From positions 1 to 41,411 of IMG/VR virus record IMGVR_UViG_3300048907_000031: a DNA stretch of 41,411 nucleotides. The stretch is one strand, 5' to 3'. Positions 1-41,411 of this stretch are shown here, piece by piece. The DNA comes from a virus. The notes under the pieces were generated by a model. The model was not told where the DNA came from. It searched no databases and saw only the letters and a list, made by a program, of their open reading frames with translations. A program made the position numbers and the translations under genes. Position 1 is the first letter of the stretch; every line of letters begins with the position of its first letter.

Positions 1-127
1 ATTATTTCAAAGTGCTGACAAACCGCCCGCTGCTTTATATTTGGTGGGGTTCGGCTCCGGCAGACTTGGCGGCTTATTGGGGCGGTTCGCTGGCCAATGT
101 CGCCGCGATGATTACGGCCTTGCGCGC
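1..127. repeat. Terminal direct repeat copy 1 (identical to 41285..41411); circular-closure overlap
   Basis: Read directly: bases 1-127 (attatttcaaagtgctgacaaacc...attacggccttgcgcgc) recur exactly at 41285-41411. This implies 41,284 unique bp, with the record opened inside a gene. Confidence 0.95.
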
Positions 128-608
128 TGCGGCGATTGCGGCAGGCCTCGGAACGCCTTACATCGTCGTTTTGAACGATCTCGACACAGCGGTTAAAACC
201 TCCATCGGGGCGGACGCTATCGGCGCTTATAACCCCACAGTCACACTAACGCCGAGCATGACATGGGCGGCCTATGAAACGGCTGTTGAGGCTTATTGGG
301 CGGCGCAGCTTGCGACTTCCGCGAAGTTCATTCCGAGTTGTTCAAGCGGTTGGACCCGCACCGGGATTTATCGGCGGCCCATGTCGTTCTACCAATCTAT
401 TCGCCCTTGGATGGGAAATCTTGTGACTGCGGCCCGCCCCTCGGCGGCCGAATTGAAGGCGCATATTACCGCCGTGCGGGCTTTTATCGCGGCAAATCCA
501 ACGCCGTGCGACGCCAATACGGCGCTTCTTTACGCATGGGACGAATGCGACGAAGGTAACGGCATTTGCCCCACCATCGGCAATCCAAACGGCATGGCGT
601 TGGTGTAA
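1..608 (+). CDS. 3' part of a wrap-around CDS (5' part at 40855..41284): putative glycoside-hydrolase-like (GH99-like TIM barrel?) virion-associated protein, ~345 aa when joined
   Basis: Track ORF 12..608 is in the same frame as the open frame from ATG 40855 once the 127-bp overlap is collapsed (40855-41284 = -429, in phase with 12). IGAIRWDAWY near the N-terminus and LLYAWDECDEG near the C-terminus resemble the YYxWY and NEWxEG signatures of GH99-type hydrolases. These signatures are recalled, not searched. Confidence 0.7.
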   Translation, partial: YFKVLTNRPLLYIWWGSAPADLAAYWGGSLANVAAMITALRAAAIAAGLGTPYIVVLNDLDTAVKTSIGADAIGAYNPTVTLTPSMTWAAYETAVEAYWAAQLATSAKFIPSCSSGWTRTGIYRRPMSFYQSIRPWMGNLVTAARPSAAELKAHITAVRAFIAANPTPCDANTALLYAWDECDEGNGICPTIGNPNGMALV

Positions 609-650
609 TCCTCGGCCATGCCGGTAACTAAACAGCTAAGGGCGGATTAA

Positions 651-1040
651 ATGGCTACGATTAATCAATTAACGTCTGTGGATACGCCATCAGGTTCTGA
701 CCTAGTTCCGATCTATTCCAGTTCAAACGGCGATACGCGCAAGCTGTCCCTCACTAATCTTGCAGCTTGGATTCTGAATGAAATTAACACAACGATCTCC
801 ACAACGAATTATGACAGCCCCTTCGTCAATCAAATCCCTATGGTTGTCGGGGTTGCTCAGGCGGCGCAGCGTAGCGTAGGCATTCTTTGCACCGTCGCAG
901 GGAATGTTAATATGCAGTTATCAAGCGGAGGAACAATTATTGTCCCTGTGCTACCCGGATGGCAAACTTTCCCGTTCGCTTGCACCGAAATCCTCAGTTC
1001 CGGAACTACTGCTACAGCTTCCTACTATAACTTGGTGTGA
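651..1040 (+). CDS. Small tail-fibre-like protein (fibre N-terminal anchor motif only)
   Basis: 129-aa ORF with ATG 651 after aagggcgga. The N-terminus MATINQLTSVDTPSGSDLVPIYSSSNGDTRKLSLTNL matches the common phage tail-fibre N-terminal pattern (recalled). It ends 3 nt before the next gene. Confidence 0.65.
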   Translation: MATINQLTSVDTPSGSDLVPIYSSSNGDTRKLSLTNLAAWILNEINTTISTTNYDSPFVNQIPMVVGVAQAAQRSVGILCTVAGNVNMQLSSGGTIIVPVLPGWQTFPFACTEILSSGTTATASYYNLV

Positions 1041-1043
1041 TCT

Positions 1044-2444
1044 ATGCAAGTTCCGATTGTATCCGGCATTTATACGGATAGCTTGGGCGATTTTCGTACT
1101 AGCTATCCGATTAACCTTATGGTTGTTCCGAAGCAGCAAGGCATATCTGACACTTATCTGCGCCCTGCGGATGGTATTGTTAGCCTCGGAACAGGACCGG
1201 GGCCGGATAGAGGCGGCATTAATTGGGGCGGGGTTTGCTTCCGCGTTATGGGTCAATATCTTTGCCGCGTTAGCTCTGCCGGTTCAATTGAACTGTTAGG
1301 CGACATTAGCGCAGGAACCAGAGCAACACTTGATTACAGCTTTGACCGGCTAGCGCTTTGTTCGGCTAATAAGCTGTATTATTACAATGGTACAACTGTC
1401 AATCAAGTTACTGATGTTAACCTTGGAAATGTTATTAGTTTTATTTGGGTTGACGGTTATTTCATGACTACGGATGGTTCAAGCATTGCTGTTACGAACC
1501 TGGGCGATCCGATGACGGTTAACCCGCTGAAGTATGGCAGTTCTGAAGCGGACCCTGACCCGATTGTGTGTTTGCTTAAGCTTCGGAACGAACCTTACGC
1601 CGTTAATCGCTATACGATTGAAGTCTTTCAGAACGTTGGCGGCCAATTCTTCCCGTTTCAGCGTCTTACAGGTTCGCAGATTATGCGCGGGGCTGTGGGA
1701 ACCTATGCCGCTTGCGTCTTCGATGACGTGATTGCTTTTGTTGGCTCTGGCCGAAATGAGCCACCTTCGGTTTGGCTTGGCGCTTCAGGAACTACGGTTA
1801 AGATAGCTTCGCGTGAGATTGATACAATTCTGCAAGGCTACACGGACGCGCAGCTTGCGGCGATTAGTGTTGATGTTCGCATTGATAAAGGCCACAAGCT
1901 TCTTTATATCCATTTGAACGATAAAACGCTTGTCTACGATGCGAACGCTTCGGCTGCACTCAAGACTAGCGTTTGGGTTATCTTGTCTTCGTCATTAACA
2001 GGTTACGGCGTTTACCGCGCTCGCAACTTCGCTTGGTGCTACGGTAAGTGGATCGTTGGTGATTCGATTGATTCGAGCGTTGGTTATTTCTCCAATACTA
2101 TATCTAATCATTATGGTGATACTGTTGGTTGGGAGTTTAGTACGCAAATCTTCTACAATGCGACGAATGGCTTAATATTCCATGAAATTGAACTTGTGGC
2201 TCTGACGGGAAATGTGGACTTTTCCCTAGACCCGGTTGTCTTTACTAGCTACAGTACAAACGGCGTCTCATGGTCCCAAGAAAGGCCGCGCCGTGTGGGC
2301 AAGTTAGGGCAAAGATCACAGCGCATTAACTGGCTTCAGCAAGGCAATATGCTTAACTGGCGTATTCAGAAGTTTAGAGGCAACTCAGATGCGCGTATTT
2401 CCCCAACCGCTCTTGAATGCAGGGTTGAGCAATTAAATGTTTAG
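1044..2444 (+). CDS. Tail hub / packaged-DNA stabilisation protein, P22 gp10-like
   Basis: 466 aa, against 472 aa for P22 gp10. Recalled similarity includes YPINLMVVP near the N-terminus and HKLLYIHLNDKTLVYDANAS versus P22 HELLIIHLPRHVLVYDASSS. It lies in the tail module. Confidence 0.8.
   Translation: MQVPIVSGIYTDSLGDFRTSYPINLMVVPKQQGISDTYLRPADGIVSLGTGPGPDRGGINWGGVCFRVMGQYLCRVSSAGSIELLGDISAGTRATLDYSFDRLALCSANKLYYYNGTTVNQVTDVNLGNVISFIWVDGYFMTTDGSSIAVTNLGDPMTVNPLKYGSSEADPDPIVCLLKLRNEPYAVNRYTIEVFQNVGGQFFPFQRLTGSQIMRGAVGTYAACVFDDVIAFVGSGRNEPPSVWLGASGTTVKIASREIDTILQGYTDAQLAAISVDVRIDKGHKLLYIHLNDKTLVYDANASAALKTSVWVILSSSLTGYGVYRARNFAWCYGKWIVGDSIDSSVGYFSNTISNHYGDTVGWEFSTQIFYNATNGLIFHEIELVALTGNVDFSLDPVVFTSYSTNGVSWSQERPRRVGKLGQRSQRINWLQQGNMLNWRIQKFRGNSDARISPTALECRVEQLNV
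2293..2301 (+). repeat. GTGTGGGCA motif copy 1
   Basis: Read in ccGTGTGGGCAag. It lies inside the gp10-like CDS, codons cGT GTG GGC Aag (R-V-G-K). Confidence 0.95.
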
Positions 2445-2691
2445 AATCTTAACGAAGATTAACAGACAACAGTATTCCGAATTTACGAATAATCCTCGCA
2501 CTGTAAAACAGTATGAGGATTTATTCTTAGCGGTTGACGCTATCAATGCGGGAACGATTGCGCCGGGTAGCGCCAATATTCCGCAAAATGTTGGTGACAT
2601 GACGTTTGAGGCGACTTCTAACACGGTACTAACCATTCGGCTAATGGGAACCGATGGCGTCGTTCGCTCTGCTACCTTGGGGCTTGTCTAA
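2437..2691 (+). CDS. Hypothetical small tail-module protein (84 aa)
   Basis: ATG 2437 overlaps the gp10-like stop by 8 nt. The ORF ends at the start of the next gene. Confidence 0.65.
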   Translation: MFRILTKINRQQYSEFTNNPRTVKQYEDLFLAVDAINAGTIAPGSANIPQNVGDMTFEATSNTVLTIRLMGTDGVVRSATLGLV

Positions 2692-3113
2692 TGCAATTGG
2701 CCGTCAACGATAAGATTAGCCAGTTTGAAGAATTGCTGTTGCAGCTTCCGCAAGTTTCGACGCCGGTAACGCATGAATTTTGCGATGGGCTTTACGCTCG
2801 CACTATGTTTATTCCGGCTGGCGTCGCGCTAACCGGAGCAATCCATAGAAGCGAAAACTTTCTATTTGTGCGAAGCGGTGAAATTAGCATCATTACTGAC
2901 GAGGGCATGAAGATGGCCGCAGCGGGCGACTTGATTAAATCAGGTGCTGGCGTCAAGCGGGCTGGATTTGCCCACACTGATACGATTATCACAACGGTTC
3001 ACGCGAACCCGTTGAATGAAACTGACGAAGAAACTTTATGGCAAATGTACGTTGTCCCGGATGACGAAGCCTTAGAGTTTAGGAAAACGCTTTTGATTGA
3101 GGTTACGCTATGA
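2691..3113 (+). CDS. Hypothetical protein, possible cupin-like beta-barrel (140 aa)
   Basis: The ORF is coupled to its neighbours (TAATG at 2691, ATGA at 3110). The beta-rich pattern GLYARTMFIPAGVALTGAIHRSENFLFVRSGEISI suggests a cupin fold. That fold assignment is inference only. Confidence 0.7.
   Translation: MQLAVNDKISQFEELLLQLPQVSTPVTHEFCDGLYARTMFIPAGVALTGAIHRSENFLFVRSGEISIITDEGMKMAAAGDLIKSGAGVKRAGFAHTDTIITTVHANPLNETDEETLWQMYVVPDDEALEFRKTLLIEVTL
2969..2977 (-). repeat. GTGTGGGCA motif, the only exact minus-strand copy
   Basis: The + strand reads tgcccacac at 2969-2977. Confidence 0.95.
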
Positions 3114-4057
3114 CTTTTGGATTAAGCGCAGGCGCAATCGGGGGCTTGACTACCGCAGCGGGTGGCATCGGTTCGGCCTTGCTTGGCGGCAATGCGGCGG
3201 GTAAAGCTTCGGCTGCGCAGATGATGGCGGCGCAGGCTGGCGTAGGTGGGGTTAACAATTCGATTAACCAAGCGAACGGCCTGTATCAGAATGATGTTAA
3301 TAATACGAACAACTTGCGTGAGCAAGGCATTAACTCCATAAATGGTTTTTACGGTAACGGCGTCAATAGTGTTAATAGCTATTTTGGCGCAGGCGCTGGG
3401 CAGGCTAATGACAAGCTTGCCCAATTTGCACAGATGATGCAGCCCTATATTAATGGCGGCAATGGCGCGCTGACTGCACAGCAAAACTTGCTTGGCATTA
3501 ACGGAAATGATGCGCAAACTGCGGCTATTAATGGCATTAAGACTAGCGGCCAGTACGACGCGCTTAACGCGCAAGGCCAGGACGCTATCTTGCAAAACGC
3601 TTCAGCTACAGGCGGTTTGCGTGGCGGCAATGTTCAAGGCGCGCTTGCTCAGTTTGCGCCCGCGTTGCTTAACCAAATGATCCAGCAGCAATACGCCAAC
3701 TTGGGTGGCCTTACCTCGATGGGCGCGAACGCGGCTAACAGTGTGGGCAATGCTGGTATTAATACGGGTAACGCAATCCTCGGTGCGGCGAGCAATGCCG
3801 GTAACACTATTGCTAATCTTGGTAGCAATGCTTCGTCCAATGAAAACGCGCTTAATCTAGGAACGATGCAGCAACTTAACAACCTTGGCATTAACCTATC
3901 TAATACGAGCATGAACGGCGCGCAGCTTATTAGCGGTTTGCTTAACCAATCCGGCGCAGCGCAGGCCGGTGGCGCATTGGCGCAGGGCAAGGCGCAGCAG
4001 AACGGGCTTAACTCTATCTTCCAGGGCCTTGGCTCTTGGCTTGGGGGCGGTAAATAA
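3110..4057 (+). CDS. Gly/Asn/Ala/Gln-rich internal virion (ejection-type) protein, 315 aa
   Basis: The position corresponds to the P22 ejection-protein block. It has a hydrophobic Gly-rich N-terminus (GLSAGAIGGLTTAAGGIGSALLGG) and low-complexity N/G/A repeats. ATGA and TAATG coupling occurs at its two ends. Confidence 0.75.
   Translation: MTFGLSAGAIGGLTTAAGGIGSALLGGNAAGKASAAQMMAAQAGVGGVNNSINQANGLYQNDVNNTNNLREQGINSINGFYGNGVNSVNSYFGAGAGQANDKLAQFAQMMQPYINGGNGALTAQQNLLGINGNDAQTAAINGIKTSGQYDALNAQGQDAILQNASATGGLRGGNVQGALAQFAPALLNQMIQQQYANLGGLTSMGANAANSVGNAGINTGNAILGAASNAGNTIANLGSNASSNENALNLGTMQQLNNLGINLSNTSMNGAQLISGLLNQSGAAQAGGALAQGKAQQNGLNSIFQGLGSWLGGGK
3741..3749 (+). repeat. GTGTGGGCA motif copy 2
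   Basis: Read in acaGTGTGGGCAat, codons aGT GTG GGC Aat (S-V-G-N). Confidence 0.95.
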
Positions 4058-5415
4058 TGGCCGGTGCAATTGGACCTATCGACTATTCGACGGGCGCAGA
4101 TAGCCCTTTGGCGGCCTTTAATCAGGGCTTTCAGAGCGCGGCTAATGTTGTCCAAACCCAACAGGCGCAGCAACAGGCGCAGCTTGCGCTTAACACGCAA
4201 CAGCAAATGAGCCGCGACGTTGCGCAAGTTTCGCAGAACCCTACGCCGCAGGCTATTGCGCAGCTTGCGGTAAAGTACCCCTCGCTTTCCGAGCATTTCG
4301 GGAAGTCTTTTAGCATGGTTGACCAAGCGCAAAAAGACCAAAGGCTTAACGCTGCGGTTCCGATCTACGCCGCAGTCAATAGCGATAATCCTGACGTTGC
4401 CATTAACTTGCTGAATAAGCAGGCCGACGCTTTGGAGGCCGCAGGAAAGACGCAAGAGGCGCAGTCCTCGCGTGATATGGCGAAGCTTGTCCAATCCAAC
4501 CCACAGGCCGCCAAGCTTAACATGGGCTTGGCTTTGGCCGCTGTTGGTGGCACGGACAAGTTTTCTTCGATGTTCCCGGCTGTCGGGAAAGAAGCGCGTG
4601 ATAATGCGCTTGCTCCTGCGACCGTGGCGAAAGCTGGCGCTGAAGCGACCAAGGCGCAGGCCGAAGCCGCTGTTGCCCCGCAAGCCGCCGTCCTGGCTAA
4701 CCGCAATATTCAAAGCCAGATCGCGGAACGGAGCGCGCGGCTTGGTTTGGATCAAGACAAGCTGACTTCTGAAATGCAAGTCAAAATGGAGGAATTGAAA
4801 GTTAAGCAGGGGCTTAACGCACTTCCTGACGCACGAAAGCTTGTTAACGATTCGGTTCAATCTTCTGTTCTGTCAAATGCTACAGCTGAAAAATATAACA
4901 CCTTGGCCAATGGTTTGGAGCAAGCCGGGACGCAAGGCAACTTCGCGGGGCGCGGTTGGGATGCTTTTCGCTCCATGACGGGCATTGACGGCGGCAATGA
5001 ACTTAAAAACTTGAAGATGGAATTTAACCGGCTTCGGGCGCAAGGTTTGGCCACGTCTATGCCGGGTGTTACCCGAATGACTGACAATGATATTAAGATC
5101 GCCTCTAAGGGCTTCCCCGATGCTGACGCGCCTTTGGCTCAGGTTACGGGCTTCCTTCGGGGCGTTGCAAAAATGCAACAGATTGACGCCGCGACCAATG
5201 CCATGAAAGCCGATTGGGCTAACTCAGTCGGAAGCTTGGGCAAGCCGAAGCAGGATATTAATGTCCAAGGCGTCACGGTTCAGGCTGGAATGAACTTCGC
5301 GGACTTTCAAAAGCAGTTTGTTGGAAGCATCGTAAACAAGTTTTCTCAACAGGCCAATACGAAAACTGTTCAAGAGCGCGACTATATGCAACACGCCAAC
5401 CCGGAAGCGCAATAA
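4057..5415 (+). CDS. Internal virion / ejection protein, 452 aa
   Basis: A long ORF coupled by TAATG at both ends. It is Q/A-rich with predicted coiled regions. The call rests on its position between the other ejection-type proteins. Confidence 0.75.
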   Translation: MAGAIGPIDYSTGADSPLAAFNQGFQSAANVVQTQQAQQQAQLALNTQQQMSRDVAQVSQNPTPQAIAQLAVKYPSLSEHFGKSFSMVDQAQKDQRLNAAVPIYAAVNSDNPDVAINLLNKQADALEAAGKTQEAQSSRDMAKLVQSNPQAAKLNMGLALAAVGGTDKFSSMFPAVGKEARDNALAPATVAKAGAEATKAQAEAAVAPQAAVLANRNIQSQIAERSARLGLDQDKLTSEMQVKMEELKVKQGLNALPDARKLVNDSVQSSVLSNATAEKYNTLANGLEQAGTQGNFAGRGWDAFRSMTGIDGGNELKNLKMEFNRLRAQGLATSMPGVTRMTDNDIKIASKGFPDADAPLAQVTGFLRGVAKMQQIDAATNAMKADWANSVGSLGKPKQDINVQGVTVQAGMNFADFQKQFVGSIVNKFSQQANTKTVQERDYMQHANPEAQ

Positions 5416-8400
5416 TGGCTAATGTCGGAACCGCCAAAGATACCGGAAACGAACTTTATACCCTTGCGTCTGTTATTCAGGGCGAAGCCGGGGGCGAAGG
5501 CCCTGAGGGGATGAAAGCTGTTGCCTCTGTTATCAAGAATAGAGCGGACAATAACTTTAACAATCTTGGTTCTGATCCGGTTGCGCAGGCTACGGCAAAA
5601 TCGCAATTTAATGGCCAATCGAAGCCGAGCAATGCGGCCTTGGTTACGGCTGCGCAATTGTTGAGCGGAAAGCTTGAAGACAATACAAGCGGCGCGTTGT
5701 TTTTTGCCAACCCTTCGGCGTCTTCGGCTAAATGGGCTAAGAACCTGAGTGAAGACAATTCGCTTAAGATTGGCAACCATTACTTTACCGATAATGTCGC
5801 GGGCGTTCCGTTCACGGCTTCCGGTAGTGTGGGCAAAGAAGGCCCTAGCACTTTCGACAAAGTTTCACAGCAAGCCGCAGCCATTGCACCTAATCAACTT
5901 GCGCAAGTTTATCAGGCGTATAAATCCGGTTCTATGGCTCCTGCGGATAGGGCGCAGTTTGAACATGATGTTAATAGCGGCTTGGTTATGCTTCCGCAAG
6001 GCGCTTCGCTCGAAACGAAGGCCAAAACGCCGCATCCTGATTCAGCGGTTGAATTGCCGCAGCCCGTAATTGAAGCCTACAACAAGGCCGCTGCGGACCC
6101 GTATAACCAAAGCCTTATGCCTGTCAATCAGCGCCAGCAACTCGACGCCGATTTGAAGAATGGAATTGTTAAACTTCCGCAGGGCGCTACGCTTAATCAA
6201 ACCTATCCGAGCATCGTTGACAAAGCTAAGGAAATGGTTACAGGCGAAGGTCGTTCGACGCCTATGTCGAAGCAATTGCCTGAAATTACAGAAGGTAATC
6301 CGCACGGCGCTTTGCTTGAAGGCGTAAGCCCCGAAAAGGGTTTGCTTATGTCTTCGGCGCTGTTGACAGCCACAGACCCTAATCAGATGGCGGAGATTCT
6401 TAAGAATGGTTCGCCCAACATTCGTATTACCCGCGATGACCATGGCAATATTTATGCGGCCAATACTGCGAATGGCGCGGAGTTTGTCTTAAATCGCCCC
6501 GGCTTGTCCAAGATGGATATTTTGCAGGGCATTGGCCTTGGCGCGGCGTTCACGCCTGCGGCGAAGGCTGCGACCATTGGTGGCGCGGCTCTGGCGTCCG
6601 GTGCGACGCAAGCGGCTATTGAGGCCTCCCATGCGGCGGCGGGCGGCTCTGCGGACCTAATGGCTATTCCTGTGGCTGCTGCGACGGGCGGCGCGGTTCC
6701 GGCTGTCGTCAATACCGTGCGGGCGGCTGCGGCCCCTGCGAAGGCGCTCTTGAACAGCGCGCTAGGTCGTGAGGCTGCGCCCCTGGCGGAAACGGTTGCC
6801 GAAGGGGCCGCGCCTGAAGCCGCTGCGGCAGTTGCTCCTAAGCCTGTTGCCCCCGAAGCGGCCCCGGTTGCGGCGGAAGTGAAACCGGCTGTGCAAGATG
6901 CCGCGCCAGCGCCCAACCAAACCTTTAGCGAATTGACGCAAACGACGAAGAAAGCAGCCGAAGGCGACAACCGCGCCGTTAAAATTCTGACGGGTGAAAC
7001 GTCGCCTAATGCTGAGACGCTGCAAAGCGCCAAGGAACTTGGCGTAGAGCATTTGCTTGACCCGGATCATGTCACAACTAACCAAGCGTTCCGTGAAATT
7101 GCGCAAGGCGTAAAGTCGTTTCCCGGTTCGGAAGCTAGAGCGCAGGAAGCTACCAATCTTAAACAGGTTGCGGCTAGGGCCGATAAGCTTGTCGAAGAAT
7201 TGGGCGGAACGCATGACTTAAGCCAGCTTTCGGGCGATGTTAAGTCTAGCCTTAACGCAACGCAACAGGAACTCGATAAGCAGGCGGAACAGCTTTACGG
7301 AAAGCTTCATGCTAATATTCCGGCGAAAGCGCCTGTTGAGGCGAACAACGTCCTAGACTTTGTGAAGCAGCGTGCGGACGAATTGGGCGGCGCGCAGAAC
7401 CTTTCGCCTATGGAAAAGCAAATTCTGGCGAAGCTTGGGCCGAAGGCTGAAAAGGCTGCGGAAGTCGCGCTTCCGGCTGAAGGCTCGCGTTTGACGGCGC
7501 AGGATTATCAGAACCTAATCAAAGCCAAGAATGCGGCGGCAACCGGCGCAACGTCAACCAAAATGCCCACATACGCGCTGCTTGACGATGTTCGCAGGGA
7601 TATAGGCAGCGGCCTAAAAAATGCTGGCCCGTTTAAAGATGAAGACATTGGGCTGAAGAAAAAGCTTTATAGCCTCATTAGCGAAGATCAAGCGAACGTC
7701 GCCGCACAGCATGGCATGGGCGATACGTTTACCGCTGCAAAACAGGCTGTTCAGGTTCGCAAGGGCATTGAAAACGATCTTACGAACTTGTTTGGCAAGC
7801 ATCTTGATGCGTCAATGGTCCAAAGCGTTAATTCCGCAATGGGCGCATTGGTCAAGGGCGACAATAATCAGCTTATCAATCTGCTTAAGAGCGTTCCGGC
7901 GAATATGCGGCAAAGCGTTGTAGCTTCAGGCCTAAATATGGCTTTCGGGCGAAGCGCAGCTAGGCAGGAGTTAAGCTTCACACATTTCGCGAAATGGTAT
8001 GAAGGCCTAGCCAAAAACAAGCAATCGTTTAACGCAGTTATGTCGAACCTTCCGCCTGAAGCTACGCGCCAGCTTCAGAACCTTTACAACGTCTCCAAGG
8101 GTATTAGCCAAGCTACCGGGCAGAAAATCGCTACGGGCCGCTTGGCTGAAATCCGCAAAGCGTTTGAAGGGCAGGCTGACGGGCTGCTAGACAAGCTTTA
8201 TTCCGTCGCCAACAAGGCAGGGAAGGGCTTCGCGCTTGAGGCCGCCACGTCAGCCCTAGGGATGCACGGCGCAGGCATAGGGGCCGCCCTGACTTCGGCG
8301 CTAGTCGGCGGCAAGACGAACGCCCTGAAGGCGGCTGACGCGCTCCTAGCGTCGCCTGATTTCCGCGCCGCCGCGATGGCTGGCGCTTCCGGCGATACGA

Positions 8401-8549
8401 AGGCCGCAGCGCAGAAAATCGCTTACTCCAAGCCGTTCCTTCAATTTGTCCGAAGTGTGGGCAATCCGCGCGAAATGACGAACAAAGAACAATGGGTTAT
8501 GAAGGCTTTGCAGAAGCGCAATCAAAGCAGGAACGAGGATAAGAAATAA
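5415..8549 (+). CDS. Large internal virion / ejection protein with N-terminal SleB-type cell-wall hydrolase domain, 1044 aa
   Basis: The N-terminus LASVIQGEAGGEGPEGMKAVASVIKNRADN...SQFNG...GALFFANP matches the SleB/CwlJ (Hydrolase_2) signature (recalled). A long Ala/Pro linker follows at ~aa 420-500. Size and position are typical of podovirus ejection proteins. Confidence 0.8.
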   Translation: MANVGTAKDTGNELYTLASVIQGEAGGEGPEGMKAVASVIKNRADNNFNNLGSDPVAQATAKSQFNGQSKPSNAALVTAAQLLSGKLEDNTSGALFFANPSASSAKWAKNLSEDNSLKIGNHYFTDNVAGVPFTASGSVGKEGPSTFDKVSQQAAAIAPNQLAQVYQAYKSGSMAPADRAQFEHDVNSGLVMLPQGASLETKAKTPHPDSAVELPQPVIEAYNKAAADPYNQSLMPVNQRQQLDADLKNGIVKLPQGATLNQTYPSIVDKAKEMVTGEGRSTPMSKQLPEITEGNPHGALLEGVSPEKGLLMSSALLTATDPNQMAEILKNGSPNIRITRDDHGNIYAANTANGAEFVLNRPGLSKMDILQGIGLGAAFTPAAKAATIGGAALASGATQAAIEASHAAAGGSADLMAIPVAAATGGAVPAVVNTVRAAAAPAKALLNSALGREAAPLAETVAEGAAPEAAAAVAPKPVAPEAAPVAAEVKPAVQDAAPAPNQTFSELTQTTKKAAEGDNRAVKILTGETSPNAETLQSAKELGVEHLLDPDHVTTNQAFREIAQGVKSFPGSEARAQEATNLKQVAARADKLVEELGGTHDLSQLSGDVKSSLNATQQELDKQAEQLYGKLHANIPAKAPVEANNVLDFVKQRADELGGAQNLSPMEKQILAKLGPKAEKAAEVALPAEGSRLTAQDYQNLIKAKNAAATGATSTKMPTYALLDDVRRDIGSGLKNAGPFKDEDIGLKKKLYSLISEDQANVAAQHGMGDTFTAAKQAVQVRKGIENDLTNLFGKHLDASMVQSVNSAMGALVKGDNNQLINLLKSVPANMRQSVVASGLNMAFGRSAARQELSFTHFAKWYEGLAKNKQSFNAVMSNLPPEATRQLQNLYNVSKGISQATGQKIATGRLAEIRKAFEGQADGLLDKLYSVANKAGKGFALEAATSALGMHGAGIGAALTSALVGGKTNALKAADALLASPDFRAAAMAGASGDTKAAAQKIAYSKPFLQFVRSVGNPREMTNKEQWVMKALQKRNQSRNEDKK
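5827..5835 (+). repeat. GTGTGGGCA motif copy 3
   Basis: Read in gtaGTGTGGGCAaa, codons aGT GTG GGC Aaa (S-V-G-K). Confidence 0.95.
8455..8463 (+). repeat. GTGTGGGCA motif copy 4
   Basis: Read in gaaGTGTGGGCAat, codons aGT GTG GGC Aat (S-V-G-N), 86 nt before the gene end. Confidence 0.95.
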
Positions 8550-10516
8550 TGTACACTGTTCAAGAACCTTTTTCCCGCTACTATGGTTTGGACGGCCAGC
8601 CGCTTAATAATGGCAACATTTACTTCGGCCAGCCTAATAAAAACCCCGAAACTTACCCGCTGACCATGTATTGGGACGCCGCAGGATTGCAGCCTGTAGC
8701 GCAGCCGGTTAAGACGACAAATGGCTACATTGTTCGCGATGGAATTATTGCGAACGTGTATGTAAATCAGGATTATTCAATTACGGTTAAAGACAAAACT
8801 TATAGTCTTGTCTATAGCGTCTTATCTAATTCCGTCTTCGGCGCTAACGCCAATACGTTTGACACTCTTGGCCAAGCTATCATTTCTACTACGCTAGGCA
8901 ATGCTACGGGCTTTACAACGCGCGGTTATAACTATTCGGGCGATGGTGGCGGGGCAAACTACATGCGGCTCCCTACGGCTCCGGGCGTTCCGAAGCCTTG
9001 GCAGTTTCCTACTGCGGACGGGACTTGGTGGCAACTTATTTCCAATCCAATCAATCCTAAAATGTTTGGTGCTATTGGTGATAATGCGACAGACGATCGA
9101 CTTGCGGTCCAATACTGTGATAACTGCGCCGCTTCGTTGTTAGTTGAACAGGTTTTTAACGCGCCGTTCTACTGCAGCCTCTCGCAAGCATTTATTGCGC
9201 ATGTTCGCTTTGTGTATGGCGGAAAGCTTCGTATGGCGGCCAACCAAACCATTATCTTTAATGGCGGTTTTACGGCCCCATTCAAGACGCAAATTTTCGA
9301 CCTAAGCGCAATAGGTGCGGCTATTGGTTCGGGTATCGGGCAAGCTTACGTTTTGACGCCGTTCATGTTTGGCGCTGTTGGAAACGGCGTTACGGATGAT
9401 TCGGTTGCTGGCGCGCGGGCTATGGCGGCCGAAGGTGACTTGTACATTCCCGATGGTTACACCTTTAACACATATTCTGAATGGGCCTACCAAGGCTCAG
9501 GCTCCAAGTTTGTTTACGGTTCTGGTAAAGGTTCGATTATTAACCTTGTTTCGCCTAATTCGCATGTCTTGCGTAAGATCGGCCTAGGCGCTTTGCGCGT
9601 AAGTAATCTTTCTATTAGTTCGTCTGTTCCGCATGGCGTAGGCTACGACGCTATTCGTTTCGAGGGCAATAGCATTAAAGATAGCGTTGACAATTGTATT
9701 ATCTACGGTATAAGCGCAGCGAACTACTTCTACAACGGCGTTCATTCTGTAAGTGATGTTATCCCGTCAATCTGCAAAAATTACTTCCTGAATGTCAAAA
9801 ATGCTTCTATGCTACTTGAAAATACTACTGGCGTGGTCGGTTGCGAAGCTATCATTGAAGGCAATACGATTGACACAACCCTGGCCGCCCCGAACGCTTC
9901 AAGCGGTATTTGGTGGCTTTCGGGCGCGGGGACAGTCCGCATTTATGGTAATACCTTCCAGAACGTCGATTATGGTATTAATATTCAATTAGGTTCCGGT
10001 ACCTCAAACGCGGCTGCCCTTATCACAGGTAATGCTTTTGAAAACTGCTACGTTGGAGGCGTAGTTGCTTCACTTCCTGCGGCCTCAACAGCACAAATGC
10101 AGGATTTAACGGTAAATAGCAATCGCTTCAATCAGCCGCACGGCGCTTGCATTGTTACTTCCGGCGCAACTAATAAGGGCTGGATTAATTGTGTAACCTT
10201 TAATGATAATTCCGGGTTGTTTGGCGCGAATTATACGGTTAATGTTCAGGCCGGTGTTACTTTTGTCTATGATGGTAATAACCTTCAAGCAACAGGGGCG
10301 TTTACTTATATTGCAACAGATGCGGCGTATCCACAAAATATTGCCCTCGGAACAAACATGTATAACGTCGTTGCACCTTACCTATTCAATGGTAACCCGA
10401 ACGTTTCATGTACTGCAAGCGGAGTAATCGTCACAGCGGCGCTAGGCGCCTATTATGGGTTTATATCTATTATGTGTCCTGACAACGTTGCAAGGAAAGT
10501 TCCGGTTTACAGTTAG
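8549..10516 (+). CDS. Tailspike with right-handed beta-helix (pectate-lyase-3-like) depolymerase domain, 655 aa
   Basis: It contains two GA.G(D/N)(N/G).TDD motifs (MFGAIGDNATDDRLA, MFGAVGNGVTDDSVA) typical of Pectate_lyase_3 tailspikes. It also has a conserved particle-binding-type N-terminus (YYGLDGQPLNNGNIYFGQPN). It is the last gene of the late operon. Confidence 0.8.
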   Translation: MYTVQEPFSRYYGLDGQPLNNGNIYFGQPNKNPETYPLTMYWDAAGLQPVAQPVKTTNGYIVRDGIIANVYVNQDYSITVKDKTYSLVYSVLSNSVFGANANTFDTLGQAIISTTLGNATGFTTRGYNYSGDGGGANYMRLPTAPGVPKPWQFPTADGTWWQLISNPINPKMFGAIGDNATDDRLAVQYCDNCAASLLVEQVFNAPFYCSLSQAFIAHVRFVYGGKLRMAANQTIIFNGGFTAPFKTQIFDLSAIGAAIGSGIGQAYVLTPFMFGAVGNGVTDDSVAGARAMAAEGDLYIPDGYTFNTYSEWAYQGSGSKFVYGSGKGSIINLVSPNSHVLRKIGLGALRVSNLSISSSVPHGVGYDAIRFEGNSIKDSVDNCIIYGISAANYFYNGVHSVSDVIPSICKNYFLNVKNASMLLENTTGVVGCEAIIEGNTIDTTLAAPNASSGIWWLSGAGTVRIYGNTFQNVDYGINIQLGSGTSNAAALITGNAFENCYVGGVVASLPAASTAQMQDLTVNSNRFNQPHGACIVTSGATNKGWINCVTFNDNSGLFGANYTVNVQAGVTFVYDGNNLQATGAFTYIATDAAYPQNIALGTNMYNVVAPYLFNGNPNVSCTASGVIVTAALGAYYGFISIMCPDNVARKVPVYS

Positions 10517-10625
10517 CAATCCATTCTTCAGCTTCCTCGTAAGTATCAAAGCCGCAGGCGATTATCTCGCCTGCGGTATTTCTTATTTCGTATCCTTCGC
10601 CTTGGCGATTGCGGGTTATGTTCAT
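10470..10625 (-). CDS. Possible 51-aa ORF (below the track cutoff), ATGA-coupled to the upstream gene
   Basis: My own translation is MNITRNRQGEGYEIRNTAGEIIACGFDTYEEAEEWIANCKPELSLQRCQDT. The ATG at 10625 overlaps the TGA stop at 10622-10624. However, the ORF contains the hairpin at 10552-10576 and overlaps the tailspike 3' end by 47 nt. Confidence 0.3.
   Translation of the reverse strand: MNITRNRQGEGYEIRNTAGEIIACGFDTYEEAEEWIANCKPELSLQRCQDT
10552..10590. terminator. Putative bidirectional intrinsic terminator between the convergent late (+) and replication (-) operons
   Basis: A perfect 10-bp stem ccgcaggcga / tcgcctgcgg with loop ttatc is followed on the + strand by tatttcttatttcg. It lies 36 nt after the tailspike stop and 46 nt after the last minus-strand track gene. 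Confidence 0.5.
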
Positions 10626-10867
10626 GAATTGTAATAACTTTTACGTTTTCTACCAAACTGCGCAACGTCAACTTTTGCAGCAGCTTCAATTTCTTTTTTC
10701 GTCGCGTGTCTGCTAATAGAGCCAAAACCGTATTCCCATTGCCTACCTTCCTCGGAAAGCTTTGGCGCACCTAATTTTGTGTAACCAATCACATAGGGGT
10801 TATCAGCAAGTACCTTTCCCCGCTTAGCCGCTTCCTTCCCCTCTAAGAATGCTTGCCATATCGACAT
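10622..10867 (-). CDS. Small protein, tentatively Rmf/CrpP-like (81 aa from ATG 10867)
   Basis: ATG 10867 is preceded by GGAG at 8-nt spacing; the track's longer form starts at TTG 10891. The pattern AFLEGKEAAKRGKVLADNPY...RQWEYGF resembles the Rmf/CrpP fold signature (recalled, weak). Confidence 0.6.
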   Translation of the reverse strand: MSIWQAFLEGKEAAKRGKVLADNPYVIGYTKLGAPKLSEEGRQWEYGFGSISRHATKKEIEAAAKVDVAQFGRKRKSYYNS

Positions 10868-10894
10868 TTTCTTAACTCCGCTTTTATTCAATGA

Positions 10895-11077
10895 TTAGTT
10901 ATACCCTTCGCCGCAAACTTTGTCAAGTGGCCCCCGAATTAATTTTGCATACCGCATTGCGGCTGATTTAGTGCGAAAGCTAAAGACATATTCGCCCATG
11001 CGGCAAACGCGCCATTGCCCACGCTTGACCATGCGAACATGAATGCGGTTTAGGGGGCAGATTATAAATTCAGGCAT
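10895..11077 (-). CDS. Hypothetical protein (60 aa)
   Basis: A TAATG overlap links it to the polymerase stop at 11077. It fills the gap in the operon. Confidence 0.6.
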   Translation of the reverse strand: MPEFIICPLNRIHVRMVKRGQWRVCRMGEYVFSFRTKSAAMRYAKLIRGPLDKVCGEGYN

Positions 11078-13116
11078 TAATCAGCCTCACCCCAATTAGG
11101 ACCGCGCGAAACGTCAACTTTAACTGGAATGCGCAGCTTGATAGCATTCTGCATTGTCTCTTGAATAAAACGAAAAGCTTCGTTCATTTCCGGGCTTTTG
11201 TCTTTCACGCTAAAATCTAGTTCATCGTGAACGGTAATGCGCGGGACGCCGGTAAAATCGAAGACGCCAGAGCGCAAACATGCGCTCATTCCCGTTTTCA
11301 TTATATCTGGTTCGCTTCCTTGAAACTTGTAATTGACGCCGCGATATTCATAAGCCCGTTTGATATTGGAGCCGTAACGCCTCACAGCCATGTCAAACGG
11401 TAATGGCATTTGCCGGGGGCCGCGCCTCGCTGGTTCCCACAGCTTGAAGCGAACGCGCCGCCCTAGCAGCGTCTTGACATAGCCGAAGGTTTGCACCTCC
11501 TGGCCGATGGCCTCCATCGTGGCTTTAACGTATGGTGCGCCCTTATGGTAGGAATCAAAGAAGCTTTTCGCCTGTTCGCCGGTAAACCCTGCTTTGTAGG
11601 CTAGGCTCTTTTCGGTTTGCCCATAAAGCAGGCCGAAGTTAACATTCTTAATCGGCCTGCGCTTGACCTTGATAACTTCCGCGTCGGTTGTACTCCAACC
11701 AAGCATAGGCGCGACGTTCATATAAACGTCTAAATGATAATCGGTTGACGGATCATTGATATAGCGTTGCCGCAAAGCCTCTGCGGAACCGTCGCCTTTA
11801 TCAACTGCATTATGCGCCAAGATGCGGTAATGGATTTGGCTGTAGTCGTTCTTTTGCCAGTGCGAGTGGCCATCATCCATAATGAACGCTTTGCGAACAG
11901 CTTTCCCTAGCTTTGTGCGGGATGGTATATTCTGCAAATTCGGGTGCGAACTGGCGAAGCGGCCAACAAGCGTTCCGTTTTCGTCGCCTTTGAGCGGGTG
12001 GAACTGTGGGTAAAGCTTTCCATTAACGTGCTTATCCATCATATAGGAATCAATGAATGTTCCTATAATCTTTTCATGCTCGCGGATGCTATTAACCAAT
12101 TCACCTAATGGATGCTCTAGCGCAGCCAACCATTCTTTTTCAAAAGATGGGTTGCCCAAAGCTTCAGGATTTTTGCGCAAAGCGGCTTCAGTAGGCGACG
12201 CTCTAGGGTAGCTAACGCCAACCGAATCAAATAGCCTAACAAGATTAGCGGAACTACAGCTTTCAAGGTCAACCATATATTCATGTTTAACCCTCGCATA
12301 CAGGTTCTTTGTTTCTTCTATTAGTTCCGTGCGCATCTTTTCCGCGCGGCCTAAGTCGATACTAACGCCTTCGCGGCGCATCCTGACAAGCAGCGGGATA
12401 AGATCGCACTCAAGCCGGAAAACTTCGGTTAATTCCTCTTGCTCAAGCAATGGCATTTGATGCGCGATAATGCGCAGAGGTAAATCTGCATCGCTTTCGG
12501 CGTAAGGCCCGACAAGGCGCGGCGGGCTGCGGTAAATGTCGCCTCGCAAGGCGCGCTCTGTTGGGTGGTAAGCTTGCCTAATCCATTCATATAGAAGATT
12601 CGTTTCCTTACCTTCGCCTAAATATTTCTGCGCCAGAACTTCAAGAGCAACTTTGGCTTCTTCGTCTAACAGGGCTTCCGCGAATTGAACATCATACAAA
12701 TCGCCTTGAACTGTAATACCTTCCTCAGTAAGCCAGCCGCAATCGTACAACAGGTTAGCCCCAACCTTCGGAAGATCGGTTTCAAGCTGCGCTTTGAGCC
12801 AAGAGAAACATTGCGGCGCATCCAGGTTCATTTCGCCTTCGACTTCATGTCGAACTGGAAAGTACCATTTGCCGCGATTGCCAAGCCGATCCTGCGCGCC
12901 TAGCGAGAAGCCCACAATATGGCCCCTGCCGCGCGCCCAGCCGGGGCCTGCGGTCAACAATTCAGGATCGAAGGTTTCCACGTCCATGCTGAGCGCAACG
13001 GCGGCTGACAGGTTCGGGAAGGCCACAGGCGGACGCCAGCCGGTTTCGGGAATGGGTGGTGGCGCGCGAAGCGTTGCCGCCTTGCGCGCTACTAGCGGTT
13101 CATCATCAAAGAACAT
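11077..13116 (-). CDS. Family A DNA polymerase with 3'-5' exonuclease domain, 679 aa
   Basis: Exo I motif MDVETF. Pol motif A DYSQIHYRILAH. Motif B RRPIKNVNFGLLYGQ. Motif C ITVHDELDF. Confidence 0.92.
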   Translation of the reverse strand: MFFDDEPLVARKAATLRAPPPIPETGWRPPVAFPNLSAAVALSMDVETFDPELLTAGPGWARGRGHIVGFSLGAQDRLGNRGKWYFPVRHEVEGEMNLDAPQCFSWLKAQLETDLPKVGANLLYDCGWLTEEGITVQGDLYDVQFAEALLDEEAKVALEVLAQKYLGEGKETNLLYEWIRQAYHPTERALRGDIYRSPPRLVGPYAESDADLPLRIIAHQMPLLEQEELTEVFRLECDLIPLLVRMRREGVSIDLGRAEKMRTELIEETKNLYARVKHEYMVDLESCSSANLVRLFDSVGVSYPRASPTEAALRKNPEALGNPSFEKEWLAALEHPLGELVNSIREHEKIIGTFIDSYMMDKHVNGKLYPQFHPLKGDENGTLVGRFASSHPNLQNIPSRTKLGKAVRKAFIMDDGHSHWQKNDYSQIHYRILAHNAVDKGDGSAEALRQRYINDPSTDYHLDVYMNVAPMLGWSTTDAEVIKVKRRPIKNVNFGLLYGQTEKSLAYKAGFTGEQAKSFFDSYHKGAPYVKATMEAIGQEVQTFGYVKTLLGRRVRFKLWEPARRGPRQMPLPFDMAVRRYGSNIKRAYEYRGVNYKFQGSEPDIMKTGMSACLRSGVFDFTGVPRITVHDELDFSVKDKSPEMNEAFRFIQETMQNAIKLRIPVKVDVSRGPNWGEAD

Positions 13117-14120
13117 TATTCCTTAATTCCACAAATAGCCCCACGTACGGATTCGCCATAAAAATAAGCTATTCCGTTTTGGCCAATGAAGTCAATCGTT
13201 TTTATATGCGGTTCGATTACCCGCAAATAATTCGGGTTAAAGATTAGCCCATTAGGCAGCCCCGCAACTTCGTAAGTTGCGCCTGCACCCTCAACCGAAT
13301 GAGACGCAAGCAGCCCTTCACGAAAATAGAGCCGGTTATCTTCGCAGAACGATTCGACGGCCCCAAGCGCAAGATAGAAGTTTTGTGGCAATGGCCAAGG
13401 GTTTGCAGCCGCATCTAGAACGCGGCTAACATTCGGGTACTGCTCTTGGTACAGTTGCGTTCTAATCCAGCTTTCATCTTCAAAGTAAAATGTTACTGAA
13501 GATTGCGAGAAACCAAACCGCGCCAGCTTCTTAGGGCTTTTAACAATAGCTTGTGCGAAAGACTTGGGAACAAGCAAGTTAGGCGGCAAATCTATGCCAT
13601 GCCAAAACTCAAGCATAACATGGCGGTTTGTTGAAACCATTGAATTAGCTTGAATAAGGATAGCGGATTCCACAACCGTTTTTGCATTGTCCGAGATAAG
13701 GCAAGAGACAACTGAAAGCCCTTGCTTCAATCTATCGTCAATGCTTGCGCAAGGCATATCCGGTTGAATATGGTTCAAAGTTTCGTATTCGGCGCAGGGG
13801 ATAACCGCCTTGAACTTCTCGGACTTGATCGACAGCCTATCGCGGTCAAGTTGGGTAATGGCGAGGCTTTCCCCACACTTCGACAAGGCCGCGACAAGGC
13901 GTAAGGTATGTGGGCAGGCCTGCAAATCTTCGTCAATCCTGGCTCCTGCGGCGATAACGCCATCGAAGGCGATTGCGTAGTTATTCGCCAAGATTGAATG
14001 CGATTGATAAACTAAACCATCTTCCTTTTGCGCAACAGAGATAAAGCGCAGCGCAGAAAGAAGGGCTGAAGACACAGACTTATTTTCGACGGCTTTAGCC
14101 CTTTTTCCACGCGGAGCCAT
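13116..14120 (-). CDS. DnaN-like sliding clamp (beta-clamp homologue), 334 aa
   Basis: LYQEQYPNVSRVLD aligns with E. coli beta DGRFPDYRRVLP at the same relative position. STNRHVML matches ATDGHRLA, LLVPKSFAQAIVK matches VIVPRKGVIELMR, and FNPNYLRVI matches FNVSYVLDVL (all recalled). TAATG coupling links it to the polymerase gene. Confidence 0.6.
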   Translation of the reverse strand: MAPRGKRAKAVENKSVSSALLSALRFISVAQKEDGLVYQSHSILANNYAIAFDGVIAAGARIDEDLQACPHTLRLVAALSKCGESLAITQLDRDRLSIKSEKFKAVIPCAEYETLNHIQPDMPCASIDDRLKQGLSVVSCLISDNAKTVVESAILIQANSMVSTNRHVMLEFWHGIDLPPNLLVPKSFAQAIVKSPKKLARFGFSQSSVTFYFEDESWIRTQLYQEQYPNVSRVLDAAANPWPLPQNFYLALGAVESFCEDNRLYFREGLLASHSVEGAGATYEVAGLPNGLIFNPNYLRVIEPHIKTIDFIGQNGIAYFYGESVRGAICGIKE

Positions 14121-14123
14121 AGT

Positions 14124-14318
14124 TTAACCTTTCTTATATTTCTCGATAAGTTCCGAGATAATTTGGTCTTTTTCTTCTGGCTTTACCTCAAACATTTCAA
14201 CAATGTTTTCGGGATTGGCTAGGAAGACATTGCGCGCGGCGTAGTCTTTATCTGTTGGATTCGTTTCGTGAATTTGCCATATTTCAGCGCCTAGCCATCG
14301 GTGCATTGTTATAAACAT
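14124..14318 (-). CDS. Hypothetical protein (64 aa)
   Basis: ATG 14318 is preceded by AAGGAA. The ORF packs tightly into the operon. Confidence 0.6.
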   Translation of the reverse strand: MFITMHRWLGAEIWQIHETNPTDKDYAARNVFLANPENIVEMFEVKPEEKDQIISELIEKYKKG

Positions 14319-14328
14319 TGCTCATTCC

Positions 14329-14544
14329 TTAGAACGGTATTTCGTCTTCATGTTTGTCGCAGCCACTTACGATAACCCTCGCAGGAGGCCGCGCTTGGTA
14401 CAGCCTGCATATTTCGGTTTCATCGTCGAACCGTTCGCAGTTAGTGCAATGGCGCGTCCCCTTACGCAACATTTCGCCTATTTCCACTCTTAGCTTAAGC
14501 CATATCTTACCGGCTTCGGTAGCCCTTTCTAATTCAGTACTCAT
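14329..14544 (-). CDS. Small Cys4 (zinc-ribbon-like) protein ending in an SSB-type C-terminal tip (EDEIPF), 71 aa
   Basis: ATG 14544 (MSTELERA...) overlaps the helicase stop by 11 nt. Cysteines follow CTNC-x10-C-x16-C. The C-terminus reads ...GCDKHEDEIPF then stop, read directly. Confidence 0.65.
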   Translation of the reverse strand: MSTELERATEAGKIWLKLRVEIGEMLRKGTRHCTNCERFDDETEICRLYQARPPARVIVSGCDKHEDEIPF

Positions 14545-16135
14545 AGCCCAAAATCTCCGGGTATCGTTTATTAACCCAAACCCTAAGACGCTTAGGGGCG
14601 CGAAGTTGCGAAACATACTGTAACGCTTCGTCCGTTGTCAATGGCGGTTCCGTTGTGTGGCGTTGTCTCCACCAATCATGCGCTTTTTTCTTCGCAAATC
14701 CTTCATGCTCTAGGCAAATCCACTCGGAAAACTTTTGCATACCGCAGAAGTAATCAGCGCGGATCATCGGTTTAGCGCCTTCCTTTTCATACTTATTATG
14801 GATGACGTAAGTTATATCAAAATATTCGACTTGCGGAACGCCAGAGGCTAACAGTTCCTCGCTACCGGCCTTTTCTTTAAACTTCGTCCTAAACAAAAAC
14901 TCTGCGCCGCAGTTATCGCAGAAGCGCACGGAACAGTGATTGTAACAGCCGCATTGCTCGCAAATCTTAACTGGAACTTCACCGGTTCCTTTGCCTTTTT
15001 TCTTCGGTATAACCGGATCATTAATCGGGCCTAGCCGCTTCGTGTTTCCGGCGAAGTCTAGCACAAGACAGTTGCGCTTGCCTGTCGCGGGGCTAGGCCG
15101 CGTTCCACGTCCGAGCATCTGGACCCATAGAACGAGTGACGCTGTAGGCCGCAGCATTCCGATTACGTCAACCATGGGGTTATCGACGCCCGTTGTGAGC
15201 GCGTTCATTGAAACCGCCCATTTGACCTTGCCAGCTTTCCAGGCTTCGAGCGCGGCCTTGTTTTCTTCCTTTGTCTTGCGCGAATGGATTGTGACAGATG
15301 ATTGGCCGAAGAATGTTGTTAACATTTCGTGAATATGTTCGGCATGATCGACGCCAGTTGCGAAGATCATTCCACAAAGACGATTGTAGCTAAACTCCAT
15401 TAATTCTTGAAGCGCAGCGTATGTTATCTTTTCCTTGTCGCAAGCGTTCTGCAAATCATTCTGTTTATAATCGCCTTGCGACATTGCAATAGAAGAAACG
15501 TCAATTTCGGTCTTAGTCGCTTTCGGAATAAGCGGCGAAAGGAAGCCTTCGGCTATCAAACGATTGAAGTTTTCGATGCTGGTTAGATCGTAGCAAATAT
15601 CTGTGAAGATACCGCTATCTGTGATTAGCCCCTGCCCTAGACGGTATGGTGTCGCGGTTAGACCAATAACTTTCAGGTACGGGTTAATCTGAAGCAACTC
15701 GCGAATAAGCGTTTCATACATTGTGCCTGATTTAGTCGAAACTAAATGGCACTCATCAATAAGAAGTAAATCACGCTTCCCAAAAGCTTGAATATTATTA
15801 ACCATAGAAGCGACTCCGCCAAAAATGATAGGCAGATTCGTAACCCTTTGATTAAGGCCCGCACTATAGATACCAACCGGAGCAGAAGGCCATGCTTGGA
15901 CGAGTTTGTTTGCATTTTGTTCGATCAACTCTTTAACGTGTGTAGCCATTAGAAAGCGTTGCCCTGGCCAACGTTGCAAGATATTCTTCACAATCCTGGC
16001 AATGACGATGCTTTTGCCTGTCCCTGTAGGCATGGCAATTACAGGGTTTCCTTTATTCGTCTCGAAGTATGAATAAAGGGCGGCTTCGGCTTCTTGCTGG
16101 TACCAACGTTCCTGAATCACACTATTGATTCCCAA
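14534..16135 (-). CDS. SF2 (DEAD/DEAH-type) DNA helicase with C-terminal zinc ribbon, 533 aa
   Basis: Walker A AMPTGTGKS. Motif II LLIDECH. Motif III LTATP. The C-terminal half contains CEQCGCYNHCSVRFCDNCG. Confidence 0.88.
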   Translation of the reverse strand: MGINSVIQERWYQQEAEAALYSYFETNKGNPVIAMPTGTGKSIVIARIVKNILQRWPGQRFLMATHVKELIEQNANKLVQAWPSAPVGIYSAGLNQRVTNLPIIFGGVASMVNNIQAFGKRDLLLIDECHLVSTKSGTMYETLIRELLQINPYLKVIGLTATPYRLGQGLITDSGIFTDICYDLTSIENFNRLIAEGFLSPLIPKATKTEIDVSSIAMSQGDYKQNDLQNACDKEKITYAALQELMEFSYNRLCGMIFATGVDHAEHIHEMLTTFFGQSSVTIHSRKTKEENKAALEAWKAGKVKWAVSMNALTTGVDNPMVDVIGMLRPTASLVLWVQMLGRGTRPSPATGKRNCLVLDFAGNTKRLGPINDPVIPKKKGKGTGEVPVKICEQCGCYNHCSVRFCDNCGAEFLFRTKFKEKAGSEELLASGVPQVEYFDITYVIHNKYEKEGAKPMIRADYFCGMQKFSEWICLEHEGFAKKKAHDWWRQRHTTEPPLTTDEALQYVSQLRAPKRLRVWVNKRYPEILGYEY

Positions 16136-17016
16136 CTTCCGCAGGCGTCTTTGATAAACTCAGGCGGAATAATTGCGTTATGCGTTTCGCAGAACCATTG
16201 CGCGTTATCGACGGCTATCGCTCTTGCGCAACTTCTGCAATTGACTTCAGCTTTGACGCCTTCATGGCAAATGCCCACAAAGTCACAATATTTGCAGTCA
16301 AAATGTGCGGCGGACTGCGCCAGCTTAGGCGGCGGAATGCGTGCGTTGATTACGTCTTCGGCCTTGCGCAAATTTTGCTCGCCTAACCGCATATCCAAAG
16401 CGACAACCTCTACGTGTAAATCGTCATCGTTCTTATTCTTCGCCATATAGATAGCGAAGTTAAAGCCTTCGGATTTACCGTAAGAACACATTTGTGCGAA
16501 GTGCTGCGGCTTTTCCTTCGCTACGCCATTTTCCTTAAGCTTCGTGAACTTAGCGCCAGTTCCTTGCGTTTTAAACTCCGCGAGCATGATGCGCTCGCCA
16601 ATGCGGTAACGCGGCGGAGGCTTAAGCTGGCCATCCATGGAGCCGCCAAAATGGCCGCGCACGGCTGAAATACGAAATTGCTTGCCTTCTGCTGTTACGT
16701 CCTCAACTTCAAAGCCAATGCCGCGCAAATATTCAATAAAGCGCGCTTCCTCTTTATGGCCTGTCCTGAATAGCCGCTGCATCCTTCCACTATGGATTGT
16801 ATGCTTTACCCAACGGAATGTATTAAACAAATAACGTGAACAAGGATGGCCTATAAGGCTTGCGCCTAAATGCGTTCTATGGCCATCGTCGTAGGTTTTA
16901 ACGCAATATTCGTCAATGTCGTCTAAGATGCGCTTCGCAAGTTGCTTGCGAACAGCCGCGATAGATAGATCAATAAATTCCGCTTCATTGACAGGCTGAT
17001 TGAGTAGGTCGGACAT
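16117..17016 (-). CDS. PD-(D/E)XK nuclease (Cas4/RecB-like, Cys cluster), 299 aa
   Basis: The catalytic pattern is GSMDG...MLAEFKT (D...ExK). C-terminal cysteines are CKYCDFVGIC plus CRSC...C. It overlaps the helicase start by 19 nt. Confidence 0.8.
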   Translation of the reverse strand: MSDLLNQPVNEAEFIDLSIAAVRKQLAKRILDDIDEYCVKTYDDGHRTHLGASLIGHPCSRYLFNTFRWVKHTIHSGRMQRLFRTGHKEEARFIEYLRGIGFEVEDVTAEGKQFRISAVRGHFGGSMDGQLKPPPRYRIGERIMLAEFKTQGTGAKFTKLKENGVAKEKPQHFAQMCSYGKSEGFNFAIYMAKNKNDDDLHVEVVALDMRLGEQNLRKAEDVINARIPPPKLAQSAAHFDCKYCDFVGICHEGVKAEVNCRSCARAIAVDNAQWFCETHNAIIPPEFIKDACGSWESIV

Positions 17017-17034
17017 TTACTGGCCTTTGGATTA

Positions 17035-17054
17035 GAGGGGGCCGAGGCCCCCTC
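17035..17054 (-). other. GC-rich intercistronic hairpin between the SSB-like and nuclease genes
   Basis: gagggggccgaggccccctc is a near-perfect palindrome (7-8 bp G/C stem). No T-run follows on the transcribed strand, so it is more likely an RNA stabiliser or attenuator than a full terminator. Confidence 0.4.
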
Positions 17055-17066
17055 AATTGATCTGGA

Positions 17067-17735
17067 TCAACGCGCCCATGCAGGCTTGTCGGATGCGGCG
17101 GACTGCGCAGGGGCCGGAGCCTGCGACCAAGACGGCGCCGCGGCGGCTTCCTGCGGAACCTGGGCGGGCTGCGGCGCTTGCTGGAAAGCCTGCGAGGCCT
17201 GTTGCTGCATAGGAGCCTGAGCAGGAGCGCCCCAAGCCTGGGCGGGCTGTTGCTGCGGCTGCACCGGGGCCTGTGGCTGTTGCCGGGTGGGCTGGAAGGC
17301 CTGCGCCGAAGCGGCGGAAGCAGGGCGGCCCGGTTCGTTGCCGTTCGGATCAAAGACCTTCTTGACTTCGGTATAGCCCTTCTCGCCCTGTTCGCCACCC
17401 TGCAAGCCGACTTCGATCATGCAACGCTGGCCGCGAAGCGAAGCGCCTTCCGAAGACATATCGACGCGGAAAACGCCAGTTGCATGGCAAAGCGCGGAAA
17501 GCTGTTTGTGGGCAATATCGACCGCTTTCTGCGATTGATTCCACAGATTATAACGGCTGGAAATGCGCCCGCCTTCGGTTTCAAACTCCACAACGAACAT
17601 TCCGCCGTTGTTCTCTTTGGTGGGCTTGATTGAGGTTGCGGAGATAATCGCTGCAAACTTGCCAATCGGATGCGAACCGCCGCCTTGTTCGGGGGCGTAT
17701 TGGGTAGCGTCGAAAACGTAATTGAAGCCAGACAT
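17067..17735 (-). CDS. DUF669-type phage ssDNA-binding protein with a P/Q/A-rich C-terminal tail, 222 aa
   Basis: N-terminal pattern MSGFNYVFDATQYAPEQG...GKFAAIISATSIKPTKENNGGMFVVEFE...YNLWNQSQKAVDIAHKQLSALCHATG is typical of DUF669 proteins that sit next to Sak4 (recalled). The tail is low complexity and ends ...DKPAWAR with no acidic tip. Confidence 0.75.
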   Translation of the reverse strand: MSGFNYVFDATQYAPEQGGGSHPIGKFAAIISATSIKPTKENNGGMFVVEFETEGGRISSRYNLWNQSQKAVDIAHKQLSALCHATGVFRVDMSSEGASLRGQRCMIEVGLQGGEQGEKGYTEVKKVFDPNGNEPGRPASAASAQAFQPTRQQPQAPVQPQQQPAQAWGAPAQAPMQQQASQAFQQAPQPAQVPQEAAAAPSWSQAPAPAQSAASDKPAWAR

Positions 17736-17754
17736 ATTTGTTTCCTTTCCTAAC

Positions 17755-18417
17755 TCAAGCCATAACTTTATTAAACAATGCGGTTAGGTCGCATGGTTCA
17801 AATTCGTTCAATCTTCCGCTTCGGTCACGCGCTACGGCGTCAAAACTTGCTGCGGTTCGGAAAGCTTTATGTTGCCCTGCGCCGGGGATTGAATGCGTCC
17901 CCATTAGCATGATTATGTCAAATAGGTGTGGTACGTCAACATTCAACGCCTTGCCCGGAAAATACGGCCTGACTACGCCGTCAAGCCTTTCGAGTTTGCA
18001 GATAAGATATGTGTGCTTATTCTGCATATAATAGACGGCGTTTAGGTGCTGCATCACCTTCTTTTGCATATCACCATAAGCGGCGCGGCCATCACGGTTT
18101 TTCTGTTGCGCTTCCAGCAAATAGACTTCGGCCATCTGTGAGACGCTATCGACGCAAACCGTATCGAAGCCTTTCGCCTCATTCGACTTCGTAACCCAAT
18201 CAAAAAATTCGTCAATCAGCTTAGGCGTATAAGCCTGAAACGTTGGGACGTTGGAGCCGCGCATGGATAACATGCCCGGTTCAATGCAGCAAAGCACCGG
18301 GCGGGGCGCGGTATTGGTTATGGGCGTTTTCCCACAACCAGGAAGCCCATAAACAAGGGACTTCGCGCCATATTTATTGGCGTAGTTTCCCGCTGGTTGA
18401 AGGCTCGAAAGGTTCAT
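17755..18417 (-). CDS. Sak4-like (AAA_24, RecA-fold) recombination ATPase, 220 aa
   Basis: Walker A YGLPGCGKT. Walker B-like TVCVDSVSQM. The size and the adjacent DUF669 gene match Sak4 modules. Confidence 0.8.
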   Translation of the reverse strand: MNLSSLQPAGNYANKYGAKSLVYGLPGCGKTPITNTAPRPVLCCIEPGMLSMRGSNVPTFQAYTPKLIDEFFDWVTKSNEAKGFDTVCVDSVSQMAEVYLLEAQQKNRDGRAAYGDMQKKVMQHLNAVYYMQNKHTYLICKLERLDGVVRPYFPGKALNVDVPHLFDIIMLMGTHSIPGAGQHKAFRTAASFDAVARDRSGRLNEFEPCDLTALFNKVMA

Positions 18418-18501
18418 TTAAACAGCCCCGAACATACGAAAAATTGCTATTAAGGCGAGGCAAGCGATACCTATACCAAAGCCAATTGCGTAATATTTCA
18501 T
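18418..18501 (-). CDS. Possible 27-aa hydrophobic mini-ORF
   Basis: My own translation is MKYYAIGFGIGIACLALIAIFRMFGAV. Its stop TAA (18420-18418) abuts the Sak4 ATG at 18417. It is below the track length cutoff. Confidence 0.3.
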   Translation of the reverse strand: MKYYAIGFGIGIACLALIAIFRMFGAV

Positions 18502-18506
18502 AGCCT

Positions 18507-18575
18507 TCACTCAAAGTTGCGGGTAAGAAACATACCAATGAAGCACACAAGCGCCAGAAACCAAGTGAAGGTCAT
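18507..18575 (-). CDS. Possible 22-aa hydrophobic mini-ORF
   Basis: My own translation is MTFTWFLALVCFIGMFLTRNFE. Its ATG 18575-18573 overlaps the upstream TAA stop (TAATG). Confidence 0.3.
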   Translation of the reverse strand: MTFTWFLALVCFIGMFLTRNFE

Positions 18576-18763
18576 TATTGGTATTCCTTTTCACCAATTG
18601 CGAGAAACTTTGCAATGACTGCTTCAGCGTCTTCCAACGATTCTTCACGCGAAACACGTTCCCATTTCTTACACAAACCAAACCAAGATGTACGAAGTTG
18701 CTCTACTCGGTAAGGCCATCCAGAGCTACCAGACCAAACGATGCGAAATACAAGCTTTTTCAT
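18575..18763 (-). CDS. Hypothetical protein (62 aa)
   Basis: Track ORF. It is ATGA-coupled to the upstream 51-aa ORF. Confidence 0.6.
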   Translation of the reverse strand: MKKLVFRIVWSGSSGWPYRVEQLRTSWFGLCKKWERVSREESLEDAEAVIAKFLAIGEKEYQ

Positions 18764-18915
18764 TGCGAATCATCCATAGGATCAACAGAGCCGGGAACCA
18801 TCCAAATAGACTGTGCGCCGCTTTCTTTGGCGTAGTCTTCGGCGTCAATCCATTCGGAAGCGAAAGTTGCAAACTGCCACCTTTTACGAAGGTTAGGGAA
18901 GTACATAACCATCAT
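18760..18915 (-). CDS. Hypothetical 51-aa protein (below the track cutoff)
   Basis: My own translation is MMVMYFPNLRKRWQFATFASEWIDAEDYAKESGAQSIWMVPGSVDPMDDSQ. ATGA overlaps occur at both ends (18915/18912 and 18763/18760), and it exactly fills the gap. Confidence 0.5.
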   Translation of the reverse strand: MMVMYFPNLRKRWQFATFASEWIDAEDYAKESGAQSIWMVPGSVDPMDDSQ

Positions 18916-19433
18916 TTCTTCTTTTCCTTCGGTTCTTTAATTTCCAGCGTCGGAGCCGCTTCGGTAATCTCAAGAATTTTATTAAGTTCCTGGAGCATGG
19001 CCTTCTTAGGCGCGCTGTACTCCGCTTCCTCAACAATCTTGCGATATTCCGTGATAGACATATCGACGGAATATTTAAACAGCCGATCCGCGATAAATCC
19101 GCCTTCACTGGAAATGCGGGAGAAGGCTTCGGCGCAAAGGTCAACAGCGTCAACGGCGTCGCCCTTAAAATCCGCAGGGGCCTTCAGCTTATAGTTAAGC
19201 TTTCTGACGCCTTTCAACTCATAGCCGTTGCCCAGCGCAAGCGTATTCGTGCCTTCCTTGGCTTCAGTAAAGCCAAGCGCGAAAGCCTGCTTGCGCCAGT
19301 TCATTTCGGCTTCTTTAGCAATACCAAGATTGGTCTTCGCTTCTTCCCATTTGGTAAGGGCTTGTTCAAGTGTGAGCGGCTTCGCAGCTTCGGCGGCTTG
19401 GGGGTTTGGATGGGTTGGCCAAGGGTTAGACAT
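18912..19433 (-). CDS. Hypothetical replication-module protein, 173 aa from ATG 19433 (the track's 294-aa form from TTG 19796 would add an (Ala-Thr)n N-terminus)
   Basis: ATG 19433 (MSNPWPTHPN...) is preceded by GAAAGGA at 8-nt spacing. The longer form needs a TTG start inside the upstream gene with no visible SD, and reads through the hexamer array. Confidence 0.65.
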   Translation of the reverse strand: MSNPWPTHPNPQAAEAAKPLTLEQALTKWEEAKTNLGIAKEAEMNWRKQAFALGFTEAKEGTNTLALGNGYELKGVRKLNYKLKAPADFKGDAVDAVDLCAEAFSRISSEGGFIADRLFKYSVDMSITEYRKIVEEAEYSAPKKAMLQELNKILEITEAAPTLEIKEPKEKKK

Positions 19434-19503
19434 TCTAGCTATCCTTTCTAGGAGTAATGGTACAGCATTTATTAGATGCTGCACCTTATTCTTAATCTTC
19501 TGA

Positions 19504-19761
19504 GCCGGAGCCGTAGCCGGAGCCGTAGCCGTCGCCGTAGCCGTCGCCGTAGCCGTCGCCGTAGCCGGAGCCGTAGCCGTCGCCGTAGCCGTAGCCGTAG
19601 CCGTCGCCGTCGCCGTAGCCGGAGCCGTCGCCGTAGCCGTCGCCGTAGCCGGAGCCGTCGCCGTCGCCGTAGCCGGAGCCGTCGCCGTCGCCGTCGCCGT
19701 CGCCGTAGCCGTCGCCGGCTCCGTCGCCGTAGCCGGAGCCGGCGACGGAGCCGGAGCCGTC
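19504..19761. repeat. Tandem hexanucleotide array, 43 units of GCCGNN (GCCGTA/GCCGTC/GCCGGA, with two GCCGGC units and two TCC/GAC first-triplet variants)
   Basis: Parsed by hand from 19504 (gcc gga gcc gta gcc gga ...) to 19761. There are 15 GTA, 17 GTC, 9 GGA and 2 GGC units. Five of the six frames have no stop across the array. Confidence 0.95.
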
Positions 19762-19765
19762 GCTA

Positions 19766-20062
19766 TTATCCTTTGTAGACAACGGCGTTCTCCCAAGCTT
19801 TGGCAGCAAGCGCAGAAACTTCAGCAACGGAAGTAACCTTGCGCAAATCAAGCGAAGTCGCGCGTTCTCCGATACGAGAACCATTGACAGGGCCGACGCT
19901 CGCCAGTCCGATAAAGCCGCCCTGAGTTGACGGCCAGTAAATGCAATTACGCGCATCATAAAGCGTGATTTGGTCGCCTTTCGTATCTTCGGCATAACCA
20001 AAGAAGACGCCGCGATATTCGGTAGTGACAAGGACGGGGCGGAGATTGTTCGGCTTTTCCAT
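19766..20062 (-). CDS. Hypothetical protein, first gene of the minus-strand operon (98 aa)
   Basis: ATG 20062 lies downstream of a predicted promoter. The ORF ends with tandem stops TAA TAG immediately before the hexamer array. Confidence 0.7.
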   Translation of the reverse strand: MEKPNNLRPVLVTTEYRGVFFGYAEDTKGDQITLYDARNCIYWPSTQGGFIGLASVGPVNGSRIGERATSLDLRKVTSVAEVSALAAKAWENAVVYKG

Positions 20063-20198
20063 TCGGTTGAATCCTTCGTGATTCGTTTTGACAATCGGAA
20101 ACTAGCGCACTGCGGAAAGGCTGTCAACCCGTATAATGTCCCTTGCGGCCCGTATGATGTTCCTCTATCTTGGCGCAAAATCGGTTGGAGGTCAAATT
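20063..20198. promoter_or_regulatory. Divergent control region between the replication operon (-) and the HTH/primase genes (+)
   Basis: Minus strand: TTGACA (complement of 20122-20127), a 17-nt spacer, then TAGTTT (complement of 20099-20104). Plus strand: a perfect TATAAT at 20132-20137 and TATGAT at 20153-20158, each inside a repeated CCCGTATRATGT unit. A further TTGACA lies at 20088-20093. Confidence 0.5.
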
Positions 20199-20399
20199 AT
20201 GCCGAACGCTAAATGTTGTATGACGCTTTATGAGGAAACACTATTACTTGTAAAAGAGCGCAAAAACACAATAACGTATGCGCAAATTCATGCTGATACA
20301 AATCTTGGGGTAAGCTGGCTTAAGAAGTTTGCTAGCGGCAATGCGCCAAATTCTAGCATCCGTTCTGTGCAAAAGCTAAATGATTACCTTAAAGCCTAA
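20199..20399 (+). CDS. Small HTH (Cro/XRE-like) regulator, 66 aa
   Basis: ATG 20199 follows GGAGG. The segment ITYAQIHADTNLGVSWLKKFASG looks like a helix-turn-helix. The track ORF 20136..20399 is the same frame with an earlier alternative start. Confidence 0.65.
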   Translation: MPNAKCCMTLYEETLLLVKERKNTITYAQIHADTNLGVSWLKKFASGNAPNSSIRSVQKLNDYLKA

Positions 20400-20408
20400 A
20401 GGCCAGAA

Positions 20409-22676
20409 ATGCTTAACCTATTCCATAACATTCCTGACGAATTGAAGCACCTTAACCAATGGCTCTGTTGGGCAGAAGGCAAAATTCCCCACAATCCGCG
20501 CACTGGCCAAATGGCGAGCGTAACCGATCCATCCACATGGGGGACGTTTGAAGAAGCTTGCGCGGCGTCGCAGCACTTTAAAGGAATTGGCTTCGTTTTC
20601 ACGCCGCAGGATGAATATGCAGGCATTGATTTAGACTTTTCGCAGGATACCGCAACAATCAAACGCCAGGAAAAGATATTTAAAGAGTTTGATAGCTACA
20701 GTGAAATAAGCCCTAGCGGGCGCGGTTTGCATATCATCGTCAAAGCGAATGTGTCTTCAGGCCGAAGGCGGTCTAATATCGAACTTTATTCAAGCCATCG
20801 CTTTTTCACAATGACAGGTAATGTTTACCTGAATAAGCCAATTGAAGATAGGCAGGAACTAACTTCAATCCTGTGGAATGAAATGGGCGGCGGGGCTGCG
20901 GCGCAAGTTTACGGGGGCGACTTCGACGAAAAGCTTACGGACGAAGACGTTATCAAATCTGCGCTTGCTGCATTCAATGGTGACAAGTTTAACATTCTTC
21001 TTAATGGGGATTGGAGAAACTTATATAACTCGCAATCCGAAGCTGATTTTGCCTTTGTGGATATTATCGCGTTCTACACACAGAACCGCAACCAAATCGC
21101 GCGCATCTTCAGGAATAGCCCATTAGGCCAGCGCGATAAGGCGCAGCGTTCGGACTATGTGCAATATATGACGAACAAGGCGTTTGATCGCATGTTGCCG
21201 CCTGTTGACATTGATGGGTTGTGTAATGGGTTGGAAGCGGCTAAGGCCAAGTTGTTGGCCGAGAAAGAGCGCAATCTTTCCCCCGATCTAGCCACAGGCG
21301 AAGCAGCCAGCCCCGAAGAAAACCCCTACACCGTCCCGCCTGGGCTGCTCGGCGCTATCGCCAGCTTTATCTATCAATCGTCCGTGCGCCCGGTGCCAGA
21401 GATCGCCCTAGCCGCCGCAATCGCCCTTATGGCCGGCGTGACAGGCCGCGCCTATAACGTGAGCGGAACCGGCCTTAATCAATATGTCTTACTCCTGGCA
21501 AAAACCGGAACCGGGAAAGAAGGCATGGCGACAGGCATCGACAAACTTATGAACGCAATCCGTAACGAAGTTCCGGCTGCAAAACAGTTTGTTGGCCCTG
21601 CGGAAATAGCCTCTGGTCAAGCCCTGCTTAAATATCTCAATAAAGCCGCGCCTAGCTTCGTTTCGATCATTGGCGAATTTGGCTTGAAGATGCAGCAACT
21701 TTCGCACCCTTCGGCTAACTCAACCGATCTAATGCTAAAGCGCGTCCTGCTTGATTTGTATAATAAGTCAGGCCAAGGGAAAATGCTTCAACCGTCGATT
21801 TATAGCCAGAAGGAAAACAATACAGAAATGCTTCTGGCCCCGGCTGTGACGCTGCTAGGCGAATCGACGCCAGAGACGTTCTTTGAATGTGTGGATGAAC
21901 GGGTAATTGCAAGCGGCCTTCTGCCGCGCTTCACGCTCATAGAGTATGACGGCATTCGCCCACCCATGAATGAGCACCATCTTTCGGTCAAGCCTTCACC
22001 CGATCTAGTCAACGCCTTTGCGTCGCTTTGCTCCTATAGTCTCAAGCTGAATGTGGGCAACGAAAACGGGCCTCTTGCTATCCAAGTTCAAATGGATAAC
22101 GCCGCTGAAAATATCATCCGAAACTTTAATGTGTATGCGGATGATAAAATTAACAATTCGAGCAATTACATTGCTCGCCATTTGTGGAATCGCGCGCACG
22201 TAAAACTTATGAAGCTGGCGGCTCTGGTTGCGGTTGGGGTTAATCCAATGAACCCAATTATAACTGCGGAATATGCAGAATGGGCGAAGCGTCTCGTTAT
22301 TCACGATATTAAAAAGCTATCGGAACGCTTTAGAAAAGGCGACTTCGGTAAGGATTCGGAAGAAACGAAACAGGCCGACGACTTTAAGCGCATCATCAAG
22401 GATTACATTATTCGCGATTATGCCCACATTAAATCGTATGGTGTCAGCCCTCAATTGTATGATGCGAAGATCGTTCCGCTATCCTATATCAGCCGTAGGC
22501 TGATTAGCGTCGCATCCTTCAGGCTTGATCGCATTGGGGCGACTAATGCTTTGAAGAAAGTTATCAGCTTCATGATTGAATGCGATGTTATCCGCGAAGT
22601 TGGGAAAAACGACATGGTAACTAAGTTCAATACTGCGCAACGATGCTTCGCTGTGGTCAACTTTGACGAATTATAA
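20409..22676 (+). CDS. Primase-helicase: AEP prim-pol N-terminal domain, PriCT-2, and a C-terminal P-loop (DUF3987-like) domain, 755 aa
   Basis: The N-terminus NQWLCWAEGKIPHNPRTG...STWGTFEEA...GIGFVFTP...GIDLDF has the prim-pol pattern. SEADFAFVDIIAFYTQN has the PriCT-2 pattern. Walker A is LAKTGTGKE. Confidence 0.85.
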   Translation: MLNLFHNIPDELKHLNQWLCWAEGKIPHNPRTGQMASVTDPSTWGTFEEACAASQHFKGIGFVFTPQDEYAGIDLDFSQDTATIKRQEKIFKEFDSYSEISPSGRGLHIIVKANVSSGRRRSNIELYSSHRFFTMTGNVYLNKPIEDRQELTSILWNEMGGGAAAQVYGGDFDEKLTDEDVIKSALAAFNGDKFNILLNGDWRNLYNSQSEADFAFVDIIAFYTQNRNQIARIFRNSPLGQRDKAQRSDYVQYMTNKAFDRMLPPVDIDGLCNGLEAAKAKLLAEKERNLSPDLATGEAASPEENPYTVPPGLLGAIASFIYQSSVRPVPEIALAAAIALMAGVTGRAYNVSGTGLNQYVLLLAKTGTGKEGMATGIDKLMNAIRNEVPAAKQFVGPAEIASGQALLKYLNKAAPSFVSIIGEFGLKMQQLSHPSANSTDLMLKRVLLDLYNKSGQGKMLQPSIYSQKENNTEMLLAPAVTLLGESTPETFFECVDERVIASGLLPRFTLIEYDGIRPPMNEHHLSVKPSPDLVNAFASLCSYSLKLNVGNENGPLAIQVQMDNAAENIIRNFNVYADDKINNSSNYIARHLWNRAHVKLMKLAALVAVGVNPMNPIITAEYAEWAKRLVIHDIKKLSERFRKGDFGKDSEETKQADDFKRIIKDYIIRDYAHIKSYGVSPQLYDAKIVPLSYISRRLISVASFRLDRIGATNALKKVISFMIECDVIREVGKNDMVTKFNTAQRCFAVVNFDEL

Positions 22677-22707
22677 TGCTGTAGCCTTAGAGAAATAAGG
22701 GGATATA

Positions 22708-22863
22708 ATGATGTTACTAAAGTCATTTTATGGGCTGTATGGTGCTTCTAAGGCGTATCATGGCGAATATTGCAGAAATATAGGAGTTAAGTATTTGAAA
22801 CTAAAGGAAATATGGGGTTTGCCTCGCGTGTACACACACACGATGATCCCCGCTGTGGCATAA
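22708..22863 (+). CDS. Possible 51-aa ORF in the AT-rich spacer
   Basis: ATG 22708 follows AAGGGGA. My own translation is MMLLKSFYGLYGASKAYHGEYCRNIGVKYLKLKEIWGLPRVYTHTMIPAVA. Its composition is atypical and there is no other support. Confidence 0.25.
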   Translation: MMLLKSFYGLYGASKAYHGEYCRNIGVKYLKLKEIWGLPRVYTHTMIPAVA

Positions 22864-23024
22864 CCGCAACACTGTGACATAAATACAACATATAGATATA
22901 TATATTATATTATTATATTTAATATATTTCCTTATTCTTCTAGGGCTTCAGCGTTAGAAAATTCCCATACCGGCTTATATGGTCCTAAAAGAAGCTAAAC
23001 GACGAATTTATCGCATGAAGCTAG

Positions 23025-23053
23025 TTGACAAAGTTATTTTGATATGAAATAGT
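23025..23053 (+). promoter_or_regulatory. Candidate sigma70-type promoter for the 23-28 kb gene block
   Basis: TTGACA at 23025-23030, a 17-nt spacer, then AATAGT at 23048-23053. The -10 is weak. TTGAC...GTCAA also forms an inverted repeat flanking this segment. Confidence 0.35.
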
Positions 23054-23078
23054 CAATCATCGAAACGGAGCTAAGCCG

Positions 23079-23282
23079 ATGCATAAAAGAACATTCGATA
23101 CATGCAAGCTTCCTGCGGCTGTCACAGTTTGGGAAGAAGGTTCTAAGTTTTATGGCAAGGTTGGAAGCCTTGTTGAGCGCAAAGGGCGAATTGCTCTGCT
23201 AATTGTGGGAGGTGAACATTATTTTGTTGAATACCGCAAGATTGCTTATGGGGATAATTCTAAAGTTAATGGATTCGATTGA
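23079..23282 (+). CDS. Hypothetical protein (67 aa)
   Basis: ATG 23079 follows ACGGAG. It is the first ORF after the spacer. Confidence 0.65.
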   Translation: MHKRTFDTCKLPAAVTVWEEGSKFYGKVGSLVERKGRIALLIVGGEHYFVEYRKIAYGDNSKVNGFD

Positions 23283-23329
23283 CGAATTTGCCGGTTGATA
23301 TAACCGAAGCATGGAGCCTAGAAAGAAGA

Positions 23330-24013
23330 ATGAAACCGATAATCAGCCTTTACGACGAATCCGGCAATATGCTGCGGCCCTGGGCCGCAGCTGGTTTTAC
23401 ATGCTATGCTTATGACATTCGCAACAGCAACCGAACCGAATATGCGGGCAAAGGCGCAATCATTTATCGTCATGCTGATTTGCGCAGCGAAGTTATCCAC
23501 GAAGAAATAATTACACTTAATCCGAGAGTGTTATTTGGCTTCCCGCCTTGCGATGACTTAGCTGTATGCGGGGCGAAGCACTTTCAGGCGAAGTTTGAAG
23601 CGAACGCAAATTATCTTAAAGAGGCAATGGAATTAGTTTATGTTATCCCGAAGCTTGCTAACAAGATTGGTTGCGCCTATGCGTTTGAAAATCCGGTAAG
23701 CCGTATTGCAACATTGTTCAGGAAGCCTAACTTTATTTTTAATCCTTATGAGTTTGGGGGATATTTGCCTGAGGATGACAAGCACCCACGTTGGCCGGAA
23801 TATATCAAACCAAGGGACGCCTACCCGAAGAAAACGTGTATTTGGTCCGGTAACGGGTTCAATATTCCGATTAAGAAGCCTGTCGCGGTTGCGCCTGGCT
23901 ATTCCGACCAATTCAAGCTACTAGGCGGAAAGTCGGCCAAAACGAAGCAGATACGAAGCGAAACGCCGAGGGGCTTTGCGAAGGCTGCATTTATTTTTAA
24001 TTCGTGGTGTTGA
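23330..24013 (+). CDS. SAM-dependent DNA methyltransferase-like protein (C5-MTase-like fold), 227 aa
   Basis: SLYDESGNMLRPWAAAGF occupies the motif I position. GFPPCDDLAVCGAKHF corresponds to the PPC motif IV. FENPVS resembles the ENV motif. The alternative start TTG 23279 (track) would overlap the previous stop. The family assignment is recalled, not searched. Confidence 0.55.
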   Translation: MKPIISLYDESGNMLRPWAAAGFTCYAYDIRNSNRTEYAGKGAIIYRHADLRSEVIHEEIITLNPRVLFGFPPCDDLAVCGAKHFQAKFEANANYLKEAMELVYVIPKLANKIGCAYAFENPVSRIATLFRKPNFIFNPYEFGGYLPEDDKHPRWPEYIKPRDAYPKKTCIWSGNGFNIPIKKPVAVAPGYSDQFKLLGGKSAKTKQIRSETPRGFAKAAFIFNSWC

Positions 24014-24044
24014 CACATCCGAAGCATTGGTTTAAGTTTGGATC

Positions 24045-24314
24045 ATGAGCAGAGGGAACGCGGATATGTCGCTAGAATGGAAAGCTAAAGAAACAAGGTT
24101 TGCGTCTATTAATTGCCTTGTTAGTGGCAAAGTGACGCTTGCAACTGTTTCATATAATTCGCTCAGAAGCCGCGAAAACACGGCGGAAACTTATCGTTGG
24201 GATAGCCTCATTAGCCGTGCTAACGGCTTTGCCAAAACTGAGGAGAAAGCAAAGGCAGCCTGTAAGCTTTACGTTGAAAGCTGGCTCTTGGCGGCTAATC
24301 TTCGCATCGGCTAA
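24045..24314 (+). CDS. Hypothetical protein (89 aa; possibly 82 aa from ATG 24066)
   Basis: Track ORF. ATG 24066 has the better SD (GAGGG). Confidence 0.6.
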   Translation: MSRGNADMSLEWKAKETRFASINCLVSGKVTLATVSYNSLRSRENTAETYRWDSLISRANGFAKTEEKAKAACKLYVESWLLAANLRIG

Positions 24315-24315
24315 T

Positions 24316-24324
24316 GTGTGGGCA
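24316..24324 (+). repeat. GTGTGGGCA motif copy 5 (intergenic)
   Basis: Read in cTAATGTGTGGGCAAACt. It starts 2 nt after the stop at 24314 and lies 22 nt before ATG 24346. Confidence 0.95.
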
Positions 24325-24345
24325 AACTAACCGAAAGGTGCTGCA

Positions 24346-24474
24346 ATGTATGAGTGCATGAACTGGCTAAAGGCTGCTGCCGTAAGTGATGCGAAGGATT
24401 CGCTAATGGAGTTCGGAAGCTGGCGAATTAACTGCTTTAATTCTGCCGTTGTGGCGGGTATCGTCTTCGGATGA
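24346..24474 (+). CDS. Possible 42-aa ORF coupled to VRR-NUC
   Basis: ATG 24346 follows AAAGGTG. My own translation is MYECMNWLKAAAVSDAKDSLMEFGSWRINCFNSAVVAGIVFG. Its stop overlaps the VRR-NUC ATG (ATGA at 24471). Confidence 0.45.
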   Translation: MYECMNWLKAAAVSDAKDSLMEFGSWRINCFNSAVVAGIVFG

Positions 24475-24908
24475 TAACGCCTGAACAACTCGCCAAACCA
24501 GGGACGGAGAGCGCGCACCAAGTCGCGCTCTTTTGTTGGGCCTCAAGGAAGGCCACAGAGACGCCGTGGGAGGCCTTGAGGCTGCTTATGGCTATCCCAC
24601 TAGGCGGAAAGCGCAACGCCGCTACAGCGGCTCGCCTGAAGGCGGAAGGGGCTAGGGCCGGAGTGCCCGATATTTTCCTGCCAGTCGCCCGTCACGGTTG
24701 CCATGGCCTTTGGATTGAGCTAAAAAGAAGCAAGACAACCAAACTTTCGGCTAAGACAGGTAGAACGATTGTTGACAAGTCCGAAGGCAAGGCGCAGGAT
24801 CATCAAACGAAATGGATAGCCGATCTGCAAGCCGAAGGATACGGGGCTTGCGTTTGTGTCGGTTGGGAAGAAGCAAGAGACGTGCTAATTCAGTATCTCA
24901 ATCAATGA
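24471..24908 (+). CDS. VRR-NUC domain nuclease, 145 aa
   Basis: GVPDIFLPV...GLWIELKR gives the D...ExK arrangement typical of VRR-NUC. Confidence 0.8.
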   Translation: MITPEQLAKPGTESAHQVALFCWASRKATETPWEALRLLMAIPLGGKRNAATAARLKAEGARAGVPDIFLPVARHGCHGLWIELKRSKTTKLSAKTGRTIVDKSEGKAQDHQTKWIADLQAEGYGACVCVGWEEARDVLIQYLNQ

Positions 24909-24920
24909 AAGGTCTAAGCC

Positions 24921-25148
24921 ATGACATTCTTCGAGCCGGATCGCATCTTCACAACAGAAGAAATGAACAAAGCGCGAAGCATTATCTTGGAGACAAATCC
25001 AGGCGCGGAACGAGTTAGCCGAATGGTTGGCGAAGTTGTTGACAAAGCCATGCCGCTAGTTCATAAGGTGTTTCCGCTTATGGAGTTTGATCCTGTCTAT
25101 GTCGCGTATCGGCTTGAATATTCGCTGTTGCGCGTGAAGGGAGTTTGA
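24921..25148 (+). CDS. Hypothetical protein (75 aa)
   Basis: ATG 24921 follows AAAGG. Track ORF. Confidence 0.6.
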   Translation: MTFFEPDRIFTTEEMNKARSIILETNPGAERVSRMVGEVVDKAMPLVHKVFPLMEFDPVYVAYRLEYSLLRVKGV

Positions 25149-25151
25149 ATT

Positions 25152-25418
25152 ATGAGTGAAGTTACACCTGAATACCTCGAACGGCTGAGAGACGAAGCGG
25201 CAAAGCTGAAAGAATCTTTCAGAAGCCGAATGCGATGCGCGATTTCCGAGAGCGAAACGGCCTTCGCAGACCTCGCGCGGATCGGGCGGGAGCTGGGAGA
25301 GGCGCAGGCGGAGAATGTGACGCTTTCCACAGAACGTAGCGCCCTGCAAGACGCACTCACGGCGGCCTTGGCGGAAATCGCCCGCAAAGCCTTGGAGAAG
25401 ACCGAACATGGCAAATGA
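25152..25418 (+). CDS. Hypothetical coiled-coil protein (88 aa)
   Basis: ATG 25152 follows GGGAG. The sequence is heptad-like and E/A/L-rich. Confidence 0.6.
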   Translation: MSEVTPEYLERLRDEAAKLKESFRSRMRCAISESETAFADLARIGRELGEAQAENVTLSTERSALQDALTAALAEIARKALEKTEHGK

Positions 25419-26046
25419 ACCGACATCTGCGCAGATCAAAGCGGCGGCGAGCGCGCGAAAACACGCCCGCAGCGTAAAACTAGCCGCCGCTCTCGCCGCG
25501 CAGGAAGCCGCCGAACTCGCCGCGTTTGAGCAAGCCTTGCGTGAGCATGACGAGGTGCGCACCGGGCAAGTTAGGTACGCGCCGGAAGCGCCGCGCGAGC
25601 CAAGCGAGGAGGCGGCGAACTATTCGGAAATTCCGAAAGGTTGGAAGCTGGTCCCGGTTGAGCCGACCGAGGCGATGCTTGAAGAATTTCATGACCGCAT
25701 CCGCATCGAAGCGCGACCGGCTGACCAACTCTGTTCCGTGCTGAATGATCGATATGTTTGGGCCGCCATGCTATCCGCCGCCCCTCCTGCGCCTGCCGGG
25801 GATGGGTGGAGGCCGATCATCACTCATAATCCGAAGACTGACCCTGCGATTTGCTTGGTCGCTTACGAAGATGGACATGTGACCGCTGCCGAATATAGCG
25901 AGTTGCTGGAAGGCGGCCCTGACGACCATCGGCAATGGGAAACACATATTGCGCCAAGAGCGGAAAACGGAACTGCGGGCCTCTACGCTTGGCCCATCGC
26001 ATGGCGGCCCTTGCCTGCCCCTCCCAGCGACGGGGGTAATAAATGA
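25408..26046 (+). CDS. Hypothetical early protein (Ea22-like middle motif, DUF551-like C-terminus?), 212 aa
   Basis: GWKLVPVEPTEAMLEEF is a motif common in phage early proteins. The C-terminal GWRPIITHNPKTDPAICLVAYEDGHV resembles DUF551 (recalled, weak). Confidence 0.6.
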   Translation: MANEPTSAQIKAAASARKHARSVKLAAALAAQEAAELAAFEQALREHDEVRTGQVRYAPEAPREPSEEAANYSEIPKGWKLVPVEPTEAMLEEFHDRIRIEARPADQLCSVLNDRYVWAAMLSAAPPAPAGDGWRPIITHNPKTDPAICLVAYEDGHVTAAEYSELLEGGPDDHRQWETHIAPRAENGTAGLYAWPIAWRPLPAPPSDGGNK

Positions 26047-26318
26047 GCGAGGAAGCCGCAAAGATCAAAGCGCAGTCAATCCGCGAGAAAACAAACGCCC
26101 TGACCTTGGCGCAGCAGGAAAGCTTTCGCGCATGGAGCATCGCTCACGGCTTCGGTAATCCATACCAGCAACTTGAAGCCGCCGCCTTCGAGCGTGGCCG
26201 CACCGCTGGCAGGGTTGAGCAGGCGAGGATGGATGCGGCTGTAGCAGATCGGTTCGATAGAGAAATTGCCGATGGCCTCCGCGCCGAGGCCGAACGCATC
26301 GAGAAGGGTGAATCGTGA
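26043..26318 (+). CDS. Hypothetical protein (91 aa)
   Basis: ATGA coupling at 26043. Track ORF. Confidence 0.6.
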   Translation: MSEEAAKIKAQSIREKTNALTLAQQESFRAWSIAHGFGNPYQQLEAAAFERGRTAGRVEQARMDAAVADRFDREIADGLRAEAERIEKGES

Positions 26319-26674
26319 CAGAATATAACAGGCGAAGGCCTTACAGCGTCGCAACCGAAGCCGAGAAAGAAGAAGCGCGCATATTGCGCGCTTCTGGCTT
26401 GTCCATTAGTCGAATTGCGCAACGCCTGAATCGTTCCGACAAAGCAATTCGCATTTGGACGAATCCGCATTATGCCGAATATGTTCAAAGGGCTAATACG
26501 AAGCACAAGGAAATGAGGCGGCTTAATAAGGTCGCAATGACGGCGGAACAGATAGCTTTGCGTACTAAGCTGGCGCGCGTCGCAAGGGAAGAAGCGAGGG
26601 AAACCGGGCTACCAATCCGCGAAGCGTATGCGAAGTACGGAATTAAATACTACAATGCAAGGGAACTTTCATAA
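26315..26674 (+). CDS. HTH DNA-binding protein, paralogue A (119 aa)
   Basis: GTG 26315 overlaps the previous TGA (GTGA). TEAEKEEARILRASGLSISRIAQRLNRSDKAIRIWTNP has the HTH pattern and aligns with the protein at 27103..27285. Confidence 0.6.
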   Translation: MTEYNRRRPYSVATEAEKEEARILRASGLSISRIAQRLNRSDKAIRIWTNPHYAEYVQRANTKHKEMRRLNKVAMTAEQIALRTKLARVAREEARETGLPIREAYAKYGIKYYNARELS

Positions 26675-26919
26675 TGGGAATGCATGAAGCTAAATTCAAT
26701 CCTACCGCTAATTTTGAAAAGCGGTGGTTAGCTGAAAGTTATATTGAGAAGCATGGCGGGAAGATTCTAAATACGAGAAAATGGAAAGGCCGTTATAAAT
26801 TAGGTGACAAAGTTTATTTTGTGCAATACGATGCGCGCCTGTTCGCTTGGTTTATCTTAGACGAAACGCACGAATGGAAAAGCCGAAAGGATCAGGGCCT
26901 TGATCGTGAAATGGACTGA
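26674..26919 (+). CDS. Hypothetical protein (81 aa)
   Basis: TAATG coupling at 26674. Track ORF. Confidence 0.6.
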   Translation: MGMHEAKFNPTANFEKRWLAESYIEKHGGKILNTRKWKGRYKLGDKVYFVQYDARLFAWFILDETHEWKSRKDQGLDREMD

Positions 26920-27106
26920 CGAATATGGCGTACTCCGCTGCAACCGTACGAAGCTCAGCAATAAGCCGCCTTGCGCTACCTTGCTTATGATGCGCGGTGC
27001 GCTAAGCGTGATTGCGACCGAAGGAACGAAAACAAGCGTTGACTTCAGCAAGCAGTTTGCAGACGCGATTGACTTTAACTTTGTTGATTGTACGGGGGCG
27101 AAATGA
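26900..27106 (+). CDS. Hypothetical protein (~66-68 aa, start uncertain: TTG 26900 or GTG 26906)
   Basis: Track ORF. Its stop overlaps the ATG of the next gene (ATGA at 27103). Confidence 0.45.
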   Translation: MIVKWTDEYGVLRCNRTKLSNKPPCATLLMMRGALSVIATEGTKTSVDFSKQFADAIDFNFVDCTGAK

Positions 27107-27285
27107 TAGCAAGCGAAGCAGAGAAGACAGGCGCTAGGATTATGCGAATGTTCGGCGTCGGGCCGTATCATATCGCTTGGCTGTTCGGGCGAGGCGAGAG
27201 TACGATCAAATATTGGCTCTATCCGAAGTTCCGTAAGGCGCAACTGGCTAACCAAAAACGCTATCAATCCTATAAAAGAAAGTGA
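27103..27285 (+). CDS. HTH DNA-binding protein, paralogue B (60 aa)
   Basis: ATG 27103 follows GGGGG. ASEAEKTGARIMRMFGVGPYHIAWLFGRGESTIKYWLYP aligns position by position with paralogue A. Confidence 0.55.
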   Translation: MIASEAEKTGARIMRMFGVGPYHIAWLFGRGESTIKYWLYPKFRKAQLANQKRYQSYKRK

Positions 27286-27342
27286 TTGACAAAGGCGAAG
27301 CCAGATGCGAAGTTACGGGCGCAGTTTGAATTGGGGGCGAAA

Positions 27343-27480
27343 ATGAAGTTCGGAATACTCGTAAGCATCGCACTCTGGCTTTGCATCTTTATCGTCATTA
27401 TCCTTATTGACGGTAGTAAGGAATTGGCCGAGTGCGAAAAGAACCATACGCATGATTTTTGCGTTAGCCTGTTGAGGTAA
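27343..27480 (+). CDS. Small membrane protein (45 aa)
   Basis: ATG 27343 follows GGGGG. It has one clear TM segment, FGILVSIALWLCIFIVIILI. The track form 27286..27480 uses an upstream TTG. Confidence 0.5.
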   Translation: MKFGILVSIALWLCIFIVIILIDGSKELAECEKNHTHDFCVSLLR

Positions 27481-27485
27481 TTACA

Positions 27486-27767
27486 ATGGAACATTGCATT
27501 AACTTTCTGGATACGGATTTTGTAGTTGAATACGATTATACCGTAACCTATGCCGGAAGCCACGGCGTTGCGCCTTCGCTGAATGATCCAGGCGAGCCGC
27601 CTGAGGCAATGGAGTTTGAAGTTACGATCTTGTCCATTCGCGAGGATACCCCTGGCGATACTGGCAAGTGGCTTGAACTTCCTGAATGGCTCAAAGAACG
27701 GATCGCGGTTGCCATCGGCTCAGACGAAGACGTTTATGCCATCATCGAGCAACGGGAGTTTCATTAA
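27486..27767 (+). CDS. Hypothetical acidic protein (93 aa)
   Basis: ATG 27486 follows GAGG. Track ORF. Confidence 0.6.
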   Translation: MEHCINFLDTDFVVEYDYTVTYAGSHGVAPSLNDPGEPPEAMEFEVTILSIREDTPGDTGKWLELPEWLKERIAVAIGSDEDVYAIIEQREFH

Positions 27768-27928
27768 TGCCGGACGAAGAAAGAGTTGCGCGCCTCTTGG
27801 TGCAATTCCTCTGGCGCAAGCTGAAAGGATACGACCATTACAAGAAGCAGCAGGAAGACGCCCAATGGCGCGACCATGTTGCAGCCGCGAAGGAAATCAT
27901 AGCCGCGCTCAAGACCGAAGCGGCCTAG
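27767..27928 (+). CDS. Hypothetical protein (53 aa)
   Basis: TAATG coupling at 27767 (MPDEERVARLL...). It is in frame with track ORF 27686..27928. Confidence 0.5.
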   Translation: MPDEERVARLLVQFLWRKLKGYDHYKKQQEDAQWRDHVAAAKEIIAALKTEAA

Positions 27929-27997
27929 TTGCCAATGGCTTAAAATCGTGTATGCTCCATATTGCGGCTGTCAATGCCGTTGTATGGAGTAAGCCAA

Positions 27998-28216
27998 ATG
28001 CCGAACGTTAGCGATGTTGTCGCCCATAAGCTGGAATGCGCGCGAACGGAACTTCACTCAACCTATAATCATTCCCTAAGAACGCTTGGCGCGGAGCCGT
28101 TCTTTTCCGTCGAAGATAGGGAATTGCTCGACAAGCTGGATAAGCGCCTATTCGACTTAGCCCAGCGGAAGACGCAGGAAATTGAACATTCCTGGCGCAA
28201 AACCTCAAACGCCTAA
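27998..28216 (+). CDS. Hypothetical protein (72 aa)
   Basis: ATG 27998 follows GGAG at 8-nt spacing. It is in frame with track ORF 27962..28216. Confidence 0.55.
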   Translation: MPNVSDVVAHKLECARTELHSTYNHSLRTLGAEPFFSVEDRELLDKLDKRLFDLAQRKTQEIEHSWRKTSNA

Positions 28217-28226
28217 TCAGCCTTGC

Positions 28227-28278
28227 GCGCCCCTGTCAAGCCCTGTAATGTGTGGGCAAACAGGGGCGCTTTTTGTTT
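28227..28278 (+). terminator. Intrinsic terminator ending the early/middle block; its loop carries a GTGTGGGCA copy
   Basis: A perfect 10-bp stem gcgcccctgt (28227-28236) / acaggggcgc (28260-28269) is followed by tttttgttt. The 23-nt loop can pair internally (GCCC/GGGC). Confidence 0.7.
28250..28258 (+). repeat. GTGTGGGCA motif copy 6 (in the terminator loop)
   Basis: Read in gTAATGTGTGGGCAAACa. The 16-nt stretch TAATGTGTGGGCAAAC is identical to the copy at 24316. Confidence 0.95.
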
Positions 28279-28316
28279 CCTGTATCTTTATTCCTAAATA
28301 AAGGATCGGGAAACCA

Positions 28317-28613
28317 ATGACTGTTAAAGCACCATTCCAGCCGCGCTATGGCCAAGGCCAGACTATGACTTCGGCGGCTGCTTCGGCGGCTGTTACGATT
28401 GATGCGCAGGCTAAGAGCGTTCAAGTCACCAATACCGGGGCAAATCCTGCTTACTTCCGCATTAGCAATTCTGCGGCTGCGGCTGTTGCTGCGGATTGCA
28501 TCATCCTCGCCGGAACGCAAGTTACTGTGTCGAAGGGTGACGGGGATAATTCGTTTGCCCACATTTCGCCACTCGGAACGACGCTTAACGTGATTACTGG
28601 CGAAGGGTTCTAA
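28317..28613 (+). CDS. Hypothetical small beta-rich protein (98 aa), first gene of the insulated cassette
   Basis: ATG 28317 follows AAAGGA. Track ORF. It ends 2 nt before the next gene. Confidence 0.65.
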   Translation: MTVKAPFQPRYGQGQTMTSAAASAAVTIDAQAKSVQVTNTGANPAYFRISNSAAAAVAADCIILAGTQVTVSKGDGDNSFAHISPLGTTLNVITGEGF

Positions 28614-28615
28614 TC

Positions 28616-30091
28616 ATGTTTAAAGCGCAAACTCCGCCTACTCTCAGCCTTGTTAATCCCGGCAATCGCATTGTTTCGCCTGCTACCTTGCGCCATGCTA
28701 CGAATCGAACTTGCATTCCGAATGCGCGTTCGGGTTCGCAGTTGCAGAGCGGCGGTCGTTGCTGGCAAATCAGTTATGTTCCGGTTAACGGAACTGTTCG
28801 GGTTGGCTTCTGGAATGGCGCAATCCTTACAGGTGGCGCAGGCGAAAGCGGCAACGGCGACACAATGACGCTGCGCTGTTCGATTACGCAATCGGACGGA
28901 ACTACAACCGCGACTTATTCATCCGGAGCCGTTGCCAATAATGCTGTTGGCTTCGTCGATATTCCGGGCGTTGTTAATCCTTCGTTCAAAAAGTTTATTA
29001 TCAATTACGATATTCAGATGGGCGCGGCTGGCTTCGTTCCGTCTATGAGTTTTTCCAACTGTTGCGATAGAGGTAATGGCGATCAATACGCGGTTGGCGC
29101 TTCTGGTTTCGGCCATACTCAGGATGCAACCTATTTGGGTTCGGGCGAAGCTAACAACTGGCTTCCGCAGTATGTTTCCGTTATGTCAGATCGCAAAGTT
29201 TGGGTGCTGGTTACGGATAGCCTAGGCGAAACGGATGACACTGTATTTGATCCGGCTGGCGGACGCGGATTGTTTGGGCGCGGTATGGCGCTTGCGGGGC
29301 CTCACCTGAATTGGGCTGCGCCGGGGGATAGGGCTTCTGTTGCTGCTGCTGGCTTCACGGCGCGCACGGCCTTGCTTGTGGCGGCTGGCGCTTCAGCAGC
29401 TACCCCCTTTGCGGCTGTCAATCAACTTGGCCGCAATGATATATCTAATGGGCGTTCGGCTGCGCAGCTGATTCCAGATCGGAATACAGTCACAACGACG
29501 CTTAAGGCTAACGGCGTTGATCGCGTTATTGGAACGACGATTACGCCTTACACAACTTCGTCTGACCTTGGTAATACAACTTCGGGGCAGGCCCCGCAGA
29601 ACGCCGCGCAAGAGATTGTGCGTAGCACTGTGAATGACTTCTGGCGTAATGCCGGAGCCTATACCACAACCGGAACGCTAACTAATGGTAGCGCTAGCGT
29701 TACGGCGGTTGCTAGTTTGACGCTGCTTGGTATGTTCCCTGGAATGACCTTTACGTCTTCTACAGGTGGCGTTCCGGGCGGTACAACTATATCTTCAATC
29801 AATTATGCAACTAGCACCATAACGCTGTCTGCGGCGTTCACAGGAACGACTACGCCCGGTGCTTCGATTACGGGAACCGCGCCTGCAACCGGCCAAACGT
29901 TCCCGACTAATCAGGATGGCTTGGTCGATATTTGCGCATTGCTTGAAGGGGCTACCACGCTTCCCTTTACGCCCGTGCGCAATGGCGGGGTTTGGGTCCC
30001 TGGCATGGCCGCGCTCGATATGCTGCACATGACCTCGAACGGCTATCTAAGCAATCGCCCATTGGTAGACGGAATGGTCGCCGCATATTAG
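28616..30091 (+). CDS. SGNH/GDSL-type hydrolase (esterase) domain protein, 491 aa; possible glycan deacetylase
   Basis: Block I-like VLVTDSLGE. Block III GRND (NQLGRNDISNG). Block V DMLH (ALDMLHMTSNGY). The blocks appear in the canonical order. Confidence 0.65.
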   Translation: MFKAQTPPTLSLVNPGNRIVSPATLRHATNRTCIPNARSGSQLQSGGRCWQISYVPVNGTVRVGFWNGAILTGGAGESGNGDTMTLRCSITQSDGTTTATYSSGAVANNAVGFVDIPGVVNPSFKKFIINYDIQMGAAGFVPSMSFSNCCDRGNGDQYAVGASGFGHTQDATYLGSGEANNWLPQYVSVMSDRKVWVLVTDSLGETDDTVFDPAGGRGLFGRGMALAGPHLNWAAPGDRASVAAAGFTARTALLVAAGASAATPFAAVNQLGRNDISNGRSAAQLIPDRNTVTTTLKANGVDRVIGTTITPYTTSSDLGNTTSGQAPQNAAQEIVRSTVNDFWRNAGAYTTTGTLTNGSASVTAVASLTLLGMFPGMTFTSSTGGVPGGTTISSINYATSTITLSAAFTGTTTPGASITGTAPATGQTFPTNQDGLVDICALLEGATTLPFTPVRNGGVWVPGMAALDMLHMTSNGYLSNRPLVDGMVAAY

Positions 30092-30119
30092 ACCTTCGAT
30101 TTATCCACACAATAATTAA

Positions 30120-30146
30120 GGCCGCTTCATGCGGCCTTTTTGTTTG
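30120..30146 (+). terminator. Intrinsic terminator after the SGNH gene
   Basis: ggccgc ttcat gcggcc is followed by tttttgtttg, 29 nt after the stop at 30091. Confidence 0.75.
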
Positions 30147-30172
30147 ACCGAAAGGGGTATTTTAGCTTAACT
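30144..30172 (+). promoter_or_regulatory. Candidate sigma70-type promoter
   Basis: TTGACC at 30144-30149, a 17-nt spacer, then TTAACT at 30167-30172, lying 25 nt upstream of ATG 30197. Confidence 0.4.
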
Positions 30173-30196
30173 GCGAACGCCTTTGGAGTAATCACA

Positions 30197-30409
30197 ATGT
30201 CAGCCTTCCAGGAATTTGCGCCGCTAAACCTCAAGCTGATTGTCTATGACACACAAAGCGGCGAAGCCATTCGGGAGCATTTGATTGATTATAATTCGCC
30301 GCAAACGCGCCGCTGGCTTATGCGGGTGACACTGTGGGCAACCTATAATCACAAATCAATCGAACTTATCAACGTGAATGATGATAAGACTGTTGACAGA
30401 CCCGAATGA
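30197..30409 (+). CDS. Hypothetical protein (70 aa)
   Basis: ATG 30197 follows GGAG. It is in frame with track ORF 30140..30409. Confidence 0.6.
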   Translation: MSAFQEFAPLNLKLIVYDTQSGEAIREHLIDYNSPQTRRWLMRVTLWATYNHKSIELINVNDDKTVDRPE

Positions 30410-31194
30410 TTGCCATAAGTTCAAATCGTCAAACAAAGCGCGCCCGCGCTAACCGAACAGAAAGCGTTATCAAAATGGCCAAGGCGTCGAAAGTTACGAA
30501 AATTGTTGAAACCCCCGCTCCTGCGATTGACAATGCGAAGCTTTCGCTTATTGTCGCCGCTACCGTCGCAAACGGCTTCACTTATGAAGATACGGGCGAA
30601 GCGAACATTCAGAACCTGCTTGTTGCGGGGCTGATTGAAACCAATGCGGCTATGGCCGATGAAAATGGAAACGTTGCGACCCGCGCAACCGTCAAAGGAA
30701 TTGAAACTGTGAACGCCACTGTTACCGAAACCGCTCCGCAGCCTGAAATCGCTCCGGCTGTTGTCCAGGCTGCTACCGCCGCCCCTAAGGCTACTACGTC
30801 CTTCGCCATTCGTTCGGACATTCCGGTCCCGACCATCAAGCGCGGCGGCGCGGGCCGCGCTGTCGGCTTCCCGTTCGACCTTCTGGAACCGGGCCAGTCT
30901 TTCCACGTTCCTGCCACTGCGGAACGCCCGGAGCCTGCCAAGTCGCTTGCTTCGACTGTTTCGACGGCTAACGCGAAGTATGCCAAGGAAACTGGCGAAA
31001 GTGAGGAAGTGACGGTTCCGAAATACCAGCTTGACGCCGAAGGCAAGCGCGTGAAGGTTGACGGCCATTTCGTCAAGCTTGGTGATGAAACCATTACCCG
31101 CAAAAAGACGGTTCAGGAGCGCGAATTTGTCGCGCGTTCGGTTGATGCTTCGGACCCGGATGGCATCGGGGCGCGTATCTTCCGCCTTCGCTGA
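30406..31194 (+). CDS. Hypothetical protein with an A/T/P linker and a conserved-looking C-terminal domain, 262 aa (or 239 aa from ATG 30475)
   Basis: ATGA coupling at 30406. The motif SDIPVPTIKRGGAGRAVGFPFDLLEPGQSFHVP looks like a recurrent phage motif, but I cannot place it in a family. Confidence 0.65.
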   Translation: MIAISSNRQTKRARANRTESVIKMAKASKVTKIVETPAPAIDNAKLSLIVAATVANGFTYEDTGEANIQNLLVAGLIETNAAMADENGNVATRATVKGIETVNATVTETAPQPEIAPAVVQAATAAPKATTSFAIRSDIPVPTIKRGGAGRAVGFPFDLLEPGQSFHVPATAERPEPAKSLASTVSTANAKYAKETGESEEVTVPKYQLDAEGKRVKVDGHFVKLGDETITRKKTVQEREFVARSVDASDPDGIGARIFRLR

Positions 31195-31232
31195 ATGAAT
31201 TAGCAGGCGTCCTCCCACGCAAGCTAAAACTA

Positions 31233-31264
31233 GCCCCTGGCGAAAGCCGGGGGTTTCTTTTTGC
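31233..31264 (+). terminator. Intrinsic terminator
   Basis: cccctggc gaaa gccggggg (one G-U pair) is followed by tttcttttt. Confidence 0.65.
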
Positions 31265-31306
31265 CGCAGCCTATGCAATTTTGAGCGGGCGATTTGAGGG
31301 GCTGCA

Positions 31307-31810
31307 ATGTCGATTTATCTTTGGCCGCATGAAGACGTTCAAAGCTTGAACGCATTTTACGGTGATCCTCGCGGAAGCAATGGCGAAGCAAGCCCCATAT
31401 GGGAAGCGGACAACCTTCGTTATTGGGAGCCGCCTTACCCGCTGTTCTTTAGCGATGGGAAGCATACGCCCTTGAAGCGTTTGCGCATTCATAAGAAGTG
31501 CGTTTCAACTTTTGACGAAGCTTTCAAGGAAGTTTTGCATGTTTTTGGGATTGACTATATCGTTAAGAACCGGCTTAACATATCAGGCGGTGCAACCTGT
31601 TATAGATTGGAGCGCGGCGGCTCCCGTCTTTCTGTTCACTCTTGGGGTTGCGCTATTGATATGGACCCTGCCCACAATCCTTTCCCGGCGCATTGGAGGA
31701 CCGGAATGATTGACAAAGGCTTTGCCGCTATTATGCAGAAGCATGGCTTTTGCTGGCGCGGCGAAGGTAATGACGTGGACCCTATGCACTTTCAACTCTG
31801 CAAACACTAA
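31307..31810 (+). CDS. Endolysin, peptidase M15 (VanY / L-alanyl-D-glutamate peptidase-like), 167 aa
   Basis: The zinc-ligand pattern is SVHSWGCAIDMD ... DPMHFQL (H-x6-D ... H). Confidence 0.8.
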   Translation: MSIYLWPHEDVQSLNAFYGDPRGSNGEASPIWEADNLRYWEPPYPLFFSDGKHTPLKRLRIHKKCVSTFDEAFKEVLHVFGIDYIVKNRLNISGGATCYRLERGGSRLSVHSWGCAIDMDPAHNPFPAHWRTGMIDKGFAAIMQKHGFCWRGEGNDVDPMHFQLCKH

Positions 31811-31821
31811 GGAAAAGTTCA

Positions 31822-31995
31822 ATGAATGGTTACAAGACTTATCTCGTTTCGCTTATCCCGATTGTCTTTGGCGTGCTTCAGATGACGGATTGGAATGCTT
31901 TCTTGAATGATCCGAAAGCGGGCGTTGCCGCTCTTGGTTCTGGCCTGCTTATGGCCATCATGCGTAAGGTTACTACGCTAACTTCGGGCGTGTAA
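31822..31995 (+). CDS. Holin candidate, 57 aa, two TM segments (below the track cutoff)
   Basis: My own translation is MNGYKTYLVSLIPIVFGVLQMTDWNAFLNDPKAGVAALGSGLLMAIMRKVTTLTSGV. ATG 31822 follows AAGGAAA. The stop overlaps the next ATG (TAATG). Confidence 0.6.
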   Translation: MNGYKTYLVSLIPIVFGVLQMTDWNAFLNDPKAGVAALGSGLLMAIMRKVTTLTSGV

Positions 31996-32237
31996 TGGCG
32001 ACTATCTGGGCTGGCTTAATCTCTGGCCTAGTTAGCCTTCTCGGAACGATTGCTGCTATCTTCAGAGACAAGCAGCTAATTGATTCCGGGAAGGCTATTG
32101 CCATAGCTAAGCAGGATGCAAGCGAAATCAAGGAAGCAGAAGATGCGATTAAAGCACGCGATAACGCTTTGCGTTCTGTCAGCACCGCTAGCGGGCTGCT
32201 TAAGCACCTACAATCAGACCCCAATTGCCGTGATTAG
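31995..32237 (+). CDS. i-spanin (Rz-like), 80 aa
   Basis: It has an N-terminal TM segment (IWAGLISGLVSLLGTIAAIF) followed by a charged coiled region. It lies in the lysis cassette. Confidence 0.65.
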   Translation: MATIWAGLISGLVSLLGTIAAIFRDKQLIDSGKAIAIAKQDASEIKEAEDAIKARDNALRSVSTASGLLKHLQSDPNCRD

Positions 32238-32361
32238 CGCGGCGGCCTGTATTTCGCTGAGCGAGATTCAATATTCTCGCAAGGATACGGAACAAACCAT
32301 CCGTCAAATCGTTGGGGCTAATGCGGCCCTGGCCTCTTTGTGTGGGCATGGCGCGAAATGA
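32143..32361 (+). CDS. o-spanin (Rz1-like lipoprotein), 72 aa, overlapping the i-spanin in another frame
   Basis: MRLKHAITLCVLSAPLAGC gives a signal peptide with the lipobox LAGC. It starts inside the i-spanin gene and extends beyond it (the overlapped architecture). Confidence 0.6.
   Translation: MRLKHAITLCVLSAPLAGCLSTYNQTPIAVISAAACISLSEIQYSRKDTEQTIRQIVGANAALASLCGHGAK
32340..32348 (+). repeat. GTGTGGGCA motif copy 7
   Basis: Read in cTTTGTGTGGGCATGGc, 10 nt before the o-spanin stop and 9 nt before ATG 32358. Confidence 0.95.
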
Positions 32362-32645
32362 CTGCGGAATGGGCTATTGGAACCGCACTTTCCCTCATTG
32401 CTCTTATGGGTGTATTCATGGCTTATGCTGTCAATGCAACCAATGCAGTTAACTCGAAGGTTGCAGCAACCGCCAAAGAATTGCATGAACGTATTGACGG
32501 AATACATACGCAATTCGTTCGGCGTGATGACTTGAACGGCCATCTTGAGCGCATGGAAACCGTTGTAAGTGCTATGCAGTCCGAACAGCGGGAAACAAAT
32601 AAGCGCATAGATGCTGTGCTTATGGCGATAAGCAGCAAAGTTTAG
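32358..32645 (+). CDS. Membrane-anchored coiled-coil protein (95 aa), function unknown
   Basis: ATG 32358 overlaps the o-spanin stop (ATGA). It has an N-terminal TM segment, IGTALSLIALMGVFMAYAV. The track's GTG 32340 start is the motif itself. Confidence 0.6.
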   Translation: MTAEWAIGTALSLIALMGVFMAYAVNATNAVNSKVAATAKELHERIDGIHTQFVRRDDLNGHLERMETVVSAMQSEQRETNKRIDAVLMAISSKV

Positions 32646-32682
32646 ATTTGCGCTTCTACGCGCTCTCGCGTATCTTCGCCAA

Positions 32683-33072
32683 ATGTGGTCTAGCGAGCAA
32701 ACCGAAAAAGATAGATTTGCCTTTGAATGGCTCCGTGAACCGGACGCCTTCAAGGCTGCTTTGGCTATTACTGGCGAAGGTAACGCGGGCCGCGCGTTGC
32801 TGTTTGCGTCCGAATGGATCAAAGACCCTTACGTTATTAATAAGAAAAAAGAATTAATAGACGAACAGGGCGAAGAAAGCTTTCTTCCGGCTAAAGCCGA
32901 AATCGCACGCAAAATCCTAGCAGTTCACGATGAAACATTGGATAAAGAAACAAAGCTTAAGGCTTTGCGTCTCTATAGCGAAGTGCTGGGCTATATCACA
33001 AAGCCGGGGGAGGGCAAGGATAAGGGCGCAGGGTTTACGATGAATTTAACTGCTACGGATGTTGCGCTATGA
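32683..33072 (+). CDS. Terminase small subunit candidate, 129 aa
   Basis: It lies immediately upstream of, and is ATGA-coupled to, the large terminase. Its size and helical character fit. No diagnostic motif was seen. Confidence 0.55.
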   Translation: MWSSEQTEKDRFAFEWLREPDAFKAALAITGEGNAGRALLFASEWIKDPYVINKKKELIDEQGEESFLPAKAEIARKILAVHDETLDKETKLKALRLYSEVLGYITKPGEGKDKGAGFTMNLTATDVAL

Positions 33073-34409
33073 TGCATTTCACGCCGAAGCAGCTAGAAGC
33101 GCAGCAAGTTCTAACCGTCGATTCGGCTGTTTATTGCATGTTGTTCGGCGGCTCGCGTTCAGGCAAGACTTTCTTGCTTGTTCGCAATGTCATCATGCGC
33201 GCTATCAAAGCCCCCGGCTCACGTCATTGCATCCTGCGCTTTCGCTTTAACCATATCAAATCGGCTATTATCTTCGATACCTTTCCGAAGGTTATGCGTA
33301 TTTGCTTTCCCGATTTAGTTTACAAGTTAGACCGGGTTGATTGGTTTGCTAAGCTTCCGAATGGCTCCGAAATTTGGTTCGGCGGGTTGGACGATAAAGC
33401 CAGAACTGAAAAAATCCTCGGTAACGAGTATTCGACTATTTATCTTAACGAGTGTTCGCAAATCTCTTGGGGCGCTTACGGCATGGTCGTTACGCGCCTT
33501 GCCCAAAAGATTATGCAAAGCATTGACGGCAAAGAGCCTGTTGCACTCAAGCCTCGTATTTACTTCGATTGCAATCCGCCAAATAAGCTTCATTGGACAT
33601 ATTTAGTTTTCATTAAGAAAGTTGACCCGGAAACTAAACTTCCTTTGCAGAAGCCGGAAGCCTATGTTTCATGCAAGCTTAACCCGGCTGACAACGCCGA
33701 AAACTTAAGCGACAATTATCTTGAAACCTTGCAAGGTCTTTCGGCTAGATTGCGCCGACGCTTCCTAGATGGCGAATTTGCGGACGCTACGCCCAATGCT
33801 TTGTTTACGGACGAATTGATAGATAGCTGGCGCGTGATAGACGGCAAAATCCCGCCCTTCGTTCGGGTTGTTATTGCTGTCGATCCTTCCGGCGCAGACG
33901 ATACCGATAACGCCGACAATGACGCCATTGGCATCGTCGCGGCGGGGCTGGGCGTGGACGGGAACGCCTACGTGCTGGAAGACTTGACTGTGAAGGCAGG
34001 GCCAGCCACATGGGGCCGCGTGGCCACTACAGCCTATGACCGCCTCCGGGCGAATTGCATCGTCGGAGAGACGAACTACGGCGGCGCGATGGTGCGTCAG
34101 ACCATCCAGATTAGCCGCCCCCGAACGCCGTTTATTGAAGTTCACGCCTCACGCGGTAAGGCGGTGCGTGCGGAGCCGATTAGCGCCTTGTATGAAGAAG
34201 GCAAGGTCAGGCATGTTGGAAACTTCAATGAACTTGAAGAAGAATTAACGGCCTTCACGACTTCCGGCTATGTTGGGGCAAAGTCGCCGAATAGGGCCGA
34301 TGCGCTAGTGTGGGCAATTCACGCGCTGTTTCCTGGCCTCACGCAACCTACCAAGAAACCGAAGATTGAACCTGTTATACCTGTATTTAACCCGATGGGG
34401 CGCATGTAA
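33069..34409 (+). CDS. Terminase large subunit, 446 aa
   Basis: Walker A LFGGSRSGKTF. Walker B-like TIYLNECSQ. The nuclease-domain acidic motif is VIAVDPSGADD. Confidence 0.9.
   Translation: MMHFTPKQLEAQQVLTVDSAVYCMLFGGSRSGKTFLLVRNVIMRAIKAPGSRHCILRFRFNHIKSAIIFDTFPKVMRICFPDLVYKLDRVDWFAKLPNGSEIWFGGLDDKARTEKILGNEYSTIYLNECSQISWGAYGMVVTRLAQKIMQSIDGKEPVALKPRIYFDCNPPNKLHWTYLVFIKKVDPETKLPLQKPEAYVSCKLNPADNAENLSDNYLETLQGLSARLRRRFLDGEFADATPNALFTDELIDSWRVIDGKIPPFVRVVIAVDPSGADDTDNADNDAIGIVAAGLGVDGNAYVLEDLTVKAGPATWGRVATTAYDRLRANCIVGETNYGGAMVRQTIQISRPRTPFIEVHASRGKAVRAEPISALYEEGKVRHVGNFNELEEELTAFTTSGYVGAKSPNRADALVWAIHALFPGLTQPTKKPKIEPVIPVFNPMGRM
34308..34316 (+). repeat. GTGTGGGCA motif copy 8
   Basis: Read in ctaGTGTGGGCAat, in the terminase CDS, codons GTG TGG GCA (V-W-A). 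Confidence 0.95.
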
Positions 34410-36469
34410 TGGCTAAGCTGGATTCCGAAAAGATGAAGAAAATTCATAGCGAAGCTATTGCGGAATTTGGCCGCATTAACGGCGCGCTTCGTGACGAAAG
34501 GTTGCAATGCCTACAGGATAGGCGCTTTTACTCTATTGCTGGCGCGCAATGGGAAGGCCCGTTAGGCGAGCAATTCGAGAATAAACCGAAGTTTGAAGTT
34601 AATAAAATCCATTTGGCGGTTATTCGTATCATTAACGAATATCGCAATAACCGGATTAGCGTTAACTTTGTTCCGAAGGATGGAAGCGACAAACAAACGC
34701 TTTCCGATACGTGTAATGGGCTTTATCGGGCCGACGAACAGGATTCGACGGCAGAGGAAGCTTATGACAATGCTTTCGAGGAAGCAGTAGGCGGCGGCTT
34801 CGGCGCTTGGCGTCTTCGCGCTGAATACGAAGACGACGAAAGTGAAGACGATAAGCAGCGCATTAAGATTGAACCGATCTTTGACGCGGATTCAACCGTA
34901 TTCTTTGACCTTGACGCCAAGCGCCAAGATAAGGCGGATGCAAAGCGTTGTTATGTGCTTACGGCTATGTCGCATGAAGCTTACGAGGAAGAATATGACG
35001 ATAACCCCGCTTCATGGGGTAAGCTTATTCACCAAAGCCAGTTTGATTGGCTAACGCCTGACGTGGTTTATATTGCCGAATATTACGTTATCGAGAAAAC
35101 GACCGAAAAGTTCCTTTTCTTCAAAGGCCTTACTGGCGACGAAAAGAAAGTTAGCGAAGAAGAATACAGTGAAGACACTGAAATGCGCAAGGAACTTAAG
35201 GCAACTGGCTACAAGAAAACCCGCGAGAAAGACATTAAATCGCAGAAAGTTCATAAGTATATTATGAATGGACGCGGCATTATTGAAGATTGCGGCTATA
35301 TTGCGGGCAAGAATATTCCAATTGTTCCGATGTATGGTAAACGCTGGTTTATCGACAATGTAGAGCGTTGTATGGGGCATGTTCGCTTGGCGAAGGATGC
35401 GCAGCGGCTTAAGAATATGCAGCTTTCCAAGCTGGGCGAAATCTCTGCGCTTTCGACGGTTGAAAAGCCTATCTTCAGCCCCGAACAGATGCAAGGCCAC
35501 GCTCTTATGTGGAGCGAAGATAACGTCAAGAATTATCCTTACATGCTTCTTAACTCTATAACCGATGCGAATGGGCAACCTGTACAAAACGGGCCGATTG
35601 GTTATACGAAGGTAGCGACTATTCCGCCCGCAATGGCGGCTTTGCTTCAGATCACCGAGCAAGATATTCAGGATGTACTAGGTAATCAGGAAGCGGGCGA
35701 AGAAATCCAGTCTAATGTAAGCGGCATTGCTATGGAACTTGTGCAAAACAAGCTTGATATGCAGACGTTTATTTATATCTCGAATATGGCCAAGGCGGTT
35801 AAGCGCAGCGGTGAAATCTGGCTTTCAATGGCAAAAGAATTGTTCATTGAAGAAGGCCGCAAGATGAAAACGATTAACGACGCGGGCGAAGTTTCCAATA
35901 CGATTATTGGGCAGAAAGTCGCGAATGATAACGGCGTAGTTGAGACACAAAACGACTTGACAGAGGCCAATTTTGACGTGACCGCCACGCCTGGGCCAAC
36001 AAGCGCCAGCAAACGTGCTGCCACGGTGCGCAGCCTCACCGGCATGATGCAGCTTGCGCAGATGGACCCGCAAACCATGCAAGTGCTGATTGCCATGTCC
36101 ATGCTCAACATGGAAGGCGAGGGTATTCAGGATATTCGCGATTACTTCCGTAAGAAACTTCTACAAATGGGTGTTGTCGCTCCGACTAAGGAAGAAGCGG
36201 CGGAACTTCAGCAGGCCGCAGCCAATCAGCAGCCGGACCCGCAAAGCCAATTCTTGCTTGCTTCGGCAGAACAAGCCAAGGCTGACGCGCTGCTTAAGCA
36301 GGCTAATACGGTCCTTGCTTCGGCCAAGGCGGAACTTACCCACGCACAAGCCGCAGCGGAAATTGCGGGCATTAAGACGGACAAGATTGACCAAACGCTT
36401 AGAGTTATCCAGGCAATGGAGAATAGCGCGGCGCAACCGCAACAAATTCCTGCGCAGACTGCGCAATAA
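34409..36469 (+). CDS. Portal protein, P22 gp1 family, 686 aa
   Basis: Recalled matches to P22 gp1: GAWRLRAEYED vs GAWRLVTDYED; NIPIVPMYG vs HIPIVPVFG; VRLAKDAQRLKNM vs VRLTKDGQRLRNM; NYPYMLLN vs DYPYYLLN; IRDYFRKKLLQMGV vs MRDYANKQLIQMGV. Confidence 0.92.
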   Translation: MAKLDSEKMKKIHSEAIAEFGRINGALRDERLQCLQDRRFYSIAGAQWEGPLGEQFENKPKFEVNKIHLAVIRIINEYRNNRISVNFVPKDGSDKQTLSDTCNGLYRADEQDSTAEEAYDNAFEEAVGGGFGAWRLRAEYEDDESEDDKQRIKIEPIFDADSTVFFDLDAKRQDKADAKRCYVLTAMSHEAYEEEYDDNPASWGKLIHQSQFDWLTPDVVYIAEYYVIEKTTEKFLFFKGLTGDEKKVSEEEYSEDTEMRKELKATGYKKTREKDIKSQKVHKYIMNGRGIIEDCGYIAGKNIPIVPMYGKRWFIDNVERCMGHVRLAKDAQRLKNMQLSKLGEISALSTVEKPIFSPEQMQGHALMWSEDNVKNYPYMLLNSITDANGQPVQNGPIGYTKVATIPPAMAALLQITEQDIQDVLGNQEAGEEIQSNVSGIAMELVQNKLDMQTFIYISNMAKAVKRSGEIWLSMAKELFIEEGRKMKTINDAGEVSNTIIGQKVANDNGVVETQNDLTEANFDVTATPGPTSASKRAATVRSLTGMMQLAQMDPQTMQVLIAMSMLNMEGEGIQDIRDYFRKKLLQMGVVAPTKEEAAELQQAAANQQPDPQSQFLLASAEQAKADALLKQANTVLASAKAELTHAQAAAEIAGIKTDKIDQTLRVIQAMENSAAQPQQIPAQTAQ

Positions 36470-36501
36470 CTCTTGCGAAACGTCACCGTTAAATCTAGGT
36501 T

Positions 36502-36510
36502 GTGTGGGCA
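36502..36510 (+). repeat. GTGTGGGCA motif copy 9 (intergenic, portal-scaffold)
   Basis: Read in gGTTGTGTGGGCATGGt. It shares the 14-nt stretch TTGTGTGGGCATGG with the copy at 32340 and is flanked by ctagg...cctag. Confidence 0.95.
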
Positions 36511-36560
36511 TGGTTTCCGCCTAGCCGTCAAATTAGGTGAGTAGCTTTAAAGGTCTTTAA

Positions 36561-37415
36561 ATGAATATTCAGGCAGAAAACGAAATCGAAGGTAAAACCG
36601 AAACTGAAGCGCCTGTTGTTATTGAGGCTGAAGTTAAAGAAAATACTTCTACCGAAGTTAATGACGAAGCAGAAGACGAAGTTATAGTTTCGATTGGGGA
36701 CGCTGCGCCGCCGTCCGACGATGAAGACATTTCCAAGGCCCCGGAATGGGTGCGAGAAGTTCGCAATACCAATCGGGAACTTGTCAAGCGTAACAAAGAA
36801 CTTCAGGAACAGCTTAATCAGGTTGCTCCTAATGCTCAGGTTCCGGAGGTTGGCGCGAAGCCTACCCTTGAATCATGCGATTATGACGCGGACAAATTTG
36901 AGGCCGAACTTTTTAGCTGGCAGGAGCGCAAGACCCTTGTTGCTCAGGCCGAACAGGCTAGGCAGGCTGAAGCCGAGAAAGCGAACGCGGAATGGCGCAA
37001 GCAGCAAGAAGTGTACGATAATCGCAAAGTGGAACTGAAGGTTAAGGATTTTTCCGACGCCGAAGACATTGTTAAAGATACAATGTCAGTAGTTCAACAA
37101 GGGATTATCGTTATGGGTGCGGAAAACTCCGCACTTGTCGTTTACGCGCTTGGCAAGAACCCGGCGAGGGCTAAAGAACTGGCTTCGATTAAAGACCCTG
37201 TAAAGTTTGCTTTCGCTGTTGCGAAGCTTGAAGGACAACTCAAAGTGAGCAACAAGAAAGCGCCCCCGCCCGAAAGAACCGTTCGCTCTGGTAGCGGCGC
37301 TGTTTCCGGTGCGGTTGATTCGCAACTTGAACGGCTGAGAGAAGAAGCGGCGAAGACTGGCAACTATTCAAAAGTGGTTGCCTACAAGAAGCAGCTTCGA
37401 GAGAAAGCCCATTAA
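36561..37415 (+). CDS. Scaffolding protein, 284 aa
   Basis: It lies between the portal and coat genes. It has an acidic N-terminus and long E/K/A/Q helical regions. Confidence 0.75.
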   Translation: MNIQAENEIEGKTETEAPVVIEAEVKENTSTEVNDEAEDEVIVSIGDAAPPSDDEDISKAPEWVREVRNTNRELVKRNKELQEQLNQVAPNAQVPEVGAKPTLESCDYDADKFEAELFSWQERKTLVAQAEQARQAEAEKANAEWRKQQEVYDNRKVELKVKDFSDAEDIVKDTMSVVQQGIIVMGAENSALVVYALGKNPARAKELASIKDPVKFAFAVAKLEGQLKVSNKKAPPPERTVRSGSGAVSGAVDSQLERLREEAAKTGNYSKVVAYKKQLREKAH

Positions 37416-37432
37416 TCTCTTAAAGGTGAAAC

Positions 37433-38701
37433 ATGGCTAACGTTTTTAACAAAGAAGAAAGAGTTGCCTTCGAGAACATTCTTGAAGGCTTTCAGGATGC
37501 GCTTATCCTTTCCAAAGCTGTTTCGGTTTATAATTCCGATTCGCAGGAAATGGAACGCGCGCTGAATACGATTTGGCGTCCGCAGCCCTACATTTCCATT
37601 TCCTATTCGGGAACGGATATGACTTCTAACTTCACGGATTATACGCAGCTTTCCGTGCCTGCTACCCTCGGCTTCAGCCGTTCGGTTCCTTGGGTGCTGA
37701 CCGCTACGGAACTTCGTGACGCGCTTCAGGAACAGCGCCTTGGTCAGGCCGCGAAGCAGAAGCTTGCTTCTGACATTAACGTGGCTGTTTCTAATCTGGC
37801 CGCTACCTCCGGTTCACTGGTCGTCAAGCGCACTGTAGCAGCTACCGGCTTTGATGACGTGGCGCAGGCCGAAGCCATCATGAACGAACAGGGCGTCCAG
37901 TTTGACAACCGCTTCATGGCGCTGAATACCCGTGACTACAACGGCATGGCCAGCAACCTTGCCGCGCGTGGCACGATGACGGGCAAGCCGGTGACGGCGT
38001 ATGAGCGCGCCTACGTTGGGCAGGTTGCTTCGTTTGACACCGTGAAGCTTGATTATGGCTACCGTTTGACGGCGGCGGCTGGCGTCACCGTCGCCATGAA
38101 CGGCGCAAGCCAGTATTACACGCCGAAGGCTTATTCTACGGCGACCACTGGCGAAGTTCAGAACGTTGACAACCGCTACCAGGTTATCACTATTTCTGTA
38201 ACTTCGGGTACGGTTAAGGTGGGTGATTGCTTCACGATTGCGGGCGTGAATGCGGTTCACCACATTACCAAGAATGATACCGGCCAGCTTAAGACCTTCC
38301 GCATTACCGCCATTGTGACGGGTGCGGGTGGTTCAGGTACGGTCCAGATTTCGCCCCCGATTATCTCGAATGGCGGTTCGACTTCGGCTGAAGCTGAATA
38401 CCAGAACGTGACTGCTACCCCGGCCAGCAATGCGCCGATTACCTTCCTGAATACGGTTGCTGCTACCGTCAACCCGTTCTGGCAGAAAGACGCGCTTGAA
38501 ATCCTTCCGGGCCGCTATGCGGTTCCTGAGGATGCGGGTACGGCTGTTATGCGCGCTTCGACTGACCAGGGCATTGAACTGGTTATGCAGAAGTTCTACG
38601 ATATTAACACCATGAAGACTAAGTATCGTCTTGATACGCTTTATGGCGTTGTGAACAAGCAGCCTGAAATGTCCGGTATTATGCTGTTCAATCAGACCTA
38701 A
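37433..38701 (+). CDS. Major capsid protein, P22 gp5-type coat, 422 aa
   Basis: NTIWRP matches P22 NTIWMP. VDNRYQVITISVTSGTVKVGDCFTIAGV matches [27 protein letters not shown] (recalled). Size and position fit. Confidence 0.9.
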   Translation: MANVFNKEERVAFENILEGFQDALILSKAVSVYNSDSQEMERALNTIWRPQPYISISYSGTDMTSNFTDYTQLSVPATLGFSRSVPWVLTATELRDALQEQRLGQAAKQKLASDINVAVSNLAATSGSLVVKRTVAATGFDDVAQAEAIMNEQGVQFDNRFMALNTRDYNGMASNLAARGTMTGKPVTAYERAYVGQVASFDTVKLDYGYRLTAAAGVTVAMNGASQYYTPKAYSTATTGEVQNVDNRYQVITISVTSGTVKVGDCFTIAGVNAVHHITKNDTGQLKTFRITAIVTGAGGSGTVQISPPIISNGGSTSAEAEYQNVTATPASNAPITFLNTVAATVNPFWQKDALEILPGRYAVPEDAGTAVMRASTDQGIELVMQKFYDINTMKTKYRLDTLYGVVNKQPEMSGIMLFNQT

Positions 38702-38714
38702 GTTAACTAATACC

Positions 38715-38745
38715 TTGGGGGCTAACTGCCCCCAATCATTAGTTT
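38715..38745 (+). terminator. Hairpin / partial terminator after the coat gene
   Basis: ttgggggc taact gcccccaa forms a perfect 8-bp stem, followed by tcattagttt (a weak T tract). Confidence 0.5.
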
Positions 38746-38760
38746 ACGGAGGCTGGTTTA

Positions 38761-38979
38761 ATGGACGAATATCCCAAGATGCTGTTCAAGGCTGGCGGTT
38801 CGCTTGAACTTGCCGAAGGTAAGTTTTCCTTTATCATCGTCAATTCTTCGGAAGAAGAAGACGCCGCTGAAGGTTGGGAAGCTACGCTTGCTGGCGCGCT
38901 CGAACTGGCCAATCCGCAGGCCAATTTGAAATGGGAAGCCCCGTCCAAGGCGAAGAAATCCGCCCCGCCTGTCATCTAA
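38761..38979 (+). CDS. Hypothetical head-module protein (72 aa)
   Basis: ATG 38761 follows GGAGG. It starts with the YPKMLFK-type N-terminus seen in many small phage proteins near capsid genes (recalled). Confidence 0.65.
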   Translation: MDEYPKMLFKAGGSLELAEGKFSFIIVNSSEEEDAAEGWEATLAGALELANPQANLKWEAPSKAKKSAPPVI

Positions 38980-38985
38980 CTAGGA

Positions 38986-38994
38986 GTGTGGGCA
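38986..38994 (+). repeat. GTGTGGGCA motif copy 10 (between SD and start codon)
   Basis: Read in ctAGGAGTGTGGGCAtATG. The motif begins at the last G of the AGGAG SD and ends 1 nt before ATG 38996. Confidence 0.95.
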
Positions 38995-38995
38995 T

Positions 38996-39259
38996 ATGAC
39001 CGATGCGCATGAACGCTTTAACGCCGCTGCGGCGGCCCTGGCTCCGGCCTTGGCTGAAATCCTGAGCAAAACCAAGGTTGATGATGTTGCAACCATGAAG
39101 GCACAGAACGAAGCCTTGGTTGCGCAGAACGCGGATTTCCAGGCGAAGCTTACCAATCTTCAATCCGAATATGATACTACGCTCAATTCGGTTGCTGATT
39201 GGGCCGAAAACTTGCTTTCTCAGGTTCAGGCGGTCCTTAATCCTCCTGCCGGGGCTTAA
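38996..39259 (+). CDS. Hypothetical coiled-coil head/neck protein (87 aa)
   Basis: Track ORF with an AGGAG SD. Confidence 0.65.
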   Translation: MTDAHERFNAAAAALAPALAEILSKTKVDDVATMKAQNEALVAQNADFQAKLTNLQSEYDTTLNSVADWAENLLSQVQAVLNPPAGA

Positions 39260-39261
39260 TC

Positions 39262-39744
39262 ATGGCCTTTACGAAGCGCGACTTTGTGTTAGCCGCATTT
39301 GAAGAAATCGGATATGCTTCATATATTTATGATGCAATGCCCGAACAGCTTGAAAGCGTGCTTCGTTCGCTTGACATGATGATGGCGACTTGGAACGGGA
39401 AGGGCATACGGGTTGGCTACCCGTTGCCTTCCTCGCCTTCAGGCAGCAACCTTGATACGGTTACGGACGTTTCGGACGCTTTAGCTGAAACGATCTATAA
39501 AAACCTTGCTATTCGCATTGCTCCGCGCTTCGGTAAAACGATTCCGCAGGAAACTAAGCAAGCCGCGAAAGAAGGTTATGACGCATTGCTAATTAAGATT
39601 GCAATGCCAATCGAACAGAATTTCCCCACAAGGCTACCGGCTGGCGCTGGCAACAAGCCTTGGCGCAGGACACAAACCCCCTTCATTGTTCCGCCTGACG
39701 AACCGTTAGACGCTGGCAATGATGACGTTTTAACCTTTGAATAG
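39262..39744 (+). CDS. Head-to-tail adaptor / tail accessory factor, P22 gp4-like, 160 aa
   Basis: Size is 160 aa against 166 aa for P22 gp4. The pattern RDFVLAAFEEIG...PEQLESVLRSLDMMMATWNGKGIRVGY parallels P22 gp4 GDLVRAALRKLG...[24 protein letters not shown] (recalled). Confidence 0.75.
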   Translation: MAFTKRDFVLAAFEEIGYASYIYDAMPEQLESVLRSLDMMMATWNGKGIRVGYPLPSSPSGSNLDTVTDVSDALAETIYKNLAIRIAPRFGKTIPQETKQAAKEGYDALLIKIAMPIEQNFPTRLPAGAGNKPWRRTQTPFIVPPDEPLDAGNDDVLTFE

Positions 39745-39754
39745 GGCGGGTAGC

Positions 39755-40858
39755 ATGTCTTTCGCAAAGATAGTTGCAACTATCATTCTATCCGTTATTG
39801 CTTCCACAGCTTCGGCTGTTCCTGTTGGCACGCCCCCGCCATATAATCTTGGCTTCCCCTTTCCCTTCGTTGGGCTAAACTCGTCCAATGGTGCGACGGA
39901 CTTTTTTGACATCAGTGGCGCGCGGCAGTTTGAAATTTACCCGTTCCCTGGCGCAGTCAATTATTACGCCATTCAAGGGAACATCGCCAACGGCGGCCCT
40001 GCCCTTTCCGCGCAAGGCTCCGACGCCAATATTGACGCCAATATTGCGGCTAAGGGAACCGGCCTCGTTACATTGGGTAACGGCCTTGGTGTGCTGGCGC
40101 AGTTTGGCAACTATAATTCGTTGCCAAACACTGTTTGGCCTCTCATTGATTCGGCGCAGGGCAGTACGGTCATCTATTCGGCTGGCGGCTCCGGGGCAAA
40201 CGTTAATATCAGTATGTTGCCTCTTGGCACAGGCGGCTTCTCGGCGGGGCCTGCCCAAACCGTCACAGGCACCAATGCGACGGCGTTAGGCAGTTCCAAC
40301 AAGGCGAGCGGCTATGCGTCAACCGCAATCGGTATCGCCAGCTATGCGCAAGGGGCCTACTCCGTTTCAACGGGGCAATATGCGTTTGACAATTCCGTGG
40401 TTGGCAAGCGTTCGCATTCGAGCGCGCATCTAGGTTCGGCGCGTGGATCGACGCAAATTTCGGAACAAGTATTCGCCGCGTCAACTTCGTCCGCAACCCC
40501 TGTCAATGCAACGTCAGATGGCGGTGGCAGTTCGACGCTTAATACAATCCAAGTTCAAGCAAACCAAACTGTCGCAAGCCGCATTCTTGTGGTCGCCCGT
40601 AACACGACGACGGGCGCAAGCGCGATGTGGAGCGTCCTGGCCTACTGGAACGAAGGGGCGACGGCTTCGACGCTGGCTTTGGTCTATTCCACAGGCACAG
40701 GTGCGCCGCTCGCTTCTACCGGCACCGGCTCAACTTGGACGGCGACACTCGGAACCAATACAACTACCGGCTATGGTTATGTCATTTGCACCGGAGCGGC
40801 TGGCGAAACCATTCGTTGGACCATTCGCGTTGATAATGTTGAGGATATGAACGGATGA
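39755..40858 (+). CDS. Fibre-like protein with a signal-peptide-like N-terminus and YadA-head (Hep_Hag-like) repeats, 367 aa (373 aa from TTG 39737)
   Basis: MSFAKIVATIILSVIASTASA-VP looks like a Sec signal with an AxA site. NIDANIAAKGTGLVTLG is a fibre-type motif. TGTNATALGSSNKASGYASTAIGIASYAQGAYSVSTGQYA resembles YadA head repeats. Confidence 0.65.
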   Translation: MSFAKIVATIILSVIASTASAVPVGTPPPYNLGFPFPFVGLNSSNGATDFFDISGARQFEIYPFPGAVNYYAIQGNIANGGPALSAQGSDANIDANIAAKGTGLVTLGNGLGVLAQFGNYNSLPNTVWPLIDSAQGSTVIYSAGGSGANVNISMLPLGTGGFSAGPAQTVTGTNATALGSSNKASGYASTAIGIASYAQGAYSVSTGQYAFDNSVVGKRSHSSAHLGSARGSTQISEQVFAASTSSATPVNATSDGGGSSTLNTIQVQANQTVASRILVVARNTTTGASAMWSVLAYWNEGATASTLALVYSTGTGAPLASTGTGSTWTATLGTNTTTGYGYVICTGAAGETIRWTIRVDNVEDMNG

Positions 40859-41411
40859 CAACCCCCACTATCGGCGCGATTCGTTGGGATGCTTGGTATT
40901 CTTCTGTTGCAGGTTCGCCTGCGGCGCAGAACGCGATTGCACTTTCGGACGCCGACTTGCAGCAATATGCGCCTGTTCATTATGCGCAAACTAACAGCTA
41001 TACGCTTTCGGCGGTTGATGGAACGCAAGCGATCATTGATAACGAAATAACTAAAGCCGCCGCCAATGGCCTGAGTTATTGGGCTTATCTTATGTACGGG
41101 CGCAACCCCGGCGACCCGGATTACTCCGGCGCACCCTACATGATGAACGCTTGGGATTTGCACCAATCGTCAAGCATCAAAAACACGATGCCATGGTGCG
41201 CCATGATGCAGCTCGGCATGATGGGTTCGACCGGAAACTACACCGCGCAAGTAAACCAGATGGTGGCGTGGTTCCAGCAGTCGAATTATTTCAAAGTGCT
41301 GACAAACCGCCCGCTGCTTTATATTTGGTGGGGTTCGGCTCCGGCAGACTTGGCGGCTTATTGGGGCGGTTCGCTGGCCAATGTCGCCGCGATGATTACG
41401 GCCTTGCGCGC
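40855..41411 (+). CDS. 5' part of the wrap-around CDS (continues at 128..608 of this record)
   Basis: ATG 40855 overlaps the previous TGA (ATGA). The frame stays open to the end of the window, and its last 127 nt duplicate bases 1-127. Confidence 0.7.
   Translation, partial: MTTPTIGAIRWDAWYSSVAGSPAAQNAIALSDADLQQYAPVHYAQTNSYTLSAVDGTQAIIDNEITKAAANGLSYWAYLMYGRNPGDPDYSGAPYMMNAWDLHQSSSIKNTMPWCAMMQLGMMGSTGNYTAQVNQMVAWFQQSNYFKVLTNRPLLYIWWGSAPADLAAYWGGSLANVAAMITALR
41285..41411. repeat. Terminal direct repeat copy 2
   Basis: Identical to 1..127 by direct reading. Confidence 0.95.

Follow-up and report, generated by a model that had tools for sequence, protein, structure and literature searches.

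The NrS-1 primase-polymerase requires an 8-nt template sequence, uses 5'-GTGG/GTGA-3' efficiently, and takes the base immediately 5' of its site as the start of synthesis (PMC8718748, PMC7102993). The published count of this 8-mer in the NrS-1 genome is only two copies, and in pRN1 ORF904 a GTG site is read by the helix-bundle domain. The T7 gp4 primase, a TOPRIM/zinc-finger enzyme unrelated to the NrS-1 type, uses 5'-(G/T)2GTC-3' plus flanks, and about 26 strong sites have been proposed for the 40-kb T7 genome (PMC12839067).

Dispersed words of other kinds include the nick motifs of tf/LUZ24-like phages (TACT/RTGMC, WACTRTGAC), phiKMV and T5, which are conserved 9-mers present in about a dozen copies, largely inside genes. 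Cluster A mycobacteriophages carry stoperators, i.e., 13-bp asymmetric repressor sites dispersed genome-wide, and the Chi sequence of E. coli is GCTGGTGG.

In the 41,411-nucleotide stretch of viral DNA analyzed here (the window), a sequence-only reading had drawn attention to a dispersed 9-mer, GTGTGGGCA, and its 8-nt core, TGTGGGCA (the motif), for which we found no earlier description in the literature. The motif resembles the NrS-1 site in being 8 nt long with GTGG inside, the A/T-rich sequence on its 5' side is compatible with a start of synthesis there, as in NrS-1, and the window encodes a sequence homologue of the NrS-1 enzyme with the same HBD domain. However, the NrS-1 sites are clustered, origin-like, in about 300 bp beside the primase gene, whereas about 20 copies are spread evenly on both strands of the window; the word differs, and its recognition by the window primase is putative. 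The likeness to T7 lies in proposed strong priming sites, few in number, across a ~40-kb phage genome and in motif intervals within 1–6 kb, matching the Okazaki intervals discussed for T7 (PMC12839067), but the T7 core is just 3–5 nt with no over-represented long word, and its sites are partly clustered, even spacing not being reported.

Over-representation, strand and spacing of the motif

The 11 exact copies of GTGTGGGCA given by the sequence-only reading, 10 on the + strand and one on the − strand (2969–2977), are all correctly placed, as is its total of 14 + strand cores; its − strand total of five was incomplete, the copy at 7564–7571 having been missed, and TGTGGGCA thus occurs 14 times on + and six times on − (Table 1). 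The over-representation claimed for the motif is real. In dinucleotide shuffles, GTGTGGGCA averages 0.24 copies and never exceeds 2, compared with 11 observed, and TGTGGGCA averages 1.14 copies. The Markov and codon-shuffled null models that the sequence-only reading had proposed are exceeded as well: an order-3 model expects 0.37 copies of TGTGGGCA per strand (P about 8e-18), and the observed counts were reached in none of 2000 rounds of synonymous-codon shuffling, in which the four intergenic + copies were kept fixed (+ strand, mean 4.8, maximum 9, versus 14 observed; − strand, mean 0.28, maximum 3, versus 6). One hexamer tandem array excepted, TGTGGGCA is the highest-ranked 8-mer of the window. 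One-mismatch variants (24 possible) number 8 on + and 14 on −, which we tentatively read as approximately background. The A or T bases noted on both sides of 10 of the 11 exact copies were borne out, and the usual form in the window is W-G-TGTGGGCA-W; additional sequence information around the motif is weak and confined to the 5' side.

The preferred frames could hint that codon usage, base composition or repetition of a peptide has artefactually inflated the counts, since sense copies in genes read GTG GGC (Val-Gly) in 8 of 12 cases and antisense copies GCC CAC (Ala-His) in 5 of 7. The probability of this explanation is negligible and we reject it, because all three null models are exceeded; four of the 21 copies are intergenic, and the word is enriched across genomes of 36% to 57% GC with unrelated proteins. 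The copies fall in several reading frames with at most two residues in common and specify no shared peptide.

Table 1 Motif copies, candidate reader genes and putative origin in the window
Feature	Position	Strand	Remarks
TGTGGGCA	2294..2301	+	exact 9-mer from 2293 (G precedes); gene 1044–2444, sense, frame xxT GTG GGC A
TGTGGGCA	3742..3749	+	exact 9-mer from 3741
TGTGGGCA	5828..5835	+	exact 9-mer from 5827
TGTGGGCA	8456..8463	+	exact 9-mer from 8455
TGTGGGCA	13909..13916	+	8-mer only; antisense to clamp-like gene 13116–14120
TGTGGGCA	17507..17514	+	8-mer only; antisense to SSB gene 17067–17735
TGTGGGCA	22052..22059	+	8-mer only; within primase gene
TGTGGGCA	24317..24324	+	exact 9-mer from 24316; intergenic
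TGTGGGCA	28251..28258	+	exact 9-mer from 28250; loop of terminator-like hairpin, stem arms 28227–28236 / 28260–28269
TGTGGGCA	30333..30340	+	8-mer only
TGTGGGCA	32341..32348	+	exact 9-mer from 32340
TGTGGGCA	34309..34316	+	exact 9-mer from 34308; close to 3' end of large terminase gene; position conserved in relatives L022 and L020
TGTGGGCA	36503..36510	+	exact 9-mer from 36502; intergenic, portal and scaffold genes either side
TGTGGGCA	38987..38994	+	exact 9-mer from 38986; between GGAG ribosome-binding site and ATG at 38996
TGTGGGCA	2969..2976	−	sole exact 9-mer on − (2969–2977)
TGTGGGCA	7564..7571	−	
TGTGGGC 7-mer	12910..12916	−	eighth base T; sense to PolA gene
TGTGGGCA	16272..16279	−	
TGTGGGCA	22421..22428	−	
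TGTGGGCA	28556..28563	−	
TGTGGGCA	31669..31676	−	
NrS-1-type primase-polymerase/helicase gene	20409..22676	+	755 aa; proposed motif reader
DUF7303 gene	30406..31194	+	262 aa; Pfam PF23978, E = 6.7e-47; rival reader
Putative replication origin	22651..22929	+	directly downstream of primase gene

The suggestion that copies remain on the + strand even where genes lie on the − strand was overstated for the window. All ten + strand exact 9-mers sit within blocks of + genes, and the − gene block (10.6–20.2 kb) holds two + cores (13909 and 17507) as well as − copies at 16272 and, as the 7-mer only, at 12910. A bias of the DNA strand itself is nevertheless supported by relatives, in whose annotated − gene blocks the ratio of + to − copies is 4:1 (RcTitan), 11:8 (NP1) and 3:1 (Ab26; all hand tallies).

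The density is approximately one copy per 2–3.5 kb on each strand, and the spacing of the + strand copies in the window is far more even than random (n = 14, CV 0.41, P about 1e-4). Regular spacing is also seen on the − strand of Halfdan (CV 0.21) and on the + strands of RcTitan (CV 0.35) and Vibrio phage 033B (n = 23, mean gap 2019, CV 0.23). Such regularity is not specific to priming, and other translocation-coupled processes would suit it too. No strand switch of the motif occurs at the putative origin, sites on the two strands being interleaved throughout; a simple origin-driven fork model does not predict the pattern.

Distribution among phages and co-occurrence with an NrS-1-type primase

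The motif is present in relatives and in phages of diverse hosts, TGTGGGC(A) being the top over-represented word, on both strands, across phages of six host genera and IMG/VR contigs. TGTGGGCA occurs (+/−) 10/8 times in Pseudomonas phage Ab26, 8/12 in E. coli phage Halfdan, 7/6 in Acinetobacter phage Loki and 11/6 in Rhodobacter phage RcTitan; TGTGGGC occurs 18/8 times in Achromobacter phage phiAxp-1, and the counts for Sphingomonas phage Kimi are 15/3. Metagenomic P22-like relatives (IMG/VR contigs) of 36–57% GC are enriched in TGTGGGC(A) as well. Queuovirinae bear sister words, either TGTGGTCA (NP1, 24/10, P = 2e-35) or TGTGGTTA (SLUR26, 18/22, P = 1e-38), with Vibrio phage 033B, JenP2, R7M and AL-2 as further examples. 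The ending of the word differs among E. coli phages (GCA in Halfdan, TTA in SLUR26, TCA in JenP2) and among P. aeruginosa phages (GCA in Ab26, TCA in NP1), and the TGTGG core is constant across the variants. Since the variants differ within one host and agree across hosts, the reader of the motif should be phage-encoded; the motif does not track the host, but follows the phage replication module.

Within this module, the window primase (PHROG 3022, E = 9e-229) matches the NrS-1 primase structures 7ola, 7rr4, 6k9a and 6a9w over residues 7–244 (E about 1e-23), and contains the Pfam domain NrS1-1_pol-like_HBD (PF22763, E = 1.1e-8, residues 209–260) as well as DUF3987. A homologue of the NrS-1 primase is found in every complete motif-bearing genome examined, and the primase is also present in the motif-bearing IMG/VR loci L098, L103, L109, L114, L115, L117, L118 and L121. 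The P22-like relatives L001 and L002, which have the helicase, Cas4-like nuclease, Sak4 and VRR-NUC genes in common with the window, possess a different primase and no motif. Queuovirinae primases are more distant homologues (24–35% identity). In a primase tree, GCA-type primases all fall in one clade, and the TCA and TTA endings do not map cleanly onto the tree. The co-occurrence of motif and primase is at the level of clades: a clamp-like factor and a DUF669 SSB are distributed almost as the primase is, and we found no natural genome that separates the primase, the clamp-like factor, the DUF669 SSB and DUF7303.

Candidate readers of the motif

The occurrence of the word, or of close variants, in many unrelated-looking phages with one primase type suggests that it is most likely a primase start signal, and of the four explanations offered by the sequence-only reading, a priming signal is the best supported, as it tracks the NrS-1-type primase gene and has the GTGG core. 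We infer, with moderate confidence, that the copies of TGTGGGCA are dispersed template recognition sites for the NrS-1-type primase of the phage, setting the starts of discontinuous synthesis. The helicase would expose single-stranded DNA, on which the helix-bundle domain of the primase would recognise the template-strand word that includes GTGG, with synthesis beginning at the A/T-rich base or bases directly 5' of the word. Should priming be efficient only with all eight bases present, selection would maintain one copy per about 2–3.5 kb on each strand, and the genome itself would encode the possible starts of discontinuous synthesis or replication restart; the strict need for eight bases is an assumption of the model, since GTG alone suffices for priming by NrS-1 polymerase in vitro. 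The + strand excess (14:6) would mean that + is most often the lagging-strand template, so that forks or rolling circles would proceed chiefly in the direction of late transcription, and the interleaving of sites on the two strands would call for bidirectional forks or for replication that depends on recombination.

The earlier proposal of a protein-binding site holds in a generic sense for a phage protein, and is excluded for a host protein. That the word is a double-stranded site for a different protein of the same gene module, DUF7303 or a small HTH protein, which would coat, organise, silence or mark the genome in a loosely stoperator-like manner, is possible, but we regard it as unlikely. 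DUF7303 is confined, among P22-like relatives, to the motif-bearing subset, is present in all cultured GCA-type phages and matches the GCA motif form perfectly in its distribution. Its AlphaFold model (pLDDT 82.6) has an N-terminal helix/strand domain, modeled with high confidence and possibly a winged helix, and a beta-rich C-terminal domain; Foldseek matched the model to nothing beyond MarR/PadR winged-helix regulators, and these weakly (E about 0.3). A small ORF, HTH-like in several cases, lies directly upstream of the primase gene in 10 of 10 genomes checked. However, tblastn did not find DUF7303 in Queuovirinae, although the sister words there are even more regularly spaced, and the small HTH proteins belong to unrelated PHROGs or to none, whereas the TGTGG core never varies. 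Furthermore, 17 of the 21 window copies lie within genes, motif orientation is independent of transcription (14 sense and 14 antisense in Ab26, by hand tally), and even per-strand spacing is not expected of simple operator-type sites. Stoperators are likewise many dispersed copies of one asymmetric word with a phage-encoded reader, but they are transcription-oriented, mostly intergenic, and occur in temperate phages with a repressor, whereas the orientation of the motif ignores transcription in several genomes; among the window ORFs scanned, no integrase was found and no repressor identified.

Sequence-specific single-strand nicks placed in virion DNA by a phage nickase, as in T5, phiKMV and tf/LUZ24-type phages, have a similar format (a 9-mer in about 10–25 copies per 40–45 kb genome) and are likewise conserved within a phage family (PMC11780129; tf annotation); the window has a VRR-NUC nuclease gene (24471–24908), and fixed priming sites with junctions left unsealed could look like nicks. 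On sequence grounds, this explanation is nonetheless very unlikely. Known nick motifs are restricted to one strand (tf 14/14, Rembedalsseter 13/13; PMC11780129; tf annotation) and are unevenly spaced in tf, whereas in the window 6–7 of about 21 copies fall on the opposite strand, and the two strands share the copies about 50:50 in Ab26, Halfdan and SLUR26. The nick words are unrelated to the motif, the accompanying replication proteins differ, the tf primase being of the T7-type DnaB/TOPRIM and not the NrS-1 type, and VRR-NUC is present in the motif-less L001 and L002 but was not found by tblastn in the Queuovirinae examined. Also very unlikely is a Chi-like signal that would tame a helicase-nuclease, either host RecBCD/AddAB or the phage's own, and protect linear or rolling-circle DNA. 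The motif is, like Chi, KOPS and uptake sequences, an over-represented, strand-biased, asymmetric 8-mer, its even spacing would fit a translocating enzyme, and the phage helicase gene adjoins a RecB/Cas4-family nuclease gene (SNF2-type helicase and Cas4-like exonuclease, a candidate pair at 14534–17016). Those signals are, however, properties of a host lineage, and a host Chi, as had been proposed, is excluded because the same word recurs in phages whose hosts belong to different classes, and phages of one host carry different words. A Chi for the phage enzyme is weakened by L001 and L002, which have homologues of the helicase (40–42% identity) and nuclease (33–35%) and no enriched word. The earlier suggestion of a packaging signal is not supported, because podoviral carriers of the motif differ from siphoviral ones in their terminases.

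A putative origin downstream of the primase gene

The segment following the primase gene (Table 1) is a putative replication origin by analogy of position with the NrS-1 repeat cluster. In NrS-1, the published site TTTGGTTA falls within a cluster of AAAAGTGTAACC repeats directly after the primase gene, on the strand opposite to the GTG-containing repeat strand, which weighs against the priming model, and the cluster includes one exact TGTGGTCA, the motif form of Queuovirinae. The window segment contains the motif-like words CTGTGGTCA (22651–22659), CTGTGGCATAA (22853–22863) and CTGTGACATAA (22872–22882), followed by a run of 93% A+T at 22890–22929. Repeats plus an AT-rich run are present at the analogous position in phiAxp-1, Vibrio phage 033B and Halfdan.

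Over-representation of the motif in the window

At 41,411 bp, the window is a complete JGI metagenome contig whose structural module is of the P22-like podovirus type, and no integrase or repressor was identified among the ORFs scanned. A megablast search with 20 kb of it found no match among cultured phages, and the only hits of its capsid protein in a scan of genome contigs were to phage contigs that had been placed in metagenome-assembled genomes by binning.

The positions listed for the 9-mer GTGTGGGCA in the sequence-only reading are all correct, with 10 copies on the + strand and one on the - strand (2969-2977). Its count of 14 + strand copies for the 8-mer core TGTGGGCA also stands, however, the - strand carries six copies and not five, the one at 7564-7571 having been missed. 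With the hexamer tandem array set aside, no 8-mer of the window ranks above TGTGGGCA (14 on +, 6 on -; order-3 Markov expectation 0.37 per strand, P about 8e-18), and in dinucleotide-preserving shuffles of the window GTGTGGGCA occurs 0.24 times on average and never more than twice. For a codon-aware null, synonymous codons were permuted 2000 times with the four intergenic copies kept in place, which yielded a mean of 4.8 and a maximum of 9 copies on the + strand, against the 14 observed, and a mean of 0.28 and a maximum of 3 on the - strand, against 6. The motif count exceeds both the Markov and the codon-shuffled null, the comparisons named in the sequence-only reading, and we consider the probability that the counts are an artefact to be negligible. 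One-mismatch variants of TGTGGGCA (8 on +, 14 on -, over 24 possible variants) we read as background level, a reading of the raw numbers and not of a computed expected count.

The copies inside genes (17 of 21) use several reading frames, most commonly GTG GGC (Val-Gly) in the sense and GCC CAC (Ala-His) in the antisense orientation; they have no longer peptide in common, which argues that selection acts on the DNA. The word TGCGGGCA, one transition away from the motif, is present in three + strand copies with A/T-rich 5' flanks (gaata, tatat, gaaat), as found upstream of the motif in relatives, and these copies may be decayed or weaker sites. The hexamer array (perfect period, 83% matches), which lies inside two overlapping - strand ORFs, is the source of the other top k-mers of the window. 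A terminator-like hairpin, GCGCCCCTGT ... ACAGGGGCGC followed by TTTTT, holds the motif copy at 28251 in its loop, and in phage Loki (L091) the stem of an annotated terminator (9527-9563) is made up of two inverted motif copies.

Features of the window and their positions
Feature	Position	Strand or context
Ejection proteins (structural module)	3110-8549	
PolA	11077-13116	- strand replication block
Clamp-like factor, SNF2/DEAD helicase, Cas4-like exonuclease, DUF669 SSB, Sak4		- strand replication block
ORF (DUF7173)	18912-19796	-, overlaps next ORF
ORF	19492-20178	-
Hexamer tandem array, AGCCGT x 43	19503-19760	inside the two preceding ORFs
Primase/helicase, 755 aa	20409-22676	+
Origin-like region	22651-22929	right after primase gene
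CTGTGGTCA	22651-22659	origin-like region
CTGTGGCATAA	22853-22863	origin-like region
CTGTGACATAA	22872-22882	origin-like region
40-nt run, 93% A+T	22890-22929	origin-like region
DNA methyltransferase	23279-24013	
TGCGGGCA	23443, 35302, 36364	+
Terminator-like hairpin	28227-28285	
DUF7303	30406-31194	
Large terminase	33069-34409	structural module
Portal	34409-36469	structural module
Scaffold		structural module
Coat	37433-38701	structural module

Distribution of the motif among phages and hosts

Recurrence in related phages, which the sequence-only reading had proposed to look for, was found in cultured and metagenomic relatives alike. Of 80 IMG/VR relatives by coat protein, only some have TGTGGGCA as their top 8-mer (L012, L019, L020, L022, L023, L036 and L041; GC 36% to 51%), and the remaining relatives have no comparable word. 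The motif-bearing subset has a DUF7303 gene and a particular terminase in common, and a search with DUF7303 led to cultured siphoviruses with the same replication module as the window; in each of those checked, TGTGGGC(A) is the top word on both strands. Related words, the TCA form TGTGGTCA and the TTA form TGTGGTTA, are enriched in phages with more distant primase homologues, all of them Queuovirinae.

Motif copies and evenness of spacing per strand in the window and in cultured phages
Phage	Host	Word, copies (+/-)	Spacing (strand, n, CV, P)
Window			+, 14, 0.41, 1e-4
Ab26	Pseudomonas	TGTGGGCA 10/8	-, 12, 0.35, 4e-4
Halfdan	Escherichia	TGTGGGCA 8/12	-, 13, 0.21, <1e-4
Loki	Acinetobacter	TGTGGGCA 7/6	
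RcTitan	Rhodobacter	TGTGGGCA 11/6	+, 19, 0.35, <1e-4
Kimi	Sphingomonas	TGTGGGCA 15/3	
phiAxp-1	Achromobacter	TGTGGGC 18/8	
NP1	Pseudomonas	TGTGGTCA 24/10 (expected 1.3, P=2e-35)	
033B	Vibrio	TGTGGTCA 16/4; TGTGGCCA 7/10	+ (mean gap 2019), 23, 0.23, <1e-4; -, 14, 0.33, <1e-4
SLUR26	Escherichia	TGTGGTTA 18/22 (P=1e-38)	+, 18, 0.48, 6e-4; -, 22, 0.45, <1e-4
JenP2	Escherichia	TGTGGTCA 15/16	
R7M		TGTGGTTA 12/13; TGTGGTCA 11/5	
AL-2		TGTGGTCA 21/23	

The motif is independent of the host. Phages of E. coli differ in the variant that they carry (Halfdan GCA, SLUR26 TTA, JenP2 TCA), as do those of P. aeruginosa (Ab26 GCA, NP1 TCA), while one variant is common to phages of very different hosts and the motif word is found in phages whose hosts belong to six genera. 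Since the variants split within one host and are common across hosts, a word read by the host is excluded, be it a Chi site, an uptake sequence, a DnaA box or another, and the protein reading the motif must be phage-encoded.

In the Queuovirinae loci L095-L097 and L180-L182, the words TGTGGTCA and TGTGGTTA contain neither GA nor GGC; the GCA form contains GGC. GA and GGC are, in line with the iggy abstract, the words targeted by the 7-deazaguanine DNA modification of Queuovirinae, and one may speculate that the motif variant avoids modification inside the site. A different phage group found via the VRR-NUC gene (L130-L174, from IMG/VR sample 3300045988 and others) has as its top 8-mer GGCAGCAG, which is dispersed and strongly one-stranded, e.g., with 19 copies on + and 1 on - in 20 kb of L146; the stretch examined of this group contains no NrS-1-type primase.

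The phage primase as candidate reader

With moderate confidence, we assign the motif copies a role as dispersed recognition sites of the NrS-1-type primase of the phage. The primase gene is present in every complete motif-bearing genome, and gene and motif are found together in 13 cultured phages and 8 IMG/VR loci. A single-protein scan of IMG/VR with the window primase gave no match; the VRR-NUC gene of L019 served as the starting point from which the primase was reached there. The eight IMG/VR loci, of which L098 is the rest of the L019 contig, encode the primase at 45-52% identity and have TGTGGGCA as top word. In L001, L002 and other P22-like relatives that lack the primase, the motif is absent too. 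Motif and primase gene thus co-occur and are jointly absent, with the caveat that the primase shares its pattern of occurrence with other replication-module genes. The P22-like loci L001 and L002 carry the helicase, the Cas4-like nuclease, Sak4 and VRR-NUC together with a repA-type primase and have no enriched word, which shows that these genes are not sufficient for the motif. The clamp-like factor and the DUF669 SSB have a distribution much like that of the primase, and there is no precedent for either reading sequence. A small ORF, HTH-like in several cases, lies directly upstream of the primase gene in 10 of 10 genomes checked; these ORFs belong to unrelated families or to none, and such divergence is a poor fit to an unchanging TGTGG core. 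All GCA-type phages have primases that fall into a single clade, separate from Queuovirinae; a finer covariation of the TCA and TTA forms with the primase tree is not clean. The closest cultured homologues of the window primase, in the Pseudomonas phage PSV3 records (H31-H38, H44-H45), give 3-5 separate pieces in tblastn and bear the annotation of several hypothetical proteins, and the gene may be interrupted or frameshifted there.

The window primase matches the Pfam family PF22763, "NrS-1 polymerase HBD" (E=1.1e-8, above the curated cut-off), and its residues 7-244 match solved structures of the NrS-1 primase-polymerase (7ola, 7rr4, 6k9a and 6a9w; E about 1e-23), by which the gene is predicted to encode an NrS-1-like primase-polymerase with a helix-bundle domain. 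De novo synthesis by the NrS-1 enzyme is "largely dependent on one 8-nt recognition sequence", and 5'-GTGG-3' and 5'-GTGA-3' serve it still more efficiently; the starting point is the base immediately 5' of the site, and the site is bound by the helix-bundle domain as in pRN1 ORF904, a reader of GTG (PMC7102993, PMC8718748). The motif, T-GTGG-GCA with an A/T-rich 5' flank, contains the GTG(G/A) core of this enzyme family (PMC8718748). We infer recognition by the primase, the strand that would be read and a need for all eight bases.

The NrS-1 genome itself (L094) has an enriched word, AAGTGTAAC(C), with 11 copies in both orientations, all located at 17062-17370 directly after the primase gene, and this cluster probably represents the origin of NrS-1. 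Within it, on the opposite strand, lies the published recognition sequence TTTGGTTA, adjoined by an exact copy of TGTGGTCA, the form of NP1 and 033B. In the temperate NrS-1 the sites are thus clustered like an origin, whereas the lytic phages examined here carry single copies spread over the genome. Only degenerate copies and the AT-rich run lie downstream of the window primase gene, in contrast to the clustered homologous repeats of NrS-1. Different repeats with an AT-rich run are present at the corresponding place in phiAxp-1 (GTGTTTTCGG repeats), 033B and Halfdan; the origin repeats differ between phages, whereas the dispersed word is conserved. A role of the motif as origin iterons was rejected, as its copies are evenly dispersed and not clustered beside the initiator gene.

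That another phage DNA-binding protein reads the motif appears unlikely. DUF7303 co-occurs perfectly with the GCA form, and its model (pLDDT 82.6) contains a helix/strand N-terminal domain with weak matches as the only Foldseek result, to MarR/PadR winged-helix regulators; however, DUF7303 is absent from Queuovirinae and from NrS-1 and is therefore not needed for the phenomenon. FE013 (Pseudomonas) and Kimi (Sphingomonas) were examined as possible DUF7303-positive, primase-negative genomes, and neither provided a natural separation of the two genes: Kimi carries both, and the retrieved 50 kb of FE013, judged by annotation only and hence uninformative, has no annotated primase and tiny hypothetical ORFs in its middle. 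The high-confidence prediction for DUF7303 comprises two domains, the N-terminal one at about residues 43-107 and a beta-rich C-terminal one without a convincing PDB match, joined by a disordered linker. In Ab26, Loki, RcTitan and FE013, its gene is the last or among the last of the early operon and precedes the lysis and terminase genes. Site-specific single-strand nicks of the kind known from T5, phiKMV and tf/LUZ24 are very improbable, since known nick motifs are strictly one-stranded (14/0 in phage tf) and belong to phages with other primases, whereas the present motif occupies both strands (14/6 in the window, 10/8 in Ab26, 8/12 in Halfdan, 18/22 in SLUR26); a link to the tf motif through a common primase fails because the tf primase is of T7 type. 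A Chi-like signal has hardly any probability left, its host version being excluded by the occurrence of the same word in six host genera and of different variants within one host.

Further candidates were rejected. Stoperator-like repressor sites are at odds with the 17 of 21 window copies inside genes and with 14 sense versus 14 antisense copies in Ab26 (hand tally). The DnaA box has the consensus TTWTNCACA, which the motif resembles as TGTGGATAA, but the reverse complement of the motif, TTGCCCACA, departs from the consensus at positions 3 and 4, and the motif variants follow the phage clade and not the host. The window DNA methyltransferase, of which the motif might be the target, has no homologue in other motif-bearing genomes; a packaging signal is contradicted by the different terminases of podoviral and siphoviral carriers, and a promoter, terminator or RNA signal by copies inside genes and on both strands of one-directional operons.

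Spacing, strand and a possible map of priming sites

Per strand, the motif is spaced much more evenly than random in the window and its relatives, and the gaps of 2-3.5 kb are within the range discussed for Okazaki fragments. For T7, a recent study proposes that 40 kb contain about 26 strong priming sites, or 14 groups of them at intervals of 1-6 kb (PMC12839067). Tentatively, discontinuous DNA synthesis could be hard-wired in these genomes, as a map, programmed in the sequence, of the boundaries of Okazaki fragments or of restart. Strands would be started by the primase almost exclusively at the 8-mer TGTGG-KYA, so that selection would keep a near-periodic copy about every 2-3 kb per strand; the final three bases would evolve together with the primase clade, and the map would be common to Septimatrevirus, Lokivirus, Titanvirus, Queuovirinae and P22-like metagenomic phages.

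We know of no replicon for which a map of this kind has been described. Primase recognition sites are already known as a kind of element, and the 8-nt specificity of the NrS-1 enzyme is published. In the searchable literature, of incomplete coverage, we found no description of the genome-wide, near-periodic, two-strand distribution of the conserved TGTGG-KYA family or of its presence across these five groups; searches with the bare words TGTGGGCA and its complement, TGTGGTTA and TGTGGTCA gave primer-sequence noise only, the paper on the Loki genome is silent on the motif, and no description was found in the Queuovirinae and Septimatrevirus literature. The distribution would surprise specialists. 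How primase start sites are chosen in vivo, and how Okazaki-fragment length is set, is argued even for T7, and these phages provide a natural experiment with a sharply defined 8-mer, three clade-specific variants and almost periodic copies on both strands in dozens of cultured phages, several of which infect E. coli K-12 or P. aeruginosa and open the priming question to direct testing. The motif is furthermore a simple sequence marker of this replication module in metagenomes, and it may also define templates of high affinity for NrS-1-type primase-polymerases, enzymes in use for primer-free DNA synthesis. Should the priming reading be wrong, the deep conservation and even spacing of this genomic word would still call for an explanation, which would be at least as interesting.

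The sequence-only reading had taken the strand bias for a property of the DNA strand rather than of mRNA sense, a reading that is overstated for the window and supported by its relatives. All ten exact + strand 9-mers of the window lie in + gene blocks, and the - gene block is mixed, with two + cores (13909, 17507) and two - copies (16272 and a 7-mer at 12910), so that the window alone cannot separate the two properties. In relatives, the strand excess is largely kept in oppositely oriented gene blocks (RcTitan 4:1, NP1 11:8, Ab26 3:1; hand tallies against annotations). The excess is co-directional with the late genes in the biased genomes, i.e., the window, RcTitan, phiAxp-1, NP1, 033B, Kimi and Halfdan; if the motif strand were the lagging-strand template, a dominant fork co-oriented with late transcription would give rise to it. 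The + and - sites interleave with no strand switch at the putative origin, which fits forks in both directions, for instance in recombination-dependent replication, plausible here because Sak4, SSB and exonuclease genes are present.

Follow-up and report, generated by a model that had tools for sequence, protein, structure and literature searches.

FUS-type low-complexity domains are dominated by Gly, Ser and Tyr and carry [G/S]Y[G/S] motifs. In Epstein-Barr virus, EBNA1 is a large DNA-binding protein with an internal Gly-Ala repeat, the length of which varies between isolates; at the nucleotide level this repeat is GC-rich and highly uniform, and it affects proteasomal processing and translation in cis in eukaryotic cells. 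Silk-fibroin-type (Gly-X)n sequences are of the GAGAGS and GAGAGY kind, while T7 Ocr is an acidic early DNA-mimic decoy, a folded dimer with carboxylates that copy the geometry of B-DNA. Among phage repeat proteins, gp53 (DUF7666) of Salmonella phage ES18 is encoded directly after an N-like gene in the early-left operon. In bacteria, Hfq of Acinetobacter baumannii combines an Sm core with a long, acidic-tipped C-terminal domain made of GGFGGQ repeats; its function depends on the repeat number, and the tail affects RNA binding and autoregulation (PMC11617691). Prokaryotes and phages seldom have Tyr-rich low-complexity sequences; in their low-complexity regions, aromatic residues are strongly under-represented, and the mean phage region is 33 aa long (PMC6821194).

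Here, we focused on a hexanucleotide array in a 41,411-nt stretch of viral DNA (the window; the whole of IMG/VR record IMGVR_UViG_3300048907_000031, positions 1 to 41,411). The first-pass annotation had described 43 GC-rich hexamers that fill the only large gap in a leftward replication operon, and had left several readouts of them side by side. The features of the region are as follows.

19766-20062, minus strand: DUF6948 gene, 98 aa, first gene of the leftward operon (Pfam PF22253)
19790-19794, minus strand: Shine-Dalgarno-like GGGAG, 7 nt 5′ of the TTG below and inside Trp-Glu codons of the DUF6948 gene
19492-19782, minus strand: unannotated ORF for a (Gly-X)n low-complexity protein of 96 aa, from TTG at 19782-19780 to TAA at 19494-19492
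19503-19760, minus strand: hexanucleotide array located by TRF, GGC-KMC on the coding strand, 43 units or 86 codons of Gly-Asp, Gly-Tyr or Gly-Ser
19459-19485, minus strand: 10-bp hairpin GGUGCAGCAU-cuaauaa-AUGCUGUACC in the 58-nt spacer from the repeat ORF stop to the DUF7173 start, with no U-tract after it
18912-19433, minus strand: DUF7173 gene, ATG 19433 with AAGGA upstream (Pfam PF23791, E 5e-30)

The repeat reading frame in the window

TRF returned a single array with a period of 6, 43.0 copies, 83% matches and a score of 299. The array is thus real, and only its earlier placement at 19504-19761 was off by one. Read in codon register on the minus strand, the units are GGCGAC (16 times), GGCTAC (15) and GGCTCC (9), plus GTCGCC and GGAGCC. 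The product of the frame is laid out as M/L-STKDNSD-(G-[Y/D/S])n-SED and contains 42 Gly, 19 Asp, 15 Tyr and 12 Ser among its 96 residues, with a net charge of about -19.5 and a mass of 8.9 kDa; its only Lys is residue 4. Gly alternates strictly with Asp, Tyr or Ser, and each of the 15 Tyr stands in a G-Y-G context, which gives the protein the dense [G/S]Y[G/S] motifs of FUS-like domains.

The upstream gene ends with VVYKG and TAA at 19768-19766, followed by TAG at 19765-19763; this double stop and the SD-supported ATG at 19433 were both correctly recognized at first pass. The TTG of the repeat ORF lies in the +1 frame relative to DUF6948, 14 nt before the DUF6948 stop, so that the two genes overlap by 17 nt, over the last five sense codons. 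TTG is a weak start codon, and most relatives have ATG instead. The same TTG was also chosen by the gene caller on contig L001 (Logan SRR35925482), which matches the window at 100% identity along 3313 nt and stops 78 nt into the array. Since this independent contig is identical, the array is not a one-off artefact. Its copy number of 43 is provisional, given that the array spans 258 nt and that about a quarter of the related contigs break inside their arrays.

The protein collection for the window's contig holds no entry for the Gly-X ORF, for the Arg/Ser ORF on the opposite strand or for any other ORF in the array. Pfam and PHROGs gave only sub-threshold low-complexity matches to the repeat protein (TrAA12 and phrog_18306). 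RTX repeats (9-residue GGXGXDXUX) and a pentapeptide beta-helix were considered and rejected, given a strict period of 2 residues in the window and no match to a Pfam repeat family. AF2 without an alignment predicted no secondary structure at a pLDDT of 40, and such a run is a poor test of disorder. Downstream of the ORF, the 10-bp hairpin appears in both the MFE and the centroid structures and is not scored as a terminator; a promoter and terminator scan of the region found none above the shuffle background. The supposed large gap disappears once the ORF at 19492-19782 is called, leaving only the 58-nt spacer. On the sequence evidence, the array is the coding body of a putative small minus-strand gene at 19782-19492, a missed gene rather than intergenic filler. 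We assign a probability of about 0.82 to the whole reading, namely a coding gene in a cassette with DUF6948, with an array that changes length by in-frame slippage.

The predicted protein resembles FUS-type domains in its Gly/Ser/Tyr composition, and its Tyr residues are spaced as aromatic 'stickers' in a flexible chain would be; it differs from them in having no Gln or Asn, in its 19 Asp of 96 residues, in its strict period of 2, in consisting of the repeat alone and in belonging to a phage. With EBNA1 it shares a viral Gly-X repeat of variable length and a GC-rich, uniform coding repeat, whereas X in EBNA1 is Ala, the repeat there is internal to a large protein and its effects are eukaryotic. 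As in silk, Gly alternates strictly with a small residue or Tyr over a long stretch; unlike in silk, X includes 20% Asp and hardly any Ala, the prediction shows no beta structure, and the protein is intracellular and only 96 aa long. Like Ocr, it is small and very acidic, its gene heads an operon and it is accessory to replication, but it has no predicted fold, and the Asp content varies widely among its relatives. DUF7666 phage proteins are also small with a tandem-repeat tract, and many metagenomic members carry exactly a G-[Y/D/N/S] repeat, in contrast to the 9-residue SAATNTGNW-type repeats of ES18 gp53 and the 5-residue NTGxx repeats of a C. difficile phage protein. In DUF7666 proteins a compact globular head is joined to the tract, and relatives do possess this domain, whereas the window protein is repeat only and has no DUF7666 domain; tblastn found no DUF7666-like or other fused-domain homologue elsewhere in the window. 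The arrangement resembles Hfq in pairing a small barrel, possibly of Sm type here, with a long repeat of Gly and aromatic residues that also carries acidic ones. The Hfq tail, however, is covalent and built from a Phe/Gln hexapeptide, while the repeat here is a Gly-[Tyr/Ser/Asp] dipeptide usually encoded by a separate overlapping gene; moreover, Hfq has a genuine Sm barrel, whereas DUF6948 is Sm-like only by a weak fold match.

Conservation and length variation of the repeat gene

Among 94 loci found through DUF6948, about 85 have a G-[Y/S/D] ORF directly at the DUF6948 stop, either overlapping or abutting it. Of 23 distinct close loci, 21 have the start codon exactly 14 nt before that stop (18 ATG, 2 GTG and 1 TTG), and TGGGAGG or TGGGAAG is conserved at the homologous upstream position in 23 related loci. 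The Asn codon that forms the start is AAT in 15 of 15 cases, while at other positions of these genes AAC outnumbers AAT by 137 to 81. In more distant relatives, the ORF is in the other frame and the offset of its ATG varies. Some relatives continue the repeat, in frame, with a conserved C-terminal domain of about 115 aa; in others, it follows a DUF7666 domain, an N-terminal domain of about 55 aa or a truncated DUF6948.

The residues of the repeat are conserved as well. In 2,903 dipeptides, X is Tyr 1241 times, Ser 850 times and Asp 704 times, and these three residues account for 96% of positions; Tyr makes up 21% of the repeat residues across relatives. Ala (GCC) occurs as X only 9 times, though it is one step from GAC or TCC, and no internal stop was found, though each of the 1,241 Tyr codons is one change from a stop. 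In some arrays, Gly is GGG or GGT, or the second codon is NNT, throughout, and the G-[Y/S/D] pattern is still kept. These patterns clearly point to purifying selection on the repeat gene, which is tightly coupled to one small barrel superfamily across deep divergence.

The length of the array differs between near-identical genomes. Contigs L002 and L003 have flanks that are 98.7% identical and encode repeat proteins of 124 and 112 aa, with 67 aa in a third contig; similarly, L010 and L014, with flanks of about 96% identity, have 68 and 98 aa downstream of the DUF6948 stop. Given this variation, the tract is hypermutable, and its in-frame growth and shrinkage fit slippage of the 6-nt unit, in agreement with the initial remark that such slippage always preserves the frame. 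The idea of a contingency tract thus holds for the variable length and fails for phase variation: a 6-nt unit always keeps the frame, so a phase-variable on/off locus was rejected, the length being tuned and the gene not switched.

Slippage of the 6-nt unit would also keep codons nearly uniform within each array. The arrays use GGC for 90% of Gly, TAC for 93% of Tyr, GAC for 90% of Asp and TCC for 89% of Ser, compared with 50%, 52%, 59% and 16% in the adjacent DUF6948 genes. This uniformity is consistent with concerted evolution through slippage or with selection for fast translation; a further constraint on the DNA or RNA itself may act as well. We thus weighed a dual role, in which the array is translated and has its own DNA or mRNA function, such as polymerase pausing, a recombination hot spot, translational throttling or a weak G-rich structure. 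The uniform codon choice extends over 85 diverged loci, and Ser is AGC in only 2 of 807 cases, yet the neighbouring gene uses AGC for Ser more often than any other codon; the GG of each Gly codon means that a GG-N4 pattern is always there, and the frequent contig breaks inside arrays speak in the same direction. However, arrays with GGG or GGT for Gly, or with T-ending second codons throughout, leave no single DNA motif conserved. RNA folding was no better than that of shuffled sequences (z = -0.32), and no G-quadruplex appeared in the MFE structure with quadruplex energies enabled. Moreover, slippage homogenisation and selection for C-ending optimal codons would suffice for the uniformity, and we consider a dual role rather improbable.

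The +1 offset of the Gly-X frame and its overlap with the last five sense codons of DUF6948 would also suit a repeat that extends DUF6948 at its C terminus and is reached by programmed +1 frameshifting of the ribosome just before the double stop. The weak TTG initiator agrees with this, as does database protein P0142, in which a truncated DUF6948 domain is fused directly to the repeat. Against it, the DUF6948 homologues inspected (n = 409) all end in ...VYRG without a tail, and no shift or heptanucleotide slippery site was noticed when the junctions of close loci were read by eye. The start codon is kept in the close loci, with codon choice biased to create it, and the different frame and variable ATG offsets of distant relatives also disagree with a fusion. 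A programmed frameshift fusion was rejected as very unlikely, given an independent conserved start codon in 21 of 23 loci, and a separate, overlapping repeat gene is the reading that we retain.

A two-gene cassette with DUF6948

The upstream gene belongs to the DUF6948 family, with a match to PF22253 over residues 8-90 of 98 (E 2e-20, 73.1 bits against a cut-off of 27). Its AF2 model (pLDDT 78.8) has five strands and a C-terminal helix, and the conserved loop at 40-66 is of low confidence. In a Foldseek search of this model against the PDB, weak matches to Sm/LSm proteins were the best (E 3e-3 to 2e-2, TM 0.43-0.62), and against a viral library only other DUF6948 proteins were returned. The Sm/LSm fold is a ring-building barrel with an N-terminal helix followed by five strongly bent strands and with Sm1 and Sm2 motifs.

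When IMG/VR was scanned by DNA pattern alone, DUF6948 lay directly upstream in 61 of the 97 arrays with enough upstream sequence. Of the other 36, 28 are preceded by remote DUF6948 homologues, by reading of the sequences; these were assessed with Pfam scans, which gave matches, and with hhalign (93.7% probability, E 1.9e-7). About 89 of the 97 arrays (~92%) found by DNA pattern thus stand behind a gene of the DUF6948 superfamily, and well over a hundred uncultured phages carry the repeat gene behind this same small barrel gene. The window has the same layout, with both genes on one strand and TTG 19782 before the DUF6948 stop. Of 6 loci with stored Pfam annotation, 5 have a Cro/CI-type HTH_3 gene next to the pair, and a Cro/CI-like ORF lies within 1 kb upstream in 18 of 95 loci, a lower bound obtained with a crude local HTH model; in the window, an HTH in the divergent ORF 20136-20399 has no Pfam support. 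Taken together, these comparisons indicate that a DUF6948-superfamily barrel gene and a (Gly-[Tyr/Ser/Asp])n gene form a conserved cassette in many unrelated phage and prophage contexts. In several relatives it is at an operon head beside a Cro/CI-type regulator, and here it is at the head of the replication operon.

Sphingomonas phage Birtae has a syntenic replication operon that carries neither the DUF6948 gene nor the array, and its first gene is a DUF7173 homologue of 42% identity. Since that operon lacks both genes, the array is part of an accessory cassette of two genes rather than of the replication machinery; likewise, the DUF7173 gene is the first gene of the replication/recombination module proper and lies outside the cassette. 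In the 94 DUF6948 loci, no DUF7173, Sak4 or SSB gene was found within 3 kb. The first-pass annotation had proposed a comparison with operons that carry the same two flanking genes and no array; in Birtae the array is indeed missing, but so is the upstream DUF6948 gene. Against 50,697 isolated-phage records, blastn with the locus matched only the DUF7173 part of phage Birtae, and tblastn with DUF6948 and with the C-terminal domain of about 115 aa found no match. A literature search on DUF6948, DUF7666, the repeat strings and glycine-tyrosine phage repeats returned nothing relevant.

The array could instead be non-coding, as an iteron-like origin, a protein-binding array, a structured RNA or a G-quadruplex tract, as had initially been offered. 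It lies near the divergent control region of the replication operon and was unannotated at its source, and lambdoid origins can lie in repeats. Iteron origins, however, have several 17-22-bp initiator-binding repeats beside an AT-rich unwinding region, while the unit here is a GC-rich hexamer with two degenerate positions and no AT-rich unwinding region is adjacent. An iteron-type origin was rejected on these grounds and because the array is conserved as codons and not as a motif, and because it is absent from the syntenic Birtae operon. Rfam gave no match, there was no excess of RNA structure over shuffles, and a G-quadruplex tract was also rejected, the array having only GG runs with 4-nt loops and the ViennaRNA quadruplex energies giving none in the MFE structure. 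All of the comparative coding evidence contradicts a non-coding array, which we regard as highly improbable.

The three readouts listed at first pass do exist, namely the Gly-Tyr/Asp/Ser frame ending at TAA 19494-19492, an (Ala-Thr/Pro)n frame open from 19796 through DUF7173, and a plus-strand Arg/Ser-rich, protamine-like ORF at 19476-19778, but they are not equal, as comparative data back the Gly-X frame and argue against the others. That the product is an Ala-Thr/Pro extension of DUF7173 or the Arg/Ser peptide is hardly credible, even though both frames are open in the window and gene callers sometimes call the opposite-strand ORF in relatives (L098 6224-6529, L102 4620-5066): composition alone opens every frame of any GGC-NNC array; neither the A-T nor the R-L frame is conserved, with other residues (G-T and similar) wherever Gly is GGG or GGT; the sole start of the A-T frame is a TTG inside the upstream gene, and in relatives this frame closes at variable points before a gene that is never DUF7173; and in the product from ATG 19433 the match to the DUF7173 profile starts at residue 19, while the Birtae homologue has no such extension.

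Possible function and meaning of the cassette

Given that the start codon and the GGGAG motif lie inside the last DUF6948 codons, in the +1 frame, the two genes appear to be arranged for translational coupling. The product would be a flexible, non-globular polypeptide, and its regularly spaced Tyr, together with Asp and Ser, may make it a multivalent binder. It may act with the DUF6948 barrel, as a tail in trans or as a scaffold or decoy, possibly through nucleic-acid mimicry or by nucleating a Tyr-driven assembly, with an accessory role in host takeover or counter-defence rather than in replication itself. Drawn from composition, gene order and analogy, a flexible multivalent partner of the barrel with such an accessory role is a tentative proposal that we hold possible but doubtful. 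The wide variation of Asp content between relatives weakens a pure charge-mimic model.

We also propose, more speculatively and as an unlikely extension, that an Sm-like barrel and a stand-alone (Gly-Tyr/Ser/Asp)n protein might form an early tyrosine-driven assembly that serves to take over the host or to counter its defences; this could be a condensate or gel, or else a decoy that mimics nucleic acid, and the repeat length would be an evolvable parameter. If true, this would be a prokaryotic-virus counterpart of eukaryotic systems that combine LSm proteins with low-complexity tails.

The repeat gene represents a family in at least 200 viral contigs that neither Pfam nor PHROGs detects. It is often miscalled in gene prediction, with the wrong strand or frame, and it frequently causes contigs to break; its recognition closes such 'gaps' and flags assemblies in which the repeat length is unreliable. 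The cassette is a testable candidate for a new phage module of host interaction or RNA/DNA handling, and it offers a natural system for how in-frame repeat slippage tunes a disordered protein.

The array and its place in the phage genome

Tandem Repeats Finder detected just one strong array, at 19503-19760, with a period of 6, 43.0 copies, 83% matches and a score of 299. On the minus strand and in codon register, its units are GGCGAC (16), GGCTAC (15) and GGCTCC (9), plus GTCGCC and GGAGCC. Its flanks were as the first-pass annotation had described them, with a 98-aa gene ending VVYKG-TAA-TAG at 19768-19763 and the next RBS-supported ATG at 19433. The bordering genes match DUF6948 upstream and DUF7173 downstream in Pfam; past DUF7173 follow a Sak4-like ATPase, a DUF669 SSB, a Cas4-type exonuclease, a helicase and a family A polymerase, while an NrS-1-like primase is transcribed divergently relative to the operon. 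The window is a phage genome: it comprises an entire 41,411-nt contig, which encodes portal, terminase, head and ejection proteins. A contig obtained independently, in a different data set (L001, Logan SRR35925482), is 100% identical to it across 3313 nt and ends 78 nt inside the array. Two further features accompany the cassette, by which we mean the DUF6948-superfamily gene and the (Gly-[Tyr/Ser/Asp])n ORF downstream of it:

19459-19485, minus strand: hairpin (10 bp, 7-nt loop, no U-tract) in the 58-nt spacer from the repeat ORF stop to the DUF7173 start
20136-20399, plus strand: small ORF transcribed away from the DUF6948 gene, with a counterpart (33% identity) at the same position upstream of the primase in Sphingomonas phage Birtae

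The hairpin may mark where the inserted cassette ends on its 3′ side, or serve in RNA processing or stability. The small ORF appears helix-turn-helix-like by eye and had no Pfam match. A second low-complexity tract of the same operon is the long, Gln/Ala/Pro-rich C-terminal half of the DUF669 SSB-like protein (17067-17735, minus strand). Elsewhere, the kilobase with the lowest GC content in the genome (0.417) contains a microsatellite-like (AT)n / ATATATTTA tract at 22890-22929, some 215 nt beyond the point where the primase gene ends (22676); this tract may serve as a terminator, a promoter region or an unwinding element. The tRNA-Val (gac) called by ARAGORN at 34056-34131 (minus strand) lies within the large terminase ORF (33069-34409, plus strand) and is probably a false positive.

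A Gly-X reading frame coupled to DUF6948

On L001 the gene caller placed a start 17 nt ahead of the DUF6948 ORF end, in the +1 frame; its equivalent in the window is TTG 19782, with GGGAG 7 nt upstream. The product opens with M/L-STKDNSD, continues as Gly-X repeats and closes with SED before the stop TAA at 19494-19492. Contigs whose DUF6948 is 72% identical to that of the window have an ATG at the exact homologous nucleotide, followed by repeat ORFs of similar composition (124, 112 and 67 aa) whose DNA shows no clean hexamer and has GGCGGCGGC runs inside. We then sampled loci through DUF6948 alignment (80 viral and 9 genomic loci fetched; 94 loci in all). A (Gly-[Tyr/Ser/Asp])n ORF overlaps or abuts the DUF6948 stop in about 85 of the 94, and the exceptions are mostly contigs ending at most 200 nt past that stop. 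Among 23 distinct loci with DUF6948 ending ...YRG or ...YKG, the start codon lies exactly 14 nt before the DUF6948 stop in 21 (ATG in 18, GTG in two and TTG in one, the window). The Asn codon giving the A and T of the start is AAT in 15 of 15, with 137 AAC versus 81 AAT in the rest of those genes, and the Trp-Glu codons upstream of the start form TGGGAGG.

In distant relatives the repeat runs in frame into a conserved C-terminal domain of about 115 aa, weakly DUF7666-like, and in others it is preceded by a DUF7666-like domain or by an N-terminal domain of about 55 aa; among database proteins, the repeat comes after bona fide DUF7666 domains and, once, after a truncated DUF6948 domain. At several loci every Gly codon is GGG or GGT, or every X codon ends in T, with the G-[Y/S/D] pattern intact, and there the remaining two frames specify different residues. 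The X position of 2,903 dipeptides is mostly filled by Tyr (1241), Ser (850) and Asp (704), with all others combined making up less than 4%; Ala (GCC), the fourth K-M-C combination, which a single mutation separates from GAC or TCC, was counted 9 times. Stops are absent from the arrays, though each TAC is one change from a stop. At the level of comparative sequence, these results show that the Gly-X ORF is a translated, coupled, conserved and length-variable gene of an accessory cassette. One locus, L074, has a frame switch within its array (~3270-3460; G-Y/S to R-L in one frame, A-T to G-Y in another), which reflects a sequencing error or else a pseudogene carrying a frameshift.

Repeat length, codon uniformity and alternative readings

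Repeat number varies among relatives: contigs with flanks 98.7% identical encode proteins of 124 and 112 aa, a third one of 67 aa, and a second pair with flanks about 96% identical differs by 30 residues, although assembly error may contribute to differences between near-identical contigs. About a quarter of the contigs in both samples end within the array, a point at which assemblies of ~40-kb phage contigs commonly break; short reads thus resolve it poorly, and the count of 43 units given for the window is provisional.

Array codons are near-uniform (GGC 90%, TAC 93%, GAC 90%, TCC 89%), far more so than those of the neighbouring DUF6948 genes (50%, 52%, 59% and 16%, respectively). This would fit a separate DNA- or RNA-level constraint acting on the array besides coding, but slippage homogenisation, possibly plus selection for C-ending optimal codons, can explain the uniformity, and we regard such a constraint as improbable, though it is the leading rival to a purely coding array. 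The array transcript segment folded no better than dinucleotide shuffles (z = -0.32). An Rfam search of the window gave no matches, and a promoter and terminator scan gave nothing over background.

Among the readouts listed in the first-pass annotation, (Gly-Tyr/Asp/Ser)n stands on the conserved start, the fusions, the synonymous switches and the restricted X, whereas the Ala-Thr and opposite-strand Arg/Ser frames both lack conserved boundaries; they are open because GGC-NNC repeats are stop-free in every frame. In the related contigs L098 (6224-6529) and L102 (4620-5066), stored calls put an opposite-strand ORF, presumably in the Arg/Ser-type frame, where the Gly-X array is expected downstream of DUF6948; this looks like a systematic miscall in the family. 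The suggested G4 was absent from the minimum-energy structure computed with quadruplex energies enabled, and a stable G4 tract, an on/off contingency locus, an iteron origin, RTX or pentapeptide repeats and a DUF7666 protein were each rejected on their defining tests; a frameshift extension likewise failed its test and is unlikely.

The cassette and the possible role of its product

IMG/VR was scanned by array DNA pattern alone, to avoid circularity, which gave at least 120 arrays. Among the matches listed, 97 arrays had at least 400 nt upstream, and DUF6948 lies directly upstream on the same strand in 61. The preceding protein of 28 of the other 36, read by eye, shares a core pattern, e.g. 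IVVLDRGFVYVG...NAKNIRRWGTTKGLGEL; three of six such proteins matched DUF6948 in Pfam, two above the gathering score, and alignment of the two remaining groups with the DUF6948 profile gave 93.7% probability (E 1.9e-7). The association thus reaches about 92% of the 97 arrays listed and persists through deep divergence of the barrel protein. One locus, L211, carries two Gly-X repeat genes in tandem.

DUF7173, Sak4 and SSB genes occurred within 3 kb in 0 of the 94 loci. Where stored annotation exists, the pair usually forms the first two genes of an operon, beside or divergent from a Cro/CI-type HTH_3 gene, and one relative has ERF, YqaJ and NinB genes farther along that operon. The divergent HTH_3/DUF6948 unit occurs twice in succession on L102 (4205-5679), suggesting duplication or stacking of cassette plus regulator, and on L101 (3599-4729) an IS605 OrfB/TnpB (Cas12f-like) gene directly adjoins the HTH_3/DUF6948/repeat unit. 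The homologous Birtae module is syntenic with the window (identities: primase 47%, small divergent ORF 33%, DUF7173 42%, Sak4 33%, SSB 30%, exonuclease 43%, helicase 45%), and there DUF7173 is the first gene, DUF6948 and the array both being absent. It follows that the pair was inserted at the operon head as an accessory cassette and lies outside the replication machinery. A related operon without the array was thus found, as had been envisaged, but it also lacks the upstream DUF6948, so the two flanking genes are not simply abutted.

DUF6948 has 409 detectable homologues, and most among the 120 matches listed are 92-98 aa; 13 of 13 inspected, the longest included, end ...VYRG without a tail. 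Its AF2 model (pLDDT 78.8) is a five-stranded barrel plus C-terminal helix, with the most conserved segment, NCIYWPS..GGFGGLASEGP, as a low-confidence loop. Foldseek matched Sm/LSm proteins weakly (E 3e-3 and above, TM 0.43-0.62) and, in the viral library, only other DUF6948 proteins.

The repeat protein of the window (96 residues; G42, D19, Y15, S12; charge about -19.5) lacks hydrophobic core residues, and no fold is predicted for it. Tyr, Ser and Asp are kept by selection whereas Ala and Phe are eliminated, so the tyrosines and the hydroxyl/polar character matter beyond flexibility. In FUS-type low-complexity domains, multivalent contacts are driven by Tyr set between Gly/Ser spacers, a composition that also dominates minimalist synthetic binding sites, and nucleic-acid-binding barrels such as Hfq are regulated by acidic and aromatic tails. 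We tentatively propose, as a possibility short of even odds, that the repeat protein would join the DUF6948 barrel as a flexible, multivalent partner or tail in trans, and that, as scaffold or as decoy, it might serve an accessory function in host interaction. A purely electrostatic DNA-mimic model is disfavoured because Asp content varies widely among relatives. The protein resembles, but does not belong to, FUS-like domains, the EBNA1 Gly-Ala repeat, silk-type (Gly-X)n, DUF7666-plus-repeat phage proteins such as ES18 gp53, and Hfq with Gly-aromatic repeat tails; Acinetobacter Hfq has GGFGGQ repeats, and their number matters (PMC11617691).

Neither repeat protein nor cassette is described in Pfam, PHROGs or searchable literature. 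Aromatics are reported to be strongly under-represented in prokaryotic and phage low-complexity regions, with a mean phage region of 33 aa (PMC6821194), which makes an 86-residue tract with 16-21% Tyr, covering 90% of the protein, unusual. The product belongs among the tandem-repeat, low-complexity proteins. ES18 gp53 (L095 2480-3328), whose gene follows the N-like gene of the early-left operon, has a DUF7666 domain followed by ten or so SAATNTGNW-type 9-mers, and a C. difficile phage DUF7666 protein (L096 1974-2921) has NTGxx 5-mers after the domain; these isolated phages suggest a general architecture of a small head plus a variable repeat tail. The cassette also occurs, presumably in prophages, in the cultured bacteria Xanthobacter agilis LMG 16336 (L088) and Dyella marensis (L093, chromosome), which would offer convenient experimental entry points.
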